NCBI GenBank assembly: GCA_964574655.1
Contig: CAZNOH010000001.1
Location: 137,852-201,851 of the forward strand
Reading direction: 5' to 3'
DNA: 64,000 bases
From: an uncultured Candidatus Saccharibacteria bacterium
Lineage (GTDB): Bacteria > Patescibacteriota > JABMPQ01 > JAQVVF01
The notes under the pieces are model-generated. The model worked only from the letters and a program-made list of their open reading frames with translations, had not been told where the DNA came from and did no database searches. The position numbers and the translations under genes are program-made. Numbering within the stretch: position 1 is the stretch's first letter; each line of letters begins with the position of its first letter. This document shows positions 1 through 64,000 of the stretch, piece after piece.

Positions 1-792
1 AAACATCGGCAAGCTTAAGGATAAGCTCCAGATAAATTTATGCCAATAATTCTTGGTTTCTTTTTCTGATCTGATTTGGTCTTGTTTGGAATTGTTTTTA
101 GTTATAATCGAAGCATTATAGCCGGCATGTTTAATGGTTTTTATAATATCGTTTTCGCTTACTTTTGTACTATCAAAAATTACTCTACCTTTGGAAGCAG
201 TAAGATTTACATTTGCGGATTTAATTCCAGACAATTTTTTTAATTCTTTTTCAATAATATTGGCACAAGATGTACAATGCATGCCTTCGATTGCTAGATT
301 GATTTGTTGATTGGCAGAACCAGTTTTGATTACTTTTATAGGTTGATTGGTATTAATCTCATTATTCTTAATATGTTGATCAGCGGTAGCGGTATTTCTA
401 ACTAAGCAGGCTAGATATTCAGCTAATTTTTCAGCATTAGAGCCTTCGGCTTCTATTTTTGTTTCAATCTTTATTTTGAATGCCAAAGGCTTTTCGGTTT
501 TTTTGATGATAGCCTTTTCTGAATTATTATCTTTTGGTTTTTCTTGATTATTGTCATTATTATTATCTTCGTTTTTTTCATTAATAATTTCTGCTTCATA
601 GCCGGCTGTTTTTATTTTTCCTAGAATTGCTGATGAATTAGTTAGAATGTTATCGAAAGTAATTTCGCCATATCCAGAAGCATGGTTGATTTTGATATCT
701 TTAATTCCAGGCAATTCGCGTATGGTCATAGAAATTATTTTTTCGCAGGAAGCACAATGCATTCCCAAAATATCTAAAGTTATTTTGTACAT
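1..792 (-). CDS. copA: Copper-translocating P1B-type ATPase CopA, 5' part only (start codon at 792, gene runs off the window edge). It has two N-terminal HMA domains (GMHCASCE and GMHCTSCA) followed by the first transmembrane segment.
   Basis: My manual minus-strand translation from the ATG at 792 gives MYKITLDILGMHCASCEKII..., then a second HMA at about 240-300 (QQINLAIEGMHCTSCANIIEKELKK), then KFIWSLSLSLPMF. I checked the frame triplet by triplet and found no stop codon before position 1. It is not in the supplied ORF track because it is partial. Confidence 0.7.
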   Translation of the reverse strand, partial: MYKITLDILGMHCASCEKIISMTIRELPGIKDIKINHASGYGEITFDNILTNSSAILGKIKTAGYEAEIINEKNEDNNNDNNQEKPKDNNSEKAIIKKTEKPLAFKIKIETKIEAEGSNAEKLAEYLACLVRNTATADQHIKNNEINTNQPIKVIKTGSANQQINLAIEGMHCTSCANIIEKELKKLSGIKSANVNLTASKGRVIFDSTKVSENDIIKTIKHAGYNASIITKNNSKQDQIRSEKETKNYWHKFIWSLSLSLPMF

Positions 793-842
793 AAAAATTT
801 GATTAATTTATTATTTATTTATTTATTTATTTATTAATTAAT

Positions 843-2468
843 TTAATGGCAACTATAGCTAGAAGGCGGAGGATTGTAGTCGATATAGCTGTCATAATTA
901 TCGTTATTAATATCAGTATTGGTGTCAGTACTGGTGTTAGTATTTGTAACGGCATTATTTTCAGTTGCAGTGTCATTGGAACATCCGTTGCAGCCTGTAT
1001 TGCCTGAAGGTACGATGTCCAAGTCAGTATCTACTTGCGCATTAACATTATTAACAATTGAATTTTTAGCTGAGTCGTTGTTATCAACTACTTTAATAGC
1101 ACCAGAGACCATGCCCATCCAACAGCTGAATTTGTATGTTCCTGATTTTGTAGGTGTAAATTCTTTGATGCTAACTTGGCCAGGCTTCAAACTTATGGAG
1201 TCGTTGAATAACCCTTTTGAAATAACGGCATTAGTGCAGCCGCTTGTACCAGTATCGGTGATTTCCCATCTAACTGGAACATTTGTTTTGATTGTGAATT
1301 GATTAGGAGAGTAGCCTCTGGAAGAAGCATCCATTTTTAAAAGTTGTTTTCCATTAACAATTGGCGCTAGATTTTTTTCTGGATTATTATTTGTTTTTGA
1401 GGGATTGATTTTAATATTATTGAAACTAGCAAGGCCAGCGGTATTAAGTTGAGAATTGATATTAAAGATTGCAAAAAATAAAACTAAAATTCCAGCAATT
1501 CTTAGGAATTTACCTGATAGATGCGGTTTTTGGGATACTTTTACTGAAGAAAAACCAATCATTAATAATGGACCAAAAGTTCCAAGAGCAAAGAAAAGCA
1601 TTATTAAGCTTCCTTGCAAGGCGCTTCCGGAGATTAAAGCAATGCTTTGAGCTGTAATGGTAAATCCGCAAGGCAAGAAAAAAGTGAATGCGCCCATTAT
1701 AAATGGCATATAACGGCCTTTAAAATTTGACTCATCAGCAACATATTTGGTTATAAATTTTGGAGTAGTGATTTGAAATCTTTGCAAAGCCTTTACGCCT
1801 AACATTTGCAAAGCTAAAATTATCATTAATATTGAGACAATAATGACTAGCGCAAATGTAAAATTAGTTGAAATTTGAAGTTTTTGTCCGACAAATCCAA
1901 GGATTGCTCCAAAAAATGCATATGAAATGATTCGGCCGAAATTGAATAACAGATGAGGCTGTAATTTTTGCGTTAATGATTGTTTATTTGAATACAACTC
2001 TGACCATTGTTTAGACATTGATAAAATAATACCGCCAACTAAAGCAGCACAGCTTGAAACTCCAGCTAAAAGGCCGAATAAAACAAAAATCGGCAAAGAT
2101 GATTTGCTGTCAACATTAATCAGGTTAGAAAGTCCGAGCTTGTTCAGAATAAGAAAACCAGCAATTAGTAACAATGCTGTGCCTACAATGATGAAAAAGT
2201 TTTTTTGCGGAGAATGTATTTTATCCTCTTCTTCTTGTTGCTCGGAAAAATGATATTTTTCTTGAGAAAAATAATGATTAAGCGATTTTAAGCTGGGTTG
2301 TTCCTTTGTATATTCAATAGTTACCCTAGCTTTATTGTTTGAAGCATCAACTGATTTTATGTTTTCTAGTTTCAGTAATTTTTTTTCAATGATAAGTTCG
2401 CATGATGCGCAATGCATGCCTTTGACATAATAAGTTTGCTGTTTTATCTTTTGGTTATTTTTTTGCAT
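843..2468 (-). CDS. Fusion membrane protein: N-terminal HMA (CopZ-like, MHCASCE) domain, then a CcdA/DsbD-like polytopic membrane domain with Cys in transmembrane helices (SSC, LPCGF), then a C-terminal CupA-like cupredoxin domain (Cys ... CWMGM, i.e. CxMxM).
   Basis: 541-aa ORF. The HMA motif GMHCASCELIIEKKL is at the N-terminus. The hydrophobic core resembles the cytochrome c biogenesis CcdA/DsbD transmembrane region. The C-terminal soluble domain has GCTNAV and FSCWMGM, matching the CxMxM binuclear Cu(I) site of the S. pneumoniae CupA-type cupredoxin. It lies 8 nt downstream of csoR and upstream of copA on the same strand. Confidence 0.6.
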   Translation of the reverse strand: MQKNNQKIKQQTYYVKGMHCASCELIIEKKLLKLENIKSVDASNNKARVTIEYTKEQPSLKSLNHYFSQEKYHFSEQQEEEDKIHSPQKNFFIIVGTALLLIAGFLILNKLGLSNLINVDSKSSLPIFVLFGLLAGVSSCAALVGGIILSMSKQWSELYSNKQSLTQKLQPHLLFNFGRIISYAFFGAILGFVGQKLQISTNFTFALVIIVSILMIILALQMLGVKALQRFQITTPKFITKYVADESNFKGRYMPFIMGAFTFFLPCGFTITAQSIALISGSALQGSLIMLFFALGTFGPLLMIGFSSVKVSQKPHLSGKFLRIAGILVLFFAIFNINSQLNTAGLASFNNIKINPSKTNNNPEKNLAPIVNGKQLLKMDASSRGYSPNQFTIKTNVPVRWEITDTGTSGCTNAVISKGLFNDSISLKPGQVSIKEFTPTKSGTYKFSCWMGMVSGAIKVVDNNDSAKNSIVNNVNAQVDTDLDIVPSGNTGCNGCSNDTATENNAVTNTNTSTDTNTDINNDNYDSYIDYNPPPSSYSCH

Positions 2469-2476
2469 TTGTTTTT

Positions 2477-2749
2477 TTATTTGTTAAATAGTTTAGTAAC
2501 GCTTAAAATTTCTTGGCTCATAATTTTCTTTTTTTTCTCATTATTGGTTGCCATAGCGCTTTTAAAGCAAGTATTAAGATGATTTTCCATGAGCATTTGA
2601 TGAGCAGAGCGCAATAGGCCGATAGCTGCTAGATTTTGTTGCATAACATCAATACAATACTGATCAGATTCGATCATTTGAATCATCTTAGCAATTAGGC
2701 TTTGAGCCTTTTTAAAGTTAATAAGGGTTTTTTCCTTCTCATTTGTCAT
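2477..2749 (-). CDS. csoR: CsoR/RcnR-family metal-sensing transcriptional repressor (copper-sensitive operon repressor).
   Basis: 90 aa, with the DUF156 signature QYCIDVMQQ...RSAHQMLMENHLNTC (Cys-His-Cys ligand triad). It is the first gene of the minus-strand operon csoR, HMA/CcdA/CupA fusion, copA. Confidence 0.8.
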   Translation of the reverse strand: MTNEKEKTLINFKKAQSLIAKMIQMIESDQYCIDVMQQNLAAIGLLRSAHQMLMENHLNTCFKSAMATNNEKKKKIMSQEILSVTKLFNK

Positions 2750-2776
2750 GGTTGTTTAGAAAGTTAATATTTATAG

Positions 2777-2801
2777 ATACCTATACCCTAGGTACAGGTA
2801 T
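2777..2801. promoter_or_regulatory. Candidate CsoR operator: imperfect GC-core palindrome ATACCTATACCCTAGGTACAGGTAT (core TACC-TAG-GGTA), about 30 bp upstream of the csoR start.
   Basis: I read the near-palindrome directly. It resembles described CsoR boxes of the TACCC...GGGTA type. It sits in the divergent promoter region between csoR and the CopB-like ATPase. Confidence 0.4.
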
Positions 2802-2994
2802 GCAATCAATATATATGATGGGCTATTTTTTGTCAAACATTAATTATCCACAAGATAAAAAAAGGCAAAAGTAAAAAGGAAAAATTAAAAAGTTTCAAGT
2901 TAAAAAATCATTAAAGTTTTATGTATTTTTTAGTGATTGTAAGTGTTTTGTTTGTAATATATAATAGGGTTGCTATAAGATATTGGTAAAATTT

Positions 2995-5244
2995 ATGCAA
3001 AATAAAAATAAAATGATTCATCATTGTAGTTGTAATAAATGTATTTGTGGTGAAGCTGAAAAATTAAGTGTTAGTTGTGGTTGCGAATTGGAAGCAAAAC
3101 AATATGAATATGGTCTTGATAAAAAAATGAAGCATAAGGATCATAAGATGAATATGGACTCTAGTTCAACAGCTAATCAGGCAAAGCATGATATGTCTAA
3201 GATGAGCCATCCCTCCTTTGCTTCTGCTACGGAGGGCAGGCAAGATCATGAAATGGCAATGACAAATCCAATGATGGCCAAAGAGATGGAGGCAGATATG
3301 AAGCGCAGATTTTTTATCTCGCTTTTTTTGTCAATTCCGATTCTTCTTTATTCGCCTGTTGCCATTAATTTTTTTAAACTTAATTTACCGTCATTAATAC
3401 CGGTAAATTGGCTGTTATTTATTTTAACAACGCCAATTGTTTTTTGGGCCGGTTCAATTTTTATTATAGGCGCATATTATTCTCTCAAAAGTCGAAAATT
3501 AAATATGTCTGTTTTGATTGCAACTGGTGTTTTGGCGGCATATTTATTTAGCGTATTTTTAACTATTATAAATGGCGGAGAGACTTTTTATGAAGCGGCA
3601 GCGTTGTTGGTAACTTTTGTTTTGTTTGGGCATTGGATGGAGATGAAATCTCGGCGAGGTACTTCTGATTCTTTGCGGGCTCTTTTTGATTTGGTTCCGC
3701 CTCAAGCTAAAATTTTACGGAATGGAAAAGAAATTACTGTTCAAGTTAGTAAAGTAATAAAAGGAGACATTGTAGTGATTCACCCTGGCGATAAAATTCC
3801 TGTTGATGGTGAAATAATTGAGGGTGAAACAGTAATTGATGAGTCATTGGTTACTGGCGAATCTATTCCAGTTGAAAAAAAAGTAAAAGATAAAGTTATT
3901 GGCGGATCAATTAATCAAACTGGAGCAATAAAATTTAAGGCAGAAAAAGTTGGTAGTGAGACAGTTTTAGCTCAGATAATCAAATTAGTAGAGACTGCTC
4001 AAAATTCAAAAGCTCCAGGACAGAGAATTGCTGATAAGGCAGCTGGTTGGTTAGTTATCTTGGCAGTTGGTTCTGGTTTGGCAACTTTTTTGGGCTGGTA
4101 TTTTGTAGCTCAATCATCATTGTTTATTGCTTTAACTTTTGCGGTTTCAACTGTTGTGATTGCTTGTCCGGATGCATTGGGATTGGCAACGCCGACTGCG
4201 GTTGCAGTTGGCACTGGCATTGGAGCAAAACATAATATTTTGATCAAAGATGCTACAACATTGGAACAAGTTTCAAAAATTCAGGCGATTGTTCTGGATA
4301 AGACTGGTACTTTGACAGAAGGAAAGCCAAAAATGACTGATTTGAGAAGTTTTAACGGATTTACAGAAACTGATGTTTTGCTTTATGAAGCGAGCTTGGA
4401 AAGCGGATCAAATCATCCAGTTGCTAAAGCAATTGGTGATTCTGCAAAAGAAAAGAAAGTTTTGCTTATGCGTTTGAATAAGTTTGAGTCAATAGCTGGA
4501 TTTGGATTAGCTGGCATAGTTAACGGAAAAAATGCTTTGGCTGGAAAAGAACAATTATTGATAGATAAAAAAGTTGATACCTCAGTTGGAAAATTAGATC
4601 GAGATAAATTTTTTGATCAAGGCAAAACATTAAGTTTTTTAGCAATAGATGGCAAGCTTGCTGGAATAATTGCGGTTGCTGACACGATCAAGCCTACTGC
4701 AAAGCAAGCAATTAAAAATTTTAAAAAAATGAATATAGAGGTGGCGATGATTACTGGCGATCATAAAAAAGTTGCAGAAGCTGTTGGCAAAGAATTAAAT
4801 ATCGATCGTGTTTTTGCTGGAGTTGAGCCTTCAGATAAGGCGAAATATGTTAAAAAACTTCAAGATGAAAATAAATTTGTGGCAATGGTTGGAGATGGTA
4901 TAAATGATGCTCCAGCTTTAGCTCAATCTGATATTGGAATTGCAATTGGGGCAGGGACAGAAGTCGCAATTGAAACTGCCAAAGTTGTTTTGATGAAATC
5001 TGATCCATTTGATATTATTCGAGCGATAATTTTGAGCAAGGCAACAGTTACAAAAATGAAACAGAATCTTTTTTGGGCGGCAATTTATAATATTCTAGCA
5101 ATTCCTGTTGCAGCTGGAGTTTTTTATAATTCTTTCGGTATTTCTTTACGTCCAGAAATTTCAGCTTTGTTGATGTCTGCTTCTTCAATTATTGTGGCAA
5201 CTAATGCAGTATTATTGAAAAGAGTTGAGTCTAGATTAAAATAA
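2995..5244 (+). CDS. Heavy-metal (probably copper) P1B-type ATPase, CopB-like, with a Cys/His/Met-rich N-terminal metal-binding region. It has DKTGT, YN...P and MSASS motifs, but its TM6 motif is CPD instead of CPC/CPH.
   Basis: The ORF is 2983..5244 with a TTG-extended start; the ATG at 2995 is the likely real start. Motifs present are DKTGTLT, GDGINDAP, ACPDALGLATP, AAIYNILAIPVAAG and LMSASS. The N-terminus has CSCNKCICGE, SCGCE, HKDHKMNM and MTNPMMAKEMEADM. Confidence 0.85.
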   Translation: MQNKNKMIHHCSCNKCICGEAEKLSVSCGCELEAKQYEYGLDKKMKHKDHKMNMDSSSTANQAKHDMSKMSHPSFASATEGRQDHEMAMTNPMMAKEMEADMKRRFFISLFLSIPILLYSPVAINFFKLNLPSLIPVNWLLFILTTPIVFWAGSIFIIGAYYSLKSRKLNMSVLIATGVLAAYLFSVFLTIINGGETFYEAAALLVTFVLFGHWMEMKSRRGTSDSLRALFDLVPPQAKILRNGKEITVQVSKVIKGDIVVIHPGDKIPVDGEIIEGETVIDESLVTGESIPVEKKVKDKVIGGSINQTGAIKFKAEKVGSETVLAQIIKLVETAQNSKAPGQRIADKAAGWLVILAVGSGLATFLGWYFVAQSSLFIALTFAVSTVVIACPDALGLATPTAVAVGTGIGAKHNILIKDATTLEQVSKIQAIVLDKTGTLTEGKPKMTDLRSFNGFTETDVLLYEASLESGSNHPVAKAIGDSAKEKKVLLMRLNKFESIAGFGLAGIVNGKNALAGKEQLLIDKKVDTSVGKLDRDKFFDQGKTLSFLAIDGKLAGIIAVADTIKPTAKQAIKNFKKMNIEVAMITGDHKKVAEAVGKELNIDRVFAGVEPSDKAKYVKKLQDENKFVAMVGDGINDAPALAQSDIGIAIGAGTEVAIETAKVVLMKSDPFDIIRAIILSKATVTKMKQNLFWAAIYNILAIPVAAGVFYNSFGISLRPEISALLMSASSIIVATNAVLLKRVESRLK

Positions 5245-5328
5245 AATAATTTTTATCCGCCTTTGTTAAAGCTTCCACCTTCGCTAAAGCTTCGGTGGAC
5301 AAGTCGGCGGACGAGGGAGGTGATAAAT

Positions 5329-5463
5329 ATGATGGATTATAATATGATGAGTGGAGTTAATGGGGGAAATATGATGTTTTTTGCTTGGACTATATATATT
5401 TTGATTATTGTTTTAATTATTTTGGCAATTATAGCGTTGTGGAAATATATAAATAAAAAATAA
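5329..5463 (+). CDS. Small Met-rich membrane peptide (MMDYNMMSGVNGGNMMFF + one transmembrane helix) downstream of the Cu-ATPase; a possible Cu(I)-binding accessory peptide.
   Basis: The supplied ORF 5263..5463 is over-extended through a hairpin element. The real start is probably the ATG at 5329, preceded by the Shine-Dalgarno sequence GAGGGAGG (5313-5320). Confidence 0.35.
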   Translation: MMDYNMMSGVNGGNMMFFAWTIYILIIVLIILAIIALWKYINKK

Positions 5464-5467
5464 AAAT

Positions 5468-5722
5468 ATGATAAATTTAAAACATTTAAGTAAAGTTGTT
5501 GTTTTATGGATGAGCCTTGTTTATACTGTTTGTTACGCAGGAGTGGCAATTTATCCTCCGATTAGAGGATTATTTATGAAATATTCTTTGCATGCTGACA
5601 TGGTTTTTGTTTCTAATTTTTTCAGTATTGGTTATTTTATTTCTGGTTTGATTATTTGGAATGTGGTTGGATTAGCTGGAGCCGGGTTGTTTGCTGTGTT
5701 GTTTAATAAAATTAAAAGTTAG
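5468..5722 (+). CDS. Hypothetical small membrane protein (two or three transmembrane helices).
   Basis: 84-aa ORF with hydrophobic segments, 4 nt after the previous small ORF. Confidence 0.35.
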   Translation: MINLKHLSKVVVLWMSLVYTVCYAGVAIYPPIRGLFMKYSLHADMVFVSNFFSIGYFISGLIIWNVVGLAGAGLFAVLFNKIKS

Positions 5723-5789
5723 ATAAAGAGTAGAAAAAATTATTATCATTTTTTTTGACAAATTTTGTATTTCTGGTAAAATAAACTTG

Positions 5790-6052
5790 TAAATTTTAAA
5801 AACGTTTGAGTCTGGTTATCGCCAGATGATGTTGGTGAAAGAAAGCTTGGAAGTTTCTACCTTGCCTCTGCCTTCGTTACGCTTTGGCAGGCAGGCATGG
5901 CAAGGGTCGAACCTCCGCCATGGGCGGAGTAGAAGTTCTGAGTAATTAGATTCATTCGGGTAAGCCCGTTATAGCTTGAAATAAGTTACCGCCTTCACTC
6001 TTCACTTCGTTCAGAGCTTCGGCGGTTAAAAGAGGTGGTACCGCGAATTATT
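5790..6052 (+). ncRNA. Candidate structured non-coding RNA or hairpin-element cluster. It is a GC-rich stretch with three GC-rich hairpin elements (5868-5895, 5912-5929, 5988-6026) plus other stem-loops, and ends at an intrinsic terminator.
   Basis: There is no ORF. GC content is locally higher than its surroundings. Nested helices include CCTTGCC...GGCAAGG, CTCCGCC-atg-GGCGGAG and CGGG-taag-CCCG. It is preceded by a weak promoter-like TTGACA-N15-TAAAAT (5756-5782). I recognised no RNase P, SRP or tmRNA signature. Confidence 0.25.
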
Positions 6053-6081
6053 CGCCCTCTAAATTTTTTAGGGCGTTTTTT
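6053..6081 (+). terminator. Rho-independent terminator (CGCCCT-loop-AGGGCG + T6).
   Basis: Perfect 6-bp GC stem followed by TTTTTT. Confidence 0.6.
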
Positions 6082-6159
6082 AATGGTAATAAAATGATTA
6101 TTGATGTGCAGACTTTTATAATTAAATAAAAAAACCACGTTAGTGGTTAAGTAAGTGCA

Positions 6160-6393
6160 TTATTTCTTTTGAGGAATGATCTGGAATTGAGAAATGAAAA
6201 GGTTGGAAAAATAGAAACAGAACAAACCGTTGATTAAGCAAAAAATGGTTAAAACTTCCATAATAAGAATATTCGTAGAAAGGAAAATCATGACTATTGC
6301 ATATAGCACAATTGCGAAATGTATTAGAGAAGCTGTTAAAAGAAACATCGTTATTGCGACTATCCAAGGATGTTTTTTGAGTGTGTTTCTCAT
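6160..6393 (-). CDS. Hypothetical small membrane protein (77 aa, two transmembrane helices).
   Basis: Hydrophobic ORF in an otherwise empty region; coding status uncertain. Confidence 0.25.
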   Translation of the reverse strand: MRNTLKKHPWIVAITMFLLTASLIHFAIVLYAIVMIFLSTNILIMEVLTIFCLINGLFCFYFSNLFISQFQIIPQKK

Positions 6394-6549
6394 TTCTCGT
6401 CCCCTTTTTTGTTGAAAGAACTATATAAATTTTAGCATATTAATTAATAATTGTCAATAGAATCGCGAATATGCACAAATTTATCACAAATAGCACTAAT
6501 AGTCTATATGTGAAATTTGTGCAAGATTCGTGCAAATTCGAGAAATTTT

Positions 6550-9500
6550 ATGTTTAAAAAAGTAGATCCAAAACAAGATTTTATAAAATTAGAGCATGAT
6601 GTTCTTGGTTTTTGGAATGAGAACAGAATGTTTTATAAATTGCAGAATAAAAATCATGGCAAAGAGCCTTGGTCTTTTATTGATGGTCCAATTACAGCAA
6701 ATAATCCAATGGGAGTCCATCATGCGTGGGGCAGAACATTGAAAGATGTTTTTCAGCGTTATAAGGCGATGCAAGGATTTGATCAACGATGGCAAAATGG
6801 TTTTGATTGCCAAGGTCTTTGGGTTGAGGTTGAAGTTGAAAAAGATTTGGGATTTAATTCTAAAAAAGAAATTGAAAAATTCGGTTTGGATAATTTTTCT
6901 AAAGCTTGCAAAGAAAGAATTGAAAAATATTCCGAAATTCAGACTGAACAATCAAAAAGACTGGGACAGTGGATGGATTGGAGAAATTCTTATTATACAT
7001 ATACAGATGATAATATTGAGGCAATCTGGACTTTTTTAGAAAAATGCAAAAGAAATGGCTGGCTATACAAGGGATATTCAGTAATGCCTTGGTGTACAAG
7101 ATGCGGGACTGCTTTGTCTCAACATGAATTATCAGATGATGGCTGGAAAGAAGTTGTTCATCAGGCAGTTTATATTAAATTAAAAAGAAAAAGCGAAGAA
7201 GCTGAAATTAATGAATATTTCTTGGTTTGGACAACAACTCCTTGGACATTGCCAGCAAATGTTGCTTTGGCTGTAAATCCAAAAGTAAAATATGTCAGAG
7301 TAATGAAGGACGGCGAGACCTATATCTTAGCTAAGGCTTTAGTTTCGAAAGTTTTGGGTGAAGCAGAAATTGTAGAGGAAGTTGATGGAAAAAGTCTTTT
7401 GGGTCTGCATTATGAAGGACCTTTTGATGAATTGCCTGCACAAACAGGAGTAGATCACAAAGTAATTTCATGGGAAGATGTTTCTGATGCTGAAGGTACT
7501 GGCATTGTTCATATTGCGCCTGGTTGTGGTGAAGAAGATTATCAGCTTTCTAAAACTAATGATTTGAAAATTATTGCTCCAATTGATGAATTTGGCAACT
7601 ACGTTGATGGTTTCGACTGGTTGAACAAAAAAAATGTTCACGGAATTAAGAATGAGATTTTTTCTTCTTTGAAAGAAAAAGGTAATTTTTTGAAAATTGC
7701 TGATATTAAACATCGCTATCCATTTTGCTGGAGATGCAAAGAAGAATTAGTATTTAGAGCTGTTTCAGAATGGTTTATTGATGTTTCTGAAGTCAGAGAG
7801 CCAATGAGGAAGGCTGCAGAAAAAGTTGGTTGGTTGCCTGAATCAGTTGGCAAGAGAATGCAAGATTGGCTTGATAATATGGGAGATTGGGTAATTTCTC
7901 GAAAAAGATATTGGGGTTTGCCATTGCCTTTTTATGAATGTGAATGCGGTGAAGTAACTGCTGTAGAGTCACGAAAAGAGCTTTTAGAATTATCAAATCA
8001 ACAATCAACAAATTTGATATTAGCAAGGCATGGAAGAAGCGAAGGAAATGTTTTAGGAATTACTGATGGAAAAATGCCAGGAACAAATTTAGATTGGAAA
8101 GGCGAGGAAGAAGCCGATCAATTGGCGAAACAGATGAAAGAAAGAGGAGTTGATATTGTTTATACTTCACCTTTCTCTCGTTGTAAAAAAACAGCTGAAA
8201 AAGTGGCTAAATTATGCAATGCAGAATTAGTTGAAGATGAAAGGTTGAGAGAACAGGCTTTTGGTAATTGGAATGATAAGAAAGTTTTTGAAGTTGAAAA
8301 AGAACTTACTGATTTTTATGAGGAAAATGATGATAAAAAGGCTGGTGAGACAGGTGAAAGTATGAAAGAACTTTTTGCAAGATGTCAGGATTTTTATCAT
8401 GAAATTTTGAAAAAGCATAATGGCCAGACTGTTGTTGTAGTTACTCATGATGGAATTTTGGCAAATCTAGAAAAAGTAATTGTGAATAATAAAAAAGTTA
8501 GAAATGTTATGAAAGTTACAGCTCAAAATGCTAAAGCCCATGAAATTAATATTTTAGGGAATGGCCCCAGCCATGAAGGCGGGGCAAGCAAAATTATTCC
8601 TGAATTACATCGTCCTTGGATTGATGAACTAAAAATCATTTGTCCAAAATGTAAAAAGGAAGTATCGAGAATTAAGGATGTTGGTGATTGTTGGTTGGAT
8701 GCTGGAATCGTGCCTTTTTCAACATTAAAATATTTTAGCAATAAAGAATATTGGGCAAAATGGTTTCCTGCTGAATTTGTTTGTGAAATGCGTTCTCAAG
8801 TAAGATTGTGGTTCTATTCAATGCTTTTTATGGCTGTAACGTTGGAAGATGAGACGCCATATAAACAAGTGCTAGCTTATGAAGAAGTAAGAGATGAAAA
8901 AGGCAAGCCAATGCATAAGTCTTCTGGCAATGCGATCTGGTTTGATGAAGCAGCAGAAAAAATGGGAGCTGATGTGATGAGATGGATGTACTGTGTCCAA
9001 AATCCAGCTTACAACTTAAGATTTGGCTATAGATCCGCAGAAGCAATTAGACGCAAATTAATTTTGTTATGGAACGTTTATTCTTTCTTTGTGTTATATG
9101 CGAACATTGATAATTTTAAGCCTGTTGAAAATAATAAATTAGTACTGAACAATAAACTTGATCAGTGGATTATTTCAGCTTTGAATGCATTGATTGCTGA
9201 ATGCAATAAAGAAATGGATAGATTTAATGCTCAACGCGTAATGGAAAAATGCGAGAAGTTTTTGGATGATTTAGCAAATTGGTATGTAAGAAGATCAAGA
9301 AGGAGATTCTGGAAGAGTGAAAATGATCAGGATAAGAATCAAGCCTATCAAACGTTGTATACTGTTTTGACAAATTTTGTGAAATTAATTGCACCTGTTG
9401 TGCCATTTTTGTCTGAAGAAATGTATCAGAACTTGGAGCGTCAGAGCGTCGGAGCTTCGGAGATCGGAAGCGTCCACTTGTGTGATTATCCGAAGGCTGA

Positions 9501-10092
9501 TGTAAACTTGATTGATGAAAAGTTGAATATGGAGATGGATTTGGTGAGAACAATTGCGAAATTAGGTTTAGCTGCACGTGCAAAAGCACAAATGAAAGCA
9601 CGACAGCCGTTAGCTAAGTTGAAAGTTAAAAGTTTAAAGTTAAAAGTTACGGACGATTTAATTGCTATTTTAAAAGACGAATTAAATGTGAAAGTTATTG
9701 AATTTGTGGAAAAGATTGGTTTTGAGGTTGAAGAAAAGAAAAACAAGAAAAAGTATATTTCTAAAGAAAAAGGCTTTGAAGTTGAAGGTGATGGTAATGT
9801 TGTTATTGCTTTACAGACTGAATTAACTGAAGAACTAGAATTAGAAGGTATGGCTCGTGAAGTTGTCCGACAGATTCAATCAATGCGTAAAGAAGCTGAT
9901 TATCAGATTGCAGACCGTATTAAAGTTTGTTTTGAATTAGGTGAAAAAGGTAAAAAAGTTTGCCATCAGTTTGGTGATTATATTAAAAAAGAAACTTTGG
10001 CAACTGAATTAGAAGAAGGTAAAAAAGAAGTTGATTTGGGCAAAGAGGCGAAATTAGGCAAGGAAGAAGGATGGATTGGAGTGAAGAAATAG
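6550..10092 (+). CDS. ileS: Isoleucyl-tRNA synthetase (type 2, Thermus-like) with a histidine-phosphatase/phosphoglycerate-mutase-like domain of about 170 aa inserted between the two zinc-knuckle Cys pairs (CECG ... CPKC).
   Basis: Motifs seen are WTTTPWTLPAN (CP1 editing), WVISRKRYWGLPLPF, PMHKSSGN (the KMSKS equivalent), and a HIGH region GVHHAWG that aligns to T. thermophilus GLPHVGHA. The insert has LARHGRSEGN (the RHG catalytic motif) ... VVVTHDGIL (the second catalytic His). The likely start is the ATG at 6550 (MFKKVDPKQ); the supplied ORF begins at 6517. Confidence 0.9.
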   Translation: MFKKVDPKQDFIKLEHDVLGFWNENRMFYKLQNKNHGKEPWSFIDGPITANNPMGVHHAWGRTLKDVFQRYKAMQGFDQRWQNGFDCQGLWVEVEVEKDLGFNSKKEIEKFGLDNFSKACKERIEKYSEIQTEQSKRLGQWMDWRNSYYTYTDDNIEAIWTFLEKCKRNGWLYKGYSVMPWCTRCGTALSQHELSDDGWKEVVHQAVYIKLKRKSEEAEINEYFLVWTTTPWTLPANVALAVNPKVKYVRVMKDGETYILAKALVSKVLGEAEIVEEVDGKSLLGLHYEGPFDELPAQTGVDHKVISWEDVSDAEGTGIVHIAPGCGEEDYQLSKTNDLKIIAPIDEFGNYVDGFDWLNKKNVHGIKNEIFSSLKEKGNFLKIADIKHRYPFCWRCKEELVFRAVSEWFIDVSEVREPMRKAAEKVGWLPESVGKRMQDWLDNMGDWVISRKRYWGLPLPFYECECGEVTAVESRKELLELSNQQSTNLILARHGRSEGNVLGITDGKMPGTNLDWKGEEEADQLAKQMKERGVDIVYTSPFSRCKKTAEKVAKLCNAELVEDERLREQAFGNWNDKKVFEVEKELTDFYEENDDKKAGETGESMKELFARCQDFYHEILKKHNGQTVVVVTHDGILANLEKVIVNNKKVRNVMKVTAQNAKAHEINILGNGPSHEGGASKIIPELHRPWIDELKIICPKCKKEVSRIKDVGDCWLDAGIVPFSTLKYFSNKEYWAKWFPAEFVCEMRSQVRLWFYSMLFMAVTLEDETPYKQVLAYEEVRDEKGKPMHKSSGNAIWFDEAAEKMGADVMRWMYCVQNPAYNLRFGYRSAEAIRRKLILLWNVYSFFVLYANIDNFKPVENNKLVLNNKLDQWIISALNALIAECNKEMDRFNAQRVMEKCEKFLDDLANWYVRRSRRRFWKSENDQDKNQAYQTLYTVLTNFVKLIAPVVPFLSEEMYQNLERQSVGASEIGSVHLCDYPKADVNLIDEKLNMEMDLVRTIAKLGLAARAKAQMKARQPLAKLKVKSLKLKVTDDLIAILKDELNVKVIEFVEKIGFEVEEKKNKKKYISKEKGFEVEGDGNVVIALQTELTEELELEGMAREVVRQIQSMRKEADYQIADRIKVCFELGEKGKKVCHQFGDYIKKETLATELEEGKKEVDLGKEAKLGKEEGWIGVKK

Positions 10093-10120
10093 TTGAACAA
10101 ATAGTTTGAACAGAAAAAAG

Positions 10121-10145
10121 ATAGGCGAAAATGCCTATTTTTTTT
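10121..10145 (+). terminator. ileS intrinsic terminator (ATAGGC-gaaaat-GCCTAT + T7).
   Basis: Perfect 6-bp stem followed by a T-run. Confidence 0.65.
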
Positions 10146-10172
10146 GACATTTTGTGTTTAAAAAGGTAAAAT
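10144..10172 (+). promoter_or_regulatory. Canonical sigma70-type promoter: TTGACA, 17-nt spacer, TAAAAT. A strong Shine-Dalgarno sequence AGGAGGAG follows upstream of the 10259 ATG.
   Basis: I read it directly; spacer length counted as 17 nt. Confidence 0.55.
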
Positions 10173-10258
10173 ATTATTATAAAGGTATGGATTGTTCGTT
10201 AAAATTTAATTGACTATCCAATCGATTTCTTTTCATCCCCAAGAACCAGGAGGAGAAG

Positions 10259-12889
10259 ATGCGAACAGAAAGATGGTTGATGATAGGTTTAATGTCTGTT
10301 TCTTTGATTTTTTGCACTTGCGTTATTGAACAAGCTGAAGTAGAAAATGAAGAGGTTGCAAATCGAGATATTGGCGGCAACAGTCCTAGTTTTAAGATTC
10401 CTCTCCCGAAAGGATTTGAATGGAAAGTCACGCAATCTTGGGGCGAGCATGCTGAACAATGTGATATTGATTATCCTCCAGCGTCTGGAGAAGATTATTT
10501 TGTAGAATCTTCTCATAATACTAGTTCTTATTGCGAATATGGTTGGGATTTTAGTTTACCAGGTTCAACTGATAGCGGAAAACCAGTTTTAGCTTCTGGC
10601 TTGGGCACTCTTAAATATATTGGGGATGGGACAAGTTCTGGACAATGCAATGGTTGGGGATACTGTGCGATCATTGATCATCAATACAAAAAAACTATTG
10701 ATGGCTTAGAGCATAATGTTTGTTCACGTTACGCACATATGATTATTGATTCGGGATCTCAGTTAGAAATAGGTCAGGATATTTGTCAGGGATTAAAAAT
10801 AGGAGAAATCGGAGATACTGATTCACCTGGAGCGTATCATCTTCATTTTCAGTTTGAAGATTGTGATAATCGGAAGCCATTGCGGATGGGATTTACAGAT
10901 GGAAATGGAGTTCCTCGATGTGAAGAATATTTGACGCTAACCAATGATGAAGTAGAAAGCTGTGGTGATTCTCCTGACGATGTTTTTGGTGATGCTGAAT
11001 TGCCAGAAGGTGGCTGGGTGAATGCAGGTTGTGGATCTTTGCCGGATTGTCCGTTAATTCCAAATTGTAATAGAGAAAAAGGAACTCATCTATTTTCTGA
11101 TTACATGATTGTTGATGATGTATTATTAGCTGCTGGATATCTTTATGGCGAATGTGCTTTGGATGGTAAAGCTGATGGCGGGTTACATCCAAATGATGAC
11201 ATTTCACGAGCAGAAACTTTAAAAGTTGCATTGAATTTGTTTGGTTTGGCGAGTGACAATTGTGGTGATTCAGAGAGCTTTACAGATGTTAGTCCTGATG
11301 ATTGGTTTTATGATTTGGTGAATTGTGCCCAGAAGTATGGAATCATTGAAAGCGTGGGCGGATCTTTTTATCCCAGTCATGCAGCGACTTTTGCTGAAGC
11401 GGCAAAAGTTGTTGTCGAAGCAGCGAATCAGGCTGATGTTATCGAAATAAAAAATGCGCATGAGTTAGGATTTAGCGGTTCGTCAGATTCTCATTGGTCA
11501 TTGAATTATTTTGCCACTCTTTATTATTATGGAGGAATCGATTTGGGTTATTTGCCAACTGCAATTTTGGAGCTACCAGTCAAGAGGAAGGATTTTTTTA
11601 TTATGGCAGCTTCTCTTTCGCCTTGTTTTTGCGGAAATGTTAATTGTAGTTCTGGCTGTGTTTGTGATCAGAAAGTTAGCGCTTGTGTTGATCCTGATGA
11701 TGTTTCGGATGATACAGGTGGTGGAGATGATGTAGAAGAAGAACTTGAGGAAAAAGAATTTGATTTGCAAATTGATTGCTTTGTTGATGTTGAGCATACA
11801 AGATGTGAAGATTCTGGTACAATTTTGTATGTAAAATGCGATTTGGAAAATAATGGCGATGAGGTTGTGAAGCTAAATAATCTTGTAATGTTTATGTCTA
11901 GTTCCTCTGAACAATGTCAAGTAACTGATCAAGATTTACATAGCGGTGTTGGAACTCAACATGTTGAGTCAGGAGAAATTAGAGATCTCAATGGACATTT
12001 TGAAATAACTTGTACAGATCAACCAAGAGATAGTGAATTTGAAGTCTATTTTGATTTGTATGAAAGGATTGATGGGGAAGTGACACAATACGAAGATATT
12101 TTGACAGCTGAAATATTTGTTGCTGATGAACCTTTTGAATTGTGCGAGGAAGATACGTGTACTCTATTGACGTGCCGTGTTATGGGATTTAGTTGCGGGT
12201 CTTACAGTGATAATTGCGGAGGCATAATAAGTTGTGGGAATTGTGAGCAAGACTTTGACTGCGTGGATGGCAGATGTCAGCAACGAGAAGTTTGTGAACC
12301 AGTGATCTGTCAAATATTAGGATATCAATGTGGAAATTACAACAACAATTGTGGAGGTATGATTAATTGTGGAAATTGTGGAAATGGTTTTTCTTGTCAA
12401 AATGGTGCATGCGTTGGAATACAAGAAGGTGTTTTTGATCAAGACCAATGCAATTTGTGTCCTTATACAACACCATGCGATGAAAATAATCATTGTCAGG
12501 CGGAAGGGTGGTACGATGATTGGGTATGTGAAAATGGATATGTCACAACTATTGGATCTCCAGGAGGCAGAGTAGAAATTGAAACTTCAGGCGGTCAACA
12601 AAGATTTTACCAATTTGATTTAAATCCGGCGATGCTATTTACTTTTAGTTGTGATGAATTGCCAGTGGCAATTTGGATTGAAACTGGTCCAGAATCGTTA
12701 AGTGTTGAAATTATGGATCCAAGTTTGCCATATTTTTCTTTTATTTCCCCACCATGTGAATGTGGTGTTTCAATTTATCCAAGGGGGATTGAAATGACTG
12801 CAAGAGGTATTTCTCTTTTGGTCAATAATGATGCAGAACATTGGTTGATTCGAGTGCCGATGAAAGATTATCGATCTTTTTTTGAGTAA
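10259..12889 (+). CDS. Secreted cell-surface protein. It has a signal peptide, an M23 (LytM-type) metallopeptidase domain (HxxxD ... GAYHLHFQFED), SLH-like domain(s) (FTDVSPDDWFYDLVNCAQKYGIIESVGGSFYPSHAATFAEAAKVV), an acidic linker, and C-terminal Cys-rich tandem repeats (CGSYSDNCGGIISCGNCEQDFDCVDGRCQ and CGNYNNNCGGMINCGNCGNGFSCQNGAC).
   Basis: 876-aa ORF with a hydrophobic N-terminus. The M23 HLH motif and the SLH consensus (F.DV...W...GI..G.F.P...T.AEAAK) were recognised by eye. Confidence 0.7.
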   Translation: MRTERWLMIGLMSVSLIFCTCVIEQAEVENEEVANRDIGGNSPSFKIPLPKGFEWKVTQSWGEHAEQCDIDYPPASGEDYFVESSHNTSSYCEYGWDFSLPGSTDSGKPVLASGLGTLKYIGDGTSSGQCNGWGYCAIIDHQYKKTIDGLEHNVCSRYAHMIIDSGSQLEIGQDICQGLKIGEIGDTDSPGAYHLHFQFEDCDNRKPLRMGFTDGNGVPRCEEYLTLTNDEVESCGDSPDDVFGDAELPEGGWVNAGCGSLPDCPLIPNCNREKGTHLFSDYMIVDDVLLAAGYLYGECALDGKADGGLHPNDDISRAETLKVALNLFGLASDNCGDSESFTDVSPDDWFYDLVNCAQKYGIIESVGGSFYPSHAATFAEAAKVVVEAANQADVIEIKNAHELGFSGSSDSHWSLNYFATLYYYGGIDLGYLPTAILELPVKRKDFFIMAASLSPCFCGNVNCSSGCVCDQKVSACVDPDDVSDDTGGGDDVEEELEEKEFDLQIDCFVDVEHTRCEDSGTILYVKCDLENNGDEVVKLNNLVMFMSSSSEQCQVTDQDLHSGVGTQHVESGEIRDLNGHFEITCTDQPRDSEFEVYFDLYERIDGEVTQYEDILTAEIFVADEPFELCEEDTCTLLTCRVMGFSCGSYSDNCGGIISCGNCEQDFDCVDGRCQQREVCEPVICQILGYQCGNYNNNCGGMINCGNCGNGFSCQNGACVGIQEGVFDQDQCNLCPYTTPCDENNHCQAEGWYDDWVCENGYVTTIGSPGGRVEIETSGGQQRFYQFDLNPAMLFTFSCDELPVAIWIETGPESLSVEIMDPSLPYFSFISPPCECGVSIYPRGIEMTARGISLLVNNDAEHWLIRVPMKDYRSFFE

Positions 12890-12912
12890 GCGATTTTATA
12901 TCGCTTTTTTTA
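12889..12912 (+). terminator. Intrinsic terminator (AGCGAT-tttat-ATCGCT + T7).
   Basis: Perfect 6-bp stem followed by a T-run, immediately after the stop codon. Confidence 0.6.
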
Positions 12913-13071
12913 TTTGTAAAATAATGATAAATCAATGCGAACAAATAATTTGAACAGAAAAAGATAGGCAAATATTCGTCTATCTTTTGTTTTGTATTGA
13001 CTTTTTATAGAAATAAGGTAGAGTAATTAGTCTTGGATTTTCAGGATGCCTAGAAGGAGGAGGAGAAGACA

Positions 13072-13503
13072 ATGAAAAGATCTCCATGCAGTTGGTGTTG
13101 TGGTGAAAGTTCTTTAAACATTGGAGCGGGATCATTTCGTGATTTTGACTTTGATTATTCTTATGGTCTTCCGATTTGTGGTGGCTGTGGTGGTTTAGGA
13201 ATTCAAGTTGATGATGAGGAGTTCAGGCGACTTACGAAAGAGATTATTAGATTGCGATTTGAGTATTGCCCTACTGGTGATATGCACTTGTGTCCAGACT
13301 TGCCTTTTATTGTTAGATTGCAAAAATATAAGGCTTTGCAAGCTGTTGTAGTTGAAATTTTTGGGAAATTTGCTGAATCTGGTAATGAATGTTATGCAAA
13401 AGATCTTATTGGTAGTGGCTTTGCTTGGGGGATTGAGCAATTAGAGAAGGCGTCTCAAGTCTATTGTGAGGTCTTTGAACGTGAACCGGAGAATGAATCA
13501 TGA
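13072..13503 (+). CDS. Hypothetical Cys-rich protein (143 aa; CSWCCGE, CGGCGG at the N-terminus), preceded by the strong Shine-Dalgarno sequence AAGGAGGAGGAGAAG.
   Basis: The ORF has an extended Shine-Dalgarno site. Its upstream about 140 bp is a near-duplicate of the cassette upstream of 10259. Confidence 0.5.
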   Translation: MKRSPCSWCCGESSLNIGAGSFRDFDFDYSYGLPICGGCGGLGIQVDDEEFRRLTKEIIRLRFEYCPTGDMHLCPDLPFIVRLQKYKALQAVVVEIFGKFAESGNECYAKDLIGSGFAWGIEQLEKASQVYCEVFEREPENES

Positions 13504-13521
13504 GAAGTTAAAGCAGTTCGG

Positions 13522-13884
13522 TTGGCTTGGTTGGAGTTTTGGAAAGGAAATTTTGAAGATGGTAAGAGATTGTTTTTGGCTGTTTTAAGAGATTTTCCTG
13601 AATCGAGTATTGTTAGCTGTGATTATGCTAACTATCTGTTGCTTTTCGAACGAAATCATGTCGAGGCTCTGAAATATTTTGAACAAGCAGTGAGTCAAAA
13701 ACCGAGAAAAGCTGCTCATTATTATAATTTGGCAAAATTGTTGTTCAAAAAAGAACAGTTTTCAAGAATTGATGAATTGCTTGGTGAAGCTTTAGTATGT
13801 GAAGATTCTTCTTCTTTGAATGATTGCTTTGAGGAAATTACATTGATGAGGGAAAAAGCAAGGTCGCGAGCACATTTGTCTTAG
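13522..13884 (+). CDS. Hypothetical protein (120 aa, helical/TPR-like). It is in the same frame as the 13072 ORF, separated from it only by a TGA at 13501-13503, and has no ATG start (TTG).
   Basis: 13072 and 13522 are both in frame 1. Translating across the TGA gives ...ENES*EVKAVRLAWLEFW... Confidence 0.35.
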   Translation: MAWLEFWKGNFEDGKRLFLAVLRDFPESSIVSCDYANYLLLFERNHVEALKYFEQAVSQKPRKAAHYYNLAKLLFKKEQFSRIDELLGEALVCEDSSSLNDCFEEITLMREKARSRAHLS

Positions 13885-13885
13885 T

Positions 13886-13912
13886 AACTATCCATATGGA
13901 TAGTTTTTTTAT
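13886..13912 (+). terminator. Intrinsic terminator (20-nt perfect palindrome AACTATCCATATGGATAGTT + T7).
   Basis: I read it directly. Confidence 0.65.
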
Positions 13913-13924
13913 ACCTATGCTATA

Positions 13925-14707
13925 ATGTTTTTGTCTATGGCAACATATAAAACAAAAGGTATTATTATTAAAAGAGTGAATTATAAAGAAGCAGATAAAA
14001 TCCTGACTATTTTTACGGCGAATATGGGCAAGATTACAGCTTTGGCAAAAGGAGTTAGAAAGACAACTTCGAAATTAGGCGGACATTTGGAATTGTTTTG
14101 TAGCGTGGATTTGATTTTGGCTGAAGGAAAAGCTTTTGATATTGTGACGTCTGTAGAAAAAAATTGTCATTTTAAAAACTTATGTTTTGATTTAGATAGA
14201 ACTTCTCATGCTTATTATGTTTGTGAATTGGTTGATAAATTTACTCATGAAGATTACAAAGATACAAGGTTATATAATTTATTGTTTTTAGCTTTGGATT
14301 CGATAAATCAAGAAATATCTTTGGATAAAAAACTAGATTTGATTTTGAGCGGTTTTAAAATCAAGCTTTTAAAAATTCTTGGTTTTTTGCCTGATTTAAA
14401 AAAATGTGTTCATTGTGGCAAGAGGGATCAAGAAAATTATTTCAGCTCTTTTTTGGGTGGTTTGATTTGTAAGAGTTGCTTTGATATGGATCGTGAGAGT
14501 TTGAAAATTTCTTTGGAATGTTTAAAGATCTTAAATTTTTTGGAAGATAATAATTTTGAAAATATAAAGAGACTGAAAATTGATGATAAGTTTAGTAAAG
14601 AAGTGGAAAGAGTGTTGGATCAATTTATTAGATTCAATCTAGATAGGGAATGTAAAGCTAAGAGTTTGTTATGCGATGTAAAAAGGCTATGTTTGACAAC
14701 AAATTAA
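13925..14707 (+). CDS. recO: DNA repair protein RecO (N-terminal OB fold plus C-terminal Cys4 zinc finger CVHCGK...CKSC).
   Basis: MATYKTKGIIIKRVNYKEADKILTIF...GGHLELF is RecO-like. The start may be the ATG at 13940. Confidence 0.75.
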   Translation: MFLSMATYKTKGIIIKRVNYKEADKILTIFTANMGKITALAKGVRKTTSKLGGHLELFCSVDLILAEGKAFDIVTSVEKNCHFKNLCFDLDRTSHAYYVCELVDKFTHEDYKDTRLYNLLFLALDSINQEISLDKKLDLILSGFKIKLLKILGFLPDLKKCVHCGKRDQENYFSSFLGGLICKSCFDMDRESLKISLECLKILNFLEDNNFENIKRLKIDDKFSKEVERVLDQFIRFNLDRECKAKSLLCDVKRLCLTTN

Positions 14708-14721
14708 ATTAAACAAAATTA

Positions 14722-15321
14722 ATGAAAATAATAAAATTTTTTATAATTGCATTATTAATATTGTGTCCGAAGTTTTCTTTCGCCGAAGATTTTCCGGAAA
14801 AGAGCGATAAGTTAGTTAATGATTATTCTAAAATGTTAAATAGTATTGATAGTATAGAACAAAAGCTTGTTGATTTTGAGAGAGATAATCAAGCTCGGAT
14901 GGTGATAGTTGTTTTGCCTGTTGCAGGTGATTTAAACGAATATGCGGATCAATTATTCACGCAATGGAATGTTGGTGGCAGAGAAGATAAAGGAATTTTG
15001 TTTCTGATTAGTTCAGAAAAAAAAGAAGCAGCAATGAAATTGAGTTATGGTTTGAGTGAAAATATAAAACAAGAGCAAATTGATGAATTAATTTCTAAAG
15101 GAATAAATCCAGCATTATTAGAGGGTAATTATTCTAATGCTGTTGATTTAGGAGTGAAAAGTCTGGAAAAGATTTTAAAAGGAGAGTATAATGGCGTACA
15201 GTCAAAAGCTAGCAATAATTGGGTGTTTGGCGTAATATTTTTATTTGTTGTGTTGTTTATGATTATTGCTTCAGCTTATGGAAGACAGGAGAGACGGAGA
15301 ATAATTTATAATAAAGAATAA
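14722..15321 (+). CDS. TPM-domain protein (DUF477/YgcG-like phosphatase fold), with a signal peptide and a C-terminal transmembrane helix.
   Basis: N-terminal hydrophobic signal, TPM-like core (YSKMLNSIDS...RMVIVVL...GILFLIS), and a C-terminal transmembrane helix plus RRR tail. Confidence 0.65.
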   Translation: MKIIKFFIIALLILCPKFSFAEDFPEKSDKLVNDYSKMLNSIDSIEQKLVDFERDNQARMVIVVLPVAGDLNEYADQLFTQWNVGGREDKGILFLISSEKKEAAMKLSYGLSENIKQEQIDELISKGINPALLEGNYSNAVDLGVKSLEKILKGEYNGVQSKASNNWVFGVIFLFVVLFMIIASAYGRQERRRIIYNKE

Positions 15322-16451
15322 TGAGTATTTTTAAGTTAGTTGGTAAAAAAAACAAGGCCAGATTAGGAAAGTTAAAAACATTACATGGAGAAATCGAAAC
15401 TCCTTTTTTTATGTCGATTGCAACTTCTGGATTTATTAAAGGTCTGACAACTGATGAAATGAGGGAAATCAACGCTCCAGTTATTTTAAGTAATACATAT
15501 CATCTGATGCTTAGGCCTGGAGAAAAATTGATTAAAAGAGCTGGTGGATTGCATGAATTTATGAATTGGGAAAAGCCTATTTTGACTGATTCTGGCGGTT
15601 ATCAAGTTTTTAGTTTGGCTAAGTTTAGAAAAATTTTAGATTCTGGAGTGAAATTTAAATCTGGCATTGATGGAAAAGAGTATTTTTTAACGCCTAGAAA
15701 AGCAATTCAAATTCAGCAAGATTTAGGTTCGGATATTATGATGGTATTAGATGAATGCGTGGAAAATCCAGCTAGTTATAATGTTGCATTAGAAGCTGTT
15801 GAGAGAACGACAAGATGGGCGAAATTATGCCGAAAAATTTTCAATGACCAATTTTCAATTTCCAATAAATTTTCAATGACCAATTTTCAAATAAATCGAC
15901 CTCTGTTGTTTGGAATTGTACAAGGTTCGTTGTATAAAGATTTGCGAAAGAAAAGTGCTGATGACTTAATAAAGATTGGTTTTGATGGATATGCGATTGG
16001 AGGATTGGCAGTTGGTGAAGGAAAGTCTGAAATGTATAAAATGGTTGAATATTCAGCTAATCTATTACCAGAAGATAAACCTAGATATTTGATGGGTGTT
16101 GGATATCCAGAAGATATTGTTAAGGCAGTATCTTTGGGTATTGATATGTTTGATTGTGTTATTCCAACAAGAAATGCAAGGCATGGGATGTTATTTACTG
16201 GTTTGAAAAACATTGATTTGAAAAAAGGAACTGTAAAATATAAAGCATTAAATATTACTAATAAGGAATTTAGAGAAGATTTTAAGCCAGTTGATAAAAA
16301 TTGCGATTGCGAATTATGTAAAAATTATTCAAGAAGTTATTTGAGACATTTGTTTATGTCGAAAAGTTTTCTGGGACAAAGACTGGCAACCTTGCATAAT
16401 TTGAGATTTTATGTAAGATTGATGGAGGCGTTGAGAGAGGAAGTACTTTAA
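15321..16451 (+). CDS. tgt: Queuine tRNA-ribosyltransferase (tRNA-guanine transglycosylase).
   Basis: ETPFFM, LTDSGGYQVFSL and the Zn site CDCELC...H. It contains an internal 21-nt direct repeat (15837-15857 and 15869-15889) that stays in frame. Confidence 0.9.
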   Translation: MSIFKLVGKKNKARLGKLKTLHGEIETPFFMSIATSGFIKGLTTDEMREINAPVILSNTYHLMLRPGEKLIKRAGGLHEFMNWEKPILTDSGGYQVFSLAKFRKILDSGVKFKSGIDGKEYFLTPRKAIQIQQDLGSDIMMVLDECVENPASYNVALEAVERTTRWAKLCRKIFNDQFSISNKFSMTNFQINRPLLFGIVQGSLYKDLRKKSADDLIKIGFDGYAIGGLAVGEGKSEMYKMVEYSANLLPEDKPRYLMGVGYPEDIVKAVSLGIDMFDCVIPTRNARHGMLFTGLKNIDLKKGTVKYKALNITNKEFREDFKPVDKNCDCELCKNYSRSYLRHLFMSKSFLGQRLATLHNLRFYVRLMEALREEVL

Positions 16452-16507
16452 ACAAAGATCTGCCTTTGTTTCTCTGCGAGAGACTTTGGCGGACAAGGGA
16501 GGAGAGG

Positions 16508-17875
16508 ATGTCGGACAAATTTGATGTTGTGATCGTTGGTGCTGGACCTGCGGGTTTGTTTGCAGCTTATGAGTTGGTTACGGTAAACTCTGGCTTGAAT
16601 GTTTGTTTGATTGATCGTGGTCCTTCAATTAAGAATCGTACCAGCAGGGATGTTATGTGCGGTGTAGGAGGAACGGGTTTGTTTTCTGACGTAAAACTTC
16701 ATGTTTCAGCTGTATTGTCGCACGAAATGATGTTGAGACTGGTGCCTGTACAAGAATATCAAGAAGTTGTTGATTATGTAGATTCTATTTTTACTGAATA
16801 TGGTGCTCCGGATAGTTATTTTCCTAGAGAAGAAGATGAAGAAAAAGTAAGACAATTGGTAGATGAAGCTGGGCTTTGTGGAATTAAATTGGTTTCGCGG
16901 AAAGTGAGACATGTTGGATCTGACAATTCACCAAGAATTATTGCAAGGTTTGAAGATTTCTTAGTTGCTTCTGGTGTGACATTGAGAACAAATTGTCATG
17001 TTGAGAGAATATTGGTTGAGAATGGTAGTTGTGTTGGTGTTCTAACGAAAGATAATGAAGAGATATTTGCTTCCTATGTTTTAATTGCTCCTGGAAGATT
17101 GGGATCAGCTTGGTTGCAAAAATTAGCAGTACATTTCAATCTAGGCCACAATTATGAAAAGGTTTTGATTGGGGCTAGAGTCGAATTTCCAGCGGCAGTT
17201 ATGCAACGTCATTCCGATGTAATGTATGAACCTATCTTCTTGATTCGGACGCCAACTTATGATGATCAAGTTAGAACATTTTGTCCATGTCCGAGAGGTA
17301 AGGTAAGTATGGAGAGTTACGATGGTTATATCGGAGTGAATGGTTTTTCAGAATCAAGCTATGCATCAGGTAATTCTAACTTTGCTTTTTTAACAGAAGT
17401 GCAATTGGTTAAACCAGTCGAGAATACAACTGATTATGCTGAAATGATGGCAAGAATGGCGACAACTTTAGGTGGCGGGAAACCAATTTTGCAAAGGCTA
17501 GCTGATCTGAGATGCAGTAGAAGGAGTACTTGGGAGCGGATAAGTCATAGTTTTGTTGAACCAACTTTGAGAGAGGTAACACCAGGAGATATAGCTATGG
17601 CGTTGTCAGGAAGAATAGTTGTAAATTTGTTGGAAGGATTAGAAATCTTGGATCGGATTTTACCTGGAATAAATAATGGATCAACATTACTTTATGTGCC
17701 TGAATTAAAGAATCGTTCTTCAGTGATACAAACTGATTCATTTTTAGCTACAGCCATGCCAGGACTTTTTATGGCTGGCGAAGGGGCTGGTGTTTCTGGC
17801 AACATTGTTGGAGCAGCGGCAACAGGAGTGATTGCAGCTAGAGGAATTTTGAAGCAAGGAGGAAAGAATGAATGA
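16508..17875 (+). CDS. FAD-dependent oxidoreductase (COG2509-like NAD(FAD)-utilising dehydrogenase).
   Basis: N-terminal Rossmann motif VVIVGAGPAGLFAA and C-terminal MAGEGAGVSGNIVGAAATGVIAA. The supplied ORF 16466 is over-extended through the 5' UTR hairpin; the ATG at 16508 is preceded by the Shine-Dalgarno sequence GGGAGGAG. Confidence 0.7.
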   Translation: MSDKFDVVIVGAGPAGLFAAYELVTVNSGLNVCLIDRGPSIKNRTSRDVMCGVGGTGLFSDVKLHVSAVLSHEMMLRLVPVQEYQEVVDYVDSIFTEYGAPDSYFPREEDEEKVRQLVDEAGLCGIKLVSRKVRHVGSDNSPRIIARFEDFLVASGVTLRTNCHVERILVENGSCVGVLTKDNEEIFASYVLIAPGRLGSAWLQKLAVHFNLGHNYEKVLIGARVEFPAAVMQRHSDVMYEPIFLIRTPTYDDQVRTFCPCPRGKVSMESYDGYIGVNGFSESSYASGNSNFAFLTEVQLVKPVENTTDYAEMMARMATTLGGGKPILQRLADLRCSRRSTWERISHSFVEPTLREVTPGDIAMALSGRIVVNLLEGLEILDRILPGINNGSTLLYVPELKNRSSVIQTDSFLATAMPGLFMAGEGAGVSGNIVGAAATGVIAARGILKQGGKNE

Positions 17876-18035
17876 TTACTTGACTTGGCATGAATATTCA
17901 AGGGGATGTTTGTCTGTATTGGTTTATATTGGATTGATCATTATATTTACACATATGCCTTATATACGAGCATATCTTGATGAGCGAGAGGACAGGAAGA
18001 TTCGAAGAATGATTGAAAAGATTAATGGAAAATAA
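17868..18035 (+). CDS. Possible small single-transmembrane protein (55 aa) whose start overlaps the stop of the FAD oxidoreductase (ATGAATGA).
   Basis: My manual translation gives MNDYLTWHEYSRGCLSVLVYIGLIIIFTHMPYIRAYLDEREDRKIRRMIEKINGK. It is below the length cutoff of the ORF track. Confidence 0.25.
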   Translation: MNDYLTWHEYSRGCLSVLVYIGLIIIFTHMPYIRAYLDEREDRKIRRMIEKINGK

Positions 18036-18111
18036 ATTGCACATTTAAGATCTTATTGAAGGTCTTATTTTTTTATGGTAAAATTTAAAAGCAAAAATAA
18101 TTTTAAATTAT

Positions 18112-19458
18112 ATGGAAAATTTAATGGATAAAATTGTATCGTTGGCAAAAAGAAGAGGATTTATTTTTCCGTCTTCAGAAATTTATGGCGGTTTTTCTTC
18201 TTGTTATGATTACGGTCCGATTGGAGTTGAATTAAAAAATAATATTAAGATGCAGTGGTGGAAAACTATGGTACATGATCGAGAGGATATAGTAGGTTTG
18301 GATGCCTCAATACTAATGTCACCAAAAGTTTGGTATGCATCTGGTCATTTGTCGGCTGGCTTTGCTGATCCAATGGCAGAATGCAAAAAATGCAACAAGA
18401 GATTTAGAGCTGATCATTTGAAAGAAGAAGCAATAACAAAATGTCCGGAGTGTGGTGGTGAATTGGGCGAGGTGAGAAAATTTAATCTAATGATGAAGAC
18501 TTTTGTTGGGCCATTGGAAAATGAATCAAGCATTGCTTACCTAAGAGCAGAAACTTGCCAAGGGATTTATGTTAATTTTAAAAATGTTTTGGATACCATG
18601 AGACCAAAAATTCCATTTGGTATCGCCCAGATTGGTAAGGCTTTTCGTAATGAAATTACGCCTGGAAATTTTACTTTTAGAATGCGTGAGTTTGAACAAA
18701 TGGAACAGCAGTTTTTTATTAAACCGGGAGAGAACGTAAAATATTTTGAAGAATGGAAAAAAATAAGAATGCAGTGGTATATTGATTTAGGTATAAGTCC
18801 GGAAAAGCTAAAATTTCATGAACATGCAAAAGAAGATTTAGCTCATTATGCTAAAGCTGCTTTTGATATTGAATATGATTTTCCTTTTGATAACAAAGAA
18901 TTAGAAGGCATTCATGATCGAGGGGATTGGGATCTTTCTAACCATGCAAAATCTTCTAAACAAGATCTATCTTATTTTGATACAAAAGAGAACAAAAAAT
19001 TTGTTCCAAATATAATAGAGACTTCAGCCGGTGCAGATCGAGCGGTATTGGCTTTTTTGGTTGATGCTTATTATGAAGAATCCGTTTTCGCTTCTAAAGG
19101 AGCTTCAACGGACAAAGAAAGTAAAGATAATATGAGAGTAGTGTTGAAATTTCATCCAAAAATTGCTCCAATTAAAATTGCTGTTTTGCCTTTGGCTAAA
19201 AATAAAACAGATATTACTGATTTGGCTAAGAAGATATTCAATGGTCTTAAGGCTAGATTTGTTTCAATGTATGATGAATCTGGAAGCATTGGAAAATTAT
19301 ATAGAAGGCAAGATGAAATCGGTACGCCATTTTGTGTGACAATTGATTTTGATAGCTTGGAAGATAAAAAAGTGACAATTAGAGATCGAGATACAATGGA
19401 ACAAGAAAGAGTGGAAATTGATGGATTGAAAGATTATTTTGAAAAGAAATTAGACTGA
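18112..19458 (+). CDS. glyQS: Glycyl-tRNA synthetase (class II, dimeric GlyQS type).
   Basis: 448 aa; N-terminal KRRGFIFPSSEIYGGFSSCYDYGPIGVELKNN plus the class II core and C-terminal anticodon-binding region. Confidence 0.9.
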   Translation: MENLMDKIVSLAKRRGFIFPSSEIYGGFSSCYDYGPIGVELKNNIKMQWWKTMVHDREDIVGLDASILMSPKVWYASGHLSAGFADPMAECKKCNKRFRADHLKEEAITKCPECGGELGEVRKFNLMMKTFVGPLENESSIAYLRAETCQGIYVNFKNVLDTMRPKIPFGIAQIGKAFRNEITPGNFTFRMREFEQMEQQFFIKPGENVKYFEEWKKIRMQWYIDLGISPEKLKFHEHAKEDLAHYAKAAFDIEYDFPFDNKELEGIHDRGDWDLSNHAKSSKQDLSYFDTKENKKFVPNIIETSAGADRAVLAFLVDAYYEESVFASKGASTDKESKDNMRVVLKFHPKIAPIKIAVLPLAKNKTDITDLAKKIFNGLKARFVSMYDESGSIGKLYRRQDEIGTPFCVTIDFDSLEDKKVTIRDRDTMEQERVEIDGLKDYFEKKLD

Positions 19459-19533
19459 GTTAGAAAGTTTAAAGTTATCCGCCTTCGTCCTGCTGGACTT
19501 TGGCGGACAGGTAAAGTTTATAAAGTATCTAAG

Positions 19534-19557
19534 ACCGCTCTTGCTAGCGGTTTTTTG
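19534..19557 (+). terminator. glyQS intrinsic terminator (ACCGCT-cttgct-AGCGGT + T6).
   Basis: I read it directly. The hairpin element at 19478-19512 lies just upstream. Confidence 0.65.
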
Positions 19558-19645
19558 TTAGACATTAATTATTATTTTTAGTATAATTTGTGTATATTCG
19601 CCTACGTCCTGTGGGACTTTGGCGGACAAAGTAATTTTAAAATAT

Positions 19646-20575
19646 ATGCCAATAGGTGAAGAACCTCCTTTTGATCCAGAAGAAGGAGAACAAAGAACAT
19701 ATACTCAGCCTGGAATTGAAAAAGAAGAAGGCAGTGAAGCAAGAAGAGCACGAGAAATTTATGAAAATTTGGTAAATCGGAGGTTGGGTAAAGCAGTTGA
19801 TATTGCAGCTGTTCCAGAGGAAGCCAGGGAAAGGCTGATGACAGCTTTAAAGGAACAAGCAAGAGAGATAGCTTTTGAACAGATAAGAGGAGAAAAAGAT
19901 GAATTGACTGGACTTTGGAGAAAAGAAGGATTAGCTAGACAATTTGAAATTGAATTGGACTACATGGAAACTTATAAATCTGACGAGGTGATGGTTTTGA
20001 TTGCCGTAGACTTAGATCGTTTTAAAAGAATAAATGATACATTGGGACATGAGGGTGCAGATAAGGTATTAAAGAGTTTTGGATTGGTTATTCGTGAGGC
20101 AATTAGAAAAACTGATTTAGGAGGAAGGCCTGGTGGCGATGAATTTGTTATAGTGCTGACAAGAGTGAAAAAGACTGATATTGATAAAACTGTTAATAAT
20201 TTATTAGAGAATATTAGAAAGATTGATGTTCCTGAACTTGGAAATTTAACAGCTAGTTTGGGAGTAGCATTGATTGAAAAAGGTGAAAAGCCATACTTTG
20301 AGGATAAAAGAGAGGAAGCTGATTTTGCAACTTATGTTGCGAAAAGAAATGGACGTGATCGTTCTGTAAGATCTGATAGTAACGAAATGCAGGATGTGGA
20401 AAAAGGAGAAGACTGGTTTTTTACGATGCAAAAGGAAAAGAATGGGCGAGAAATAGAAAGATATTCCATATTTTCTGATTTGTTAGAAAAATTTATTAAT
20501 TTGCTTGCACAGCAGGCTAAATTAGATTATGAATTATATTTAGAAGAGAAAAAAATAAAAGAAAAACAAAGTTGA
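19646..20575 (+). CDS. GGDEF-domain diguanylate cyclase with an intact GGDEF motif and RxxD I-site (IRKTDLGGRPGGDEF), plus an acidic/coiled N-terminus.
   Basis: DLDRFKRINDTLGHEGAD...RPGGDEFVIVL. The supplied ORF 19619 starts at a TTG inside the 5' UTR hairpin; the likely start is the ATG at 19646 (MPIGEEPP). A promoter-like TTAGAC-N18-TATAAT is at 19555-19587. Confidence 0.75.
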   Translation: MPIGEEPPFDPEEGEQRTYTQPGIEKEEGSEARRAREIYENLVNRRLGKAVDIAAVPEEARERLMTALKEQAREIAFEQIRGEKDELTGLWRKEGLARQFEIELDYMETYKSDEVMVLIAVDLDRFKRINDTLGHEGADKVLKSFGLVIREAIRKTDLGGRPGGDEFVIVLTRVKKTDIDKTVNNLLENIRKIDVPELGNLTASLGVALIEKGEKPYFEDKREEADFATYVAKRNGRDRSVRSDSNEMQDVEKGEDWFFTMQKEKNGREIERYSIFSDLLEKFINLLAQQAKLDYELYLEEKKIKEKQS

Positions 20576-20596
20576 TTTTTATTAAATTATTAAATC

Positions 20597-21862
20597 ATGT
20601 ATAAAAAAACTAGTTTGAAATCAGGTTTGCGATTTATTCATGTACCTGTAAAAGATATTGATACAGCAACCTTTTTAATTCTTTTTGGCGTAGGTTCAAA
20701 ATATGAAACTGGCAAAATAGCTGGGCTTTCTCATTTTTTAGAGCATATGTTTTTTAAGGGGACGACAAAAAGACCAGATTCGATGGCAATTTCTGAATAT
20801 CTAGACGAGGTTGGCGGAGAGTATAATGCTTTTACTTCTAAAGAATATACTGGATATTATGCCAAGGTTGCTTCAAAACATGTTGAACGAGGCGTTGATT
20901 TTGTGTCTGATATATTACTACATTCTAAATTTGATAGTACAGAGATAGAAAAAGAACGTGGCGTAATTATTGAAGAAATGAATATGTATCGTGATATGCC
21001 GACAAGTTATGCTCCAGAATTATTTGAGAAATTGTTGTATGGAAAAACACCAGCAGGAGAATTAGTTGTTGGACATCGAGAATCTATTTTAGGCGTCAAG
21101 CGCGATGATTTTGTTAATTATTTTAAAAATCATTATTTAATAAAGAATGCGGTTGTGTGCATGTCTGGAAATATTGATGAAGAAAAAAGTTTAGATTTGG
21201 CTGAAAAATATTTAGGCGAATTTGTTGATGGAGAAAGAAAAGAAAAAGAAAAAGTTGTAGAAAAGCAGAACAAGCCAGAGATTTTAGTTTTTAACAAAAA
21301 AACTGATCAGACCCATTTATGTTTAGGAGCTAGAGCTTTTGACATGTTTTCAGAAAAGCGTTATCCATTATTATTGCTATCAGTTATTTTAGGCGGTGGA
21401 ATGAGCTCTAGATTGTTCTCAGAAATTAGAGAAAAAAGAGGATTAGCTTATTATGTTCGTGCAAATTCTGAAGAATATACTGATTCTGGATATTTAGCTG
21501 TGCAAGCTGGTGTTAAAAATGAAAATGCAGATGATGCAATAAAGGTATGCATAAACGAATTCAAAAAAATCAGAGATATAAAAGTTTCTGAAAAAGAATT
21601 AAATAAAGCTAAAGAATTTATAAAAGGCAAGACTTTGATTGGCTTGGAATCTTCTGATGAAAAGGCAATGTTTTTTTCAATGCAAGAAGTTTTGAAAAAT
21701 AAGATAGAGACTGTCGAAGAAAAATTTAAAAAGATTGATGCAGTGATAGCGGATGATGTGCAGAAAATTGCACAAGAAATTTTTACAAATGAAAAATTGA
21801 ATTTATCGATTATTGGATCTATTGAAGATAAAGAAAAATATTTGAAATTGTTAAATTTATAA
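20597..21862 (+). CDS. M16-family zinc peptidase (pitrilysin/insulinase-like).
   Basis: Inverted zinc motif HFLEHMFFKGT (HxxEH). Confidence 0.8.
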   Translation: MYKKTSLKSGLRFIHVPVKDIDTATFLILFGVGSKYETGKIAGLSHFLEHMFFKGTTKRPDSMAISEYLDEVGGEYNAFTSKEYTGYYAKVASKHVERGVDFVSDILLHSKFDSTEIEKERGVIIEEMNMYRDMPTSYAPELFEKLLYGKTPAGELVVGHRESILGVKRDDFVNYFKNHYLIKNAVVCMSGNIDEEKSLDLAEKYLGEFVDGERKEKEKVVEKQNKPEILVFNKKTDQTHLCLGARAFDMFSEKRYPLLLLSVILGGGMSSRLFSEIREKRGLAYYVRANSEEYTDSGYLAVQAGVKNENADDAIKVCINEFKKIRDIKVSEKELNKAKEFIKGKTLIGLESSDEKAMFFSMQEVLKNKIETVEEKFKKIDAVIADDVQKIAQEIFTNEKLNLSIIGSIEDKEKYLKLLNL

Positions 21863-21878
21863 TTTTTAATATAAATCT

Positions 21879-23048
21879 ATGCAAAAATTGTTAGATCGCA
21901 AAGTAGTTTTTGATGTTTCTTATGCTACTTTTTTAAGAGCAGTTTTAATTGTGTTGTTGTTAATGTTTTTGTTCGCAGTTAAAGATATCTTGTTAATAAT
22001 TTTTGTGGCTTTGATTATCGCTTCAGGCTTGGATCCTGTAATCGATTGGCTTCAGAAAAAAAGAATTCCTCGTGGCATTAGTTCTCTTTTCCTTTTTTTG
22101 ATTTTGTTTGGTTTGATTGCGTTAATTGTCTATTTATTGGTACCGCCATTGGTTGAACAAACACAGCAATTAGTTGAAGTTTTGCCAGGTTATTTTCAAA
22201 CTGTTTTTGAAAAAGTTTCTGAATTTACAGGCTATTCTCAAGAACAGAGTTTAGATAAGGCAAAGGAGATATTGACTTCATTAGAAGACAAAGTAGGAGG
22301 TGCAGCATCAAGTGTTTATGGCTGGATTTCTGGTTTGTTTGGCGGAATTTTATCAGTAGTTATGATTTTTGTCTTATCCTTTTATTTTATTGTTGAAGAA
22401 GGAAGTTTTAAAAAATTTATTAGATCAATTGTTCCTTTTCGTCATCGTCCTTATGTTGAAGATTTAGTTGGTAGAATGCAACTTCAAGTTGGTAAATGGC
22501 TAAGAGGGCAGTTGTTATTAGGTGTGATTGTTGGAGTTGTGATCTATATTGGTTTGTCATTGATGGGAGTGAAATATGCTTTAGTGTTGGCGCTTGTGGC
22601 AGGCCTTTTAGAAGTTATACCATATATCGGACCAGTGATTTCCGCTATTCCGGCAATTTTAATTGCATCTGCGCAGTCTCCTTTATTGGCTTTGTTTGTG
22701 ATAATTTTGTACTTCTTAGTTCAACAGTTAGAAAACCATATATTGGTTCCGAAAATAATGCAAAAGGTTGTTGGACTTAATCCATTAGTAATTATCTTGG
22801 TTATATTAGTTGCTGTGAAACTAGCAGGAATTTTAGGAGCAATAGTCGCTGTTCCAGCTGCTACTTTGCTTTCTGTTTTCTTACGTGATTTATTTGATGA
22901 AAGAGACAAAAAAGATGAAGAAAAATTGAAAACACAAATCTGCAAGCCAGGAGAAGTGGAATTGGCTGGAGTAAAATCAGAGCATGTTGAGGATTTACAA
23001 AAGCGTGTATGTAAAATACCGCCAGAGAAAAAAGAGATAGAAACTTAA
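21879..23048 (+). CDS. AI-2E family transporter (UPF0118/PerM-like permease).
   Basis: Polytopic membrane protein with the conserved ...LLEVIPYIGPVISAIPAILIA... block. Confidence 0.75.
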   Translation: MQKLLDRKVVFDVSYATFLRAVLIVLLLMFLFAVKDILLIIFVALIIASGLDPVIDWLQKKRIPRGISSLFLFLILFGLIALIVYLLVPPLVEQTQQLVEVLPGYFQTVFEKVSEFTGYSQEQSLDKAKEILTSLEDKVGGAASSVYGWISGLFGGILSVVMIFVLSFYFIVEEGSFKKFIRSIVPFRHRPYVEDLVGRMQLQVGKWLRGQLLLGVIVGVVIYIGLSLMGVKYALVLALVAGLLEVIPYIGPVISAIPAILIASAQSPLLALFVIILYFLVQQLENHILVPKIMQKVVGLNPLVIILVILVAVKLAGILGAIVAVPAATLLSVFLRDLFDERDKKDEEKLKTQICKPGEVELAGVKSEHVEDLQKRVCKIPPEKKEIET

Positions 23049-23052
23049 TTAT

Positions 23053-23130
23053 TGTCATTCCGAGCGAAGCGAGGAATCCCGTGGTTTTTTGTTAAATTCA
23101 TGGGATCCCTCACTGCTGTTCGGGATGACA
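23053..23130. repeat. Long imperfect inverted repeat (about 28-nt arms) TGTCATTCCGAGCGAAGCGAGGAATCCC ... GGGATCCCTCACTGCTGTTCGGGATGACA, with a 21-nt spacer containing a T-run, between the AI-2E gene and rsmI.
   Basis: I read it directly; the arms are reverse complements with a few mismatches. Confidence 0.5.
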
Positions 23131-23136
23131 GATGAA

Positions 23137-23793
23137 ATTATGGGCATACTATATGTGGTTGGAACGCCAGTTGGAAATTTAAAAGATATAACTTTACGCG
23201 CTTTGGAGATTTTAAAGAGCGTTGATTTGATTGCTTGCGAAGATACGAGAGTGACGGCAAAATTATTAGCAAGATATGAAATCAGCAAATCTTTAATTTC
23301 TTATCATCAGTACAGTAAATTGCAAAAGATTGATTTGTTAATTAACGAATTAAAAAATGGAAAAAATGTGGCTTTAGTTTCTGATGCTGGTACGCCAACT
23401 ATTTCTGATCCTGGAGATGTTTTGGTCAATGAGGCGTATAAAAACAATATTAAAATAATTTCGATTCCTGGAGTTTCAGCTTGTATTTCGGCTATCTCAA
23501 TTTCTGGTTTTAATACTAATGAATTTGTTTTCTTGGGTTTTTTGCCAAAGAAAAAAGGACGAGAGACGATGTTAAAATCTTTACAGGAAGAGAAAAGATT
23601 GATAATATTTTATGAGTCGCCTTTTAGGATCAAGAAAACATTAAATGACATTTTAGAAAAACTTGGCGATAAAGAAGTATTTGTGGCTCGTGAATTGACA
23701 AAAATGTTTGAAGAAGTGTATCGAGGAAAAGTTTCGGAAATTATGGATAAGATTAAAGAAAAGGGTGAATTTGTAGTGATAATAAAAAATTAA
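23137..23793 (+). CDS. rsmI: 16S rRNA (cytidine1402-2'-O)-methyltransferase RsmI.
   Basis: GILYVVGTPVGNLKDITLRALEILKSVDLIACEDTR. The supplied ORF 23089 runs through the inverted repeat; the ATG at 23137 is the likely start. Confidence 0.85.
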   Translation: MMGILYVVGTPVGNLKDITLRALEILKSVDLIACEDTRVTAKLLARYEISKSLISYHQYSKLQKIDLLINELKNGKNVALVSDAGTPTISDPGDVLVNEAYKNNIKIISIPGVSACISAISISGFNTNEFVFLGFLPKKKGRETMLKSLQEEKRLIIFYESPFRIKKTLNDILEKLGDKEVFVARELTKMFEEVYRGKVSEIMDKIKEKGEFVVIIKN

Positions 23794-23798
23794 TATTT

Positions 23799-25313
23799 AT
23801 GACAAAGAAATTTTATATAACAACTCCGATCTATTACGTAAATGATAAGCCGCATCTTGGTCATGCTTATACAACGATTGCAGCTGACATCTTGGCTAGA
23901 TATCATAGACTAAAAGGTGATGATGTTTTCTTTTTGACTGGAACCGATGAGCATGGTGCAAAAGTAGCAAAGTCTGCTGAAAAAGTAGGTAAAACGCCAA
24001 AACAATTTTGTGATGAAATTTCTGCTTTATATACTTCTCTTTGGGATGCGTTGAATATTTCCAATAATGATTTTATTAGGACAACTGATGAACGTCATAA
24101 AAATGGTGCGATTAAATTCATTGAAAAATTAAAAGAAGCCGATGCTATTTATGAGGGATCATATGATGGATTGTATTGCACTGGTTGCGAAAAATTTTTG
24201 ACAGAAAAGGAACTAATAGATGGCAAATGTCCTGATCATAAAATTGCTCCAGAAATAATTTCCGAAAAAAATTATTTTTTTAAGTTGGATAAATATGCTA
24301 AGAAAGTTCAAGAATTAATTGAAAAAGATAAAATTAAAATTGAGCCAGAAAATATCAAGACAGAGGTTTTGGGATTATTTAAACAAGAATTAGAAAATTT
24401 TTCTGTGTCTCGAGAAAAAGTATTATGGGGAATAAAAGTGCCGTGGGATGAAAGCCAAGTAATCTATGTGTGGGTAGATGCATTATCAAATTATATTACA
24501 GCTTTGGGATATGGAAATACTGATGACTCAAAATTTAAAAAATATTGGCCAGCTGATCTGCATCTAATGGGAAAAGATATTATAAAATTTCATGCAATTT
24601 ATTGGCCGGCAATGCTGTTAGCAGCAAAGCTTGCAGTTCCTAAGCATATTTTTGCAAATGGTTATTTTACAGTTAATAATCAGAAAATGAGTAAAACAAT
24701 TGGCAATGTGATTGATCCGAATGATTTAGTTAAAAAATATGGATCTGATGCTGCAAGGTACTTAATTATTTCTCAATTTCCTTTTGGACAAGATGGTGAT
24801 GTAAAAGCAGAAAAATTTGATGAACAATTTAATGCTAATTTAGCAAATGGTTTAGGAAATTTGGTGAGCAGGGTGACAGCAATGTATTTAAAGTTGAATT
24901 TGAAAAAATGTAAAGGTAAGATATTAGAAAGTAAAGAAGCAGTCAGATTGGTCAATAATGCTTGGAAGAATTATGAAAAGTTTATGGAAGAAAACAAAGT
25001 TGACCAAAGTTTGAAAACAACTTTTAGTTTAGTAAAATTTGCTAATGAATATATATCAGTTGAAAAACCATGGGAATTGTTTGGAAAAGATGATGAAAAA
25101 TGCGCTTTGGTATTGTGCAACTTAATTGAAATAATCAGGCATATTGCTTGGATGATTTATCCTTTTTTGCCAGAGACAGCAGAAAATATTTTGACGCAAT
25201 TTTCTCTTTGGGAAGAAGAAAGCAAGTTAGAATATATTAAATTAAAAAAATGGAAGCGTTTTGATTTAGATTTGCAGGTTAAAAAGGGTCAGGCTTTGTT
25301 TCCACGCATTTAA
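23799..25313 (+). CDS. metG: Methionyl-tRNA synthetase (short form).
   Basis: PIYYVNDKPHLGHAYT (canonical HLGH) and KMSKTIGN. Confidence 0.9.
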   Translation: MTKKFYITTPIYYVNDKPHLGHAYTTIAADILARYHRLKGDDVFFLTGTDEHGAKVAKSAEKVGKTPKQFCDEISALYTSLWDALNISNNDFIRTTDERHKNGAIKFIEKLKEADAIYEGSYDGLYCTGCEKFLTEKELIDGKCPDHKIAPEIISEKNYFFKLDKYAKKVQELIEKDKIKIEPENIKTEVLGLFKQELENFSVSREKVLWGIKVPWDESQVIYVWVDALSNYITALGYGNTDDSKFKKYWPADLHLMGKDIIKFHAIYWPAMLLAAKLAVPKHIFANGYFTVNNQKMSKTIGNVIDPNDLVKKYGSDAARYLIISQFPFGQDGDVKAEKFDEQFNANLANGLGNLVSRVTAMYLKLNLKKCKGKILESKEAVRLVNNAWKNYEKFMEENKVDQSLKTTFSLVKFANEYISVEKPWELFGKDDEKCALVLCNLIEIIRHIAWMIYPFLPETAENILTQFSLWEEESKLEYIKLKKWKRFDLDLQVKKGQALFPRI

Positions 25314-25413
25314 TTTCTCTAATGCTATTTCGAATACGACTAATAAAATCTCTAATACAGTATTAGAGACAGAATTAGAGAAAAGTTTATTAGAATTTAA
25401 TTAAAAAAATAAT

Positions 25414-25758
25414 ATGATAGAAAGATATGAATTTGGTCTAATGTTAATTGATGGAAAAGAATACAAATCAGATATTGTTATTAAGCCTGGTGAGATTTTG
25501 GCAAAAGAATGGTTTCGGGAAGAAGGCCATGAATTGAGAGTTATTGATGTAAAAGATTATATTAACGAAGAAGATAAATTTGTTGTTGTTGGAACTGGCG
25601 ATGGTGGAGAGATGCAAGTCCCAGATGCAACAAAAGAATTTTTCAAAGACAATAATTTAGAAGTCTTTATTGGCGATACAACAAAAGCAGTTGAGGAATA
25701 TAATCGTCTTGAAAAAGAAGGAAGAGGTGTTGTTGGATTTTTTCATATAACTTGCTAA
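25414..25758 (+). CDS. Mth938-like domain protein (DUF498 family); hypothetical.
   Basis: 114 aa ending ...GVVGFFHITC with a VVVGTGDGG core; the family assignment is from memory of the fold's motif pattern. Confidence 0.4.
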   Translation: MIERYEFGLMLIDGKEYKSDIVIKPGEILAKEWFREEGHELRVIDVKDYINEEDKFVVVGTGDGGEMQVPDATKEFFKDNNLEVFIGDTTKAVEEYNRLEKEGRGVVGFFHITC

Positions 25759-25773
25759 ATAAAATAAAATTTT

Positions 25774-26091
25774 ATGAATATAGAAAATAAAGAAAGGCGT
25801 CCTATTTTTGAAGTTGATGGTTATCCGGTATTTGACTCTCAGATTATTGAAAGTGAAAATTCAGTAACTTGTTCATTTCTTTTACAAATGAGTGAGCTAC
25901 CTACTCCTGAAAAAATTTCCTTTCGTAAATTAATGGAAAATAGTGGTGGTTCGGAAATATTGAAAAAGAAAAAATGGATGAATGAACAAAATAAACTTTT
26001 GATAAAGATAAAATTGAGACGAGAATGCTTGAAAGAAGGTCCAGATTTATATAGATTAAAATTCACATATTTGCATGAGGTTACTAATTAG
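25774..26091 (+). CDS. Hypothetical protein (105 aa).
   Basis: ORF only. Confidence 0.3.
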   Translation: MNIENKERRPIFEVDGYPVFDSQIIESENSVTCSFLLQMSELPTPEKISFRKLMENSGGSEILKKKKWMNEQNKLLIKIKLRRECLKEGPDLYRLKFTYLHEVTN

Positions 26092-26098
26092 GCAAATT

Positions 26099-26413
26099 AT
26101 GAAGAAAAAAATTATTGTTGTTGGTTGTTTGTTGTTTTGTGCCATGATTTTGAGTGGTTGTGCAGTGAAGAATATGACTTGTGGGTTGAAAGACGCAAAT
26201 ACAAATTTGTCTTATGCTGATGCTTTGAAAATTGCTAAGGCTAGCGATTGTTTAAAAGAAGGATTGACGACAAAAATTTCTTGCAATGAAAATACAGGAA
26301 CTTGGTGGATTGATTTGAAGACAAAAAAAGAAGGATGCAGTCCAGCTTGCGTGATTGATGTAAAAAATAAAACAGCCGAAGTTAATTGGCGATGTACTGG
26401 TTTAAAGAATTAA
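26099..26413 (+). CDS. Cys-rich lipoprotein (signal peptide with lipobox LSGC).
   Basis: MKKKIIVVGCLLFCAMILSGCAVKN. The start was taken at the ATG at 26099 inside the supplied ORF 26075. Confidence 0.5.
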   Translation: MKKKIIVVGCLLFCAMILSGCAVKNMTCGLKDANTNLSYADALKIAKASDCLKEGLTTKISCNENTGTWWIDLKTKKEGCSPACVIDVKNKTAEVNWRCTGLKN

Positions 26414-26437
26414 TAAGGTAGAGACGTAGCAATGCTA
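26409..26437. repeat. Perfect 13-bp-stem hairpin GTAGAGACGTAGC-aat-GCTACGTCTCTAC overlapping the lipoprotein stop codon; no obvious T-run.
   Basis: I read it directly. Confidence 0.5.
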
Positions 26438-26460
26438 CGTCTCTACAGAAATTAAAAAAT

Positions 26461-27228
26461 ATGATCGATACTCATGCGCATTTGGAATCTAGAGATTACG
26501 ATATAGATAGAGAGGCTGTTATAAAGAGATCATTTGATAACGGAGTTGAAAAAATTATTAATATTGGAACAAGTTTGCGAGGATCGTATGAATCGATTGA
26601 TTTAGCTGATTCTTATAAAAACATTTTTGCAAGTGTTGGAATTTTTCCAGAAGAACAAAATAAAATTGATAATGATTTTAAGAAAAAATTTGAAGAATTG
26701 GCTAAAATGAAGAAAGTTGTGGCAATCGGCGAATGTGGATTGGATTATGTAATTTTCAAAAAAGAAGAAACTTTTGAACACCAGAAAGAATTGTTTAAAT
26801 TCCAGCTAGGAATTGCGCAAAAATTAAATTTGCCAGTTATTATCCATGGTCGTGATTCTTATGCTGACATTTTTGAAATTGTGAAATTTGTGAAGTTTGG
26901 AGAAAGACCAGGAGTTGTTCATTGCTATCTTGAAAATTGGGAGATAGCGCAAAATTTTTTGGATTTAGGATTTAATATCTCATTTACTGGCGCGATTACG
27001 TATAAACATAAAGACGAAGTTTTAGAAGTGATCAAAAAAATGCCATTAGATAAAATGATGGTTGAGACTGATTGTCCTTATCTTACACCTCAAGTTTTTC
27101 GAGGACAGAGAAATGAGCCGATGTATGTGAAGTATGTTTTAGAAAAGATAGCCGAGATAAGAAACTTGAGTTTTGAAGAAGTAGAAAAAGCAACCAACAA
27201 GAATGCAACTAAATTATTTAAAATTTAA
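26461..27228 (+). CDS. tatD: TatD-family metal-dependent hydrolase (DNase).
   Basis: MIDTHAHLES...ECGLDY...HGRD...HCY. Confidence 0.85.
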   Translation: MIDTHAHLESRDYDIDREAVIKRSFDNGVEKIINIGTSLRGSYESIDLADSYKNIFASVGIFPEEQNKIDNDFKKKFEELAKMKKVVAIGECGLDYVIFKKEETFEHQKELFKFQLGIAQKLNLPVIIHGRDSYADIFEIVKFVKFGERPGVVHCYLENWEIAQNFLDLGFNISFTGAITYKHKDEVLEVIKKMPLDKMMVETDCPYLTPQVFRGQRNEPMYVKYVLEKIAEIRNLSFEEVEKATNKNATKLFKI

Positions 27229-27242
27229 TTTGTTATAAAAAT

Positions 27243-27455
27243 ATGTCAGTAGAAAAAATTAATATTTTTGGCGATGATGAGGAAAGAGAGACCAATGTTT
27301 CTGATCAAAATGAAGATCAACAAGAAGGACCTCAAAATGGTCCAGAACCGGAATTGGAAATAGTTCCAAGTAAAAAGAAAGAGCCGAAATTGCCGCCATC
27401 AATGAGAATTATTCCAGAGAAGCCTAAAGAGAAAAAGCCAGAAAAACCGAACTAA
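27243..27455 (+). CDS. Hypothetical small acidic N-terminus / Lys-Pro-rich protein (70 aa).
   Basis: ORF only; low complexity. Confidence 0.3.
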   Translation: MSVEKINIFGDDEERETNVSDQNEDQQEGPQNGPEPELEIVPSKKKEPKLPPSMRIIPEKPKEKKPEKPN

Positions 27456-27509
27456 GCTAATTATAAATAACTAAATAACAAAATAACTAAATTTCGTTGA
27501 CTTTATATT

Positions 27510-27614
27510 ATGAAATACGATTTTAAGAAAATTGAACGTAAGTGGCCCCAAACAAATTTTATTATAGTTGCTGTTTGTGGCATTGGATTTAGTCTTGAAT
27601 AAATTTTGTTTTAT
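27510..27614 (+). CDS. 34-codon upstream ORF whose first 12 codons duplicate the leuS start (MKYDFKKIERKW); a possible leader peptide or remnant of a duplication.
   Basis: 27510-27546 matches 27664-27702 except for three synonymous third-position changes (TAC/TAT, GAT/GAC, CGT/CGC). After that it diverges into an insert of about 100 bp flanked by an inverted repeat. Confidence 0.3.
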
Positions 27615-27663
27615 TTTTCTGATTACAGAGAATTTGTTCGGGGCAGGCAATTAGTTTTATTAT

Positions 27664-30600
27664 ATGAAATATGACTTTAAGAAAATTGAACGCAAGTGGC
27701 AGTTAAAATGGGATAAGGAAAAGCTTTATCAAGTTGATGTAAAAAATTCTGCAAAGCCTTTTTATAATTTGATGATGTTTCCATACCCATCAGCAGAAGG
27801 TTTGCATGTTGGAAATATGTATGCTTTTACTGGTTCTGATATTTATGGAAGGTATCAAAGATTAAAAGGTAATGATGTTTTTGAGCCAATTGGTTTGGAT
27901 GGTTTTGGTATTCATTCAGAAAATTTTGCAATTAAAAATAAGATTCATCCAGCAAAAATGGCTTTAAAAACGCAAAAAAGATTTTATGAACAATTGCACA
28001 TGATTGGAAATGCGTATGACTGGCCAAAAACTTTAGAAACTTATGATCCAGAATATTATAAATGGACGCAATGGCTATTTTTGCAAATGTACAAAAAAGG
28101 ATTGGCTTATAAAAAGAAGGCAGCGGTGAATTGGTGTCCTTCATGTATGACTGTTTTGTCTGATGAACAAGTTATAAAAAAGTCAAAAGTCAAAAGTCAA
28201 AAGTCAAAAGTTCAAGTAAAAAATCAAAAGGAATCGAACGAACAAATCGATGTTTGCGAACGTTGTGGGACAGAAGTTATCAAGAAAGAAATGAGCCAAT
28301 GGTTTTTTAAGATTACTGATTATGCTGAAAAATTATTAAAGAATATTGATAAAATAGATTGGACAGAAAAGACAAAATTAGCGCAAAAAAATTGGATTGG
28401 AAGAAGCGAAGGCATAGAAATTAATTATCTAATAAACAGTAAATGCAATTTTGTTTTGCTACATGGCTATACTGGTAGTTCGAAGGATGATTTTTTTCCT
28501 TGGCTAAAAGAAAAATTAGAAAAGCAAGGATGTGACGTTTTTGCGCCAGATTTGCCGAATACAAAAGATCCAAATGAAGATGAGCAGGTTGATTTTGTTT
28601 TAAAAAATGCAAAGTTTGATGAAAATACTATTTTGCTAGGTCATTCATTAGGTGCTGTTGTTGCAATGAAAGTTATGGAAAAATTAGATAATAAAATTGC
28701 GGGTTTGGTTTTGGTTGGTGGTTTTGTCGAGCCAGAATTTAAAGATCATTCAAGATCTTTTACTGATAAATTCAATTGGAAATTTGATTTCGTGAAGATA
28801 AAAAATAGTGCAGATATCATAAATGTTATTAGTGATATAAATGATCATATCATTCCTTTAGAACAAGGTAAGTTATTGAGAGATAAATTGAGTGCAAATT
28901 TGACTGAAACTGTTGCTGAAAAAAATCATTTCAACAATGTCGAAGCCAAAAGTGTTTGGGAAAGTATCTTTCCTGAAATTAAAGTTTTTACAACTAGACC
29001 TGATACAAATTTTGGAGCAACATTTGTTGTTTTGACGCCCGAAAATAAAATCTTAAGCTCTATAACAACTAGTGATCATAAAAGAGAAGTTGATGATTAT
29101 GTTAAAAAATCATTAGAAAAAGGTGAACAAAACAGAATTGAAGAGGGACGAGAAAAAACAGGAGTTTCTACTGGAGCTTATTGTATTAATAGTTTGACAG
29201 GAAAGAAAATGCCGATTTGGGTGTCTGATTTTGTTTTGGGAAATGTAGGTACCGGTGCAGTGGTTGGAGTGCCAGGTCATGATATCAGAGATTTTGAGTT
29301 TGCTAAGAAATTTGAATTGCCAATTATTCGAGTTGTTGTTGGCAAAGATAATGATGTTTCTGAAATTATAGAAGCAAAACAAGTGCAAGAAGAAGAGGGA
29401 AAAATGATTAATTCTGATTTTTTGAATGGTTTAGATATTCATGACGCGACTAAAAAAATTATGGATTATTTGGAAGAGAAAGGCTGGGGTAAAAAAGTTG
29501 TGAATTACAAATTACGTGATTGGTGTATTTCTAGACAAAGATTTTGGGGACCGCCAATTCCAATTGTTTATTGTGATAATTGCAAAAAAAACATTGAAGA
29601 AAAATCTTTTGAATTAAGATTTCGTGATAAAAATAGTTTTGCTGATTTAAAAAGTGGTTTAAAGACAGTTGAATCAAGAGCTTTAAATCCAGAAGAAAAA
29701 GACAGATATTTTGGAAATTTGAAAATTGGTGATTATATTAAGGCTTTGTCAAAGATAACCGGAGAAAAATTATATTTTGAAATTACGAAGATTTATAATT
29801 TTAAAAATCTTAATGAATTATTTGAAGAAAAAGAATTATTGACAAAGATATTGCCGAACAAAACAATTAATTCAGTAAATGATTTAGAAAAATTATATGT
29901 TTTTAATGATGAATATTTGGCAAAAATAAATGAGAATGGTTTAATTGCTTGGGAAATTAAAAATGTTGAGCCTGGAGTTTTAGCTGTTCCTGAAAAAGAT
30001 TTGCCAGTGATGTTGCCAAAGACTGATGATTACTTGCCTGACGGAACTGATCGATCTCCTCTTGCTCGAAATTCCGAATTTGTTAATACAAAATGTCCAA
30101 AGTGTGGAGGAGATGCAAAAAGAGAAACTGATGTGTCAGATACATTTTTGGATTCATCTTGGTATTTTTTGAGATATCCAAGTGTTGATATAAAAGATCA
30201 GCCTTTTGATAAAGATATTACAAAAAAATGGTTGCCAGTTGATATGTATATTGGCGGACATGAACATGCTGTACTTCATTTGCTTTATACAAGATTTGTA
30301 ACAATGGTTTTGCATGATTTAGGGATGATAGATTTTGAAGAGCCTTTTAAAAAATTCAGAGCGCATGGTTTGATTATTAAAGATGGTGCAAAGATGTCAA
30401 AATCAAAAGGCAATGTTGTAAATCCAGATATATATATTGAGAGATATGGTGCTGATGTATTGAGAACATATTTAATGTTTATTGGGCCGTTGAAGCAAGG
30501 TGGTGATTTTCGAGATGAGGGAGTGGTTGGTATAGAAAGGTTTTTTGGTCGCTTATATTATTTAGTTAACGAATTTATAAAGAGTCCCAGCCTAAAGGCT

Positions 30601-31116
30601 GGGCTACAAGATGGATTTGTAATTGAGAGAAATAAACTGATTAAAAAGGCAACTCATGATATTGAGGAATTGGATTATAATACGATCATTGCTTCTTTGA
30701 TGGAATTTTTGAATTTGTTAGATAAAAATAAAGAGAAAGTTGCAAAAATTGATTTGGAAACGTTAATTATTATTTTGTCTTCTTTTGCGCCTCATTTTTG
30801 TGAAGAAATGTGGTCCACCTTCGCCTCAGTTCCTTCGGCTACGGCGGATAAAAGAGATTTGGATAAATATAAGCAATCAGTTTTTAGGCAGAAATGGCCG
30901 GAATTTGATGAAAGTAAAATGAAAGAAGAAAAAGTAAAATTAATTATTCAGGTAAATGGCAAAGTGAGAGATTTCGTGGAAGTCGAGATCGATATCTCTG
31001 AAAGTAAGGCGAGTGAATTAGTACAAAAACGAGAAAAAATTATGAAATTTATTGTTGGAAAAAAGATCAAGAAAATGATATTTGTAAAAGGCAGATTGAT
31101 AAATATCGTGTTATAA
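27664..31116 (+). CDS. leuS: Leucyl-tRNA synthetase with two inserted domains. An RBBP9/YdeN-type serine hydrolase (about 190 aa; LLHGYTGSS...GHSLG...DHI) sits at the CP1 entry between NWIGRSEG and TTRPDT. An ASCH-like domain (about 130 aa; GLKTVESR, i.e. GxKxxExR) sits at the leucyl-specific-domain position. The HIGH motif reads HVGN.
   Basis: PYPSAEGLHVGN, NWIGRSEGIEINY...VFTTRPDTNFGATFVVL, KMSKSKGN. It is 1150 aa against about 860 for E. coli LeuRS. There is a heptanucleotide repeat (AAAAGTC)x4 at 28186-28220. GC-rich hairpin elements lie in frame at 30586-30603 and 30814-30854. Confidence 0.9.
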   Translation: MKYDFKKIERKWQLKWDKEKLYQVDVKNSAKPFYNLMMFPYPSAEGLHVGNMYAFTGSDIYGRYQRLKGNDVFEPIGLDGFGIHSENFAIKNKIHPAKMALKTQKRFYEQLHMIGNAYDWPKTLETYDPEYYKWTQWLFLQMYKKGLAYKKKAAVNWCPSCMTVLSDEQVIKKSKVKSQKSKVQVKNQKESNEQIDVCERCGTEVIKKEMSQWFFKITDYAEKLLKNIDKIDWTEKTKLAQKNWIGRSEGIEINYLINSKCNFVLLHGYTGSSKDDFFPWLKEKLEKQGCDVFAPDLPNTKDPNEDEQVDFVLKNAKFDENTILLGHSLGAVVAMKVMEKLDNKIAGLVLVGGFVEPEFKDHSRSFTDKFNWKFDFVKIKNSADIINVISDINDHIIPLEQGKLLRDKLSANLTETVAEKNHFNNVEAKSVWESIFPEIKVFTTRPDTNFGATFVVLTPENKILSSITTSDHKREVDDYVKKSLEKGEQNRIEEGREKTGVSTGAYCINSLTGKKMPIWVSDFVLGNVGTGAVVGVPGHDIRDFEFAKKFELPIIRVVVGKDNDVSEIIEAKQVQEEEGKMINSDFLNGLDIHDATKKIMDYLEEKGWGKKVVNYKLRDWCISRQRFWGPPIPIVYCDNCKKNIEEKSFELRFRDKNSFADLKSGLKTVESRALNPEEKDRYFGNLKIGDYIKALSKITGEKLYFEITKIYNFKNLNELFEEKELLTKILPNKTINSVNDLEKLYVFNDEYLAKINENGLIAWEIKNVEPGVLAVPEKDLPVMLPKTDDYLPDGTDRSPLARNSEFVNTKCPKCGGDAKRETDVSDTFLDSSWYFLRYPSVDIKDQPFDKDITKKWLPVDMYIGGHEHAVLHLLYTRFVTMVLHDLGMIDFEEPFKKFRAHGLIIKDGAKMSKSKGNVVNPDIYIERYGADVLRTYLMFIGPLKQGGDFRDEGVVGIERFFGRLYYLVNEFIKSPSLKAGLQDGFVIERNKLIKKATHDIEELDYNTIIASLMEFLNLLDKNKEKVAKIDLETLIIILSSFAPHFCEEMWSTFASVPSATADKRDLDKYKQSVFRQKWPEFDESKMKEEKVKLIIQVNGKVRDFVEVEIDISESKASELVQKREKIMKFIVGKKIKKMIFVKGRLINIVL

Positions 31117-31196
31117 CACACTAATGTGACGCTAATAACACTAATTAACACTAATAAAAAATCCGCCTTCGTTCTGCTGAACTTCGGCGGACAAAG

Positions 31197-31226
31197 AAAA
31201 AAGTCCAATGTGAGTTGGACTTTTGT
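31197..31226. terminator. Intrinsic terminator (AAAAAGTCCAA-tgtgag-TTGGACTTTT) after leuS; it probably works in both directions, also serving udk.
   Basis: 10-bp stem with A-run/T-run flanks. The hairpin element at 31162-31196 lies just upstream. Confidence 0.65.
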
Positions 31227-31235
31227 ATGAATGAG

Positions 31236-31916
31236 CTATTTTCTTTTGTGCGATCTTTTTGCTTTTTGCTGTGATTTAGTGAGCAATAGATATTTTAACC
31301 AGCCGATAATGATTGAGATTCCTATTTCGTTAAAGATGCCCTTGTTTGGAATAGTTATGTCGGCATGGAGTTCTGTTGGTTTGAAATGAATGATGTAGGC
31401 TTCTCGAACTTGATGCCATTGAGTACGAACTGATCCATCGGTTCTGCCACGGCCGCCTTCTTCGATTGACCTTACATCTCTTTCTTGTCGGCGGATAAGA
31501 CAGGTGTCCAGATCAGCGTCAACGAAGAATTTGTAATCAGCAAGTTTTCTTAGCACTTCATGCCATAGTGCCATATGGCTGTTTAGAATAACAATTGGTT
31601 TTGGTTTGGCTGTTCTTTCTCGACCAGGAATTCTGGTATGTGTGGCAAAGTCATATTTGGGGATGGTTGCTTCCTTGCCTTCTTTGAGACACATTACTGC
31701 GTGTAAAATTGCGAACCAGTCTAAAGAATTAGGATTGTCAAAATCTACCTTATGACGTTCTTCTATTGGAATATCACCCAAATCTTTGTAAAACATATCA
31801 AGTTCTATATGTTCAACATTCTCTTTACCAATTTCCCCGACGATTCTATTGGCAACTTCATTTTTTCCAGAGCCACTTGCACCAGCTAGTAAAATAATTA
31901 TTGGTTTGATTGCCAC
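31236..31916 (-). CDS. udk: Uridine kinase / PRK-family nucleoside kinase.
   Basis: P-loop LLAGASGSGK, plus LIRRQERDV...RGR resembling the uridine kinase RRxxRD..ERGR block. Confidence 0.7.
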   Translation of the reverse strand: MAIKPIIILLAGASGSGKNEVANRIVGEIGKENVEHIELDMFYKDLGDIPIEERHKVDFDNPNSLDWFAILHAVMCLKEGKEATIPKYDFATHTRIPGRERTAKPKPIVILNSHMALWHEVLRKLADYKFFVDADLDTCLIRRQERDVRSIEEGGRGRTDGSVRTQWHQVREAYIIHFKPTELHADITIPNKGIFNEIGISIIIGWLKYLLLTKSQQKAKRSHKRK

Positions 31917-31992
31917 TTTTTCCTCCTTTGTGAGAGTGCGAGAAAAGTCTTGTTTAAATCATATTAAGATATTAGAATAGTTCGTCAAGAGG

Positions 31993-32037
31993 AATCGCTG
32001 ATTTTACGCTGATTCTGACGCTGAAAAACGCTGATAA
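31993..32037. promoter_or_regulatory. Four direct repeats of CGCTGA at 10-12-bp spacing (31996, 32007, 32019, 32029), helically phased, just upstream of the 32048 gene and divergent from udk; a candidate regulator binding array.
   Basis: I read it directly. Confidence 0.4.
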
Positions 32038-32047
32038 CTTTTTTTAT

Positions 32048-32848
32048 ATGCGAAAAGCGTTAAAAATTGTATTTGTTATTTTAATTTTGGCTATATTATT
32101 AGCCTTGGATTTGTTGTTGGTTAGAATGTTTCAGCCTCGTGAATTATTGATAACAAAAGAATCACTAGTTTTGGAAAATAATAATCAAGCTGTTTTAGAA
32201 AATGTTGAGAAAGTTGTGAAACAAAAGCCAGTTAAGAAAGAAGTTGTTATTCCAGCAAGTTGTGATTTAGAAGTGCCATTTACTTGTCAGTCTCCTTATC
32301 AAAACTGGAATATGCCATGGCAGGAGGCTTGTGAAGAGGCATCTTTGATAATGCTTGATCATTATTTGAAAGACGAATATTTGAATTTAGAAATTCCTAA
32401 AGATGTTGCGAATCAAGAAATATTAGATATGGTTGATTGGCAATTAGCTAATTGGGGTGGACATTTTGATTTGAAAGCAGAAGATATTGCCAGATTAGCA
32501 AAAGAGTATTATGGTTATAAGAATGTTGAAGTTAAGTATGATATTACAATTGATGATATTAAAAAAGAATTGGCACAAGGAAATGCGGTGCTAGTGCCAA
32601 CTGCTGGGCAAATGTTAGCTAATCCTCATTTTACTGCGCCTGGACCTGTTTATCATAATTTGGTTATTGTTGGTTTTGATGAGAATGGATTTATTACAAA
32701 TGATCCTGGAGTGTGGCAAGGATTTAAATTCAGATATACTTTTGATAATTTGTATAATGCAATTCATGATTTTGTTGAAGGAACAACTAAATCAAATCCA
32801 GATCCGATTTTGAATGGCAGGAAAGCGATGATAGTTATAAAGTTGTAA
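32048..32848 (+). CDS. Membrane-anchored C39-like cysteine peptidase domain protein (Peptidase_C39_2-like; Cys in QEACEEASLIML, His in HNLVIVGFDENG).
   Basis: N-terminal transmembrane anchor plus a papain-like Cys/His pattern; family call is moderate. Confidence 0.45.
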   Translation: MRKALKIVFVILILAILLALDLLLVRMFQPRELLITKESLVLENNNQAVLENVEKVVKQKPVKKEVVIPASCDLEVPFTCQSPYQNWNMPWQEACEEASLIMLDHYLKDEYLNLEIPKDVANQEILDMVDWQLANWGGHFDLKAEDIARLAKEYYGYKNVEVKYDITIDDIKKELAQGNAVLVPTAGQMLANPHFTAPGPVYHNLVIVGFDENGFITNDPGVWQGFKFRYTFDNLYNAIHDFVEGTTKSNPDPILNGRKAMIVIKL

Positions 32849-32966
32849 AGTTCTTAAAGCCTGCCTGCCGGTAGGCAGGTTATAAAGTAAAAAAGATATT
32901 AAGATATTGTACTTTGAAAATTGAACCTGTCTGAGTTTGGACAGGCAAGAAAAGGAGGAGACGGGA

Positions 32967-33491
32967 ATGGCTGAAAAAAGGGAAGGAATGATTTTTGTAT
33001 GCAAGGCAATGCCTTTGTATTTCATAATTGTTGCCGACTATATTAGTCGTATTTTCACGTATGAAAGGCAAAGGTATACTGGATTTTTACAAGAATCAAA
33101 AGATTTGTTGTGGCATTTTAATCTGAAGAGTGGTTTGATGTACGTGTCGGATGAAAAGATGTATGAATTTTATCTTCCTGATACTGAAGTTGGAAAAGCG
33201 GCAAGAAGATTGTTTGAAATGATTCTTCTAGAATTACAAGTACAACTAGGCTTGATGATCAGTCAGGTTCAGAGTGTCCAGACAGAAAGAAAAACGGGAA
33301 TGGCTGAAAAAGATCATCAGCGTAAAAGTGAATGTCGAAGTGCTAAACCGAGAATTGGGAAGTGCAAATGGGTAAAAGATGGGAATGCTTGTGATTCTTG
33401 TCCTTATGATAGTACTTGTCTTAGGCTTTCATACTGTAGAGATGTGGGAAATAGTGATGATTGCAAGTCTTGTCCTTTGGAAAGTTTATAA
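32967..33491 (+). CDS. Hypothetical protein with a Cys-rich C-terminus (CKWVKDGNACDSCPYDSTCLRLSYCRDVGNSDDCKSCP), preceded by the Shine-Dalgarno sequence AAAAGGAGGAGACGGGAATG.
   Basis: The supplied ORF 32937 was trimmed to the ATG that follows the strong Shine-Dalgarno site. Confidence 0.45.
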   Translation: MAEKREGMIFVCKAMPLYFIIVADYISRIFTYERQRYTGFLQESKDLLWHFNLKSGLMYVSDEKMYEFYLPDTEVGKAARRLFEMILLELQVQLGLMISQVQSVQTERKTGMAEKDHQRKSECRSAKPRIGKCKWVKDGNACDSCPYDSTCLRLSYCRDVGNSDDCKSCPLESL

Positions 33492-33540
33492 GGTTTATGT
33501 TTGAGTTTTGACCTGAACAGGGAAAAGGAGGAGACGAGAA

Positions 33541-33806
33541 TGGTTAAAAGAGATCCGATTGTAATTGAATTCCATTATACTTTAGCACATTCTTTGTTGG
33601 AAATTGTTAAGGAAACTTTGAGCAACGATAGTCCATTAATTGGCAGGCTTGTTGTAGCGATTGGGAATAATGCAAGAGGAAAGGGTGAGATAGCTTGTGT
33701 TAAGTTTTCCAATGACAGGGAAGGTAGAAAAGAATTGGAAGATTTTAAAAAAGTTTCTCAGCTTTTGGAGGAAAGAGTTAAGGAGTTCTTTGGATATTTG
33801 GCCTAG
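33541..33806 (+). CDS. Hypothetical protein (88 aa), preceded by the near-identical Shine-Dalgarno context AAAAGGAGGAGACGAGAATG.
   Basis: The supplied ORF 33501 was trimmed. A terminator CCAGTT-tttata-AACTGG + T7 follows at 33807-33832. Confidence 0.4.
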
Positions 33807-33959
33807 CCAGTTTTTATAACTGGTTTTTTTATGTCTTGAAGTTGTCTTTAAAATATATTAAAATAATATAACTAGTAGTTTAATTTTATTACTTTTCCAC
33901 CCTACGTCTGCCTGCCGGTAGGCAGGGGTGGTCACCCGAAGGGTGATAACTTTTAACTT

Positions 33960-35777
33960 ATGTGTGGAATTATAGCTTATATAGGAGATAAAAAAGTAGC
34001 GCCGATTTTGGTTGATGGTTTGAAAAAATTAGAATATCGTGGATATGATTCTTGGGGTTTGGCAACTATCAGTGATGGTAAAATTAATTTTGTAAAAAGT
34101 GTCGGTAGAATTGGCGATAATTTAGAAATGACAAATCTTTCAGGAACAATTGGCATGGGCCATACAAGATGGGCAACTCATGGAGGAGTAACAGATCAAA
34201 ATGCTCATCCACATCTTGATTGTGAAGGAAAAATTGCGGTAATTCATAATGGCATTATTGAAAATTTTGCCAAGCTAAAAGAGCAATTAATTAGTGAAGG
34301 CCATAAATTTAGGTCAGAAACTGATACTGAAGTTTTGGCTCATTTGATTGAAAAATATTATGAAGGAAATTTAAAAGAAGCAGTAAGACGTGCATTGCTA
34401 TGCGTTGATGGAACATATGGAATTGTGGTTATTTCGTCGCTAGAGCCTGATAGAATTGTGGCTGCTCGTCATGGCAGTCCATTAGTTGTTGGAGTTGGCG
34501 AGGGCGAAAATTATTTTGCATCTGATGCAACAGCTTTGATTCCTTACACAAAGAAAGTAGTATATATAGAAGAAAACGAAATCGTGGAAATTACAAAAGA
34601 AGGTTTCTACACTATAACAATTGATGATAAAAAAGTTGATTCGAAAATACATGAAATTGATTGGCAAGCTGATTTGGCGGAAAAAAAAGGATTTAATCAT
34701 TTCATGTTGAAAGAAATCTTTGAACAGCCAAAAATAATGGAGAATGCGCTTGCTGGCAGAGTAGTGTCTTCAGAGGGTGTTGCGCATTTGGGAGGCTTAA
34801 ATTTAACCACAGCCGAATTATTGAAAGTTAAAAGAATTGTTTTTATTGCTTGTGGTACTGCTTTGCATGCTGGATTGGTTGGAAAATATATGATAGAGGA
34901 ATGTGCTTCTATTCCTTGTGAAGTAGAATGCGCTTCAGAATTGCGTTACAAAAGAATTTTGTTAGATAAAGATACTTTGGTTTTTGTTATCTCGCAATCT
35001 GGTGAAACAGCTGACACAATTGCAGCAATGAGAGAAATTCAGCGAAAGGGAATCAAAGTTTTGGGAATTTCTAATGTTGTTGGATCAACAATTGCTCGCG
35101 AAACTGATGGCGGAGTTTTTGTTCATGCTGGACCAGAAATTGGAGTTGCTTCAACTAAAGCTTTTTTGGCACAAATTACAGTATTATCAATTTTGGCATT
35201 GGAATTTGGTAGAGTGAGAAATTTGTCTTTCATGGAAGGAAAAAATATTGCTGAAGAGATTAAAAAGATTCCGGAAAAAATTAAGAAGATTCTTGAACAA
35301 AATGACAAGATAAAAAATTTGGCAGAAAAATATCGAGATTATAAAAATTTCTTATATCTTGGCAGAAGATTTAATTATCCTCTAGCCTTAGAAGGCGCTT
35401 TGAAGATGAAAGAAATTTCTTATGTTCATGCCGAAGGTTATTCAGCTGGCGAGATGAAACATGGCGCAATTGCAATGATTGATGAAAATTTTCCATGTGT
35501 TTTTATTGCTCCGAAAGATAGTGTTTATGATAAAACAGTTAGTAATATGCAGGAAATTAAGGCAAGAAATGGTAAAATTATTGCAGTGACAACAGAAGAA
35601 AATTATGAAATTGAAAAATATACTGATGATGTAATTTATATTCCAGAAACTTTGGAAATGCTAGAGCCGTTGTTGACTATTATTCCAATGCAACTATTGG
35701 CATATCATATGGCAGAAATCAAAGGTTTGGATGTGGATAAACCGAGGAATTTGGCGAAGTCTGTAACTGTTGAATAA
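33960..35777 (+). CDS. glmS: Glutamine--fructose-6-phosphate aminotransferase.
   Basis: MCGIIAYIG N-terminal nucleophile and two SIS domains. The 5' UTR carries the hairpins CTGCCTGCC-ggta-GGCAGG (33908-33926) and TCACCC-gaa-GGGTGA (33927-33950). Confidence 0.9.
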   Translation: MCGIIAYIGDKKVAPILVDGLKKLEYRGYDSWGLATISDGKINFVKSVGRIGDNLEMTNLSGTIGMGHTRWATHGGVTDQNAHPHLDCEGKIAVIHNGIIENFAKLKEQLISEGHKFRSETDTEVLAHLIEKYYEGNLKEAVRRALLCVDGTYGIVVISSLEPDRIVAARHGSPLVVGVGEGENYFASDATALIPYTKKVVYIEENEIVEITKEGFYTITIDDKKVDSKIHEIDWQADLAEKKGFNHFMLKEIFEQPKIMENALAGRVVSSEGVAHLGGLNLTTAELLKVKRIVFIACGTALHAGLVGKYMIEECASIPCEVECASELRYKRILLDKDTLVFVISQSGETADTIAAMREIQRKGIKVLGISNVVGSTIARETDGGVFVHAGPEIGVASTKAFLAQITVLSILALEFGRVRNLSFMEGKNIAEEIKKIPEKIKKILEQNDKIKNLAEKYRDYKNFLYLGRRFNYPLALEGALKMKEISYVHAEGYSAGEMKHGAIAMIDENFPCVFIAPKDSVYDKTVSNMQEIKARNGKIIAVTTEENYEIEKYTDDVIYIPETLEMLEPLLTIIPMQLLAYHMAEIKGLDVDKPRNLAKSVTVE

Positions 35778-35824
35778 TTTCTCTAATATAATCTCTAATA
35801 CGTCGAATACGATCTCTAATAATA

Positions 35825-35850
35825 AAAAAACCTCGGATGAGGTTGTTAGA
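35825..35850. terminator. Bidirectional intrinsic terminator (AAAAAAACCTC-ggat-GAGGTT) between glmS and the minus-strand gene at 35846.
   Basis: 5-6-bp GC stem with an A-run upstream, so it reads as a T-run on the minus strand. Confidence 0.5.
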
Positions 35851-36343
35851 AGGAACGTTTTAATATTTCTCTTCTGAGAATGTTTGCTAGTCTGTCATAA
35901 TGTCGAAATTTGGCTAGCACTTCTGCATGTTGTTTTACTTTTTGAAAAAGATGCGTGTATGTTCTTGTTTCTATTGTATATGTTACATCGAGAACATTTT
36001 GCAAACTTCTTGGAATTATCATCTGGAATTCTTCGGGTCTATCTTTAGAGAGCATTTCAAGGAGTTTATTTTTGTCATGATCATAGTCTGTTTGACGAAT
36101 TAAAGCCTGGCATTGTTCGAGAATTTCAAGGCTTTGTTGGTTGATTGCTCGGCCTTTTAAGAAAAGTTCGTTTAGTAATGCTTTGATTATTTCGTTAGTA
36201 ACAGGATTAATTTTAGGTAATTGGTATTTAAGGTATTTAGCAATTCTTTTGACAACGAATTCCGGAATTCTTTCTATGAAAATGAGCAAGAATGCGAGAC
36301 CAACAAGACATCCAATTAGAAATCCGATGATGATGTCTTTCAT
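35846..36343 (-). CDS. Hypothetical membrane-anchored protein (N-terminal transmembrane helix, 165 aa).
   Basis: ORF with a hydrophobic N-terminus. Confidence 0.4.
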   Translation of the reverse strand: MKDIIIGFLIGCLVGLAFLLIFIERIPEFVVKRIAKYLKYQLPKINPVTNEIIKALLNELFLKGRAINQQSLEILEQCQALIRQTDYDHDKNKLLEMLSKDRPEEFQMIIPRSLQNVLDVTYTIETRTYTHLFQKVKQHAEVLAKFRHYDRLANILRREILKRSF

Positions 36344-36391
36344 CTTTACTTTCCCTCCGTTTTTGACATATCATACTAATATATATTATTT

Positions 36392-37372
36392 ATGCAAAAG
36401 GTCAAGAAAATTGTTTATATTGGTGGTGGTACTGGAGCAAGTGTTGTTTTGGGTGGTTTAAATAAATCTAATAATGTTCAGTTGACTGGTATTTATCCAA
36501 TTACCGATAATGGCGGGTCAACTGGCAGATTGTTGAGAGAAAACAAAGATTTATTGCCAATGGGTGATTTGAGAAAAATGTTGTTAGCTTTAATGCCTGA
36601 AAACAAAACGTGGCAGGACATATTGGATTTTCGTTTTGAAGAAAGAGAATTTAAAGGTCATAATTTGGGAAATATTATCATTGCGAATTTGCAGGAGAAA
36701 CATAACGATATCGAAATAGCAATTGAGGAGCTGAAGAAAGAGTTAAAAATTAAAGCTGATATATTTCCAGTTGCTTTGAAAAAAGCTGATTTGTGTGTTG
36801 AATTTGAAAATGGTCAAGTTATAAAGTCAGAAACTTTAATTGATGAAGCTGTTGGATTTGACGGCAAGTCAAAGATTAAAAAAGCTTGGATTGAGCCAAA
36901 AATCAAGGTTAATCCAAAGGTTGTTACTGCTATTAAAGAGGCTGATTTAATTGTAATTGGACCTGGAGATTTGTATACTTCTATTGTAGCATGTTTATGT
37001 GTACCTGGAGTTGCCAATGCTTTGAAGTCAAGCAAGGCTAAAAAAGTATATGTTTGTAATTTGATGACGAAGTTTGGACAGACGAACAATTTTAGTGTTC
37101 AGGAACATGTTGACATTGTTCAAAAATATTCTGGTTCAAAAATTGATTTTGTGTTATATAATAATGTGAGACCTGATGAAAAAGTTCTGGCTGAATATCA
37201 AAAAAGAAAGGAAAGTTATGTTGAATACTTATCTAGTGAATCAAAGCTTGGATTTATTAGTGCAGATTTATTAGGCAAGCTTAAAAAAAAGAAGAAAGGC
37301 GATGTGTTGAAGCGAAGTTTGATTCATCATGATCCAGAAAAATTGGCTAAGATATTGTTAAAATTATGTTAA
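36392..37372 (+). CDS. yvcK: YvcK/CofD-family protein (UPF0052 gluconeogenesis-factor-like).
   Basis: IVYIGGGTGASVVLGGL...ITDNGGSTGRL...PMGDLRKMLLAL. Confidence 0.8.
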   Translation: MQKVKKIVYIGGGTGASVVLGGLNKSNNVQLTGIYPITDNGGSTGRLLRENKDLLPMGDLRKMLLALMPENKTWQDILDFRFEEREFKGHNLGNIIIANLQEKHNDIEIAIEELKKELKIKADIFPVALKKADLCVEFENGQVIKSETLIDEAVGFDGKSKIKKAWIEPKIKVNPKVVTAIKEADLIVIGPGDLYTSIVACLCVPGVANALKSSKAKKVYVCNLMTKFGQTNNFSVQEHVDIVQKYSGSKIDFVLYNNVRPDEKVLAEYQKRKESYVEYLSSESKLGFISADLLGKLKKKKKGDVLKRSLIHHDPEKLAKILLKLC

Positions 37373-38019
37373 AAAAAGATAAATTAGTAATATTAGACTT
37401 TGATCATACAATATTCAATACTGAGCTCTTCAAGAGGTATTTGAAGACTATTTTTATGCGTTATAATGTTTCTTCTGAAAGATATGAACAAACTTATAAT
37501 TATATTAAAAAAAAATTAAAGAGGCCTTATGATCCGGCTCTGCATTTGAGACTTTTGGAAGGCGAAATAACGGATATACAGAGCCTAATGACCGAAGTGA
37601 ATGGTCTTGTTTCTAATTCAAAAACTTATTTATATGATGATGTTATTTCTTTTTTGGAAAGTATCAAAGACGAAAGTGAATTATTTTTAGTTTCTTTAGG
37701 AACAAAAAGATTTCAGGAGGCAAAGATTAATAGTTGCCAGATAAATGGTTTTTTTTCAAAAATTATTGTAACTGAAGGAGATGGCAGTTTTATGAAAGAT
37801 GTTTTGAAAGATGTAATTAATGAGCATCGAGATAAAAAAATTGCAATCATAGAAGATGTGCCTGACAATATCGATTACATAAAACGAGGTTTTCCGTATA
37901 TTGTAGCTATCAAGATTGAGAGGCCAGGAGGCAAGTATTCGGAAGAAAAAGCAGAATTAAATAATTTTACGGTAAAAGGTCTTTATCAAGCAACGAATAT
38001 TGTAAAATGTATATTATAA
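37366..38019 (+). CDS. HAD-superfamily hydrolase (DxDxT motif ILDFDHT).
   Basis: Motif I is present; 7-nt overlap with yvcK. Confidence 0.65.
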   Translation: MLKKDKLVILDFDHTIFNTELFKRYLKTIFMRYNVSSERYEQTYNYIKKKLKRPYDPALHLRLLEGEITDIQSLMTEVNGLVSNSKTYLYDDVISFLESIKDESELFLVSLGTKRFQEAKINSCQINGFFSKIIVTEGDGSFMKDVLKDVINEHRDKKIAIIEDVPDNIDYIKRGFPYIVAIKIERPGGKYSEEKAELNNFTVKGLYQATNIVKCIL

Positions 38020-38044
38020 ATAACCACCAAAGGAGGAAGAAAAG

Positions 38045-38608
38045 ATGGCAGTATTAAAAGTTATTATTGAGGGATGCAACCAATCTGGAAAATCGAGCGT
38101 TGTCCAGGAATTAGAAAAAATGTATACGGAATCTATTGTTACAGTTATTCATGGTTATTATCATCCTGCTGTTGTCGAACATTTTGGATCAGATCTTAAA
38201 GCTATGGCAGAATATGGACGAAAGAGGCTTTTTTCTTTTTTGCCAGTATTCAGAGATGTAAAGTTTGAAGAAGTGCTGTTTTTGCGCCTTCATCTGACTG
38301 ATATGGTTTACTTAAAACTATTTCATGAAGTTGAGGCTGATTATCCTGATTTGGAAAAAGACCTTGATGAACAAGGAGTTGCTTTAGTGCTATTGGATTT
38401 GAATGATGAAGAGCTAGAAAAGAGAATGTCAAAGAGATTAGCAGAAGGAAAAACCGGAAGCTGGGACAAAGATATGGAAAGCGTAAAGAGCAAGAGGGAT
38501 GCTTATCGCTGGGCTTTTGAAAAAAGCAGAATGAAAAGGAAATTGTTACTTGATACATCTGGCAAATCTGCAGAACAGAATGCACAAGCCATCCTTGAAT
38601 GGTTTTGA
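38045..38608 (+). CDS. P-loop nucleoside/nucleotide-kinase-like protein (Walker A IIEGCNQSGKSS, dNK-like), preceded by the Shine-Dalgarno sequence AAAGGAGGAAG.
   Basis: Walker A only; the family call is tentative. Confidence 0.4.
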   Translation: MAVLKVIIEGCNQSGKSSVVQELEKMYTESIVTVIHGYYHPAVVEHFGSDLKAMAEYGRKRLFSFLPVFRDVKFEEVLFLRLHLTDMVYLKLFHEVEADYPDLEKDLDEQGVALVLLDLNDEELEKRMSKRLAEGKTGSWDKDMESVKSKRDAYRWAFEKSRMKRKLLLDTSGKSAEQNAQAILEWF

Positions 38609-38662
38609 ACTTTGAGTTAGAATTAAAGTGAACTAGTTTCACTTTTTATTTTATCTAAATTT

Positions 38663-39394
38663 ATGAAAAATACTATTTCTGTAATTTTGGCAGCAGGAAA
38701 AGGGACGAGATTAAATTGCATTGATATGCCAAAAGTAATGTTAAAAATTGGCGATAAGCCAATGATTGAATATTCTGTTAAAACAATGGAAGATTTTGGC
38801 GTGAAAAAAATTATTGTGGTGACAGGTTTTAAAGGAGAATTGATCAAAAATTATTTAAAAAATAGAGTAGAATATGTTGATCAAAAACAGCAATTGGGAA
38901 CTGGCCATGCTGTAAAAGTGGCTAAAGATTTGATTAAAGAATTTGATGGTTATGTTTTGATTACTTATGGTGATATGCCTTTTTTAATAAAAGAAATGTT
39001 TTCTTCTTTGATTAATAAATGCGAACAAAATAATTTAGACGGTTGTATCTTGACGGTTGACATTAAAAAAAATCCGCCTGAATGGGGACGGATAATTAGA
39101 GATGAAAATATGAACGTTTTAAAGATTGTTGAACAGAAGGATGCAACAGAAGAACAATTGAAGATTACTGAAATGAATACAGGAGTTTATTGTTTTAAAG
39201 CAAAAGCTTTGTTAGATAATTTAGATTTAATTACGAATAAAAATGTTCAGCATGAATATTATCTGACTGATCTAGTTGAAATTATGAATAAAAAAGGATT
39301 AAAATTAGATACTGTTATCACAACTGATTTGGAAAATGTTCTTGGAATAAATAGGCCAGAAGAATTGGAAAAAGCAAAACAAATGATTAAATAA
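38663..39394 (+). CDS. Sugar-1-phosphate nucleotidyltransferase corresponding to the GlmU N-terminal (UDP-GlcNAc pyrophosphorylase) domain only; no acetyltransferase LbH domain.
   Basis: LAAGKGTRL ... QLGTGHAV ... YGDMPF; 243 aa. Confidence 0.75.
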   Translation: MKNTISVILAAGKGTRLNCIDMPKVMLKIGDKPMIEYSVKTMEDFGVKKIIVVTGFKGELIKNYLKNRVEYVDQKQQLGTGHAVKVAKDLIKEFDGYVLITYGDMPFLIKEMFSSLINKCEQNNLDGCILTVDIKKNPPEWGRIIRDENMNVLKIVEQKDATEEQLKITEMNTGVYCFKAKALLDNLDLITNKNVQHEYYLTDLVEIMNKKGLKLDTVITTDLENVLGINRPEELEKAKQMIK

Positions 39395-39410
39395 ATTTTG
39401 AATTTTAAAA

Positions 39411-39438
39411 ACAGCCCTCCGAAACGCTGTTTTTTTAT
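39411..39438. terminator. Bidirectional intrinsic terminator (AACAGC-cctccgaaac-GCTGTT + T7, with an A-run on the other side).
   Basis: I read it directly. Confidence 0.55.
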
Positions 39439-39444
39439 AAGCGA

Positions 39445-39609
39445 TTATTTTTTACCACAAAGCTTACAGCATTTGTAGCCTTTTTTTTGTGCAATCTTGC
39501 AGGATGAAAAATTCTCGCGGTTGCTTTTCTTGATGTTCTTCAAGGAACCGCATCCTGATACGTGGCACATTTTTGTTTCTTTGTTGCCAACAAATTTTGC
39601 TTTTGCCAT
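39445..39609 (-). CDS. Unannotated small Cys-rich (zinc-ribbon-like) basic protein, 54 aa: MAKAKFVGNKETKMCHVSGCGSLKNIKKSNRENFSSCKIAQKKGYKCCKLCGKK.
   Basis: I translated the minus strand by hand; it is below the ORF-track cutoff. It sits between bidirectional terminators and could be a ribosomal-protein-like Zn-ribbon protein, but I could not identify it. Confidence 0.35.
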   Translation of the reverse strand: MAKAKFVGNKETKMCHVSGCGSLKNIKKSNRENFSSCKIAQKKGYKCCKLCGKK

Positions 39610-39730
39610 TTATTTTGGATTATTTATTAATCTTAATTATATTCTAGCAAGATAATAAAACTTTGCAATAAATTTTGGCTATGATAAGATAAATTAACGA
39701 ATTGCTTCATTGTTCAATTGCTAAATTGTT

Positions 39731-40315
39731 ATGAAAATAATAAAGCTAGAAGAAATAAAAATTGAAGAAATTATAAAATATTTGAAAGATGATAAGGTTA
39801 TTGTTGCGCCAACAGAAACTGCATATGGAATGCTGGCTAATGCTTTGAGTTTCGATGCTGTTAAAAAAGTTTTTGAGATCAAACAGCGTGATGTCAGTAA
39901 AGAGTTATCTGTTTTTATGAAAGATTTGGAAATGGCAAAAGAATATGTTGAAATTAATAGTAGTGTAATAGAATTAGCAAAAAAATATTTGCCTGGACCA
40001 TTAACTTTAGTTCTAAAAATTAATAAAAGCATTCCTTATGTAAAAAATACATTAGGAATTAGAATCTCAAGCTATGATCTAATAAAAAAGATAATGGAAA
40101 AAGCAGATTTTCTAGTAACTTCAACGAGTGCAAATTTGGCAGGCGAGAAAACTTGTTATTCTGTTGAAGACATTAAGAAACAGTTTGAAAATAGAGAAAA
40201 TCAGCCTGATTTAGTTATTGATGGCGGAAATCTTGCTAAGGGACATATTTCGACGGTTGTCGATTTAACTGAGAATAAAATTAAAGTGTTGAGACAAGGT
40301 GATATTAAAATTTAA
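39731..40315 (+). CDS. tsaC: L-threonylcarbamoyladenylate synthase (YrdC/TsaC family).
   Basis: VIVAPTETAYGMLANALSFDAVKKVFEIKQR YrdC fold motifs. Confidence 0.8.
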   Translation: MKIIKLEEIKIEEIIKYLKDDKVIVAPTETAYGMLANALSFDAVKKVFEIKQRDVSKELSVFMKDLEMAKEYVEINSSVIELAKKYLPGPLTLVLKINKSIPYVKNTLGIRISSYDLIKKIMEKADFLVTSTSANLAGEKTCYSVEDIKKQFENRENQPDLVIDGGNLAKGHISTVVDLTENKIKVLRQGDIKI

Positions 40316-40324
40316 GAATTTTTT

Positions 40325-41560
40325 ATGCTAGAAAAAAGTGATTCAAAGATTTATAAATTAATACAACAAGAAGAAAAAAGACAAGCTGAAAGTATTAGAC
40401 TAATCCCTTCTGAAAATTATGTTTCTAAGGCAGTTTTAGAAGCAACTGGCTCTATTTTGACGAATAAGTATTCTGAAGGCTATTCTAGAAAAAGATATTA
40501 TGAAGGACAAGAGTTTATTGATCAAATTGAAGAGGAAGCAATTGACCGAGCAAAAAAGTTGTTCAGGGCAGATCATGTTAATGTTCAGCCATATTCTGGA
40601 TCTCCAGCAAATTTAGCAGTCTATTTTGCATTATTAAAACCAGGTGAAAAGATTATGGGAATGAGTTTACCGCATGGCGGACATTTGACTCATGGCTGGA
40701 AAGTTTCAGCAACGGCTAAGTTTTTCAATGCAGTTCAGTATACTGTTGATGAGAAAACAAAGCTTTTAGATTATGATGCAATTTTGGCACAAGCCAAAAA
40801 GGAAAAACCGCAAATCATTGTTGCTGGTGCAACTGCTTATCCTCGTAAAATTGATTTTAGAAAGTTCAAAGAGATTGCTGATTCAGTCAATGCTTTATTT
40901 TTGGCTGATATTGCCCATATTTCAGGATTAGTTGTTGCTGGTTTACATCAAAGTCCAATTTTATATGCTGATGTTGTAACAACTACTACTCATAAATCTT
41001 TACGAGGACCAAGAGGGGCAATGATTATGTGCAAAGAGAAATATGCAAAATTAATTGATAAGGCTGTGTTTCCTGGTCTTCAAGGCGGACCGCATGATAA
41101 TACAACAGCGGCAATTGCGGTTGCGTTGAAAGAAGCTGATACTTCAAAATTCAAAAATTATGCTAAACAGATCATCAAGAATGCCCAAGTTTTGGCAAAA
41201 GAATTATCAAGTTATAATTTTGATTTAGTAACTGGCGGAACAGATAATCATTTAATTTTGATTGATATGACTAATAAAAAAATATCTGGTAAGCAAATGT
41301 CAGCTGCTTTAATTAAGGCTGGAATTGAGTGTAATGCTAATACAGTGCCTTATGACAAGCGCTCGCCTTTTGATCCATCTGGAATTAGAATCGGAACTCC
41401 GGCTGTAACTTCATTAGGAATGAAAGAAAAAGAAATGAAACAAATTGCTGCTTGGATGAATAAGGTTAGCGAAAATATTGATAATGAAACAGTTTTGAAG
41501 AAAATTAAGTATGAAGTTAAAAAGTTGTGTGGTAAATTTGAGATGCCAGGATTGAAATAG
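40325..41560 (+). CDS. glyA: Serine hydroxymethyltransferase.
   Basis: LIPSENYVS ... TTTTHKSLRGPRGAMI (PLP lysine). Confidence 0.9.
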   Translation: MLEKSDSKIYKLIQQEEKRQAESIRLIPSENYVSKAVLEATGSILTNKYSEGYSRKRYYEGQEFIDQIEEEAIDRAKKLFRADHVNVQPYSGSPANLAVYFALLKPGEKIMGMSLPHGGHLTHGWKVSATAKFFNAVQYTVDEKTKLLDYDAILAQAKKEKPQIIVAGATAYPRKIDFRKFKEIADSVNALFLADIAHISGLVVAGLHQSPILYADVVTTTTHKSLRGPRGAMIMCKEKYAKLIDKAVFPGLQGGPHDNTTAAIAVALKEADTSKFKNYAKQIIKNAQVLAKELSSYNFDLVTGGTDNHLILIDMTNKKISGKQMSAALIKAGIECNANTVPYDKRSPFDPSGIRIGTPAVTSLGMKEKEMKQIAAWMNKVSENIDNETVLKKIKYEVKKLCGKFEMPGLK

Positions 41561-41620
41561 ATATTCGGAAATTAAGATATTAAATATTATCCACCTTCGC
41601 TAAAGCTTCGGTGGACAAAG

Positions 41621-41650
41621 AAAAACGGCTCGATGAGTCGTTTTGTTATT
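41621..41650 (+). terminator. glyA intrinsic terminator (AAAAACGGCTC-gat-GAGTCGTTTTGTT), preceded by the hairpin element at 41591-41620.
   Basis: 7-bp stem with one G-U pair, followed by a T-run. Confidence 0.6.
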
Positions 41651-41747
41651 TTAGATTTAAGTTAGAATATAATGCCGAAGGAGGGAGTCGCCCTGCCATG
41701 AAGGCAGGGTTGCTCATTTCGTTCGCAAAACCTAATTTTTTTGATCA

Positions 41748-41830
41748 TGCCGCGGGAGGGAGTTGAACCCTCATGAGCCGAAGCTCACACGATTTTGAGT
41801 CGTGATTGTATGCCATTCCAACACCGCGGC
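41748..41830 (-). tRNA. tRNA-Leu (anticodon CAA), class II with a long variable arm (TGAGC-TTCG-GCTCA); no encoded CCA.
   Basis: I folded it by hand. The acceptor is GCCGCGG/CCGCGGC + A, the D-arm is TTG...CAA, the anticodon stem is CACGA/TCGTG with loop CTCAAAA, and the T-arm is GAGGG-TTCAACT-CCCTC. Confidence 0.8.
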
Positions 41831-41905
41831 TTACTTTAAGTCAATTTTAGCTTGATTTTACGTTGTTGTCAATTTGAATTAAATATAGTATGATAAAATA
41901 AAAGT

Positions 41906-42718
41906 ATGCCAAATATAATATCAATTGTAAATCAAAAAGGCGGAACAGGAAAAACAACCACAACAATAAATTTTGCGGCGGCTTTGGCTGAATTAGGAAA
42001 AAAAGTACTAATTGTTGACTTTGATCCACAAGGGAATGCAAGTTCAGGAGTTGGAGTTTTGGTAAATGAGGAAACAAAGGGAATCTATGAAGTGTTGACT
42101 GATAAAGCAGAAATTCAGGATGTGATTATGGAATCAGTAGTAAAAAATCTTTTTGTTTTGCCAACTAACCAATCTTTAGCTGGAGCAACAATTGAATTAG
42201 TTAATATGGAAGATAGAGAATACAGATTAAAAAAAGCTTTAGAAAAACTAGATGATTTTGATTTTGTATTGATTGATTGTCCGCCTTCTTTAGGTTTGTT
42301 AACTATTAACAGCTTGGTTGCTTCTAATTATGTTTTAATTCCAGTACAATGTGAATATTATGCTTTGGAGGGTTTAGGGCAATTGCTAAAGACAATCCAA
42401 TTAATAAAAGACAATTTACAGCCTAATTTGGAAATATTAGGAGTATTATTAACAATGCATGATCGGAGAATTAACTTGTCTGAAGAGGTTGTATCTGAAG
42501 TTAGAACAAAATTTCCATTCAGAGTATTTGAATCAATTATACCTCGCAATGTTAGATTGGCTGAAGCTCCAAGTTTTGGAAAATCAATTTTACAATACGC
42601 TTCTTGGTCAAAAGGTGCTCGAGCTTATCGAAGTTTAGGCAAAGAAGCATTGGACGTTATTAATAAAATAAATTTAGAAAATTCACAACAAAAAGTAAAA
42701 ACTATTTATGCTAAATAA
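41906..42718 (+). CDS. parA: Chromosome partitioning ATPase ParA/Soj.
   Basis: IVNQKGGTGKTTTTINFAAALAELGKKVLIVDFDPQGN. Confidence 0.85.
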   Translation: MPNIISIVNQKGGTGKTTTTINFAAALAELGKKVLIVDFDPQGNASSGVGVLVNEETKGIYEVLTDKAEIQDVIMESVVKNLFVLPTNQSLAGATIELVNMEDREYRLKKALEKLDDFDFVLIDCPPSLGLLTINSLVASNYVLIPVQCEYYALEGLGQLLKTIQLIKDNLQPNLEILGVLLTMHDRRINLSEEVVSEVRTKFPFRVFESIIPRNVRLAEAPSFGKSILQYASWSKGARAYRSLGKEALDVINKINLENSQQKVKTIYAK

Positions 42719-43628
42719 GAGTTTGGGTAGAGGATTGGAATCATTAATTCCATTAAAAAAAAATCAATTTATAAAGAGCAATCAAAAAAAAGATGCTAGC
42801 GAGAAAACAAGCGAACGCTTGAAAAAGTTTTCTCCAGCAATGAGCGAGTCTGTTTTATTGGTTGATACAAAATTTATTGAGCCAAATCCGCATCAGCCGA
42901 GAAAAGATTTTGACCAACATCAATTAAAAGATTTGGCGGATTCTATAAAAATTCATGGAATTTTACAGCCTTTGATTGCAACAAAAGTTTTTGATAATCA
43001 ATATCAGCTTTTAGCAGGAGAGCGAAGGTTGCAAGCCTCAAAAATAGCTGGTTTGAAAAAAGTTCCGGTGATTGTTAGAGAAGTTACTGAGCAACAAAAA
43101 TTAGAGTTGGCTTTAGTTGAAAATGTTCAAAGGCAGGACTTGAATCCGATGGAAGAGGCTTTAGCATATAGCAGCTTGATTGATGAATTTAATTTGAAAC
43201 AAGAAGAAGTAGCAAAAAAAGTTGCCAAAAGCCGTGTTTTTGTGACTAATACTTTGAGATTGTTGACTTTGCCAGAAGAAATTCAAAAAGCAATTTTTGA
43301 TAAAAGAATTAGTTTTGGTCACGCAAAAGCGATTTTGGGTTTAAAAAGCGAAGAAGAACAATTGAAATTGTTTAAGAGTATTTTGTTAAATAATCTATCA
43401 GTTCGAGCTTCGGAAAGTGGAGCAAAGAATGTAAAGGTAAAAAAGCATTTGAGATCTTTTAATCAAAAAACTCCTCTAATACAAGATTATGAGGAGCGTT
43501 TAGCTCAATCTTTAGGTACAAAAGTAGAAATAAAGAAGACTGGAAAGTCTGGAAAAGTAATTGTTGATTTTTTTTCTGATGAAGAGTTGGGAAACATTAT
43601 GGAAGTAATTTCTGGCAAGAATTATTAG
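42708..43628 (+). CDS. parB: Chromosome partitioning protein ParB/Spo0J.
   Basis: ParB box GERRLQAS, HTH and C-terminal dimerisation domain; overlaps parA by 11 nt. Confidence 0.85.
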   Translation: MLNKSLGRGLESLIPLKKNQFIKSNQKKDASEKTSERLKKFSPAMSESVLLVDTKFIEPNPHQPRKDFDQHQLKDLADSIKIHGILQPLIATKVFDNQYQLLAGERRLQASKIAGLKKVPVIVREVTEQQKLELALVENVQRQDLNPMEEALAYSSLIDEFNLKQEEVAKKVAKSRVFVTNTLRLLTLPEEIQKAIFDKRISFGHAKAILGLKSEEEQLKLFKSILLNNLSVRASESGAKNVKVKKHLRSFNQKTPLIQDYEERLAQSLGTKVEIKKTGKSGKVIVDFFSDEELGNIMEVISGKNY

Positions 43629-45775
43629 ACTCTGCGGACATCGATTATGCCTTCAATTTTTTGGATTTCATGCAAAACTTCGACAAATTGGTCGAGGTTT
43701 TTTATTTCTAAATGAAGACAAATAATAAAGGTATCTTTTTTGGGATTTTGCTTGGAATGAAAATGTTCAATGTTGATATTGTAATTAGACAAAAGCGTGG
43801 CAATGTCTTTGACCATGCCGATGCGATTCAAGCTTTCTACCTCAATTTTGGCATGGAAATTTTCTTTTATTTTTTGATCCCATTTGGCATCAACTATTCT
43901 TCCTTGTTCAGCCTTTATTAATTCTGGGCAATTATATTTATGAATACTAGCACCTTCAGATCTGGTAATGTGAGCTTTAATTTTGTCATTTATGTTTGGG
44001 CTGCAGCATTTGGCAATTTTGGTTAGAAATCCTCCGGTATTGGAAATTATTGCTCTTGGTTGCGGTTCTTTTTTGAAAAATATAAATTTTTTGTCATCTT
44101 TTTCTAGAATTTCTTTTTCTTCATAGACAGCTTTGATAATTTGATTTAAATTAATTTCTCCTTCACCCAGTGCTGTTAGTATACCATTTAAATCATGGTA
44201 GTTTAATTTTTGAAGTGCTTTTTCAATTTTGTTTTTTGGTATTGTTTCGATTGGTTTGTGTCCGAGTTGAGCAAGCTCATTGTTTAGAATTCTTTTCCCG
44301 TAGGCAATGTTTTTTTCTTTGTTGACTTGCTTAAACCATGTTTTTATTTTACTTTGGGCGATGCTTGTTTTTGCAAAAGTAAGCCAATCTCTTTTTGGTT
44401 TTGCAATTGAAGAAGCAATAATGTTTACTACGTCTCCGTTTTTAATTTTGTAATCTAACGGTGCGATATGGCCATTGATCCAAACTTCTTTGCAACGATG
44501 GCCGACTTCTGTATGAACTTGATATGCAAAATCAATTGGAGTTGCCCCTTCTGGCAGATCCAAAACATCACCTTTCGGGGTGAAAGCAAAAATTCTATCT
44601 TTAAAGATATCTATTTTTAGAGACTCGGCGAATTTTTCGGAACGATTTTTAATAGGTAATTCTTTTTGCCAATCAGTCAATTTTTTGATCCAAGCAATTT
44701 TTTCGGCTGGTAATTTTGCTGGATTTTTGGGTTTTCCAGATTCATCATATTGCCAATGGGCTGCAATTCCGCATTCAGCTTCTTCGTGCATCGTGGCGGT
44801 CCTGATTTGGATTTCAATGATTTCGCCATCAGGTCTGATAATTGTGGTGTGGATTGATTGATAGCCATTTGTTTTGGGAACGGCAATAAAATCTTTGATT
44901 CTGCCGAGTAAAGGTTTCCAATTTTGATGAATCATGCCTAGAACAGTGTAGCAAGTTGAAACATCTTTGACGAGGATGCGGAGTGCAACTAGATCATAAA
45001 TTTTGTTAATATTTTTGTCGTAGCGCAATAATTTCTTGTAGAGGCTGTAATAATGTTTTGCACGGCCATGGATGTTAACATAGTTAATATTTGAAGATTT
45101 AAGTTTTCTTTTTATATCAATAATAACTTTATCAATATATTTCTTTCTTTCTTCAATTCTCTTTTGAGTTAAACTTTTGACCCAATTATATTCGTTAGGC
45201 ATTAAAATTGGAAAGGCATAATCTTCTAGCTGGCCTTTTAGCTCTCCCATGCAAAGGCGGTTGGCTAAGGGGGCATATATGTCTAGTGTTTCGCGAGCTT
45301 TTTCCTGTCTTTTTTTTGGTTCTTTGTAATCAAGAGTAGCCATATTGTGATGGCGGTCGGCTAATTTAATTAAAACAACTCTGATATCTTGTGCCATGGC
45401 TAAAAACATCCTTCTGATATTTTCTGCAGAATAGCTTTTAATATTTTCTTGGTAGACAACTGCTTGTTTTAATTTTGTGACTCCGGAAACAAGCTTGGCA
45501 ACTTCATTGCCGAATTCTTTTTTAACATCTTCTAGTTTTATGCACGTATCTTCAACGGTGTCGTGAAGTAAAGCAGCGACAATAGTTGTTGCATCTAGGT
45601 TCATATCCATCAAAAAAAGAGCCACCTTAACAGGGTGGGTAATAAAAGGCTCTTTACTTTCTCGATATTGTCCAACATGACATTTATTGGCAAAAACATA
45701 AGCTCTCTTGATTAATTCAAGTTCTTTTTCTTGATATAGTTGTTTTGCTTTGTCGAAAAAAAGTTGAGTGTCCAT
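43625..45775 (-). CDS. relA: Bifunctional (p)ppGpp synthetase/hydrolase (RelA/SpoT homologue).
   Basis: HD domain HPVKVALFL...HDTVEDT, synthetase domain YQSIHTTIIRPDGEIIEIQIRT, and TGS/ACT domains. Confidence 0.85.
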   Translation of the reverse strand: MDTQLFFDKAKQLYQEKELELIKRAYVFANKCHVGQYRESKEPFITHPVKVALFLMDMNLDATTIVAALLHDTVEDTCIKLEDVKKEFGNEVAKLVSGVTKLKQAVVYQENIKSYSAENIRRMFLAMAQDIRVVLIKLADRHHNMATLDYKEPKKRQEKARETLDIYAPLANRLCMGELKGQLEDYAFPILMPNEYNWVKSLTQKRIEERKKYIDKVIIDIKRKLKSSNINYVNIHGRAKHYYSLYKKLLRYDKNINKIYDLVALRILVKDVSTCYTVLGMIHQNWKPLLGRIKDFIAVPKTNGYQSIHTTIIRPDGEIIEIQIRTATMHEEAECGIAAHWQYDESGKPKNPAKLPAEKIAWIKKLTDWQKELPIKNRSEKFAESLKIDIFKDRIFAFTPKGDVLDLPEGATPIDFAYQVHTEVGHRCKEVWINGHIAPLDYKIKNGDVVNIIASSIAKPKRDWLTFAKTSIAQSKIKTWFKQVNKEKNIAYGKRILNNELAQLGHKPIETIPKNKIEKALQKLNYHDLNGILTALGEGEINLNQIIKAVYEEKEILEKDDKKFIFFKKEPQPRAIISNTGGFLTKIAKCCSPNINDKIKAHITRSEGASIHKYNCPELIKAEQGRIVDAKWDQKIKENFHAKIEVESLNRIGMVKDIATLLSNYNINIEHFHSKQNPKKDTFIICLHLEIKNLDQFVEVLHEIQKIEGIIDVRRV

Positions 45776-45840
45776 AAGCTATTATTTATAGCATAAAATT
45801 TAATAATCATCAAGTCAAATAGTATTTAGTGAGGTAAAAG

Positions 45841-45868
45841 TAAAACCCCGCAAATGCGGGGTTAAAAA
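45841..45868 (-). terminator. topA intrinsic terminator (CCCCGCA-aat-TGCGGGG, with a T-run on the minus strand).
   Basis: Perfect 7-bp GC stem. Confidence 0.6.
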
Positions 45869-45871
45869 TTA

Positions 45872-48112
45872 TTATTCTTCTTTTTTTTCTGGCTGGTCTT
45901 TTGTGAAATCACATTCTTTGCTCGAGCATTTTATTTTTTTATCAGTAGCATAGATTAATAATGACTGACATTTTGGACATTTTTCACCAGTTGGCTTGCT
46001 CCAGTAGGCATTTTTGCATTCAGGATATTTATTACAAGCAAAGAAGGTTTTGCCTCGTTTCGATCTTTTCTCAATAATATCGCCTTTACCGCACTTCGGA
46101 CATTTGACTCCAGTTGCTTTTTCAATTGGCTTGGTAGTTTTACATTCTGGATATTTAGAGCAAGCTAGAAATTGGCCAAAACGGCCTTGTTTAACAATCA
46201 TAGAAGATCCACATTTTTCACATTTTTCTCCAGCATATTTTTTTTCAAGCTCTTCTTTTTCTTTTTTTTCTGATTCAATTGGTTCAGCGAATTTGCATTC
46301 TGGAAAGCCAGAGCAAGCTTGGAATTTGCCGAAGCGTCCATATTTGATAACAACTGGTTTTCCGCATTTCGGACATTTTTTTCCAGTTTCTTCTTCGAAT
46401 TTTTTAACTTCTTTTTCTTTTGCTTTTAAATTTTTAGCAAAAGGATCGTAGAATTCTTTAATAGTTGGTTGCCATTTTTTTTCTCCTTCGGCAATTTTAT
46501 CTAAGCTTTCTTCCATTAAAGCTGTAAATTTAATATCAACTATTTGTGGAAAATGTTCTACTAGAAGATCATTAACTAAAATGCCGACTTCTGTTGGATA
46601 AAATTTGCGGTTTTCATCTTTGGCAATATAATTTCGAAGTTGAATCGTTGAAATTGTCGGTGCATAGGTTGATGGACGGCCAATACCTTGTTCTTCAAGC
46701 GCTTTGATTAATGTTGCTTCAGAATAACGAGCAGGTGGTTCGGTCATATGTTTGCCTGGAAGTAATTTTATGAAATCTAAAATTTCTTCTTTTGTTAATT
46801 CTGGTAGAATTACTTCTTTAAGTGGCAATTTTCCATCTTGACTGTAGACTTTTAAGAAGCCTGCAAATTTAATAGTTGAACCGTTTGATCTGAAAGTATA
46901 ATTTTTTGCTTTTATGTCAACAGAAATTGAATCTAGAGTTGCTTGTTGCATTTGGCAAGCTAAAGCTCTTTGCCAGATCAAGCGGTAAAGTCTATATTGT
47001 TTTGGATCTAAATTATTTTGAATTTCTTCTGGAACTCTGGCGAAAGATGTTGGTCTGATTGCTTCGTGTGCTTCTTGAGCTCCTTTTGATTTTGTTTTAA
47101 AACGTCTTGGTTCAGGTAGACAATGCTCTGAACTAAATTTTTGTTCAATAACTTTTTTTGCTTCTGTGAGTGCATCCTCAGCTAAATTAACAGAATCTGT
47201 TCTCATGTAAGTGATTAATCCAGTTGATTTGCCATCAAGATTGATGCCTTCGTAAAGTTGTTGAGCGAGCATCATTGTTTGCTTAGCAGAATAGCCTAAT
47301 TTTTTAGAAGCTTCTTGTTGCAAAGTACTTGTAGTAAAAGGAGGTGCTGGTGATTTTTTGATTTCTTTTTTTACGATATCTGAAACTTTATATTCGGCAT
47401 CATTAAGATCGGCAACAATTTTATCAGCTTCTTCTTTGTTTTTGATGTCTAGTTTTTTAAAAGTTGTTTCATCTTTTTTTATTAGTCTTGCTAAGAATAT
47501 TTCTTTAGCATTTTTTTTCTTCAGCTCTGCTTCTATTTGCCAGTATTCTTGTTCTTTAAATTTTTCTCTTTCTCTTTCTTTATCAACAATTAATCGAACA
47601 GCAACAGATTGTACGCGTCCGGCTGATAATCCACGTCTTATTTTTTTCCATAAAAAAGGCGATAGTTTGTAACCAACTAATCTATCTAAAACACGTCTTG
47701 CTTGTTGAGCATCAACTAAATTTAAATTAATTTTTCTTGGCTTTTTTAAAGCATTCAAGATTGCCTTTTCTGTGATTTCATGAAAAACAATACGATCAGC
47801 TTTGTTTTGATCAAGATCCAATGCTTTTACTAAATGCCAAGCAATTGCTTCTCCTTCACGGTCTTCATCAGTTGCAAGTATAACAGCATCTGCTTTTTTT
47901 GCTTCTTTTTTTAAAATACTAACTTGTTTTTTAGCTTTTGTTGGAATTATGTATTTTGGTTCAAAGTTATTTTCAACGTCAACCCCTAATTCAGCTTTGG
48001 GCAAATCTCTGATATGACCGTATGAAGATTCAATAATATAATCTTTTTTAGGCAAAAAGCGAGTTATTGTTCTGGCTTTTGTGGGAGATTCCACTATAAC
48101 TAACTTGGACAT
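45872..48112 (-). CDS. topA: DNA topoisomerase I with C-terminal zinc-ribbon repeats.
   Basis: TOPRIM motif LVIVESPTKARTI...TDEDREGEAIAWH, plus multiple C-terminal CPKCG ... C..C motifs. Confidence 0.9.
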   Translation of the reverse strand: MSKLVIVESPTKARTITRFLPKKDYIIESSYGHIRDLPKAELGVDVENNFEPKYIIPTKAKKQVSILKKEAKKADAVILATDEDREGEAIAWHLVKALDLDQNKADRIVFHEITEKAILNALKKPRKINLNLVDAQQARRVLDRLVGYKLSPFLWKKIRRGLSAGRVQSVAVRLIVDKEREREKFKEQEYWQIEAELKKKNAKEIFLARLIKKDETTFKKLDIKNKEEADKIVADLNDAEYKVSDIVKKEIKKSPAPPFTTSTLQQEASKKLGYSAKQTMMLAQQLYEGINLDGKSTGLITYMRTDSVNLAEDALTEAKKVIEQKFSSEHCLPEPRRFKTKSKGAQEAHEAIRPTSFARVPEEIQNNLDPKQYRLYRLIWQRALACQMQQATLDSISVDIKAKNYTFRSNGSTIKFAGFLKVYSQDGKLPLKEVILPELTKEEILDFIKLLPGKHMTEPPARYSEATLIKALEEQGIGRPSTYAPTISTIQLRNYIAKDENRKFYPTEVGILVNDLLVEHFPQIVDIKFTALMEESLDKIAEGEKKWQPTIKEFYDPFAKNLKAKEKEVKKFEEETGKKCPKCGKPVVIKYGRFGKFQACSGFPECKFAEPIESEKKEKEELEKKYAGEKCEKCGSSMIVKQGRFGQFLACSKYPECKTTKPIEKATGVKCPKCGKGDIIEKRSKRGKTFFACNKYPECKNAYWSKPTGEKCPKCQSLLIYATDKKIKCSSKECDFTKDQPEKKEE

Positions 48113-48205
48113 AAGTTTAAAAAGTAAAAAGTTAAAATTAAAAAGTAAAAAATATTTTTAATTGCATAATTTAAACAATAACGTTTTTTAAATTATTGTC
48201 AAATT

Positions 48206-49297
48206 TTATCTTGCCAGTACATAATTCATCGCGCCTAAATTGCGAACTTTGCCTTTCATTTCCATTATTGTTAAAGTTGCGCTAACTTGGGGAGCAGACA
48301 TTTTTGATTGTTGAACTATTCTATCAACATGAAGTGGTTCTTTAGTAATTATTTTTAGTAATATTTCCTCTTCTTTGGTTTCTGGAACTATTTCTTTGGT
48401 TTGTTGATATGAAGTAGCCATTGATAAGTTTAGCTCGTCTAAAATATCTTGCGCGCAAGTTATTAATTTGGCACCTTGCTTGATCAGGCTATTCGGTCCT
48501 TGAGAATTTTGTGAGTAAATGTTGCCGGGAATAGCAAAGACATCTCGATTTTGTTCTACTGCAAATCTGGCAGTTATCAGTGCGCCAGAATCAGATGGAG
48601 CTTCCGTTACTAATGTTCCGATTGAAAGGCCGGAAATTATTCTGTTTCTAGCTGGAAAATGTTGTTTAAGAGGCAATGTGCCAAGTGAATATTCAGAAAT
48701 AACTGCTCCGTGATTAGCGATAATTTCTGATAATGATTTATTGGAATATGGATAAATGCTTTGGCGGTCGATTCCTGATCCAAGGACTGCTATAGTTCTT
48801 CCCTTGACTGCAACTGCTGCTTGATGAGCTAAGGTGTCAGATCCTAAGGCGAGACCGGAAACTATGGTTATTTTGTTGCTTGCTAGCTCTTGAACAATGT
48901 CGGGAATAATTTGTTTTCCGTATTGAGATATTTTTCTGGTGCCAACAACGCCAATCGCAAATTCGTCTTGTTCTTTTATTTCTCCGCGAATATAGAGAAG
49001 CGCTGGTGGATCATAAATCTCTTTTAATAATTTCGGATAGTTTTTGTCTTTAAGAGTAACTATTTTGATATTCTCTCTTGTTAATTTTTCTATTTCTTGA
49101 TCAGGAGAAATCGTTGGTCGTTTGACTAAAACATAATCAACAATTTTGTCTTCTAGGCCAGCTTTTTTTAATTCAAGTGAATCGGCATGCCAAGCTTGTT
49201 CCATGTTTGGAAAGTAGGTATAAAGTTTCTTAAATCTTCTGGAGCCAATTTTTAGATTTTGATTTAAGGCATTCCAATATTTAAGATCATTGTCCAT
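48206..49297 (-). CDS. dprA: DNA processing protein DprA (Smf).
   Basis: GVVGTRKISQYGKQI...IVSGLALGSDTLAHQAAV Rossmann-like DprA core. Confidence 0.85.
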   Translation of the reverse strand: MDNDLKYWNALNQNLKIGSRRFKKLYTYFPNMEQAWHADSLELKKAGLEDKIVDYVLVKRPTISPDQEIEKLTRENIKIVTLKDKNYPKLLKEIYDPPALLYIRGEIKEQDEFAIGVVGTRKISQYGKQIIPDIVQELASNKITIVSGLALGSDTLAHQAAVAVKGRTIAVLGSGIDRQSIYPYSNKSLSEIIANHGAVISEYSLGTLPLKQHFPARNRIISGLSIGTLVTEAPSDSGALITARFAVEQNRDVFAIPGNIYSQNSQGPNSLIKQGAKLITCAQDILDELNLSMATSYQQTKEIVPETKEEEILLKIITKEPLHVDRIVQQSKMSAPQVSATLTIMEMKGKVRNLGAMNYVLAR

Positions 49298-49416
49298 ATA
49301 GTTTACAAAATCGATAATTTACTTTACAGTAACAAAAAAGATGATTATAGACAAACTGTTGACAAAAATTAGAAAATAAATTATACTGCTGAGTAATTAA
49401 ATTTAATTTTATTTTT

Positions 49417-50148
49417 ATGATTAGTGAACAAAATCAAGAAGAAAAGAAACAAAAAGGAGAAAAGATGTTGAAGATTGTTTTTGGAATTATCTTTGGTATT
49501 TTAGTTTTAGGTTTAGGTGGATATTTGGTTGCTTTCTTAGTTTCAGATAATCTTGGATTCAAGAACTATATTAGTTTAAAGAAAGATAGAAAAGCTGATG
49601 AAGTTAAGACAAATGAGCAAAAAGAAAATACTAACGAAAATACAAACATAGTTAATGAAAATGTAAATAGAGATGAAAATCAAGATATTATTGCTGATTG
49701 GTTGGAATTTGATGTCCAAGGAATTTCATTCTTGTATCCTGAAGTATTGGAAAAGAGTAGAAAAGTAAGGCAGATAGATATTCCTGGTGAAAGAAAATAT
49801 GATTTTTATGATTTTGGAGTATTTGGAATTGGTATTATCAATAACGATGCAAATGAATCTTTGAAAGATGTAATAACTTATAATTTTGATCAAGAAAATT
49901 TATTAAAATTAGAAGATGTGAAGATTGGCAAAGATCGAAAAATAAATGCTTTGAAAGTTACAGTTACGGATGAATTTGATGAAAAGTATGGTATTTTAGG
50001 GATTAAATATTTCTTTGCTGTTAACAATAGAGTATTTTCGATTGTTCCTGGTCAAGCTTTTCCAACTAAAGAGGCAGAAGATTATTATACAAAAAATAAC
50101 ATCAAGAATATTGATGCTTTAATTGAGACTATCCAAGTTAAAAACTAA
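49417..50148 (+). CDS. Hypothetical membrane-anchored protein (N-terminal transmembrane helix, Asn/Glu-rich linker, C-terminal globular domain).
   Basis: ORF only. Confidence 0.4.
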   Translation: MISEQNQEEKKQKGEKMLKIVFGIIFGILVLGLGGYLVAFLVSDNLGFKNYISLKKDRKADEVKTNEQKENTNENTNIVNENVNRDENQDIIADWLEFDVQGISFLYPEVLEKSRKVRQIDIPGERKYDFYDFGVFGIGIINNDANESLKDVITYNFDQENLLKLEDVKIGKDRKINALKVTVTDEFDEKYGILGIKYFFAVNNRVFSIVPGQAFPTKEAEDYYTKNNIKNIDALIETIQVKN

Positions 50149-53100
50149 GCAAAAAATTGTAAACTTTGTTTTAAAGAATTTTTCCAGTCTGGTCCTAGAT
50201 CAGACTGGTTTATTTTTATTTCAGTATCTTCAATATCCCATTGAGGATTTTTTTTGATTAATTCGTAAGCTTTTTGATAATTTGTTTGTCTTTGAAAATT
50301 AATAACAAAACGGTTATAGTTTTTGCCATCTGGCTGATTGATTTGTTTTGTTTTAATAAATTTTATTTTTGCTTTTTGGGCGATGATTTTAAGTTCCAAA
50401 ATATAAAACAGGTTATCAATGTATGATTTTTCTCTAATACCATCTCTAATAATACTAATGTGATCTCGAATATTGTTAATGAGGTTTTGTTCGTATTCTT
50501 GAAGTTCATTAATGTTTTCAATGTTGGCAATTTGTTGATATAATTTTAAACGTTTTTCAAAGTTTGGGAATATTTTTTCAGGAAGATATGCAGATAATGG
50601 TAAATCAAGAGTTGGCGATATTTTTTCTTCTATTGTTTTTTCTTGTCCTGATTTTAGATTTTGGATTGCTTGATTTAAAAGTCGGCAATATAAATTTAAG
50701 CCAATTGTTGTGACAGCGCCTGATTGTTCTTTTCCTAAAATATTTCCAGCACCTCTAATTTCGAGATCTCTAAGCGCTAATTGAAATCCTGAGCCAAGTT
50801 CTTTTGCTTCAAGTAATGCTTCTAGTCTTCTTCTGGCTTTTTCTTTTAATTCAGTGCTTTTGTATAAGAAATAAGCATAGGCTTGTTTAGTGCTTCTGCC
50901 AACTCTGCCTTTTAGTTGATATAAATCAGCGAGGCCGAAGTTCACAGCATTATCAATTATAATAGTATTAACATTTGGAACATCAAGGCCATTTTCAATG
51001 ATTGAAGAAGCGACCAAGATATCAATTTTTTTGTCGTAAAATTCGGACATTATCTTTTCAAGATTGTTTTCTGGCATTTGTCCATGAGCAAAAGCAACTG
51101 AAACTGGCTTATTGTATTTTTTTAATAAGTTTTTAATTTTTTGAGTTGTAGCTTGGATAGTTTGAACTTTGTTATGAAGAAAATATATTTGGCCATTGCG
51201 ATCTAATTCTTTTTTAAAAGCATTCATAATAATTTCTTCTGAATATGGTTTGATAAAATTGGCTACTGATTGGCGGCCTGGAGGAGGAGTGTTGATGATA
51301 CTAATATCTCTTAATCCTGACAATGACAAGTTCAATGTTCTTGGGATAGGAGTTGCTGATAATGCTAAAATGTCGATATTGGCTTTTAATTTCTTTATTG
51401 TTTCTTTATGTTTGACGCCAAATCTTTGTTCTTCGTCTAAAATGAGGAGGCCTAAATCTTTAAATTTGATATCATCAGATAATAGTCGATGAGTGCCGAT
51501 TACAATATTTATTTGGCCTAAGGATAATTTTTTTAAAATGTCTTGTTGCTGTATTTTTGATTGAAAACGAGAAATAACAGCAATCTTTAAATCGAAATTT
51601 TCTAGTCGGTTTTTAAAATTATCAAAATGTTGTTTAGCAAGAATTGTTGTTGGACAAAGAATGGCAACTTGTTTTTTGTCTTGAGTGGCTTTGAAGGCAG
51701 CTCTCAATGCAATTTCTGTTTTGCCAAAACCAACATCGCCACAGATCAGGCGATCCATTGGTTTCTTCAATTTTTTCTTTTCCATATCAATTTTTACTTC
51801 TGCTATAACTTTCAATTGATCAGGAGTTTCTTGATAGGGAAAGCTATCTTCTAATTCTTTTTGTTTTTCTGTGTCAGTTGAAAAAGCAAAGCCAAGTGAT
51901 TTTTCGCGGTTGGCGTAAATTTTTAGAAGATCTTTTGCAATAATTTCAGTTTTCTTTTTAATTTTACTTTTTAATTCTAGCCATGAGGCTGTATGAAGAT
52001 GGTTGATTTTTGGGTGTGATTGACCGATATATTTTGTTATTTTTTCAGAATATTCAACTGGCAAGAAAAGCTTATCATTGTTAGCATATTCTAAAATCAG
52101 ATATTCTTTTTTATTATTATCAATAATCTTTTTTGTTGTTCCTTTAAATAAACAGATACCATGATCCTCATGGACTAAAAAGTCATTGATTTTTAATTCC
52201 GAAATAAAAGCCTCATTAATGCTTTTTTTGTTTTCTGTTCTTTCTTGAATTATTTCATTGTCAGTTAAAAGCAATAATTTATGTTGATTGCTCTTGAAGC
52301 CAGAAATATTTTTTGAATATTCTTTTTTTTCAAAAATGATTTTTGAGAAATTAATATCTAGATTGGCAAATATTTTTTTAATTGCTTTTTCATCTTGGGT
52401 AAAAATAATTATTTTAAAATCTTGGTATTTTTGTAACTCTTTTTTTAATGCCAATAAATTGTTGGCGTAATTTGATATTGATAAAAAGTCTAGGTCAATT
52501 GTTTTTTCTTCTGGAAAAGATTGAATAATAATCTGTGTAAACTCGCTAATTGATTTTTCGAAGTGTTGATATGGTTTGTAAGAAAAAGGATCAATTGATT
52601 CTTTTAAGCTTTCTGGATCATTGATGATCATTAATGCTTGCTTTGGCAACACTAAATAATCAGATAATTTTCCATTGCTGTCATTGGTTTTAATCGGAGG
52701 AATGAGAATGTTATTAATACTTTTTAATGCTTTTTTATTTTTGGGATCAAAGATCTGAATATTCTCAATTTTGTTGCCAATGAATTCCAAGCGAACAGGA
52801 TATTTTTTGTTGATTGGAAAAATTTCAATTAAACCGCCTTTTTTTGAGAAGAGTCCTTTTGCTACTGCATTAGTTTCTCGTTCGTATCCTTGAGAAGCAA
52901 ATTGTTGAGACAAGTCATTTGGGTCAATATTTTCATTTTTCGAAGCTGTAGAAAAATTTTTTTCAAAATTACTTATTTTCGGACATGAACTATTAATGTG
53001 TTCAATGGGAATAATATAAAATCCAGGTTTGTTTTCAGAAATATCAGATAAGAAATTTTGCTTTTTTATAAAGCTCTGCCTTATTTTTTCATTTTCTAAA

Positions 53101-53354
53101 TTCAATGATTTTTCTTCAATTGGCTTAAATATTTTGATTATGATATTTTTATTTTGCCAATTTCTGAGATTTGAATATGTTGATAGGGCAGTATCATGGT
53201 TTTTTACGAAATAAAAAATCGGCTGATCCAATTTTTCTGGGGGTATCAGCTTGGTAATAATGAATGGCTTTGCTTGTTCACAAATGCCGGTAAGAATCGT
53301 CTTTTTGCTTCGCAGGGGTTCAAGATTTTGAACCCCTGCCTGTTGTTCTAGCAT
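50145..53354 (-). CDS. mfd: Transcription-repair coupling factor Mfd.
   Basis: UvrB-homology N-terminus plus the superfamily 2 helicase core GDVGFGKTEIALRAA, DEEQRFGV and the TRG motif. Confidence 0.9.
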   Translation of the reverse strand: MLEQQAGVQNLEPLRSKKTILTGICEQAKPFIITKLIPPEKLDQPIFYFVKNHDTALSTYSNLRNWQNKNIIIKIFKPIEEKSLNLENEKIRQSFIKKQNFLSDISENKPGFYIIPIEHINSSCPKISNFEKNFSTASKNENIDPNDLSQQFASQGYERETNAVAKGLFSKKGGLIEIFPINKKYPVRLEFIGNKIENIQIFDPKNKKALKSINNILIPPIKTNDSNGKLSDYLVLPKQALMIINDPESLKESIDPFSYKPYQHFEKSISEFTQIIIQSFPEEKTIDLDFLSISNYANNLLALKKELQKYQDFKIIIFTQDEKAIKKIFANLDINFSKIIFEKKEYSKNISGFKSNQHKLLLLTDNEIIQERTENKKSINEAFISELKINDFLVHEDHGICLFKGTTKKIIDNNKKEYLILEYANNDKLFLPVEYSEKITKYIGQSHPKINHLHTASWLELKSKIKKKTEIIAKDLLKIYANREKSLGFAFSTDTEKQKELEDSFPYQETPDQLKVIAEVKIDMEKKKLKKPMDRLICGDVGFGKTEIALRAAFKATQDKKQVAILCPTTILAKQHFDNFKNRLENFDLKIAVISRFQSKIQQQDILKKLSLGQINIVIGTHRLLSDDIKFKDLGLLILDEEQRFGVKHKETIKKLKANIDILALSATPIPRTLNLSLSGLRDISIINTPPPGRQSVANFIKPYSEEIIMNAFKKELDRNGQIYFLHNKVQTIQATTQKIKNLLKKYNKPVSVAFAHGQMPENNLEKIMSEFYDKKIDILVASSIIENGLDVPNVNTIIIDNAVNFGLADLYQLKGRVGRSTKQAYAYFLYKSTELKEKARRRLEALLEAKELGSGFQLALRDLEIRGAGNILGKEQSGAVTTIGLNLYCRLLNQAIQNLKSGQEKTIEEKISPTLDLPLSAYLPEKIFPNFEKRLKLYQQIANIENINELQEYEQNLINNIRDHISIIRDGIREKSYIDNLFYILELKIIAQKAKIKFIKTKQINQPDGKNYNRFVINFQRQTNYQKAYELIKKNPQWDIEDTEIKINQSDLGPDWKNSLKQSLQFFA

Positions 53355-53484
53355 GGGCAGATGATAACATTTTTTTTGATGTAAGGCAAGGTTTCAAGCA
53401 AACAAAAAAATGTTTTTTGTTTCAATTTTGTTATTAGTAAATCTTGACAATATTTTTTGCTTTGATAAGATGTTATGAAAATGT

Positions 53485-53600
53485 TTTTTTCATTTTTCTG
53501 TCTGCGAGTAGCCAAAGCAAAACTATCCCTCCTTAAGTTTTGTGAGTAGCTATAAATTAAGCTTTTGCTTAGGCTCGCAGACAGGAAAATGGGAAGAATA
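53485..53600 (+). ncRNA. Candidate small structured RNA: a long imperfect hairpin of about 100 nt (outer stem TTTTCTGTCTGCGAG / CTCGCAGACAGGAAAA with nested CCAAAGCAAAA / TTTTGCTTAGG and CAAAACT / AGTTTTG), with CCCTCC in an internal loop. It is downstream of a promoter-like TTGACA-N17-TAAGAT (53446-53474) and upstream of a second promoter (TTGACT-N17-TATGTT, 53636-53664) for the 53704 gene.
   Basis: I found the inverted-repeat structure by hand; there is no ORF. Confidence 0.3.
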
Positions 53601-53703
53601 TGAAAAAAATCACCTAATGTGGTTTTTTATTTAGGCTTGACTTTTTTTAATTATCTGTTATGTTGGTGTTAGTACTTTCCACGAGGAGAAAAGGAGGAGA
53701 GAG

Positions 53704-54246
53704 ATGAGTCTAGCTTTGGACATGGGAACAACTCCAATTGGTTTGGAAGCAAAAACTCGTTTTTTATCTTTTGGATTTTTACAACTTGGTGATTATACGA
53801 TTAATTTGGAAGATTGTATGATTTTGATTCAGTTTGTACTTCGGCAAGCTTTTTTGCTAGAGACAAAATTGACATGGAGGTTTTGGAAGTATTTCCGAAA
53901 TCTTAGGATTTGGAAAGGATATTCTGAGACAATGCGTTGTAAAAAAATTTGTACTCATAGAATTCATTCAGAGGGTAGTTCTTTATGTCAGCTTGTAGGT
54001 GCTGTTGAAGATTGGTCCGTATCTGTCGAAAGCGGTGTTTTGCAGAGAGAGCTTGTTCCTAGGAAGATTTCAGTAGCAATTTCTTTTGGAGGAATAAGAA
54101 TTGGTGATTATAATCTTTCTAATGCTGATTTTTTGTGCTTAATGGATTATGTTTTGACAAATGAGAATTTGGCTAAGAGTGATCTTAGAAGAAGATTCAT
54201 GAAGAATGTAAGGCGTTGGAAGTGTTTTGAAAGATATGTTCGTTGA
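53704..54246 (+). CDS. Hypothetical protein built from an internal tandem duplication of an about 50-aa unit (SFGxxxxGDYxxxxxDxxxLxxxVL...RRF...R.WK.F), preceded by the Shine-Dalgarno sequence AAAAGGAGGAGAGAG.
   Basis: The two repeat units are visible in the translation. A terminator follows at 54245-54275 (GAGACTGA-ttgctt-GTCAGTCT + T7). Confidence 0.45.
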   Translation: MSLALDMGTTPIGLEAKTRFLSFGFLQLGDYTINLEDCMILIQFVLRQAFLLETKLTWRFWKYFRNLRIWKGYSETMRCKKICTHRIHSEGSSLCQLVGAVEDWSVSVESGVLQRELVPRKISVAISFGGIRIGDYNLSNADFLCLMDYVLTNENLAKSDLRRRFMKNVRRWKCFERYVR

Positions 54247-54291
54247 GACTGATTGCTTGTCAGTCTTTTTTTTATTTTGTTTTAAATTTAC

Positions 54292-54837
54292 CTACGTCCT
54301 GCGGGATTCTGGCGGACAAACAATTTCTTTTATGACTTGATCAATGCTTTTGTTGATAATGTCTTGTTCTTCTTTTGAGAAATTTCCAAGAACATAATTG
54401 GCAGTATCTGCAATTTGTTCTTTTGGCAAATTCAAAATGCCAATTCGGAAGCGATTAATTTCATTTGTATTTAAGCTTTGAATAATTGATTGCATGCCAT
54501 TGTGTCCACCAGCGGATTGGCCAGAAGTTCTAATTTCGCCAAGTTGCAAATCAATGTCGTCGTAAATTATTGTTAAATCTTTTTTAGGATCAATTTTGTA
54601 AAACGAAATAAGGGCTTGAACTGCAAGGCCTGACTTATTCATGAAAGTTTGCGGTTTGGCAAATATCGTTTTTTCGTTGTTAATATTTGTTTGGCTAATT
54701 TCAGCGTTAAATTTTTTTTCCAAACTAAAATTTAAATTTAGCTTTTTTGTTAAAGCATCGAGTGTCATAAAGCCGACATTGTGGCGAGTGTTTCGATATT
54801 TCTCGCCAGGATTGCCTAGTCCGATTATAATTTTCAT
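54292..54837 (-). CDS. pth: Peptidyl-tRNA hydrolase.
   Basis: MKIIIGLGNPGEKYRNTRHNVGF. The last about 9 codons are encoded by a GC-rich hairpin element (54290-54321). Confidence 0.85.
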   Translation of the reverse strand: MKIIIGLGNPGEKYRNTRHNVGFMTLDALTKKLNLNFSLEKKFNAEISQTNINNEKTIFAKPQTFMNKSGLAVQALISFYKIDPKKDLTIIYDDIDLQLGEIRTSGQSAGGHNGMQSIIQSLNTNEINRFRIGILNLPKEQIADTANYVLGNFSKEEQDIINKSIDQVIKEIVCPPESRRT

Positions 54838-54846
54838 ATTATTATT

Positions 54847-56187
54847 TTATTTGTTTTCGCGAGCTACTGAGATATGAAGTGGAGCGCTTTCAAATCCATA
54901 TTTTTCATGTATTTTTCTTCCAAGAAATCTTAAATATTGAGGAGCAATTGTTTCTGGTCCTTCTAAATAGAGATTGAATTTTGGCGGATTGGTTCTAAAT
55001 TGAATAAGTTTAATCAATGTAGGTCTTTTTTGTGATTTTTTATTTCGATGAGGAGGATATTCTTTTAACAATTCGTGTAAAAATTCTGTTAGCTCTTCTT
55101 TGTCAATGACTTTTTTTCTTTCTTTGTCAGCTACAAGCACTAAATCCAAAATTTCTTTAATGTTTTGATCGGTTTTTGCAGAAGTAAAAACAATTGGAGC
55201 GAAATACAGAAAGTTGAAATTAGAGCGAAGAGATTCAGCAAATTTATCAATATCGCTTTGTTTTTGATCAATTAAATCAAGCTTATTAACTATAATAATA
55301 ACACTTGCATTGCTTTCGAGGATTCTTTCAGAAATTCTCTGGTCTTGTCTAGATAAAAAATCATCGCAGCTTAAAATGAATAAGATAATATTGCAGTCTT
55401 GAATTGTTTCTAAGCTTTTCCTGATAGAAAATTTTTCAATGCCATATCTTGCTTCTCTTTTTCTTTTAATTCCAGCTGAGTCGATCAAAGTTATATGCTT
55501 GTCTTTGTATTCGATTACATTTTCAATTGCATCTCGTGTTGTTCCTGGAATAGCAGAAACAATAACTTTTTTTTCACCAATTAAAGCATTAATTATAGAA
55601 GATTTTCCGACATTAGGTTTGCCAAAAAGGCCAACCTTGATTGGTTCCGAGTCAATTTCAATACTGTCTGATTTTTTTTCTTCTGTTTTTTTTATTAATG
55701 AAGAAATTTTATCAAGTAAGTCACCTGTGCCAACGCTTGTTAAGGCTGAAATTATTAGTGGTTTGCCAAGTCCTAGACCCTGCATTTCTTCGCCTTTTTG
55801 TCTTAAGTCGTCGTTATCGGCTTTGTTTGCAACAAGAATTATCGGTTTTTTTATTTTTTTAAGCTCTCTGGCAAAGCTAATATCTGGAGCAGTAATTCCA
55901 GTTCTAACATTTGTGATAAATAAAATAATATCTGCTTTCTCTAAAGCGAATTGTATTTGATCTTGGACACTTTTATTAATAACATCTTGTTTTTTGACTT
56001 TGTATTCAAAGCCACCAGTGTCAAATACGGTAAATATTTTTCCTCTCCAGCTTGTGTTGCCGTTGACAACATCTCTTGTTGTACCAGCAATTGGCGACGT
56101 AACAGCTCTGCCACGTCCAATGAGCTTGTTAAAAAGTGTTGATTTGCCACAGTTTGGTTGGCCAATGATGACGACGTTAGTATTCAT
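54847..56187 (-). CDS. der: Ribosome-biogenesis GTPase Der (EngA), with two GTPase domains and a KH-like C-terminus.
   Basis: Two P-loops, GQPNCGKSTLFN and GKPNVGKSSIIN. The start was taken at the ATG at 56187 (MNTNVVIIG); the supplied ORF extends to 56217. Confidence 0.85.
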   Translation of the reverse strand: MNTNVVIIGQPNCGKSTLFNKLIGRGRAVTSPIAGTTRDVVNGNTSWRGKIFTVFDTGGFEYKVKKQDVINKSVQDQIQFALEKADIILFITNVRTGITAPDISFARELKKIKKPIILVANKADNDDLRQKGEEMQGLGLGKPLIISALTSVGTGDLLDKISSLIKKTEEKKSDSIEIDSEPIKVGLFGKPNVGKSSIINALIGEKKVIVSAIPGTTRDAIENVIEYKDKHITLIDSAGIKRKREARYGIEKFSIRKSLETIQDCNIILFILSCDDFLSRQDQRISERILESNASVIIIVNKLDLIDQKQSDIDKFAESLRSNFNFLYFAPIVFTSAKTDQNIKEILDLVLVADKERKKVIDKEELTEFLHELLKEYPPHRNKKSQKRPTLIKLIQFRTNPPKFNLYLEGPETIAPQYLRFLGRKIHEKYGFESAPLHISVARENK

Positions 56188-57556
56188 AGCGAGGTAATTG
56201 CGAAAAATTTTTGCCAATAATCATGATAATATCTATTTGATTATTGTTAGCATTATATTCTTTCGGAATTGTTGTTGATTTAACGACTTTAGCATTAAAT
56301 CTGTTTTTTAAAAATTCAATGGTGTTTGGTTTTTTACCATTTGAGTAGTCATAGACTATTGTCTTGTTATAATCTATTTTAGATGCATTGTCAAGAGCTA
56401 ATATCTTGATATTGTCGTAAGCAATCATTGTGGCTGCTTCTTGTGCTTGATTTGGTGTTTCTGTTCCGTTTAATACTTTTATGTTTGCTGTCTCAATATC
56501 TTCTTGCTTTGGTTCAAAAACATTTTTGCAGTAATGATTAATTTCTGTAAAGTTATTTGATTTTGGCAAGAAAATGAATGAACCGTCTGAGCTTTCTGAA
56601 GCATAAAGCAGGCCGTTCGGAGAGTCATCTATAACGTGATTTTTCAGATCGTTAGAATCAATATTTTTAGCTAATTCTCCAAGTTTTATTATTTCCCATA
56701 ATTCTAGATTTGTTCTGATGTGATCGCCGATGATGTTAAAGAGGTCGTTGATTTTTTTGGGATTACTGATTGTCCAAAGCGACAAGGCTTCTTCTTTAGA
56801 TGCATAGAGGATTTGTTGTTGTCTTTTTGCTCTAGCGCTATCATTTGCTTCATAAGCTTCTGATCCGTCTATAACAACGCCATGACGAGAACGCGAGTAT
56901 TTTAGAGCTGTTTCTCCATCCATGTGGCTTAATCCTTTTTTAAAAGAAATAGTCTCAACACCAAAATCTTCAGTTGGATATTTTTCATCAATAAAGCTGT
57001 GTTCAATATCAACATCAATACCACCTACGGCATCGACTGCTTTTTTAAACCCTTCAAAATCTGCTTGAACATAATAATGTATAGGTAGGCCAGTGATATC
57101 CTCGATCGATTTAACAATGCGACTTGAATTTGGACTGCTATCTTTATCTAAAGCATAAACGCTGTTGATTTTCGTATTACCAAAATTTTTTAAATTAACA
57201 TATAGATCTCGCGGAATAGAAATTAATGCAACCCGTGGTTTGTCTTCTTCGTATTTGATGCTGAAAATAATTATTGTGTCAGTAAGCATTGCACCATCAT
57301 GTCCTTCGCCTCCAACGCCAAGAAGCAAAATATTGGTTCTTTTTTCATTTTCGCCTTTTAGTTTTTTGTTTGGAATAATAAATTTATGGAGTTGTCCTAA
57401 TAAGGAAGTGTTAGAAGCCGTGACTTTAAAAATAGTCTTTCCAATTGAAAAAACTTTATAAGAGATTAATGACGAAATTAATAAAAAAACAATCAGAAAT
57501 AGTGGTATGATATTTTTCTTGTAATTCTTTAATTTTTCGTTGAGCTTTGTTATCAT
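56177..57556 (-). CDS. LytR-CpsA-Psr (LCP) family cell-envelope phosphotransferase.
   Basis: N-terminal transmembrane helix, then ILLLGVGGEGHDGAMLTDTIIIFSI...ISIPRDLYV, the LCP core. Confidence 0.75.
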   Translation of the reverse strand: MITKLNEKLKNYKKNIIPLFLIVFLLISSLISYKVFSIGKTIFKVTASNTSLLGQLHKFIIPNKKLKGENEKRTNILLLGVGGEGHDGAMLTDTIIIFSIKYEEDKPRVALISIPRDLYVNLKNFGNTKINSVYALDKDSSPNSSRIVKSIEDITGLPIHYYVQADFEGFKKAVDAVGGIDVDIEHSFIDEKYPTEDFGVETISFKKGLSHMDGETALKYSRSRHGVVIDGSEAYEANDSARAKRQQQILYASKEEALSLWTISNPKKINDLFNIIGDHIRTNLELWEIIKLGELAKNIDSNDLKNHVIDDSPNGLLYASESSDGSFIFLPKSNNFTEINHYCKNVFEPKQEDIETANIKVLNGTETPNQAQEAATMIAYDNIKILALDNASKIDYNKTIVYDYSNGKKPNTIEFLKNRFNAKVVKSTTIPKEYNANNNQIDIIMIIGKNFSQLPRYEY

Positions 57557-57697
57557 GTATATGTATTATATAAGTTGTTGTTTGTTGATGTCAATTGGTC
57601 TTGCTAATATTTCTTTGGTTGTGGTATAATTATGTAAATATAAAGTGTTTATTTTATTGATTTCGCTTTTTTTTTAAAAAAGCCTTGGAGGTTTTTA

Positions 57698-58282
57698 ATG
57701 GAAACAAAAACAGTACAAAAGACTTCAACAAAAGAATTCGTTGTTGAATTGGTAAAGATAATTTTAATTTCTTTGGCAATCATTGTTCCTGTCAGATATT
57801 TTTTATTTCAGCCTTTTTTTGTGAGAGGTGAAAGCATGGAGCCAAATTTTTCAGATGGTCAGTATTTAATTGTTGATGAAATTAGCTATCGTTTTGATAA
57901 ACCAAAAAGAGGAGATGTGGTTATTTTTAAATATCCTAAAGATCCATCCCAATATTTTATTAAGAGAATTATTGGTTTACCAGGAGAAAGACTTGAAATT
58001 TTTGATGGAAGTGTTAAAGTGTATAACCAAGATCATTCAGAAGGAGTTTTGGTTGATGAAAGTTATTTGCCGTCTGATTTGAAGACTCCAGGCAGAATTG
58101 ACTATAAGGTTAATGAGAATGAATATTTTGTTATGGGAGACAATAGGAAAGCAAGCAGTGATTCGAGGATATGGGGGTCATTGCCAAGGGCAAATCTAAT
58201 TGGACGTGTTTGGCTTCGAGGTTGGCCATTGGCAAAGGTCGGTATTTTTAAGACTCCCTTTTACTTCAGTGTTAAAAATTAA
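57698..58282 (+). CDS. lepB: Signal peptidase I.
   Basis: RGESMEPNF (Ser nucleophile box), the Lys box, and GDNRKASSDSR. Shine-Dalgarno sequence GGAGG upstream. Confidence 0.8.
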   Translation: METKTVQKTSTKEFVVELVKIILISLAIIVPVRYFLFQPFFVRGESMEPNFSDGQYLIVDEISYRFDKPKRGDVVIFKYPKDPSQYFIKRIIGLPGERLEIFDGSVKVYNQDHSEGVLVDESYLPSDLKTPGRIDYKVNENEYFVMGDNRKASSDSRIWGSLPRANLIGRVWLRGWPLAKVGIFKTPFYFSVKN

Positions 58283-58296
58283 ATTTAATTAACCAT

Positions 58297-59631
58297 ATGG
58301 GCAGACCAAAGAAAACATTAAAGAAACCTAAGCTAAGAGTAAGAAAAAAATTCGTTGAGAAAGTTAAGGGGATGCACGATATATTACCTTCAGAAACGCC
58401 TTATTGGGATTTGTTTTTAAAAGTCGTTGAAAAAACAACAGCTGTTTTTGGTTTTAATAAATTTGAAACCCCGATTTTAGAAAATACTGAGTTGTTCCAA
58501 AGATCAACGGGAGAGAACACAGATATTGTTCAGAAGGAAATGTTTTCTTTTGTGGATAAGGGAGGAGATGATTTGACGTTGAGACCTGAGGGTACGCCAG
58601 GTGTTGTTAGGTCATATATAGAAAATGGAATGCATACTTATCCGCAGCCAGTAAAAGTGTATTATATTGCTCCAATGTTCCGAAGAGAAAAGCCTCAAGC
58701 CGGAAGACAGCGAGAATTTCATCAATTTAATGTTGAAGCATTAGGAAGTTCAAAGCCAGTGATTGATGCTCAAGTAATTTTTATTGCTTGGAAAGTTTTG
58801 AAAGGGATAGGCTTGAACAATTTTGAGGTTCAGATCAACAGCGTTGGTTGTAGAGTTTGTCGTGAACAGTATCGTGAAATGTTGGTTGATTTTATGTCGA
58901 GTAAAAAGCAAAGATTGTGTATTGATTGCAAGAAAAGATTAAAAAAGAATCCCTTGAGAATCTTAGATTGTAAAAATTCAAGATGCCAGGAAGTGGTTAG
59001 CGAGGCTCCGCAAATTATTGATTATCTTTGTGAAGAATGTCACAATCATTTTAAGGAAGTATTGGAATATTTAGATGAAGCGAAGATTTCTTATAATCTG
59101 AATTCGAAATTAGTTCGAGGATTGGATTATTATACAAAGACTGTTTTTGAAATTTGGCCGACTGGTGAAAAGGCTAATGCTTCTCAGGGAAGTTTTGGCG
59201 GAGGCGGTAGATATGATGATTTAGTGGAAATAATGGGCGGTAGAGAAACTTCGGCAATTGGCATGGCTTTAGGCGTAGAGAGAATAATTAATTGTTTAAA
59301 AGAAAGCAAAGATCGAAATGATATTTTTATAAAAAAACCGGATGTTATGTTTGTGCAACTAGGCGATATGGCTAGAAAGAAAGCTTTAGGAATTATTAAT
59401 ACATTAATGGATAATGGTATTTCTATTGTTGAGAATTTGCATAAAGATAGCATAAGATCTCAATTAAGATTTGCTAGCAATTCAGGTGTTCGATATGCAT
59501 TGATTTTGGGTCAAAAGGAAGTTTTGGATAAGAGTATATTAATTAGAGATATGCAAAGTGGCATTCAGGAAGTTTTGAATCAGGATAACCTGGCAGCTGA
59601 GATCAAGAAGAAGTTAAGTCAAAGGAATTAG
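58297..59631 (+). CDS. hisS: Histidyl-tRNA synthetase with an N-terminal Lys/Arg-rich extension (GRPKKTLKKPKLRVRKK) and a Cys8 (4x CxxC) zinc-ribbon cluster in the insertion domain.
   Basis: Motif 2 FRREKPQAGRQREFHQFNVE, an HisRS-type anticodon-binding C-terminus, and CRVCREQ...CIDCKKR...CKNSRC...CEECHNH. Confidence 0.85.
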   Translation: MGRPKKTLKKPKLRVRKKFVEKVKGMHDILPSETPYWDLFLKVVEKTTAVFGFNKFETPILENTELFQRSTGENTDIVQKEMFSFVDKGGDDLTLRPEGTPGVVRSYIENGMHTYPQPVKVYYIAPMFRREKPQAGRQREFHQFNVEALGSSKPVIDAQVIFIAWKVLKGIGLNNFEVQINSVGCRVCREQYREMLVDFMSSKKQRLCIDCKKRLKKNPLRILDCKNSRCQEVVSEAPQIIDYLCEECHNHFKEVLEYLDEAKISYNLNSKLVRGLDYYTKTVFEIWPTGEKANASQGSFGGGGRYDDLVEIMGGRETSAIGMALGVERIINCLKESKDRNDIFIKKPDVMFVQLGDMARKKALGIINTLMDNGISIVENLHKDSIRSQLRFASNSGVRYALILGQKEVLDKSILIRDMQSGIQEVLNQDNLAAEIKKKLSQRN

Positions 59632-59670
59632 TTTAATAACTATATTATATAAGAAAGGTGGGTGAATCTA

Positions 59671-59904
59671 ATGGTTGATGTAACTAAAAGAGGCGATGAA
59701 AAAATTGAGAGCATGTTAAGAAGATTTAAGAAACAGCTTTTAAGAAGCGGAGTTTTGGTTTTGGCAAGAAGTAAAAAGCGCTTTGAAAGAAAGAAGAGCA
59801 AGAATTTAACAAGAAGAAGCGCGATTAAGCGAAGTGAGTTTAGAAAAGAAAGAGACTATCTTCGCAAGATTGGTAAATTAGATAGTCAAGCATTCAAACA
59901 ATGA
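59671..59904 (+). CDS. rpsU: 30S ribosomal protein S21.
   Basis: MVDVTKRGDEKIESMLRRFKKQLLRSGVLVLARSKKRFERKKSK, with the Shine-Dalgarno sequence AAGGTGG upstream. The supplied ORF 59662 begins at a GTG; the ATG is at 59671. Confidence 0.8.
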   Translation: MVDVTKRGDEKIESMLRRFKKQLLRSGVLVLARSKKRFERKKSKNLTRRSAIKRSEFRKERDYLRKIGKLDSQAFKQ

Positions 59905-60314
59905 TTTTTATCAATCGCACAAAGAATAAAGCAAGTAAAAACTTTTTTGAAAAGATAGCTAGAGATACCTTTAGCTATCTGAATGAAAAAAGTAATTATG
60001 ATTTTGATCTTTTTTTAGTCGGAGATGATGAAATAAGAAATTTGAATAACAAATATCGCAAAATAGATAAGGTGACTGATGTCTTGTCGTTCAATATAAA
60101 AGAAGATAATTTTTTAGGGCAGATTTTCATCTGTTTTGATCAAGTAACCAGACAAGCAAAAAAGGTTAGAAGAGATGAGAATGAAGAATTGGCAGAAATT
60201 TTGATTCATGGAATTTTACATCTTTTGGATTATTCTGATGAGGATGAGAAGGGCTACAAAAAAATGGTTTTTTTGCAAAAGGCAATATTAAAAAAACAAA
60301 ATGAAAATAATTGA
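59901..60314 (+). CDS. ybeY: rRNA maturation endoribonuclease YbeY.
   Basis: Zinc site HGILHLLDYSDEDE (H..H.....D/H). Confidence 0.85.
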   Translation: MIFINRTKNKASKNFFEKIARDTFSYLNEKSNYDFDLFLVGDDEIRNLNNKYRKIDKVTDVLSFNIKEDNFLGQIFICFDQVTRQAKKVRRDENEELAEILIHGILHLLDYSDEDEKGYKKMVFLQKAILKKQNENN

Positions 60315-60678
60315 TTTAAAAAGGTTAGTCAAAAGTTTTGGTTATTCTTTTAGGGGTTTGATTTATACATTCAAAGAAGAGCAAAATTTCAGAATTCATC
60401 TTTTTGTGGCAATGATTGTGATTATTTTGATGATATTTTTTAGAGTATCAAGATTGGAGGCCTTGGTTTTAATAATAGCAATGACGTTAGTTATTTTTGC
60501 TGAATTAATTAATTCTATTTTCGAAAGAATCGTTGATATCTTGAAGCCAAGAATACATTCTTACGCGATGGTTATTAAAGATATGATGGCTGCAACAGTT
60601 CTGGTAGCAGCTCTTGCCGCGGTTGCAATCGGTATAATTATTTTCTTGCCAAGAGTTTTAGATTTGTTTAATATTTAA
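60301..60678 (+). CDS. dgkA: Diacylglycerol kinase / undecaprenol kinase family (DgkA).
   Basis: 3-transmembrane protein with the AELINSIFERIVD motif (E..NSAIE..VD), in the ybeY-dgkA arrangement common in Gram-positives. Confidence 0.7.
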   Translation: MKIIDLKRLVKSFGYSFRGLIYTFKEEQNFRIHLFVAMIVIILMIFFRVSRLEALVLIIAMTLVIFAELINSIFERIVDILKPRIHSYAMVIKDMMAATVLVAALAAVAIGIIIFLPRVLDLFNI

Positions 60679-60773
60679 TTATCAACAAATCTATCTTACA
60701 ATTTATCTATTTTTTTGTTAAAATAAATTTGTTATTGCAAAGAATTATATTTACAAAACAAAATAAAAATTAA

Positions 60774-62009
60774 ATGCCTAAAGAAGAAATTATTGTTGGA
60801 CTGGATATAGGGTCTCACAAAATTAGAACAATCGTTTCAAGAGTTAATTTTGAAACAGAAAAGCCTCAGATTATTGGTTTGGGGGAGTCTTTTTCTAATG
60901 GAATAAGGCGCGGAGTAGTTGTTGACGTTGAAGAAGCAACTAGTAGCATATCTTCTTCTATAGAAAAAGCTGAAAGGACAAGTGGTGTTCCAATTGAGCA
61001 TGCTTTTGTTTCGGTCGGTGGCAGCCATGTTATTTCTGAAAGTAGTAAAGGTGTTATTGCTGTTGGACGTGCTGATAATGAAATTACTGATGACGATGTT
61101 TCAAGATCTATTGATGCTGCGTCAGCTATTTCTTTGCCGCCAAATCATGAGATTTTGCATGTTATACCTAGATATTTTATCGTTGACAATCAAGAAGGTA
61201 TAAAAGATCCAGTTGGAATGAATGGAGTGAGATTAGAAGTGGAAGCAGTAATAGTCGAAGGTGCAACATCATACATAAAAAATTTAACTAAATGTATTGC
61301 CAGAGCTGGCATTGAAATTGACGATTTAATTGTTTCACCTCTATCAGCTAGCTATTCTGTGCTATCAAAAAAACAGAAAGAGTTGGGCGTTGTTTTAGTA
61401 GATATCGGTGGAGGAACAACAGGATTGGTTGTTTATGAAGAAGGCGATCTAATGACTGTATCTGTTTTGCCAATTGGTTCAGAACACATAACTAATGATT
61501 TGGCTATTGGTCTCAGAACGTCAATCGAAGATGCAGAAAGGATAAAATTAGAATATGGAGTAGCAATGACTTCTGATGTTGATAAAAGAGATGAGGTTGA
61601 TTTGTCTAAAATTGTTGGTGGCGAGCCGCAACTAGTTTCTAGAAAAAAGATTGTTGAAATAATTGAAGCAAGATTATCAGAGATGTTTTCAATGATTGAT
61701 AAAGAGCTAAGGAAAATTGATAGGTCTGGTAAATTGCCTGCTGGAATAGTGTTGTGCGGGGGTGGTGCGAAATTACCAAATATTGTAGATTTAGCAAAAA
61801 AGGAATTAAGATTGCCTGCACAAATCGGTTTTCCAGAAAGTATTCCTGGAGTAGTTGATAAAATGGACGATCCATCATATGCAACTTCCGAAGGTCTAAT
61901 TATGTGGGGCTTAAGTCATGTTGAGGAAAGAAAAGATATTCCTGGTATTTCTTCAATGGGTAATACAGTAGATAAAATAAAAGGTTGGTTTAAAACATTT
62001 CTTCCTTAA
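60774..62009 (+). CDS. ftsA: Cell division protein FtsA.
   Basis: Actin-fold motifs VGLDIGSHKIRTIV and DIGGGTTGLVVY. Confidence 0.85.
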   Translation: MPKEEIIVGLDIGSHKIRTIVSRVNFETEKPQIIGLGESFSNGIRRGVVVDVEEATSSISSSIEKAERTSGVPIEHAFVSVGGSHVISESSKGVIAVGRADNEITDDDVSRSIDAASAISLPPNHEILHVIPRYFIVDNQEGIKDPVGMNGVRLEVEAVIVEGATSYIKNLTKCIARAGIEIDDLIVSPLSASYSVLSKKQKELGVVLVDIGGGTTGLVVYEEGDLMTVSVLPIGSEHITNDLAIGLRTSIEDAERIKLEYGVAMTSDVDKRDEVDLSKIVGGEPQLVSRKKIVEIIEARLSEMFSMIDKELRKIDRSGKLPAGIVLCGGGAKLPNIVDLAKKELRLPAQIGFPESIPGVVDKMDDPSYATSEGLIMWGLSHVEERKDIPGISSMGNTVDKIKGWFKTFLP

Positions 62010-62162
62010 TTTGGTGTAAACAAAATTTGAACAGTTTGAACAATAGTCTTGTTCAACTTATCCACATTGATTCTTGATGAATAAATTTTTTTAAACTATA
62101 ATGAGCTATTAGATAAGCTCATTTTTTGTTTAGAAATATTTTTTAGCATTTAAGATAAATTT

Positions 62163-63308
62163 ATGGAGATAAAACCAGAAATTGATACATATGCGAAAAT
62201 TAAAGTAATTGGTGTCGGAGGCGGTGGTTGTTCAGCGGTAAGCAGAATGCATTCTTCAAGCATGAAGGGTGTTGATTTTATTATTGTTAATACAGATGCA
62301 CAAGCATTGCAGGTGTCTAACATTAAAACAAGAATTAATATTGGCAAGACCTTGACTAGAGGATTAGGCGCTGGCATGAATCCTGAGATAGGCAGACAAG
62401 CTGCTGAAGAAGAACAGGAAGAAATTCAAGAAGCAGTAAAAGGCAGTGATATGGTTTTTATAACATGTGGACTTGGCGGTGGAACTGGTACTGGTGCAGC
62501 TCCTGTTATAGCAAGTATTGCTAAAGAAGCTGGTGCTTTAACTGTTGGCGTAGTAACGAAACCTTTTTCTTTTGAAGGGGCGCAAAGAAATGAAATTGCT
62601 GAGAAAGGACATGAAGAGTTGGAGAGCAAGGTTGACACATTAATTACGGTTCCAAACGATAAATTATTACAAATAATTGATAAGAAAACTTCTTTAACCG
62701 ATGCTTTTAAAGTGGTTGATGAAGTTTTAAGGCAAGGCGTTCAAGGTATTTCTGACTTGATTACAGTTCCTGGAGTTGTTAATGTTGACTTTGCTGATGT
62801 TCGAGCGATTATGGAAGGTACTGGTTCAGCATTAATGGGTATTGGCGTTGCTTCAGGTGAAAACAGAGCTGCCGAGGCTGCAAAGAAAGCAATTGATAGT
62901 CCTCTGCTTGAGCAATCAGTTGATGGAGCTACTGGCGTATTATTTAATGTTTGTGGCGGTGATGATTTAGGAATGTTAGAGATTGATGAAGCTGCTAAAG
63001 TTATAACAGAATCGGTTGATCCAAAAGCTAAGATTATTTTTGGTGCTGTCAGAGATGAGAGCCTAAACAATGAAATAAAAATTACTGTGATTGCAACTGG
63101 TTTTTCATCAAAGAAAAAGAAAAAAAACTTGGATGGCACAATGCCATTGTCAGCAACAGCTTCTGCTCAAAATGATGTTTTTAAAGGTTTTAGCTATCAA
63201 TCAGTTGATAATAATAGGCCAAAAATTCAAGAGCCTCGCAGACCGATCGAAGCTGATGATGATGAATTAGATGTTCCGGCTTTCATAAGAAGAAAGCTGA
63301 ATAAGTAA
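62163..63308 (+). CDS. ftsZ: Cell division GTPase FtsZ.
   Basis: Tubulin signature [13 protein letters not shown]. Confidence 0.9.
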
Positions 63309-63336
63309 TTATAAAATATTAAATATTAGATATTAG

Positions 63337-63363
63337 TCCGTGAAATCTCACGGACTTTTTGTT
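63337..63363 (+). terminator. ftsZ intrinsic terminator (GTCCGTGA-aatc-TCACGGAC + T5).
   Basis: Perfect 8-bp stem followed by a T-run. Confidence 0.65.
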
Positions 63364-63436
63364 ATAATTAGATTTGTCTGATTGAACAAAGATTTTGATC
63401 TTTAATTTATTTTATTATTTTAATTGAACAGATATA

Positions 63437-64000
63437 GTGTTCAAATTAACTAAAGCAAAAATATTTTTTTGGCTTGGTGTGTTATTTCTGGGAGGGATTT
63501 TTTTATCTCAATTTTTTGTTTTTAATTTGATCATTAAATTAGCGCTTTTGAATTGCGCTTTTATTTTGATTTTTATTTGGCATAAATTCAAGGTGTGTTT
63601 AGCAATTGGATTTGGAATTATTGTTTTTCTACTTGGAATGTTTCGATATGATATGGCATTGCCAAAAGTGAATGATAATTGGATTCAAAGTCATAATGAA
63701 AAAGACGAGATTGTATTGATTGGAACTGTTGTTGTTGAGCCCGACTTACGAATAGAAAACACAAAACTAGTGCTTGGAAATTTGGAATTAAGAGAGCTCA
63801 ATAAAAATCTTTTTGGCAGGATTTTAGTTACAGTGCCTAAATATCCAGAATTTAATTATGGCGATAAATTGGAAGTAAAAGCAAAATTAAAAGATCCAGG
63901 AGAGTTTAATGAATTTAATTATCGTGATTATTTGGCAAAATCAGGTATCTATTCTGTAGCTTATAATCCAGAGGTTGTACTGATTGATAAGAATAAAGGA
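63437..64000 (+). CDS. comEC: Competence protein ComEC/Rec2, N-terminal part (DUF4131 region). The gene is partial, continues beyond the window, and has an uncertain GTG/TTG start.
   Basis: Transmembrane helices, then VLIGTVVVEPDLRIENTKLVLGNLELRE...FNEFNYRDYLAKSGIYSV, typical of the ComEC N-terminus. An in-frame stop at 63425-63427 bounds the start. Confidence 0.55.
   Translation, partial: MFKLTKAKIFFWLGVLFLGGIFLSQFFVFNLIIKLALLNCAFILIFIWHKFKVCLAIGFGIIVFLLGMFRYDMALPKVNDNWIQSHNEKDEIVLIGTVVVEPDLRIENTKLVLGNLELRELNKNLFGRILVTVPKYPEFNYGDKLEVKAKLKDPGEFNEFNYRDYLAKSGIYSVAYNPEVVLIDKNKG

Follow-up and report, generated by a model that had tools for sequence, protein, structure and literature searches.

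How a Patescibacterium (candidate-phyla-radiation bacterium) might handle Cu(I) with a fusion protein carrying a copper-binding domain on either side of a membrane core, and with a P1B ATPase whose TM6 motif reads CPD, was addressed by computational analysis of positions 1 to 5,722 of the window (the whole 64,000-nucleotide stretch of DNA analyzed). The region is a copper-detoxification locus. Genes for csoR, the 541-aa fusion and copA form a tightly packed minus-strand operon (gaps of 8 and 50 nt), with copA truncated at the window edge; the CPD-motif ATPase gene is divergent from this operon and has a gene for a Met-rich 44-aa peptide and then a DUF5676 gene at its 3′ side. Chance open reading frames were ruled out because strong homologues exist for every gene described. 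The gene content and positions bear out the original prediction, which had listed csoR, the fusion, a partial copA with two HMA domains, the divergent CPD ATPase and the Met-rich peptide; the DUF5676 gene, beginning 4 nt after the peptide gene, and a candidate operator in the divergent intergenic region had been overlooked. The features are as follows.

1..792, minus strand: 5′ part of copA, Cu(I) P1B ATPase with two N-terminal HMA domains (Pfam PF00403, two stretches, E 1.4e-29)
843..2468, minus strand: 541-aa fusion with an HMA domain, TM0 and the six TM helices of a DsbD_2 core (seven TM helices in all), a CupA-like cupredoxin and a tail with Cys residues (Pfam; AF2 model, pLDDT 72)
846..1007, minus strand: low-complexity Asn/Thr/Asp-rich tail of the fusion with GCNGC and C-terminal ...SCH (homologue conservation)
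1098..1352, minus strand: CupA-like cupredoxin of the fusion, aa 373-457, ligands Cys411, Cys449, Met451 and Met453, predicted extracytoplasmic (Cupredoxin_1, E 2e-8)
1467..2087, minus strand: DsbD_2/CcdA-like six-TM core of the fusion, aa 128-334 (PF13386, E 1e-33; PF02683, DsbD_TM, E 6e-11)
2298..2435, minus strand: CopZ-like HMA domain of the fusion, aa 12-57, motif GMHCASC, predicted cytoplasmic (PF00403, E 4e-10)
2477..2749, minus strand: csoR, Cu(I)-sensing repressor (PF02583, E 1e-13)
2743..2770, plus strand: weaker promoter-like site toward the CPD pump, TTGTCA, 16 nt, TAATAT (consensus scan 9/12; pattern match only)
2777..2801, no strand: candidate CsoR operator, 25-bp ATACCTATACCCTAGGTACAGGTAT, with a nested TACC-N9-GGTA palindrome (inverted repeat, arms 91% complementary)
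2808..2836, minus strand: csoR-operon promoter-like site, TTGACA, 17 nt, TATATT (consensus scan 11/12; pattern match only)
2937-2965, plus strand: second promoter-like site toward the CPD pump (consensus scan 10/12; pattern match only)
2995..5244, plus strand: P1B ATPase of the CopB lineage with CPD in TM6 and lacking an HMA domain (TIGR01511, E 9e-171)
5329..5463, plus strand: 44-aa peptide, Met-rich at the N-terminus, with a single TM helix and a basic C-terminal end, KYINKK (homologue at the same position)
5468..5722, plus strand: DUF5676 protein, 84 aa, two TM helices (PF18926, 31.4 bits against a cut-off of 27.6)

The best reading, to which we give about an even chance, is a copper efflux locus under CsoR control that would include a membrane-spanning fusion with a TM Cys relay and a second exporter. 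The divergent placement of the CPD pump beside the fusion is particular to this genome and not a conserved unit, because a CPD pump adjoined the fusion in none of 80 related loci.

CsoR and the divergent control region

In CsoR, claimed earlier as a C-H-C sensor, the family match was joined by Cys32, His57 and Cys61 at the spacing of the CsoR triad. The operator motif occurred as a single copy in the 64 kb (0.12 expected), and at 35 of 53 related loci it was found close upstream of csoR (mostly within ~60 nt), as against 2.8% of background windows. The candidate operator begins just downstream of the csoR-operon promoter-like site, the palindrome overlapping the start of the operon promoter, and this arrangement matches a classical CsoR logic in which Cu(I) would release the repressor. 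Toward the pump, the site at 2743..2770 directly precedes the candidate operator. Control of the CPD pump by CsoR is uncertain because ~135 nt separate the operator from the better of the pump promoter-like sites, which lies downstream of it.

The fusion protein: modules, topology and distribution

All four Pfam matches in the fusion (HMA, DsbD_2, DsbD_TM and Cupredoxin_1) exceeded the gathering scores, and a PDB sequence search matched its HMA domain with metal-binding domains of CopA and ATP7B. The C-terminal domain, compared with pneumococcal CupA in the original prediction, modeled as a cupredoxin whose best Foldseek match was CupA itself (4f2e; TM 0.86, rmsd 1.5 A); phmmer aligned the two (2mry/4f2e, E 1.6e-5) with all four ligands in register. 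The proposed order of HMA domain, CcdA/DsbD-like core with TM Cys and CupA-like cupredoxin thus held in full. Cys20, Cys23, Cys140, Cys267, Cys411, Cys449, Met451 and Met453 were invariant in 120 homologues, and both the CupA-type ligands and the pair Cys140 and Cys267 remained so down to 28% identity. In the AF2 models, helix TM1 is broken at Cys140 and helix TM4 at Cys267 (LPCG). Homologue alignments also gave an invariant Met290 in TM5 and near-invariant TM residues Met151, Met215, Met222, Met258 and His172. Since Foldseek found no structural match for the TM core in the PDB, its fold was assigned from HMMs only. Of 120 homologues, 92-114 had the CxC of the tail and 101 had its penultimate Cys. 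The homologue from Acetoanaerobium noterae has the same ...SCH ending.

Because the AF2 models contain seven TM helices and the positive-inside bias is strong (mean K+R 12.2 in predicted inner loops versus 1.2 in outer loops, 64 homologues), the CupA-like domain is predicted to be extracytoplasmic, on the opposite side to CupA. CcdA is N-out, C-out, which agrees with the predicted orientation of the fusion core. Streptococcus pneumoniae CupA (PDB 4F2E, copY-cupA-copA operon), a membrane-anchored cupredoxin Cu(I) chaperone, is the best match of the C-terminal domain in both sequence and structure; the fusion shares its fold and four ligands (Cys, then CxMxM), and in each case the gene immediately precedes copA and is under the control of a copper-sensing repressor. 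CupA is anchored by a single N-terminal helix and is the cytoplasmic partner of a cupredoxin-type CopA metal-binding domain (PMC5646241), whereas the cupredoxin of the fusion comes after seven TM helices, with a predicted location outside the cell; CopA here has HMA domains, and the repressor is CsoR rather than CopY.

Homologues of the fusion made up >2,500 protein clusters, and the fusion was present in at least 551 species genomes, mostly of Patescibacteria. It mostly occurred within a csoR-fusion-copA operon behind a conserved TACC-N9-GGTA palindrome: of 71 related loci, 50 had csoR upstream in the same orientation; a P1B ATPase of CPC type with HMA domains followed the fusion in 60 of 65 loci, and 40 of 59 had both neighbors. 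HMA+DsbD_2 proteins (COG2836) were already predicted members of a CsoR regulon (PMC4938975), and the split form, with separate CopZ and DsbD_2-cupredoxin genes, appears in a Chloroflexi locus table (PMC8756737). The three-part fusion, earlier believed undescribed, is therefore widespread and already in databases, with a putative function. The COG2836 proteins of the gut Firmicutes CsoR meta-regulon (HMA + DsbD_2 + DUF2318) share the HMA-DsbD_2 fusion and the predicted CsoR control but end in DUF2318, not in a CupA-like cupredoxin, and are likewise known from bioinformatics only. In Tsukamurella, Deinococcus and Streptomyces a DsbD_2-cupredoxin gene is followed by a leaderless HMA gene; given such split forms with an adjacent HMA gene, the three modules are probably linked in function.

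A proposed thiol relay or a possible metal relay across the membrane

As we read it, the fusion would span the membrane, with the CopZ-like HMA domain inside and the CupA-like Cys2Met2 Cu(I) site and the Cys-rich tail on the outer face, the two ends being joined by the CcdA/DsbD-type core with Cys140/Cys267 as the relay. The HMA domain would hand Cu(I) to CopA, while at the cell surface the outer domain would take up copper and possibly reduce it; reducing equivalents sent outward through the TM Cys pair would keep or reset the outer cysteines. Thiol-coupled Cu(I) handling at the membrane, the idea offered by the original prediction, is plausible on this basis, although the Cys pair may instead relay Cu(I) itself.

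A redox relay is supported by the position of Cys140 and Cys267 at the TM1 and TM4 sites of the DsbD/CcdA core (Pfam, AF2) and by CupA, whose Cys74/Cys111 pair reduces Cu(II) and ends oxidized with no known reductant (PMC5646241). Further support may come from neighbors: at least 7 of 80 related operons encode, between the fusion and copA, an HMA-TM-DsbA/Thioredoxin_4 protein with CPYC, and CcdA + TlpA/peroxiredoxin pairs flank split versions on actinobacterial plasmids. CcdA/DsbD and ScsB-ScsC ('suppressor of copper sensitivity') provide a known transmembrane thiol-disulfide relay to an extracytoplasmic Cu(I)-binding thioredoxin-fold protein. The fusion resembles them in its six-TM core with Cys in TM1 and TM4, its DsbD_TM and DsbD_2 HMM matches, its predicted N-out, C-out orientation and its link to copper tolerance, and the DsbA/Thioredoxin_4-like protein of its sister operons recalls ScsB-ScsC. 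It differs in that the outer partner is a fused cupredoxin in place of a thioredoxin fold, a metal-binding HMA domain occupies the place where thioredoxin would dock, the Cys140 motif lacks the PC(x)2P pattern, and the core has no match to solved structures. We know of no case in which an HMA CxxC serves as reductant of a DsbD-type core, and this counts against a redox relay.

A less probable explanation makes the fusion a transporter that relays Cu(I) independently of ATP by MerT/MerP-type thiolate hand-over, with no electron transfer; the metal would move from ligand to ligand among the cytoplasmic HMA CxxC, Cys140/Cys267 with the TM methionines, and the external Cys2Met2 site with the Cys-rich tail. 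Each of the two end domains is of an established kind that exchanges Cu(I), an HMA module goes with the core in every case, within the same protein or encoded by the adjacent gene, and the invariant Met290 and near-invariant TM Met/His residues would suit Cu(I) conduction no less than an electron relay. Most members of the LysE superfamily, which includes the DsbD fold, are transporters of small ions or metals. In MerT/MerP/NmerA, too, HMA domains and TM Cys pairs pass a thiophilic metal across the membrane. MerTP is the best NCBIfam match of the fusion N-terminus, though a weak one, and merA or merB adjoins two of the three split versions examined, which recalls metal-relay transporters and counts against an electron relay. 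The membrane folds differ, however, the MerTP match scored 34.8 bits, far under the cut-off of 180, and the end domains would lie on opposite membrane sides from MerP and NmerA, MerP being periplasmic and the fusion HMA domain cytoplasmic. Neither an energy source nor a direction can be read from the sequence for such a transporter; export would repeat the task of CopA, encoded in the same operon, and import by a CsoR-controlled protein would be counter-productive. The HMA-TM-DsbA-like proteins of sister operons carry the same HMA module yet, with only one TM helix, cannot conduct metal, and these islands repeatedly contain thiol-redox partners.

That the fusion exports sulfite or organosulfonates as a TauE/SafE protein and merely lies beside copper genes is very improbable: homologues are named 'sulfite exporter TauE/SafE family protein' by NCBI and 'sulfite exporter TauE/SafE/copper chaperone CopZ/plastocyanin' by JGI, but PF01925 (TauE) gave no match at E <= 0.1 while the core matched DsbD_2 and DsbD_TM, two copper-binding domains with invariant ligands flank that core, and the context in most genomes is a csoR-copA operon.

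The CPD pump and two small membrane proteins

The pump gene (alternative TTG start at 2983) encodes CPD in TM6 with the codons TGT CCG GAT at 4165-4173, NLFWAAIYNILAIP in TM7 and MSASSIIVATN in TM8. Residues 1-105 contain 6 Cys, 7 His and 13 Met, where the composition of the remaining sequence would give 0.2, 0.8 and 1.8. The Cys/His/Met-rich N-terminus, YN...P and MSASS named in the original prediction are all present. CPD was conserved in all of the 120 closest database homologues and all 87 metagenome relatives; it also occurs in cultured bacteria, with Bradyrhizobium, Thermus and Ralstonia carrying it on finished plasmids. That CPD is a misread CPC or CPH, from an error of sequencing or assembly (GAT for Asp is one base from CAT for His), is refuted by this conservation across independent assemblies and has practically no chance of being correct. 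In a neighbor-joining tree, CPD, SPD and CPH pumps formed one clade that excluded all 133 CPC pumps, the CPD pumps grouping with CPH CopB pumps. The pump is thus CopB-like with a genuine CPD, as proposed, and the motif is widespread and previously known: a 2017 study described it as new in three rhizobial pumps (PMC5552934), and the searchable literature held no biochemical characterization of any CPD pump. With both odd parts of the locus, the fusion and this pump, already in databases, the claim of novelty is mostly deflated.

CopB (P1B-3, CPH) and the rhizobial 'CPD' subtype (Cubillas et al., 2017, PMC5552934) resemble the pump in lacking a CxxC-type HMA domain, in a His/Met-rich N-terminus and in the YN(X)4P and MSxSS motifs; the CPD pump of Bradyrhizobium sp. 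BTAi1, of a genus covered there, is 47% identical. The Patescibacteria branch differs by an extra N-terminal CxC...CxxC...MEAKQYEY Cys motif, and relatives often have PF19335 (HMBD) as well.

The pump, of CopB lineage, would serve as a second exporter of copper. It is improbable that the pump is instead not a Cu(I) exporter, Asp in place of His (CPH) or of the second Cys (CPC) having retuned the TM site to Cu(II) or another harder cation. In favor of such retuning, Asp393 is invariant across a deep clade that lacks CxxC-type HMA domains, and the neighbors are varied, some of them (rhodanese, ICMT-like and Lycopene_cyc-like proteins) not copper-related. Against it, NX6YNX4P in TM7 and MSxSS in TM8 are Cu(I)-type signatures, Cys, His and Met abound in the N-terminus, and Met-rich partners suggest Cu(I). 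Copper genes are also frequent neighbors (csoR, CopZ/CopA, multicopper oxidase, CopC, four-helix-bundle copper-binding protein): among 82 pump loci, csoR was near in 28 and HMA proteins in 36, and in cultured hosts a multicopper oxidase, CopC or a four-helix-bundle copper protein adjoins the pump.

The putative second exporter may work with two small membrane proteins, the Met-rich peptide, its Met-rich end outward, and the DUF5676 protein. The peptide gene is preceded by a GGAGGTG Shine-Dalgarno sequence, and its product is predicted to have the N-terminus out and the C-terminus in. Its relative at the matching position of one JGI contig (L085, the same as L089) is 73% identical, with codon differences of which 16 are synonymous and 12 non-synonymous; the Met-rich membrane micro-peptide of the original prediction is accordingly a conserved gene. 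DUF5676-type genes were found near CPD pumps in 18 of the 82 loci, typically directly downstream, and a related cluster in 13 more.

The copper locus and its predicted regulation

Six genes were located within the first 5.7 kb of the window, where G+C content is ~33%. All genes listed for this copper island in the original prediction were present, and its inventory was accurate; the DUF5676 gene, absent from that inventory, was added here. The region is a typical Patescibacteria copper-defence locus, and its parts are already abundant in databases. The features are as follows.

Features of the copper locus, by window position
1-792, minus strand: copA, first 264 codons, encoding two HMA domains; the window edge cuts the gene
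843-2468, minus strand: fusion gene, 541 aa, second in transcription order, between csoR and copA
2477-2749, minus strand: csoR, first in transcription order
2777-2801: 25-bp palindrome (inverted repeat), candidate CsoR operator, ATACCTATACCCTAGGTACAGGTAT
2995-5244, plus strand: P1B ATPase with CPD in TM6 (CPD pump), no HMA domain
5329-5463, plus strand: gene for a 44-aa peptide, preceded by a GGAGGTG ribosome-binding site
5468-5722, plus strand: DUF5676 gene, 84 aa, two TM helices, beginning 4 nt past the peptide gene

Because the intergenic gaps are just 8 and 50 nt, csoR, the fusion gene and copA were assigned to one operon. In the window CsoR, the four-helix-bundle domain PF02583 was detected with E 1e-13 (51.9 bits vs a cut-off of 22.8), and Cys32, His57 and Cys61, with a Tyr before the first Cys, have 25- and 4-residue spacing identical to that of the Cu(I) ligand triad, which in M. 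tuberculosis CsoR consists of Cys36, His61 and Cys65.

The divergent intergenic region between the csoR operon and the CPD pump gene is 245 nt. The palindrome ATACCTATACCCTAGGTACAGGTAT starts just 3′ of a good minus-strand promoter-like site, and at the sequence level the window csoR has a candidate pseudo-palindromic operator at its own predicted promoter. No second copy of the operator was found elsewhere in the 64-kb window. In related loci, TACC-N9-GGTA was present close upstream of csoR (mostly within ~60 nt) in 35/53, compared with 2.8% of background windows. On the pump side, the operator lies ~135 nt upstream of the better promoter-like site, and a weaker pump-facing promoter-like site (2743-2770) abuts it.

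In the 80 best fusion loci, csoR was upstream of and on the same strand as the fusion gene in 50/71 informative cases. Downstream, 60/65 had a P1B ATPase, almost without exception of CPC type and HMA-bearing, and both genes were found in 40/59. By these comparisons, csoR-fusion-copA is a standard, conserved copper operon of this phylum, and is predicted to be self-regulated.

Domains, topology and distribution of the fusion

Pfam profiles placed HMA at aa 12-57, DsbD_2/DsbD_TM at aa 128-334 and Cupredoxin_1 at aa 373-457 of the fusion, all above gathering scores (for the core, PF13386 117 bits vs a cut-off of 24.9 and PF02683 42 bits vs 27.1; for the cupredoxin domain, PF13473 E 2e-8). When the PDB was searched with phmmer, the fusion matched two pneumococcal proteins, CupA (2mry/4f2e, E 1.6e-5) and CopA, the latter by its cupredoxin metal-binding domain (4f2f, E 7.8e-4). 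In the CupA alignment, SGCTNAV falls over the Cys74 region and FSCWMGM over FACGMNM (Cys111, Met113, Met115), and fusion residues Cys411, Cys449, Met451 and Met453 align with CupA Cys74, Cys111, Met113 and Met115. The AlphaFold2 model had a mean pLDDT of 72, with the HMA and cupredoxin blocks mostly at 80-95, and its best Foldseek match was CupA 4f2e (TM-score 0.86, rmsd 1.5 Å, 26% identity). The HMA, DsbD-like and cupredoxin domains of the original prediction were thus all recovered, and the C-terminal domain, proposed there to be CupA-like, does model as a cupredoxin. A Foldseek search of the TM-only model against the PDB gave no match, including to solved CcdA/DsbD.

Across 120 homologues, Cys20 and Cys23 (HMA), Cys140, Cys267, Cys411, Cys449, Met451 and Met453 were invariant, and the CxC and penultimate Cys of the tail were retained by most. 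Cys140, Cys267, Met290 and the four cupredoxin ligands were still invariant in homologues of 28-31% identity (n = 4; Acetoanaerobium, Tsukamurella, Deinococcus and Streptomyces). Tails of the form GCGCGGG...C are found in most Patescibacteria homologues; an ...SCH terminus is common to the window fusion (tail 846-1007) and the 31% identical protein of cultured Acetoanaerobium noterae (locus L170, 4974-6446). Two tandem cupredoxin domains occur in some Actinomycetota versions.

Both AlphaFold2 models contained seven TM helices, with an extra TM0 (aa 87-110) ahead of a six-helix core. TM1 is broken exactly at Cys140 and TM4 at LPC267G, each helix contributing one invariant Cys at its break. Lys plus Arg averaged 12.2 in predicted cytoplasmic loops vs 1.2 in the opposite loops (64 homologues). 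Because the leaderless HMA domain is inside, seven TM helices follow and the Lys/Arg bias is positive-inside, the cupredoxin domain and the Asn/Thr-rich, Cys-bearing tail are predicted to lie outside the cell.

The cupredoxin fold and the Cys plus CxMxM binuclear Cu(I) ligands are common to CupA and the fusion, but CupA has a single N-terminal anchor with its domain toward the cytoplasm, whereas the fusion has seven TM helices and a predicted external domain. The CopA partner of CupA has a cupredoxin metal-binding domain, in place of which the window copA fragment has two HMA domains. Each of the three modules of the fusion is well understood by itself; combined, with the CupA-like site outside the cell according to the topology prediction, they form an arrangement that no characterised system shows. 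In one Patescibacteria copper island (L088), a CPD pump and an HMA-type CopA were found together with a stand-alone 117-aa CupA-like protein (8430-8783; one anchor helix with basic residues after it, predicted cytoplasmic) and a DsbD_2-cupredoxin protein without HMA (11186-12241).

More than 2,500 significant homologues of the fusion were obtained among 8,000 candidates scored, and the three-domain architecture was the same in all of the best 120. In a scan of one genome per species, a relative was found in at least 551 genomes; among the matches listed, Patescibacteria formed the majority, with some Actinomycetota and Atribacterota. The three-part fusion, taken as not yet described in the original prediction, is therefore neither undescribed nor rare. 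Patescibacteria genomes are very small. Because at least 551 species retain the operon despite this, the three-gene copper operon is probably important for the surface-attached lifestyle of these bacteria.

Homologues are labelled 'sulfite exporter TauE/SafE family protein' by NCBI and 'sulfite exporter TauE/SafE/copper chaperone CopZ/plastocyanin' by JGI. A TauE/SafE identity was rejected (no PF01925 match at E ≤ 0.1, copper context), and the name 'sulfite exporter TauE/SafE', carried by thousands of database entries, probably misleads. A MerTP identity was not supported either, as NF033556 scored 34.8 bits vs a cut-off of 180 and covered the HMA part alone. HMA+DsbD_2 proteins (COG2836) were predicted in the CsoR regulon of gut Firmicutes (PMC4938975), and a Chloroflexi locus table shows neighbouring 'CopZ' and 'DsbD_2 ... 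cupredoxin' genes (PMC8756737). Apart from this regulon prediction and locus table, no functional study was found in the literature on PF13386, COG2836, DUF5676 and DsbD_2 plus cupredoxin.

Possible relay of electrons or copper by the fusion

In cultured Tsukamurella, Deinococcus and Streptomyces the modules occur in a split form, in which a plasmid-borne DsbD_2-cupredoxin gene has a leaderless HMA gene directly after it; cultured Acetoanaerobium noterae has all three fused, with copA next. By gene arrangement, the HMA, DsbD_2 and cupredoxin modules are functionally linked. For the fusion we prefer, at somewhat less than an even chance, a thiol-disulfide relay through the DsbD/CcdA-type core, which would use the Cys in TM1 and the Cys in TM4, with the HMA domain playing a CopZ-like role toward CopA alongside. 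The exposed external Cys2Met2 site and Cys-rich tail would require keeping reduced. In CupA, Cu(II) is reduced by the Cys74/Cys111 pair, which is then oxidised and whose reductant is not known (PMC5646241).

At least 7 of 80 sister operons contain an extra gene separating the fusion gene from copA; its HMA-TM-DsbA/Thioredoxin_4 product has a CPYC motif and resembles ScsC in architecture. This window has no DsbA-like (thioredoxin-fold) partner gene. A thiol-disulfide relay through the fusion would presumably resemble ScsB-ScsC. Pairs of CcdA plus TlpA or peroxiredoxin adjoin split forms, and one CPD-pump island holds a DsbD_TM plus Redoxin pair. In one example of the DsbA-like protein (locus L010, 9567-10580), the HMA domain is predicted to be cytoplasmic and, across a single TM helix, the CPYC-bearing DsbA/Thioredoxin_4 domain to face outward.

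The fusion might instead pass Cu(I) across the membrane by an ATP-independent thiolate relay, as would fit two end domains that both exchange Cu(I), an invariant Met290 with several other TM Met/His nearly so, and the merA or merB adjoining two split forms, which recalls MerT/MerP. We rate this somewhat less likely than the thiol-disulfide relay, although by a small margin; the preference comes from the DsbA-like proteins, in which an HMA module of this kind is joined to one TM helix incapable of metal conduction. The split-form islands of the Tsukamurella, Deinococcus and Streptomyces plasmids (L169, L171 and L172) are mixed heavy-metal islands that also hold merA or merB, MerR-type regulators, a multicopper oxidase and CcdA/TlpA pairs.

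More speculatively, the fusion family could be a self-contained membrane-spanning copper machine of an uncharacterised kind, acting as a CupA-resetting electron source or a Cu(I) relay, and the main CPR copper chaperone system; we hold this broader proposal to be doubtful. If it is an electron source, a CcdA-like conduit would be built in and would drive a domain outside the cell that reduces Cu(II) and captures Cu(I). Whether electrons or copper pass via the two membrane Cys would define a new copper-handling route, and the same answer might identify the reductant missing from the CupA mechanism.

The CPD pump and its neighbours

The CPD codons in TM6 of the divergent pump are TGT CCG GAT (4165-4173), and CPDALGLATP was kept in 120/120 closest database homologues (65-75% identity) and in 87/87 close metagenome relatives. 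CPD pumps were also found on finished plasmids of Bradyrhizobium sp. BTAi1, Thermus brockianus and Ralstonia insidiosa, where they adjoin a multicopper oxidase, CopC or a four-helix-bundle copper protein. This conservation, together with the finished plasmids, rules out a sequencing error. Among 50%-identity cluster representatives the nearest ones read CPD, with seven CPD and one SPD followed by 133 CPC and 6 CPH, and in a neighbour-joining distance tree without support values the CPD, SPD and CPH pumps formed one clade without any CPC pump.

The N-terminal 105 residues contain 6 Cys, 7 His and 13 Met. NX6YNX4P in TM7 reads NLFWAAIYNILAIP and MXXSS in TM8 reads MSASS; both signatures are common to P1B-1 CopA, but the CPC in TM6 and N-terminal HMA of that group are absent from the pump. 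With P1B-3 CopB it shares the clade and the His/Met-rich, HMA-less N-terminus, TM6 reading CPD rather than CPH. The CopB-like assignment of the original prediction is upheld by this tree position and N-terminus, and the CPD variant proved to be conserved in relatives as well; it had also been taken as not yet described, but a 'novel CPD motif' was reported in three rhizobial pumps clustering with CPH CopB (Cubillas et al. 2017, PMC5552934). CPD, YN(X)4P and MSxSS, which mark that subtype, are all present in the window pump, with MSASS in TM8 vs MSGSS in the rhizobial pumps. As comparison of sequences has it, the CPD variant is real, old and already noted, and its function is a predicted one. 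Within the CopB lineage, the metal specificity of which has been debated, CPD pumps make up a deep branch that has yet to be studied, and a single Asp/His/Cys swap would be a clean test of the TM6 contribution to selectivity.

Patescibacteria CPD pumps share an N-terminal Cys motif, CxC..CxxCxAExLxV..G..MEAKQYEY (window 2995-3300), and, ahead of TM helix 1, the stretch DHEAAMTNPQMAKxMEADMRRRF. PF19335 (HMBD) was detected in many relatives of the pump and is absent from the window copy.

In 82 non-redundant CPD-pump loci, neighbours included HMA proteins (36), csoR (28), rhodanese (20), DsbD_TM (19), DUF5676 (18, plus 13 of a related cluster), ICMT-like (16) and Lycopene_cyc-like (13) proteins. 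A CPD pump was found within 8 kb of the fusion in 0/80 fusion loci, so a conserved fusion and CPD-pump unit was rejected and the divergent pairing in the window is a local arrangement; just 13 fusion-matching ORFs were found across 87 CPD-pump loci. A small PF18916 (Lycopene_cyc) membrane protein is encoded directly upstream of or overlapping the pump gene in 13/82 loci (e.g., L082, L087, L088 and L108). In another locus (L084, 170-8130), the CPD pump closes a long same-strand cluster that begins with csoR, DsbD_TM, Redoxin and two small ORFs and continues with a MacAB-like adaptor and an ABC transporter, the ATPase subunit of which has a YHS domain.

A 44-aa peptide 73% identical to that of the window follows the pump in one independent contig (L085 and L089, two fetches of one JGI contig), and codon differences between the two were 16 synonymous vs 12 non-synonymous. 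This pattern indicates that the Met-rich peptide gene is real and under selection. In locus L112 a 51% identical version is encoded on the strand opposite to the pump, ~2 kb away from it, and in L087 a 109-aa single-TM Met/Gln/Gly-rich protein occupies the position of the peptide. Given its basic C-terminus (KYINKK), the 44-aa peptide is predicted to have its Met-rich end outside the cell. It may accept Cu(I) where the pump releases it, or serve as a small regulatory subunit. The DUF5676 protein matched PF18926 with 31.4 bits (cut-off 27.6); the family recurs near CPD pumps, typically just downstream, and no literature on it was found. A structured RNA between the pump and peptide genes (5245-5335) was rejected, as the fold was no better than shuffled (z = -1.19).

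Downstream of the copper locus, a T-box-like leader (5711-6062, plus strand; RF00230, 49 bits vs a gathering score of 93) was followed after ~470 nt, with unannotated minus-strand ORFs only in between (6140-6393), by a gene for isoleucyl-tRNA synthetase (6550-10092, plus strand, 1,180 aa). This synthetase carries a complete His_Phos_1 domain (aa 489-672, E 3.7e-37) inside its class-I catalytic core.

Follow-up and report, generated by a model that had tools for sequence, protein, structure and literature searches.

Hairpin repeats in a Patescibacteria genome that are probably copies of a small mobile palindromic element

Rickettsia RPEs are palindromic insertions that lie in frame in protein-coding genes and are tolerated as additional peptide segments, and the GC clusters or 'byps' of yeast mitochondria are GC-rich mobile hairpins that, in an AT-rich genome, also land inside coding sequences. 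Among bacterial repeats, the CGTC/TGTC-tagged REP superfamily includes Neisseria dRS3 as well as Rickettsia RPE-4 and RPE-6, both linked to CGTC repeats (Di Nocera et al. 2013, PMC3733652).

Here we describe a family of GC-rich hairpins in a 64-kb stretch of a Candidatus Saccharibacteria contig (hereafter the window), for which an earlier note had proposed a role as a functional RNA or protein-binding motif. We estimate at roughly 0.74 the probability that these hairpins stem from a small, REP/RPE-like palindromic DNA element that is mobile but non-autonomous; this reading follows from copies that are missing in relatives, lie in frame in coding sequences and, elsewhere, take both orientations relative to genes.

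The hairpin unit and its intergenic copies

One unit measures 30-42 nt and reads T-CCRCC, three nucleotides (TTC), a G...C-closed hairpin of free sequence, three nucleotides (TTY), GGYGG-A and a CAAG tail, the internal loop being a 3x3 pyrimidine loop. Clean copies fold as proposed in ViennaRNA (6-bp foot, 3x3 internal loop, distal hairpin, free tail), with z-scores of -2.6 to -3.3. With at most one mismatch, the 3' half, TTYGGYGGACAA, has 9 matches in the window for 1.03 expected, a number that none of 100 shuffles reaches, and the strict two-arm pattern is found 3 times for 0.00 expected. The covariance model R1, whose rows are mostly copies from other phyla together with three from this lineage and which was run with filters off, gives 11 matches at E<1, all 11 on the + strand (starts 5274, 41590, 31162, 19478, 16459, 30814, 19081, 5867, 3211, 19597 and 5989). 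The hairpins therefore do make up a true repeat family, in which foot, internal loop and single-stranded tail are conserved: since the picture is not that of a chance-level count devoid of positional bias, the family stands and only the role proposed for it changes.

All nine intergenic copies listed in the earlier note are present at the coordinates given there, and most are clear members of the family; the less clear ones are two weak R1 matches in a T-box leader and one degenerate copy lacking the 5' arm, described below. The adjacency of copies to Shine-Dalgarno sites and terminators was also correctly described. What had been taken as one copy at 5257-5310, directly 5' of the GGGAGG Shine-Dalgarno site of a small ORF at 5330, does contain the repeat but is a nested pair (5256-5316, + strand): a complete inner copy at 5274-5303 (+; R1 51.5 bits, E 2.6e-10; nested fold) interrupts an outer copy (halves 5256-5273 and 5304-5316), leaving TCCGCCTTTGTTAAAGCT(T) on one side and (T)CGGCGGACGAG on the other. 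The inner copy shares 29 nucleotides, TCCACC...GGTGGACAA, with the copy located after the stop codon of glyA and before the terminator of that gene (41590-41619, +; 49 bits, E 9.7e-10; terminator at 41622-41644). This identity had been noticed, but the coordinates are 5274-5302 and 41590-41618; the next base differs (G and A, respectively).

Two more copies occupy the interval between a stop codon and a terminator, one after glyQS (19478-19511, +; 33.4 bits, E 5.6e-6) and one between leuS and a bidirectional terminator (31162-31195, +; 36.7 bits, E 8.9e-7). In the spacer between tgt and the FAD-protein gene, a copy at 16459-16497 (+; 22.3 bits, E 0.0024) abuts the Shine-Dalgarno site and folds at -17.4 kcal/mol (z -3.2). 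The copy upstream of the GGDEF gene (19597-19630, +; 15 bits, E 0.14) begins about 10 nt downstream from a TAGACA-17-TATAAT promoter (19559-19587, 11/12 matches) which places it where the mRNA of this gene is predicted to start. Finally, the degenerate copy at 54290-54321 (+), recognized by its sequence, lacks the 5' arm and the family fold and is not detected by R1. It overlaps the pth stop codon: its reverse complement encodes the end of pth, stop codon included (CPPESRRT*), and the Pfam Pept_tRNA_hydro match in the product ends at residue 171 of 181.

The two weak matches (5868-5895 and 5988-6026 in the earlier note) lie within a T-box leader (5711-6062, RF00230; 49 bits, E 8e-8, sub-threshold). 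The first, at 5867-5895 (+; R1 18.5 bits, E 0.02), is an element-like hairpin folded into a larger hairpin, with a CTGCC/GGCAG foot and TTC/TTT loops, and falls within a 136-nt insertion in the T-box alignment. The second, at 5989-6025 (+; 12.6 bits, E 0.53), corresponds to T-box stem III: it reads ACCGCC-TTC-...-CTTC-GGCGGT, without the CAAG tail, and in the Rfam T-box alignment its arms coincide with those of stem III, 22 nt being inserted.

With several copies near terminators and two in a T-box leader, a setting in which hairpins would be expected in any case, one might suspect a chance likeness among ordinary GC-rich terminator or attenuator hairpins. This explanation, to which we give practically no weight, is refuted by the pattern counts, by R1 E values down to 1e-10 and by the conservation of free positions across more than 120 foreign loci; moreover, the identical 29-mers are 36 kb apart and no copy has a T-run of its own.

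Insertions in coding sequences and empty sites in relatives

The earlier note had missed in-frame copies in the P-type ATPase, GlyRS and LeuRS genes, as well as the position of a copy at the end of pth. The GlyRS copy (19081-19116, +; R1 21 bits, E 0.005; foot TCCGTT/AACGGA) is a 36-nt in-frame insertion encoding FASKGASTDKES, which appears as an exact 12-codon gap in protein and DNA alignments with relative A. The LeuRS copy (30814-30852, +; 21.5 bits, E 0.0038) is a 42-nt in-frame insertion (W-STFASVPSATADK...) that is missing from the LeuRS of relatives A, B and C. In the part of the P-type ATPase gene that specifies the N-terminal region, the segment 3211-3240 (+; 17.4 bits, E 0.037), which has a CCCTCC/GGAGGG foot and encodes PSFASATEGRQ, is, judging from its sequence, a probable variant of the family.

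A set of CC(C)WGCC hairpins, regarded in the earlier note as a related subfamily, turned out to form a separate, co-occurring family (family 2, no strand assigned). One hairpin of this type lies inside the IleRS coding sequence (8563-8585; -15.8 kcal/mol) and is a 24-nt in-frame insertion (PSHEGGAS), matched by an 8-residue gap in the IleRS alignment with relative A. Essential genes, namely those of GlyRS, LeuRS and IleRS, thus carry in-frame hairpin insertions. The other hairpins of the family-2 type, recognized by sequence and fold, are CCTGCCTGCCGGTAGGCAGG in an intergenic spacer (32859-32880), whose palindrome recurs in loci L018, L057 and L104, with a variant, CCTGCCTGACCGGCAGG, in L087; and CCCTGCC-ATGA-AGGCAGGG (41689-41712), which adjoins a duplicated fragment of a tRNA-Leu 3' end. 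A composite upstream of glmS (33897-33945; -30.7 kcal/mol), absent from relative A, consists of a family-2 hairpin flanked by the arms CCACC and GGTGG, after which comes TCACCCGAAGGGTGA. A further hairpin, CCCAGCC-TAAA-GGCTGGG, found by alignment and fold inside the LeuRS coding sequence (30586-30603), falls in a length-variable loop and is possibly an insertion.

We compared the window with three close relatives, A, B and C (GlyA identity 89-91%). Most copies are absent at the orthologous sites, where the neighbouring terminators, promoters and start codons are retained. Relative A lacks the 19478 copy and keeps the glyQS terminator; it also lacks the 19597 copy and keeps the promoter and start codon of the GGDEF gene. 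The glyA site is empty in A, C and locus L224; the leuS copy is present in the window and in A, the site being empty in B and C. A site upstream of glmS holds a unit in B and a half-decayed one in C, but none in the window or in A; its exact junction reads GGTTTTTTTA[36 nt]TGTCTTGAAG, with no target duplication, and it is the one site resolved this cleanly. Overall, R1 detects 11 copies in the window (64 kb) versus 3 in the 85 kb of sequence examined from the relatives. In this Patescibacteria lineage, insertion of units has thus been both recent and repeated.

One copy behaves differently: the orthologue of the 16459 copy in relative A (L216, 8400-8510) has another inner hairpin and is accompanied by two degenerate tandem copies, so that a copy of this type keeps its place at the Shine-Dalgarno site of the FAD-protein gene in two genomes. 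This runs against a mobile element and also fits a selected role.

Such a role, as a cis-acting mRNA element at 5' UTRs and 3' ends (stabilizer, processing site or RNA-binding-protein site), would also agree with the stable folds and their conserved tail, with the G-U pairs of the 16459 copy, and with copies that sit where transcription is predicted to begin, immediately 5' of Shine-Dalgarno sites or ahead of terminators; E. coli REPs are reported to affect 3' UTR stability (bioRxiv 10.64898/2026.03.23.713779). We nevertheless consider it improbable, given that most orthologous sites are empty in relatives whose proteins are about 90% identical, with the signals around them intact, that copies lie in frame within coding sequences, that the genes flanking the copies share no gene class, and that in other genomes either strand is used (see below). 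For the same reasons, the earlier note's argument from the ACAAAG tail to a functional RNA or protein-binding motif is not supported; the conservation of the tail fits a single-stranded-DNA recognition site as well as an RNA motif.

The empty sites bear on how the units arrive. In relative A, TCCGT(T), the 5' arm, is already present at the empty GlyRS site, and the new 3' arm AACGGA is its exact complement; ACAAA is present in the empty glyA site, ACAAAAAA standing at the position of the present tail ACAAAG; and the tRNA-Ser 3' end in L010 and L033 is TCCGCC, like the 5' arm of the element. These pre-existing parts hint at microhomology or copy-choice rather than cut-and-paste. The element could spread without a dedicated enzyme, by replication template switching (copy-choice) from existing copies onto sites with microhomology to its ends, with quasi-palindrome correction keeping the arms complementary; the lack of target duplication and the uniform orientation, on the strand that is single-stranded during replication, agree with this. 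We hold it to be unlikely: no homology pre-exists at the glmS-upstream and LeuRS sites, microhomologies of 4-6 nt may be coincidental in an AT-rich genome, and copy-choice alone leaves unexplained both the sharp T...CAAG boundaries and a consensus that is nearly invariant across phyla.

The element in other phyla

No Rfam family covers the hairpin element, and its sequence was not found in the literature searched, including Di Nocera et al. 2013 (PMC3733652) and its supplements. To this extent the earlier suggestion of an undescribed family holds; its restriction to this lineage does not, since the same ~30-mer, including the positions left free by the pattern, occurs in Bradyrhizobium, Bacteroidota, Acidobacteriota, Verrucomicrobiota, Planctomycetota and several Patescibacteria. 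Among 129 unique cross-phylum matches, T stands at -1 in 116 and G follows ACAA in 110. The free inner segment is indeed a hairpin (mean stem 3.76 bp versus 0.66 in shuffles), and covariation across the family amounts to 29 double-change cells versus 5.9 in shuffles.

Copies in other phyla also lie in frame inside genes, namely those of ArgRS, a Cu-ATPase, a GT1 glycosyltransferase, LeuRS (twice), PMT_2 and an ABC ATPase. The Pfam domain match spans the insert in all of these except the two LeuRS, where the copies are at the edges of the domain matches. Coding tolerance is reflected in the units themselves: none of the six frames contains a stop in 61% of variants, versus 19% of shuffles, and 60 of 87 distinct lengths are divisible by three. 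The nesting point of the 5256-5316 pair, GCTT^CGG, is fixed, being found again in L038, L080, L085, L087, L108 and L121, and copies are also nested in the loops of other palindromes. The distribution is patchy, with 27 extra copies in 733 kb of loci already holding one and 2 copies in 1.02 Mb of control loci.

The 11 window copies are all on the G-rich strand (GC skew is positive throughout), an orientation that is inseparable there from the direction of transcription. Elsewhere, copies take either orientation relative to flanking or host genes; there is a weak bias towards the G-rich strand, as in the window (70 versus 52, Wilcoxon p 0.026). Mid-stem mismatches are A.C in 15 cases and G.T in 3, which favors pairing on the opposite strand and also speaks against a regulatory RNA.

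Proposed mechanism and comparison with known repeats

If the hairpins are a mobile element, the conserved foot, internal loop and single-stranded tail would together be what a strand-specific enzyme recognizes on single-stranded DNA. One candidate is an IS200/RAYT-type HUH/Y1 enzyme that works on the lagging-strand template, a tentative assignment to which we give somewhat less than even odds; no transposase or HUH gene was found in the window or beside the clustered copies inspected. The insertions lie in spacers next to terminators and promoters, within hairpins such as another copy or T-box stems, and in coding sequences, whose frame they preserve. Once transcribed, a copy would form a stable RNA hairpin that may incidentally stabilize or occlude mRNA ends, candidates being the transcription start of the GGDEF gene (5' hairpin) and the 3' hairpins before terminators. 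Any such effect on mRNA is probably a side effect and not the family's reason to exist.

Like CGTC/TGTC REPs (PMC3733652), the element is about 30 nt long with an unpaired tag at one end (its other strand starts C-T-TGTC-CGCC), has a minimal form with ~9-nt arms around a 4-5 nt centre, occurs in several phyla and inside genes, and has no known dedicated transposase. A Bradyrhizobium CGTC repeat that hosts nested copies shows the same layout (ATTGC-TTC-GC..GC-TC-GCAAT-GACG). Note that the window also holds a CGTC-type repeat at 23058-23085. In the published CGTC families, however, the first two stem positions are A-T, the tail is CCA, stems are given as 8-9 bp with no mention of an internal loop, and most copies form head-to-head dimers (PMC3733652), whereas the element has a CCGCC/GGCGG foot and a conserved 3x3 loop, two of its 'tag' bases are paired, and its window copies are all co-oriented singletons.

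With REPs and REPINs mobilized by RAYTs (TnpA-REP, Y1 HUH), the element shares a short imperfect palindrome (basal stem, irregularity, distal stem, single-stranded foot tetranucleotide), a high copy number and a mostly intergenic location near gene 3' ends, with occasional in-frame intragenic copies. There are differences as well, some of which count against our reading. The foot is not the GTAG/GTGG that is usual at the 5' foot of REPs mobilized by RAYTs, nor the CnGA of class 3, the CAAG 3' tail corresponding to a CYYG foot on the other strand. REPs of RAYTs often form inverted pairs, whereas the window copies are uniformly oriented, without inverted doublets or a visible RAYT; REP sequences as a rule evolve together with their RAYT and vary from species to species, whereas the element is nearly invariant across phyla; and tnpA-REP genes are reported mainly in larger genomes, the host contig here being 654 kb. 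The subterminal hairpins of IS200/IS605 are likewise imperfect and lie near a single-stranded cleavage tetranucleotide, insertion occurring without target duplication and in an orientation tied to the lagging-strand template (PMC6006769); they flank tnpA (often with tnpB), whereas the element is a single hairpin standing alone.

As with Rickettsia RPEs, palindromic repeats are found in frame in the protein genes of a small-genome bacterium, tolerated as extra peptide; RPE-1, however, is 100-150 bp long and confined to Rickettsia, versus 30-42 nt and many phyla here. The likeness to yeast GC clusters or 'byps' is that of GC-rich mobile hairpins in an AT-rich genome with copies in coding sequences, in a different domain of life and with unrelated sequence; because the element's inserts keep the reading frame, translational bypassing need not be invoked.

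Architecture of the hairpins in the window

The nine GC-rich hairpins that the earlier note had described as a repeat family are all present in the window where it had placed them, and they recur above chance: the strict two-arm pattern has 3 matches in the window vs 0.00 expected, and the 3' half, TTYGGYGGACAA, occurs 9 times with at most one mismatch vs 1.03 expected. The window itself has 33% G+C and a gene content of Patescibacteria type. The units of this family (family 1) are 30–42 nt long and, as judged by folding prediction, form hairpins comprising a 6-bp foot, in which T-CCRCC pairs with GGYGG-A, a symmetric internal loop of 3x3 pyrimidines (TTC/TTY, at times TAC/TTT), a distal hairpin whose G-C closing pair is constant and whose sequence and length are otherwise free, and an unpaired 3' tail, CAAG or CAAAG. 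R1, a covariance model of family 1 built mostly on copies from other phyla plus three from the lineage of the window and run without filters, gave 11 matches at E<1 in the 64-kb window, all of them on the + strand (11/11). The initial list proved incomplete: R1 finds three further copies within genes, at 3211–3240 (P-type ATPase), 19081–19116 (GlyRS) and 30814–30852 (LeuRS), all on the + strand.

Several of the nine hairpins need a different description. The 5257 copy belongs to the family but is not single, a complete copy (5274–5303) being nested within another one. The two copies presented as identical 29-mers do coincide from the T before CCACC to ACAA, but the next base differs. The copy at 54290–54321 was correctly placed, but its 5' arm is gone and, read on the opposite strand, it encodes the last residues and stop codon of pth. 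Finally, the hairpins at 5868–5895 and 5988–6026 are weak R1 matches (E 0.02 and E 0.53, respectively) and lie inside a sub-threshold T-box leader. This leader (5711–6062) matches RF00230 with 49.4 bits (gathering score 93; E 8e-8; model positions 1–219) and contains the T-box sequence AGGUGGUACCGCG; in the Rfam alignment, the 5988–6026 hairpin is its stem III. The leader carries a 136-nt insertion and its stem III is unusually long; it is followed by its own terminator, then by an apparent antisense small ORF, with ileS about 490 nt later. No T-box is found upstream of ileS in the close relative A (contig L216, 1300–1830).

The only Rfam matches in the window are a tRNA-Leu and this weak T-box; the hairpins remained unmatched in searches of the window at the gathering score and at E up to 5, and of one copy at E up to 10. 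A CsrA site, an attC or dif site, a tRNA minihelix and a self-cleaving ribozyme were considered and dropped because the defining core of each is absent from the sequence.

Transcribed copies will, according to the folding model, adopt the hairpin structure. The copy at 19597 begins about 10 nt 3' of a strong promoter match, so that its hairpin is predicted to cap the 5' end of the GGDEF-gene mRNA. Copies do lie beside terminators, as first reported, three being placed just before one. Effects on mRNA stability are plausible by analogy with E. coli REPs, which a preprint describes as affecting it in 3' UTRs (bioRxiv 10.64898/2026.03.23.713779); our data do not require them.

Filled and empty sites in close relatives

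Syntenic contigs of close relatives, reached through a GlyRS cluster mate and GlyA homologues (89–91% identical), represent relatives A (L216 and L218), B (L220) and C (L222), with L224 as a short fourth contig. Empty orthologous counterparts were found for seven family-1 sites and for one site, in IleRS, of a second palindrome family (family 2, described below). The glyQS–GGDEF spacer, compared in A only, holds two copies in the window and is empty in A, where terminator, TATAAT promoter and start codon all align with those of the window. The site 3' of glyA is filled in the window and empty in A, C and L224, and that 3' of leuS is filled in the window and A and empty in B and C. Upstream of glmS, the window and A are empty, B has a complete copy and C retains only GGCGGACAAG. 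Within coding sequences, the window has in-frame inserts of 36 nt in GlyRS (empty in A, the only relative compared) and 42 nt in LeuRS (empty in A, B and C); the family-2 hairpin of IleRS is a 24-nt in-frame insert, likewise compared in A only and empty there.

The junction upstream of glmS is exact (empty, GGTTTTTTTA^TGTCTTGAAG; filled, GGTTTTTTTA[TCGCC...GGCGGACAAG]TGTCTTGAAG) and corresponds to a clean 36-nt insertion. No target-site duplication is seen at this junction, and runs of A leave the other junctions ambiguous. No fixed target motif for insertion was found; the CTT...TCGG flanks considered as such in GC-rich genomes are mostly a product of nesting in other hairpins. Relative A retains the copy that precedes the FAD-protein gene; the inner hairpin differs there, and two additional degenerate tandem copies are present. 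Altogether, R1 counts 11 copies for the 64 kb of the window vs 3 in the 85 kb of relatives' sequence examined. Given these counts and the filled and empty sites, copies of family 1 are gained and lost within short times, and the family has expanded in the window genome. Ultra-small Patescibacteria genomes are usually held to be repeat-poor; here is one with a recent repeat expansion.

A rival mode of spread, which involves no dedicated enzyme, is copy-choice, with an existing copy serving as template at a site of microhomology; it would fit some of these sites. The empty GlyRS site already has TCCGT(T), of which the new 3' arm is the exact complement, the empty glyA sites already have ACAAAAAA, and at two Patescibacteria loci the 3' end of tRNA-Ser supplies the element end.

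Family 2, which had been regarded as a related subfamily, is a distinct palindrome family and not a branch of family 1. Its copies, CCTGCCTGCCGG(T/C)AGGCAGG, lie at 32859 and 33908, with looser relatives at 8563, 30586 and 41689. Among the loci examined, it occurs only in genomes also carrying family 1 (L018, L057 and L104, and as a variant in L087), one copy in L018 being nested within a family-1 copy; there is none in the control loci. A CGTC-type REP-like palindrome (23058–23085, GTCATTCCGAGCGAAGCGAGGAATCC) lies in the spacer that precedes the gene at 23089 and shares its layout with Bradyrhizobium and Neisseria CGTC repeats. Since family 1, family 2 and this CGTC-type repeat are all present, the window genome carries several kinds of GC-rich mini-palindrome.

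Other features of the window deserve mention. The palindrome CCTGCCTGCCGGTAGGCAGG occurs twice in 32859–33930, bracketing two lineage-specific ORFs (32937–33491 and 33501–33806) that have no Pfam match and no recognisable domains; this block is missing from B and C and different in A. The region 3' of glyA is a rearrangement hot spot. It holds the hairpin element and tRNA-Leu in the window, a DUF218 gene in B, in which the region is rearranged, and in A a minus-strand ORF of LAGLIDADG type immediately 3' of glyA (L218, 11294–11881). A 19-nt fragment at 41675–41693, identical to the tRNA-Leu(CAA) 3' end of C and L224, adjoins a family-2 hairpin; the intact tRNA-Leu (41748–41830), whose acceptor stem differs, is about 55 nt away. 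The fragment looks like a remnant of rearrangement or integration at the tRNA gene. Larger inserts are found in the synthetases: IleRS (6550–10092) has a whole inserted His_Phos_1 domain in the window and A, and in LeuRS (27664–31116; first gene of L218, L220 and L222 in the relatives) the inserted domain is of the serine-hydrolase/abhydrolase type in the window and A and of the NUDIX type in B, with no such domain in the C protein. A GC-rich, internally repetitive stretch of the IleRS coding sequence (9429–9477, GGAGCGTCAGAGCGTCGGAGCTTCGGAGATCGGAAGCGTCC) could be another inserted element.

Distribution in other phyla

The element had been described as a family of its lineage; a strict-pattern scan of a species-representative genome collection found it in many phyla, at no fewer than (at least) 120 loci. 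The matches listed (80 titled loci) include Bradyrhizobium and other Alphaproteobacteria, Bacteroidota (Niastella, Chitinophaga, Rikenellaceae), Acidobacteriota, Verrucomicrobiota, Planctomycetota, Elusimicrobia and Armatimonadetes, as well as Saccharibacteria, Andersenbacteria, Kaiserbacteria, Roizmanbacteria and Parcubacteria. Viral contigs provided 14 further loci, and plasmids (7.3 Gb) no full-length match.

These foreign matches are not due to chance, because positions left free in the pattern are conserved: among the unique matches listed, T stands at -1 in 116/129 and G follows ACAA in 110/129. The free centre is nearly always a perfect hairpin (mean stem 3.76 bp vs 0.66 when shuffled, for centres of at least 10 nt among the matches listed), the commonest centre there, CCAAGGC, being found 33 times, and the model alignment displays covariation, with 29 cells changed on both sides of a pair vs 5.9 in shuffles. 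From Bradyrhizobium to Patescibacteria, the foot, the 3x3 loop and the tail (CAAG) hardly vary among the matches listed. Where present, the element is multi-copy: 27 extra copies in 733 kb of element-bearing loci, vs 2 in the control loci (1.02 Mb), where both share a locus. In GlyRS-anchored metagenome loci, used as a negative control, the best relatives (~62% identical) are without copies.

Foreign copies occur in real genes, in both orientations and several frames (Pfam-confirmed hosts: ArgRS, Cu-ATPase, GT1 glycosyltransferase, LeuRS with two copies, PMT_2 glycosyltransferase and ABC ATPase), and their orientation to neighbouring genes is mixed. They are often nested, either within another copy, at its GCTT^CGG, or within a different palindrome, in its loop, the Bradyrhizobium CGTC-type repeat being one host of the latter kind. 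Among the matches listed, 61% of the distinct variants are stop-free in six frames vs 19% of shuffles, and 60/87 have lengths divisible by three, a trend that is only suggestive once 30-mers are left out (24/51, p 0.05).

Individual loci illustrate these settings. Aminoacyl-tRNA synthetases are repeated hosts, a Roizmanbacteria LeuRS (L045, 6820–7998) having two in-frame copies, ASAKASAGK and SAFAKASADK. In an AT-rich genome (L100, 6815–7630), a copy read as PRLRKRFGGQA lies near the N-terminus of an ORF starting GILGYGEVG. The element's 5' arm is formed by the final bases of a tRNA-Ser gene in two Patescibacteria (L010, 7760–7880; L033, 1546–1664), and in a Rikenellaceae locus (L015, 791–896) its tail runs right up to the first tRNA-Ala base of an Ile–Ala tRNA pair.

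Nature of the element and comparison with known repeats

Family 1 is best read as a mobile palindrome of the REP/RPE kind, small and non-autonomous. This reading follows from its defined boundaries, filled and empty sites, nesting and in-frame intragenic copies, together with a patchy but multi-copy distribution and the decay of old copies; the combination fits such an element instead of the conserved cis-regulatory RNA initially proposed. The hairpins should not be annotated as riboswitch-like regulators. They account for unusual peptide segments rich in Ala, Ser and Lys (SAFAKASADK, LRRT, FGGQ and the like) within proteins that are conserved elsewhere along their length, and for many spurious small ORFs.

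The foot, internal loop and single-stranded tail would be features that a structure- and strand-specific ssDNA enzyme could read, and Y1 HUH transposases are described as reading IS200/IS605 ends and REPs through such structure and strand. All family-1 copies of the window are on the strand that is G-rich throughout (GC skew +0.02 to +0.36), i.e. the lagging-strand template, and foreign copies have a weak bias to the same strand (70 vs 52, p 0.026, among the matches listed). Strand asymmetry is very strong in the window (1–64000: G 13,241 vs C 7,970; overall skew ~0.25), and the skew is positive even in the 44–56 kb block with minus-strand genes. Strand placement, foreign bias and duplication-free insertion are consistent with mobilisation by an ssDNA enzyme, a step that is only inferred, because no candidate enzyme was found in the sequence examined and most window genes are co-oriented with replication. 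Indeed, Pfam revealed no transposase, RAYT/HUH included, among 20 window proteins, nor was one seen among ORFs near clustered copies at the nine foreign loci inspected.

More tentatively, and with the odds rather against it, family 1 may represent an uncatalogued pan-bacterial "coding-tolerant" hairpin transposon, a near-invariant unit of ~30 nt mobilised without the known GTAG-specific RAYTs. Its length, tending to multiples of three, and its largely stop-free sequence would then let it colonise essential genes such as those of aminoacyl-tRNA synthetases. Even at a genome size of 0.65 Mb, its mobiliser could be an unrecognised HUH enzyme or a horizontally moving helper, or alternatively a housekeeping activity of replication or repair. 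The interest of family 1 lies in its breadth and invariance, its recent activity in a genome of that size and its in-frame landing in essential genes.

Full-text literature searches with the element, its reverse complement, the encoded peptides and the family-2 palindrome returned unrelated primers only, and RepRanger and the HUH survey make no mention of the family-1 element. As in REP/REPIN–RAYT systems, family 1 is a short (20–40 nt) imperfect palindrome in many copies. However, the 5' GTAG/GTGG foot is absent, family 1 having instead a 3' CAAG (CTTG, CTCG or CCTG on the other strand), and the frequent inverted doublets (REPINs) are lacking: all window copies are on one strand, and the sole head-to-head pair seen is at the foreign locus L037. 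Membership of the GTAG-footed REP/RAYT group fails on both foot and doublets. With Rickettsia palindromic elements, family 1 shares in-frame insertion into protein-coding genes, as observed in GlyRS, LeuRS and foreign genes and, for family 2, in IleRS; the host here is a Patescibacteria MAG.

Among described repeats, the CGTC/TGTC-tagged REP superfamily comes closest: it spans several phyla and also occurs within genes, and no transposase is known for it (Di Nocera et al. 2013, PMC3733652). Its members bear an unpaired CGTC, TGTC or CCTC tag at one end; the reverse strand of family 1 reads TGTC, CGTC or CTGTC before CGCC, but the last two bases of this stretch pair with the far end. The family-1 sequence is not in that paper or its supplements, and family 1 departs from the four families described there in the stem, tail and dimer features that define them: CGTC/TGTC families have an 8–9 bp stem starting with complementary A-T pairs, a 4–5 nt loop and a CCA tail (PMC3733652), whereas family 1 has a CCGCC/GGCGG foot, a conserved 3x3 internal loop and a variable-length distal hairpin, without the CCA tail. 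Since a REP-like family with no known transposase is near-identical in many phyla, family 1 sharpens the question posed by Di Nocera et al. 2013 (PMC3733652), namely what mobilises non-GTAG palindromic repeats, and it offers a substrate well defined by its foot, internal loop and tail.

Follow-up and report, generated by a model that had tools for sequence, protein, structure and literature searches.

Analysis of a 64,000-nucleotide stretch of DNA (hereafter the window) from the genome of an uncultured member of the Patescibacteria (CPR), a Candidatus Saccharibacteria bacterium, revealed that its ileS product is a type-2 isoleucyl-tRNA synthetase (IleRS2) with a histidine phosphatase domain (His_Phos_1) nested between the two Cys pairs of its second zinc knuckle. 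The defining motifs and the predicted fold of the synthetase are kept on both sides of the insert; that the protein charges tRNA-Ile is inferred. Taken alone, this architecture with its intact catalytic machinery is very likely. The pairing of IleRS with His_Phos_1 recurs across many diverged lineages (one to four copies, two sites, a neighbouring gene), and the window protein belongs to a larger family that is undescribed as far as we found in the literature searched. By a modest margin we favour the reading that it is a working IleRS2 with a flexibly tethered, active phosphomonoesterase functionally coupled to it, which is one joint claim in which activity and coupling are inferred.

The gene is a single uninterrupted ORF encoding 1180 aa from the ATG at 6550, a start that agrees with the N-termini of homologues (MFKKVDPKQ), while the NCBI entry P0403, of 1191 aa, begins at an in-frame TTG at 6517 (ORF span 6517/6550..10092). 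The product exceeds the equivalog cutoff of the NCBIfam ileS model (TIGR00392, 759.7 bits vs 621.4), and Pfam places tRNA-synt_1 in two halves with His_Phos_1 (PF00300) between them, followed by Anticodon_1 and by DUF5915, the type-2 C-terminal domain found in place of the type-1 zinc-binding domain. The GVHH motif, the xMHKS loop, the editing motif TTTPWT with D330 and all eight Cys are conserved in the host. Four of these Cys (C182/C185 and C393/C396) flank the CP1 region and are inferred to form the first zinc site; in the second knuckle, C464 is invariant and C466 at least 90% conserved across 67 related IleRS2, with strands at 461-463 and 469-471 in the AlphaFold model. The full-length AF2 model has pLDDT >90 for the IleRS body on both flanks of the insert, superposes on P. 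megaterium IleRS2 and on T. thermophilus IleRS (TMt 0.85-0.92), and matches the fold of the IleRS2 structure 8c8v. The first-pass annotation had described the HIGH region as shifted (GVHHAWG), which did not hold: this is the known GXHH swap, unrelated to the insert and family-wide, since GVHH is nearly invariant across the 67 related IleRS2, insert-bearing and insert-free alike. The G/AXHH swap of HXGH is the mupirocin hyper-resistance motif of IleRS2, and the variant is documented as active (PMC10485003). Membership of NCBIfam ileS_w_GNAT (NF040702, 301.6 vs a cutoff of 1999) and of MupA/MupB (625 and 586 bits vs 1900) was not met.

Table 1. Positions of the ileS gene, its features and an upstream gene remnant, counted from the first nucleotide of the window.
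Feature	Position	Strand	Basis
Upstream remnant: last 8 codons and stop of a standalone His_Phos_1 gene	6095..6126	+	tblastn, blastn vs L007
ileS coding sequence	6550..10092	+	ORF; TIGR00392 score; N-terminus alignment with homologues
GXHH swap of HXGH (G55-V-H57-H58), non-canonical class I signature	6712..6723	+	Conservation in relatives; PMC10485003
CP1 editing region, TTTPWT motif (aa 228-233) and D330	7093..7737	+	Positions; conservation
Second zinc knuckle, first Cys pair (C464, C466), on beta-hairpin	7939..7947	+	Position; conservation; model strands
Inserted segment, aa ~485-682; His_Phos_1 proper aa 489-672 (nt 8014-8565)	8002..8595	+	Alignment with insert-free relatives; Pfam; AF2; Foldseek
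R493-H494 of RHG motif; H494 predicted phospho-accepting nucleophile	8026..8031	+	Alignment with PspA 4ij5; conservation
R544, second phosphate-binding Arg (SPxxRxxxTA motif)	8179..8181	+	Conservation
E568, predicted general acid/base	8251..8253	+	Conservation
H633, second catalytic His (VTHDG)	8446..8448	+	Conservation
Second zinc knuckle, second Cys pair (C698, C701)	8641..8652	+	Invariant in 67 sequences
KMSKS-loop equivalent (M788-H-K-S791)	8911..8922	+	M788, H789, S791 invariant in family alignment
Site B linker, aa ~858-870, catalytic body/anticodon-binding domain boundary; empty in window	9121..9159	+	Alignment; domain coordinates
Anticodon_1 (aa 871-1022) and type-2 C-terminal domain DUF5915 (aa 1073-1180)	9160..10089	+	Pfam

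The insert matches His_Phos_1 far above threshold (E = 3.7e-37, 128.3 bits vs a gathering threshold of 21.7, profile positions 1-185 of 194) and has the full catalytic set of the family (R493, H494, N500, R544, E568 and H633). The first-pass annotation had proposed such a domain between the zinc-knuckle Cys pairs, and this held, as did the motifs it quoted (LARHGRSEGN, with R493-H494-G, and VVVTHDGIL, with H633) and its separation of about 230 aa between CECG (C464, C466) and CPKC (C698, C701), which is 231 aa. Its usual spacing of 50-60 aa failed for the nearest insert-free relatives (P0004), where 39 aa separate the pairs, and its extra ~170 aa is corrected to a net insertion of ~192 aa. The label 'PGAM-like' held in part: the family is right, and the type is that of a phosphatase and not a mutase. 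A frameshift or an assembly chimera, either of which it named as a refutation, was not found in the ORF or in independent contigs.

The insert lies in the surface loop that joins the two beta-hairpins of the second zinc knuckle. Modelled alone by AF2, it is predicted to be a confident, separable His_Phos_1 fold (pLDDT 87.6, pTM 0.86) with a low-confidence tail, which answers the first-pass question whether the domain is a separable module; its C-terminal linker (~675-682) is Gly/Ser-rich, predicted to be disordered, and of low confidence in both the full-length and insert-only models. In the full-length model the insert is placed at low confidence (pLDDT 30-75, with only 4 sequences covering it), and no distance from the phosphatase to the synthetic or editing site can be derived. 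The best Foldseek matches of the insert model are PspA 4ij5/4ij6 (TM 0.80; 0.74-0.80 across PspA, GpgP, PhoE and CobC), and the nearest PDB sequences are PspA (8.6e-20) and PhoE (7e-13); R493-H494 align with R8-H9 of PspA 4ij5, of which 4ij6 is the H9A mutant. Fold and models show that the guest is of the small phosphatase type (PhoE/PspA/CobC-like) rather than of the mutase type, since no dPGM model reaches its cutoff; phosphatase activity through a phospho-histidine intermediate is inferred. None of the named phosphatase equivalogs was met (PspA 88.5 vs 350, CobC 91.6 vs 162.9, GpmB 54.2 vs 261, SixA 24.1 vs 74.5).

The insert is under purifying selection (dN/dS of 0.115 and 0.288, vs 0.052 and 0.087 for the host), and its composition gives no sign of recent transfer (GC 0.340 vs 0.349 for the host). 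The embedded domains show no basic, RNA-binding-like charge bias (median pI 6.4), and no residues beyond the family core distinguish IleRS-embedded from standalone phosphatases.

Comparison with sister genomes from separate samples found the same in-frame insert at the identical place in P0001, P0002, P0003 and L007, and the same junctions occur in contigs of at least five independent samples (Logan SRR27710297/-318/-321, ENA ERZ24794679, JGI, GenBank JAQVVF01). This in-frame occurrence in independent metagenomes, together with the purifying selection on the insert, rules out a chimera. Other close relatives (P0004-P0009) have no insert, so that IleRS as such can do without the module.

With the insert alone as query, a word-indexed search for homologues gave 3 weak standalone matches and missed the orthologues; an exhaustive search of representatives was used instead. 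Of 14,216 His_Phos matches, the 150 best included 15 proteins with a length of 600 aa or more, and every one of these was a type-2 IleRS with 1-4 His_Phos_1 copies. The embedded copies occupy the zinc-knuckle site (site A), a second site before the anticodon-binding domain (site B, filled in P0039, P0134, P0146/P0278 and P0131), or both. Domains at the two sites share only 29% identity, and R-H-[GA]-N-R-[TS]-E-G-H is retained in every complete embedded copy. In other phyla, none of 78 IleRS2 loci had His_Phos_1 in or near ileS. NJ trees of guest and host contain several groups; since these trees lack support values, no number of independent insertions is claimed. This recurrence suggests that the phosphatase and tRNA-Ile charging are linked in a way not yet described. 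Among the relatives, P0195 is a fragment with tRNA-synt_1 and His_Phos_1, and P0214 combines IleRS, GNAT and phosphatase (at 222 bits it fails as a member of ileS_w_GNAT, NF040702). Nothing informative lay around the genes for P0174 and P0132, which are standalone or tandem relatives.

Nested modules are not confined to IleRS. The window LeuRS (27664..31116) has a Ser_hydrolase/alpha-beta-hydrolase match at aa 264-435, which confirms the first-pass claim of a second synthetase with an embedded hydrolase, and the lineage-specific trend suggested there held and is broader than claimed, given the multi-copy IleRS2 and the modules of Patescibacteria LeuRS. The latter likewise host alpha/beta-hydrolase or NUDIX modules, and which of them are present differs from one close relative to the next; in the 120 best LeuRS relatives these modules were found, without any His_Phos_1. 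The zinc-knuckle loop is also used as a module site in LeuRS P0281. An ASCH-like identity for an extra ~130-aa segment of the window LeuRS was unsupported, with no Pfam match. The window also encodes a full RelA/SpoT protein.

Among characterised proteins, the closest to the window protein are GXHH-type IleRS2 (Brkic et al., 2023, PMC10485003; structures 8C8U-8C9D), its best PDB match (sequence E = 4.9e-184, fold TMt 0.85). They share the swapped GVHH motif and the domain order (Rossmann fold, CP1 editing domain, zinc knuckles, Anticodon_1, type-2 C-terminal domain), but have only a short loop where the window protein has its ~192-aa phosphatase domain. The guest shares fold, size (~190-210 aa), catalytic residues and, presumably, the phospho-histidine mechanism with small branch-1 histidine phosphatases (PspA/iPSP1 of Hydrogenobacter thermophilus, 4IJ5; PhoE of Geobacillus stearothermophilus, 1H2E/1EBB; CobC; Rv2419c GpgP); however, those are free-standing with known small-molecule substrates, whereas the guest is nested in a synthetase and only ~25-35% identical to them. 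A precedent for joining His_Phos_1 to a nucleic-acid enzyme is NCBIfam PRK07238, 'bifunctional RNase H/acid phosphatase', whose membership the window protein does not meet (82 vs 326). Precedents for a synthetase with an extra domain are NF040702 'ileS_w_GNAT' and M. penetrans MetRS; the ancillary domains of the latter are N-terminal (PMC13215547), unlike the guest described here, which is nested inside the catalytic body and reaches up to four copies in relatives. The Patescibacteria LeuRS with nested alpha/beta-hydrolase and/or NUDIX are of the same lineage and the same kind of host (class Ia synthetase), although host and guest families differ, and they are known from database entries only, such as 'alpha/beta fold hydrolase [Candidatus Liptonbacteria bacterium]'. 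In the literature searched we found no account of a synthetase into which a histidine phosphatase, an alpha/beta-hydrolase or a NUDIX domain is inserted.

Under the favoured reading, the guest would act as a phosphomonoesterase in which R493, R544, N500 and H633 bind the phosphate of the substrate, attack by H494 yields a phospho-histidine intermediate, and E568 first donates a proton to the leaving group and afterwards activates the water that releases phosphate. We infer that tethering to IleRS and co-dosage with it matter, and not a fixed geometry, because the same domain would work from two distant sites through disordered linkers. The most speculative step is that the module strips phosphate from something IleRS itself handles, which may be the acceptor end of tRNA-Ile when blocked by a 3'-phosphate or pyrophosphate, the KMSKS-loop serine in its phosphorylated form, or an adenylate-like inhibitor that carries a phosphate; the phosphatase would then be a fast-evolving accessory that protects the isoleucylation step. 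Any single one of these substrates is unlikely, and none can be read from the sequence. Several observations count against the favoured reading: no residue pattern sets the embedded domains apart from ordinary phosphatases that stand alone, they are not basic, unlike a possible RNA-binding surface, and the module is missing from close relatives. The IleRS-specific pairing might also be partly a matter of history, through duplication and relocation within one gene family, and not of function.

The rival that remains a real possibility is hitch-hiking, in which an ordinary small-molecule phosphatase (e.g. for phosphoserine, a sugar phosphate or a cofactor), with no functional link to isoleucylation, rides as cargo inside a constitutively expressed essential gene of a streamlined genome. 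In its favour, the best matches are metabolic phosphatases (PspA, GpgP, riboflavin-pathway HFP, PhoE, CobC), IleRS-specific signature residues and basic character are absent, close relatives lack the module, and the unrelated hydrolases of Patescibacteria LeuRS suggest that permissive loops accept cargo. However, the pairing is specific (His_Phos_1 with IleRS only, alpha/beta-hydrolase or NUDIX with LeuRS), and it turns up repeatedly: at two sites whose domains are 29% identical, in up to 4 tandem copies that look active, and as a neighbour of ileS. Random cargo would be expected to mix among hosts, and to fuse at a terminus more readily than within an essential catalytic body. Less probable, and in our view unlikely, is a non-catalytic sensor or structural module whose pocket binds a phosphorylated ligand without turnover (tRNA 5'-phosphate, (p)ppGpp, or a phosphometabolite that signals nutrient state) and modulates IleRS. 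The insert adjoins the second half of the Rossmann fold, and the RelA/SpoT protein means that alarmone signalling exists; however, every complete copy, across very divergent lineages, retains both Arg together with the His nucleophile and the Glu acid/base, a pattern that fits an enzyme and not a binding-only relic. Pseudo-enzymes of the histidine phosphatase fold usually lose the His or the Glu.

That a true glycolytic, cofactor-dependent phosphoglycerate mutase was fused into IleRS is very unlikely. The Pfam family is the same and dPGM structures are among the weaker matches, but the NCBIfam dPGM models score far under cutoff (dPGM_arch 72.1 vs 225, PRK01295 38.3 vs 316, PRK14120 31.6 vs 366), the domain is ~185 aa with a short cap and no C-terminal tail, and the best structural matches are phosphatases of ~200 aa, with dPGMs aligning at lower target coverage. 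An assembly chimera, a frameshifted pseudogene or an annotation artefact is all but ruled out. The source is a metagenome-assembled genome and the NCBI names of relatives are vague; however, the reading frame is unbroken, the junctions are identical from independent samples and assemblers, the GC of insert and host is equal, and selection on the insert is purifying.

Returning to the coupled-phosphatase reading, a bolder form is conceivable, in which the nested modules of Patescibacteria class Ia synthetases (histidine phosphatase in IleRS, esterase-type alpha/beta-hydrolase and NUDIX in LeuRS) make up a fast-evolving and hitherto unrecognised 'in-cis maintenance/immunity' layer for aminoacylation. 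The IleRS phosphatase might then reverse phosphate-type lesions that toxins or competitors place on the 3' end of tRNA-Ile (e.g. a 3'-phosphate or pyrophosphate) or on the KMSKS-loop serine, or alternatively destroy phosphorylated adenylate-mimic antibiotics. As in conflict systems elsewhere, the number of modules and their place in the host would then vary. Few known enzymes are as strongly conserved as the aminoacyl-tRNA synthetases, and bacteria rarely have a new catalytic domain within the body of one. In the present family, 1-4 apparently active phosphatases occur time and again in an essential synthetase, with strict host-guest pairing and module content that changes between close relatives. 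If the module acts on tRNA-Ile, the synthetase or an inhibitor, tRNA charging would be protected or regulated in a manner not seen before, and uncultured CPR bacteria would become more open to biochemical study. Should it be cargo only, the zinc-knuckle loop of class Ia synthetases would be a natural, highly permissive domain-insertion site, useful in protein engineering.

A standalone phosphatase gene beside ileS was also detected. In L007, an intact standalone His_Phos_1 gene (5992-6567) lies just upstream of ileS. The region 5900-6530 of L007 is absent from the window by blastn, and tblastn found 8/8 identity at 6103-6126 to the end of the L007 gene; sequence comparison thus shows that this gene was deleted in the window and left a remnant. 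NCBI names the relatives of the window protein merely 'class I tRNA ligase family protein' or 'hypothetical protein', and the nested phosphatase explains why annotation pipelines demote such genes to these names.

A complete histidine phosphatase domain (His_Phos_1) is nested in the isoleucyl-tRNA synthetase encoded by ileS, in the second zinc-knuckle loop (site A). The Cys pairs bounding this loop, C464/C466 and C698/C701, are 231 residues apart, while the same interval comprises 39 residues in the closest insert-free relatives (P0004), which therefore gives a net insertion of about 192 aa. In the model each Cys pair lies on its own beta-hairpin (461-471 and 695-707), the short connection between the two hairpins being replaced by the insert. 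We infer, without verification, that the second knuckle corresponds to what is termed CP3/'ZN-2' in class Ia synthetases. Of the two possible starts, the ATG, which yields a product of 1180 aa, agrees with the N-termini of aligned homologues; the NCBI deposit (P0403) is the TTG form of 1191 aa on a 654-kb contig.

Coordinates of the domains of IleRS and of neighboring features (nt, window; aa, IleRS from the ATG; the four synthetase genes fall within ~25 kb)
Feature	Position	Strand	Basis or remark
Remnant of standalone His_Phos_1 gene	nt 6103-6126		last 8 codons, plus stop within 6095-6126
ileS, uninterrupted ORF	nt 6517 (TTG) or 6550 (ATG) to 10092	+	ORF scan
tRNA-synt_1	aa 18-486, resuming after ~683		Pfam
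Inserted segment	aa ~485-682, nt ~8002-8595	+
His_Phos_1	aa 489-672		Pfam, E=3.7e-37, profile 1-185/194
Site B	aa ~858-870		separates catalytic body from anticodon-binding domain
Anticodon_1	aa 871-1022		Pfam
DUF5915	aa 1073-1180		Pfam
GlyRS-type class II synthetase	nt 18112-19458
MetRS	nt 23799-25313
LeuRS	nt 27664-31116	+	1150 aa
tRNA-Leu(CAA)	nt 41748-41830	-	sole tRNA of the window

The host synthetase is intact. It passes the NCBI ileS equivalog model (759.7 bits, cutoff 621.4) and conserves the KMSKS-equivalent M788-H-K-S791, the editing-site TTTPWT with D330, and all eight zinc-knuckle Cys. An alignment of 67 sequences gave a full-length AlphaFold model that reaches pLDDT >90 on either flank of the insert and superposes on IleRS2 of P. 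megaterium (TMt 0.85) and IleRS of T. thermophilus (TMt 0.92). What had at first been read as a shifted HIGH region is present, but as the swapped G/AXHH form of HXGH and unrelated to the insertion: G55-V-H-H58 is nearly invariant across 67 related IleRS2, insert-bearing and insert-free alike. This swap is common in IleRS2, is catalytically competent and causes mupirocin hyper-resistance (Brkic et al., PMC10485003).

The guest retains the complete catalytic set (R493-H494-G, N500, R544, E568 and H633), and modelled alone (97-sequence alignment) it gave a confident fold (pLDDT 87.6, pTM 0.86) with a disordered, Gly/Ser-rich C-terminal linker. Among proteins of solved structure, the nearest in sequence are PspA, a phosphoserine phosphatase from H. 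thermophilus (4IJ5, E=8.6e-20), and PhoE (1EBB/1H2E, 7e-13). In Foldseek, true mutases ranked below PspA (TM 0.80), the GpgP of mycobacteria, a histidine phosphatase of the riboflavin pathway, PhoE and CobC. The curated sub-family models dPGM, PspA, CobC, GpmB and SixA all scored well below their cutoffs for the window protein. Because of these sub-threshold scores, the sequence and structural ranking and the complete catalytic set, the insert is a generic small branch-1 phosphatase by family, its activity being inferred. Two narrower identities were rejected, namely a PGAM mutase (dPGM models below cutoffs, phosphatases ranked ahead of mutases) and an orthologue of a named enzyme (no curated cutoff reached).

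The in-frame insert recurs with identical junctions in sequences of independent origin. P0001 is found on three Logan contigs, each from a different run; P0002, at 70% identity, comes from an ENA assembly, and P0003 from JGI. The sister-genome locus L007, at 90% identity, lies on JAQVVF010000002.1 ('Patescibacteria group bacterium STF1_73'), which represents its species in GTDB. GC content is 0.340 in the insert and 0.349 in the host. Nei-Gojobori dN/dS values against the relatives' loci L001 and L004 are 0.115 and 0.288 for the insert (dS near saturation for the latter) and 0.052 and 0.087 for the host, and amino-acid identity is 68% and 57% in the insert versus 94% and 77% in the host, so the insert evolves faster than the synthetase, yet is clearly constrained. 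Recurrence, equal GC and dN/dS all but exclude a chimera or pseudogene. The first-pass annotation, made from sequence alone, had proposed a PGAM-like domain between widely spaced Cys pairs, to be checked by Pfam and AlphaFold and refutable by a frameshift or assembly chimera. The spacing, the PF00300 match with intact catalytic Arg/His residues and the confident fold all held, and no refuting frameshift or chimera was borne out; 'PGAM-like' held only in part, as the superfamily is the same but the domain is a phosphatase rather than a mutase.

To place the domain among its relatives, an exhaustive HMMER search was performed with the insert against 1.84 billion cluster representatives (E<=1e-3), and 14,216 matches were obtained. 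Among the best 150, all 15 proteins that are 600 aa or longer were type-2 IleRS (whole or contig-truncated) with His_Phos_1, carrying tRNA-synt_1 and mostly also Anticodon_1 and DUF5915. Copies were located in these relatives with a custom HMM. One copy occupies site A in the window clade, P0160, P0167, P0141, P0148, P0263 and P0214, and two tandem copies do so in P0129, P0124, P0125, P0127, P0130 and P0136, the last also showing where it breaks off the beginning of a third; tandem copies number at least four in the contig-truncated P0128. P0134, P0146/P0278 and P0131 combine one copy at site A with one at site B, the linker before the anticodon-binding domain, and P0039 from Candidatus Peregrinibacteria has site B only. 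Every complete copy keeps R-H-[G/A]-N-R-[T/S]-E-G-H. The window site-A domain and the P0039 site-B domain are 29% identical, no closer to each other than either is to free-standing phosphatases. As a control, 78 IleRS2 loci of other phyla, among them DPANN archaea, Chloroflexota and Gemmatimonadota, were screened together with as much as 6 kb of flanking DNA each, and none had His_Phos_1 in or near ileS; the carriers with names are Peregrinibacteria/Peribacteria and 'Patescibacteria group' MAGs. Distance trees suggest that the guests form several clades and the hosts at least three groups, among which IleRS without the insert are interspersed, and this indicates multiple gains and/or losses; as the trees have no support values, events were not counted.

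Both component families, and synthetases with extra domains, are already known, and the carriers are in public databases under uninformative names. Nowhere in the full-text literature searched is a synthetase with a nested histidine phosphatase described, nor a phosphatase-IleRS family, the interest of which lies in its recurrence, multiple copies and host specificity. We also observed that P0214 (895 aa, contig-truncated) carries, besides His_Phos_1 at the zinc-knuckle site, a GNAT acetyltransferase in its CP1/editing region (aa 265-374), yet falls outside NCBIfam ileS_w_GNAT. Additionally, two-domain tandem His_Phos_1 proteins of ~400-430 aa (P0126, P0132, P0133, P0135 and ~30 others) form a large family among the insert's closest relatives and group in separate clades of the distance tree; the one gene context examined was uninformative.

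A parallel is found in LeuRS. Compared with its 805-aa orthologue P0283, which comes from the genome of L007 and has no module, the window LeuRS has three extras: an alpha/beta-hydrolase (Ser_hydrolase; GHSLG at aa 326) directly preceding the editing domain, a 23-aa Lys-rich insert in the first zinc module, and a ~130-aa segment without Pfam match between C637xxC and C811xxC, in the homologue of the IleRS loop that holds the insert. Among the 120 nearest LeuRS relatives, most of those from Patescibacteria carry alpha/beta-hydrolase and/or NUDIX, and none carries His_Phos_1. Orthologues 76-79% identical differ entirely in module content: P0281 has an alpha/beta-hydrolase within the CxxC...CxxC loop, only 39% identical to that of the window LeuRS, and P0284 has NUDIX within the editing domain. 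Furthermore, the 410-kb contig of the phosphatase-IleRS P0167 (L087) also encodes a NUDIX-LeuRS (20130-22991, 953 aa), with NUDIX placed after the editing domain and before the point where the catalytic fold resumes. In view of this variation among close relatives and the pairing on the P0167 contig, the lineage-specific trend suggested by the first-pass annotation is real, and wider than proposed: it extends across Patescibacteria, and its guests are specific to the host and turn over rapidly.

The analysis establishes that the synthetase is intact, that the phosphatase module is both intact and constrained, that their pairing is specific and recurrent, and that the tethers are disordered. 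As to function, the module would most likely be an active phosphomonoesterase using the phospho-histidine chemistry of its family (there are no activity data). In this chemistry H494 would be the nucleophile and E568 the acid/base, while phosphate would be held by R493, R544, N500 and H633. Selection may act on tethering to IleRS and not on exact placement, because the domain is found at two distant sites and in arrays. The weakest step is that the substrate would be something IleRS encounters; candidates are tRNA-Ile blocked by phosphate at its 3' end, the serine of the KMSKS loop in phosphorylated form, and an adenylate-like inhibitor that bears a phosphate. In their quick turnover among close relatives, the modules are less like core metabolism than like conflict or accessory systems.

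Several results speak against such an IleRS-coupled reading: neither IleRS-specific signature residues nor a basic surface bias was found in the embedded phosphatases, metabolic phosphatases match the insert best in structure, and the module is dispensable in close relatives. The main rival is that a metabolic phosphatase is merely hitch-hiking, with no link to isoleucylation. The structural matches favor it, but it leaves the strict IleRS-phosphatase and LeuRS-hydrolase/NUDIX pairings unexplained, and we consider it unlikely for that reason.

Around ileS, L007 has a standalone 191-aa His_Phos_1 gene (5992-6567) immediately upstream, and the corresponding interval in the window is ~520 bp shorter owing to a deletion that spared only the end of this gene (within 6095-6126). 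Downstream, ~3.8 kb of the ileS-recO interval (10119-13917) is missing from the syntenic L001 and L007; a Cys-rich protein of 876 aa is encoded there (10259-12889), in which Peptidase_M23 and SLH domains are recognized, and this segment appears to be a lineage-specific insertion for a cell-surface or lytic protein. In a GTDB scan (L008-L051), the highest-identity IleRS relatives after L007 (56-63%) were mostly DPANN archaea (Woesearchaeota, Nanoarchaeota), which suggests that this IleRS2 lineage has moved across domains, between CPR bacteria and episymbiotic archaea. Rfam at gathering thresholds gave no matches across 1-64000. GC skew is strongly positive (about +0.3) at ~4-44 kb and ~58-64 kb and falls to about 0 to 0.2 at 44-58 kb, where genes are mostly on the minus strand.
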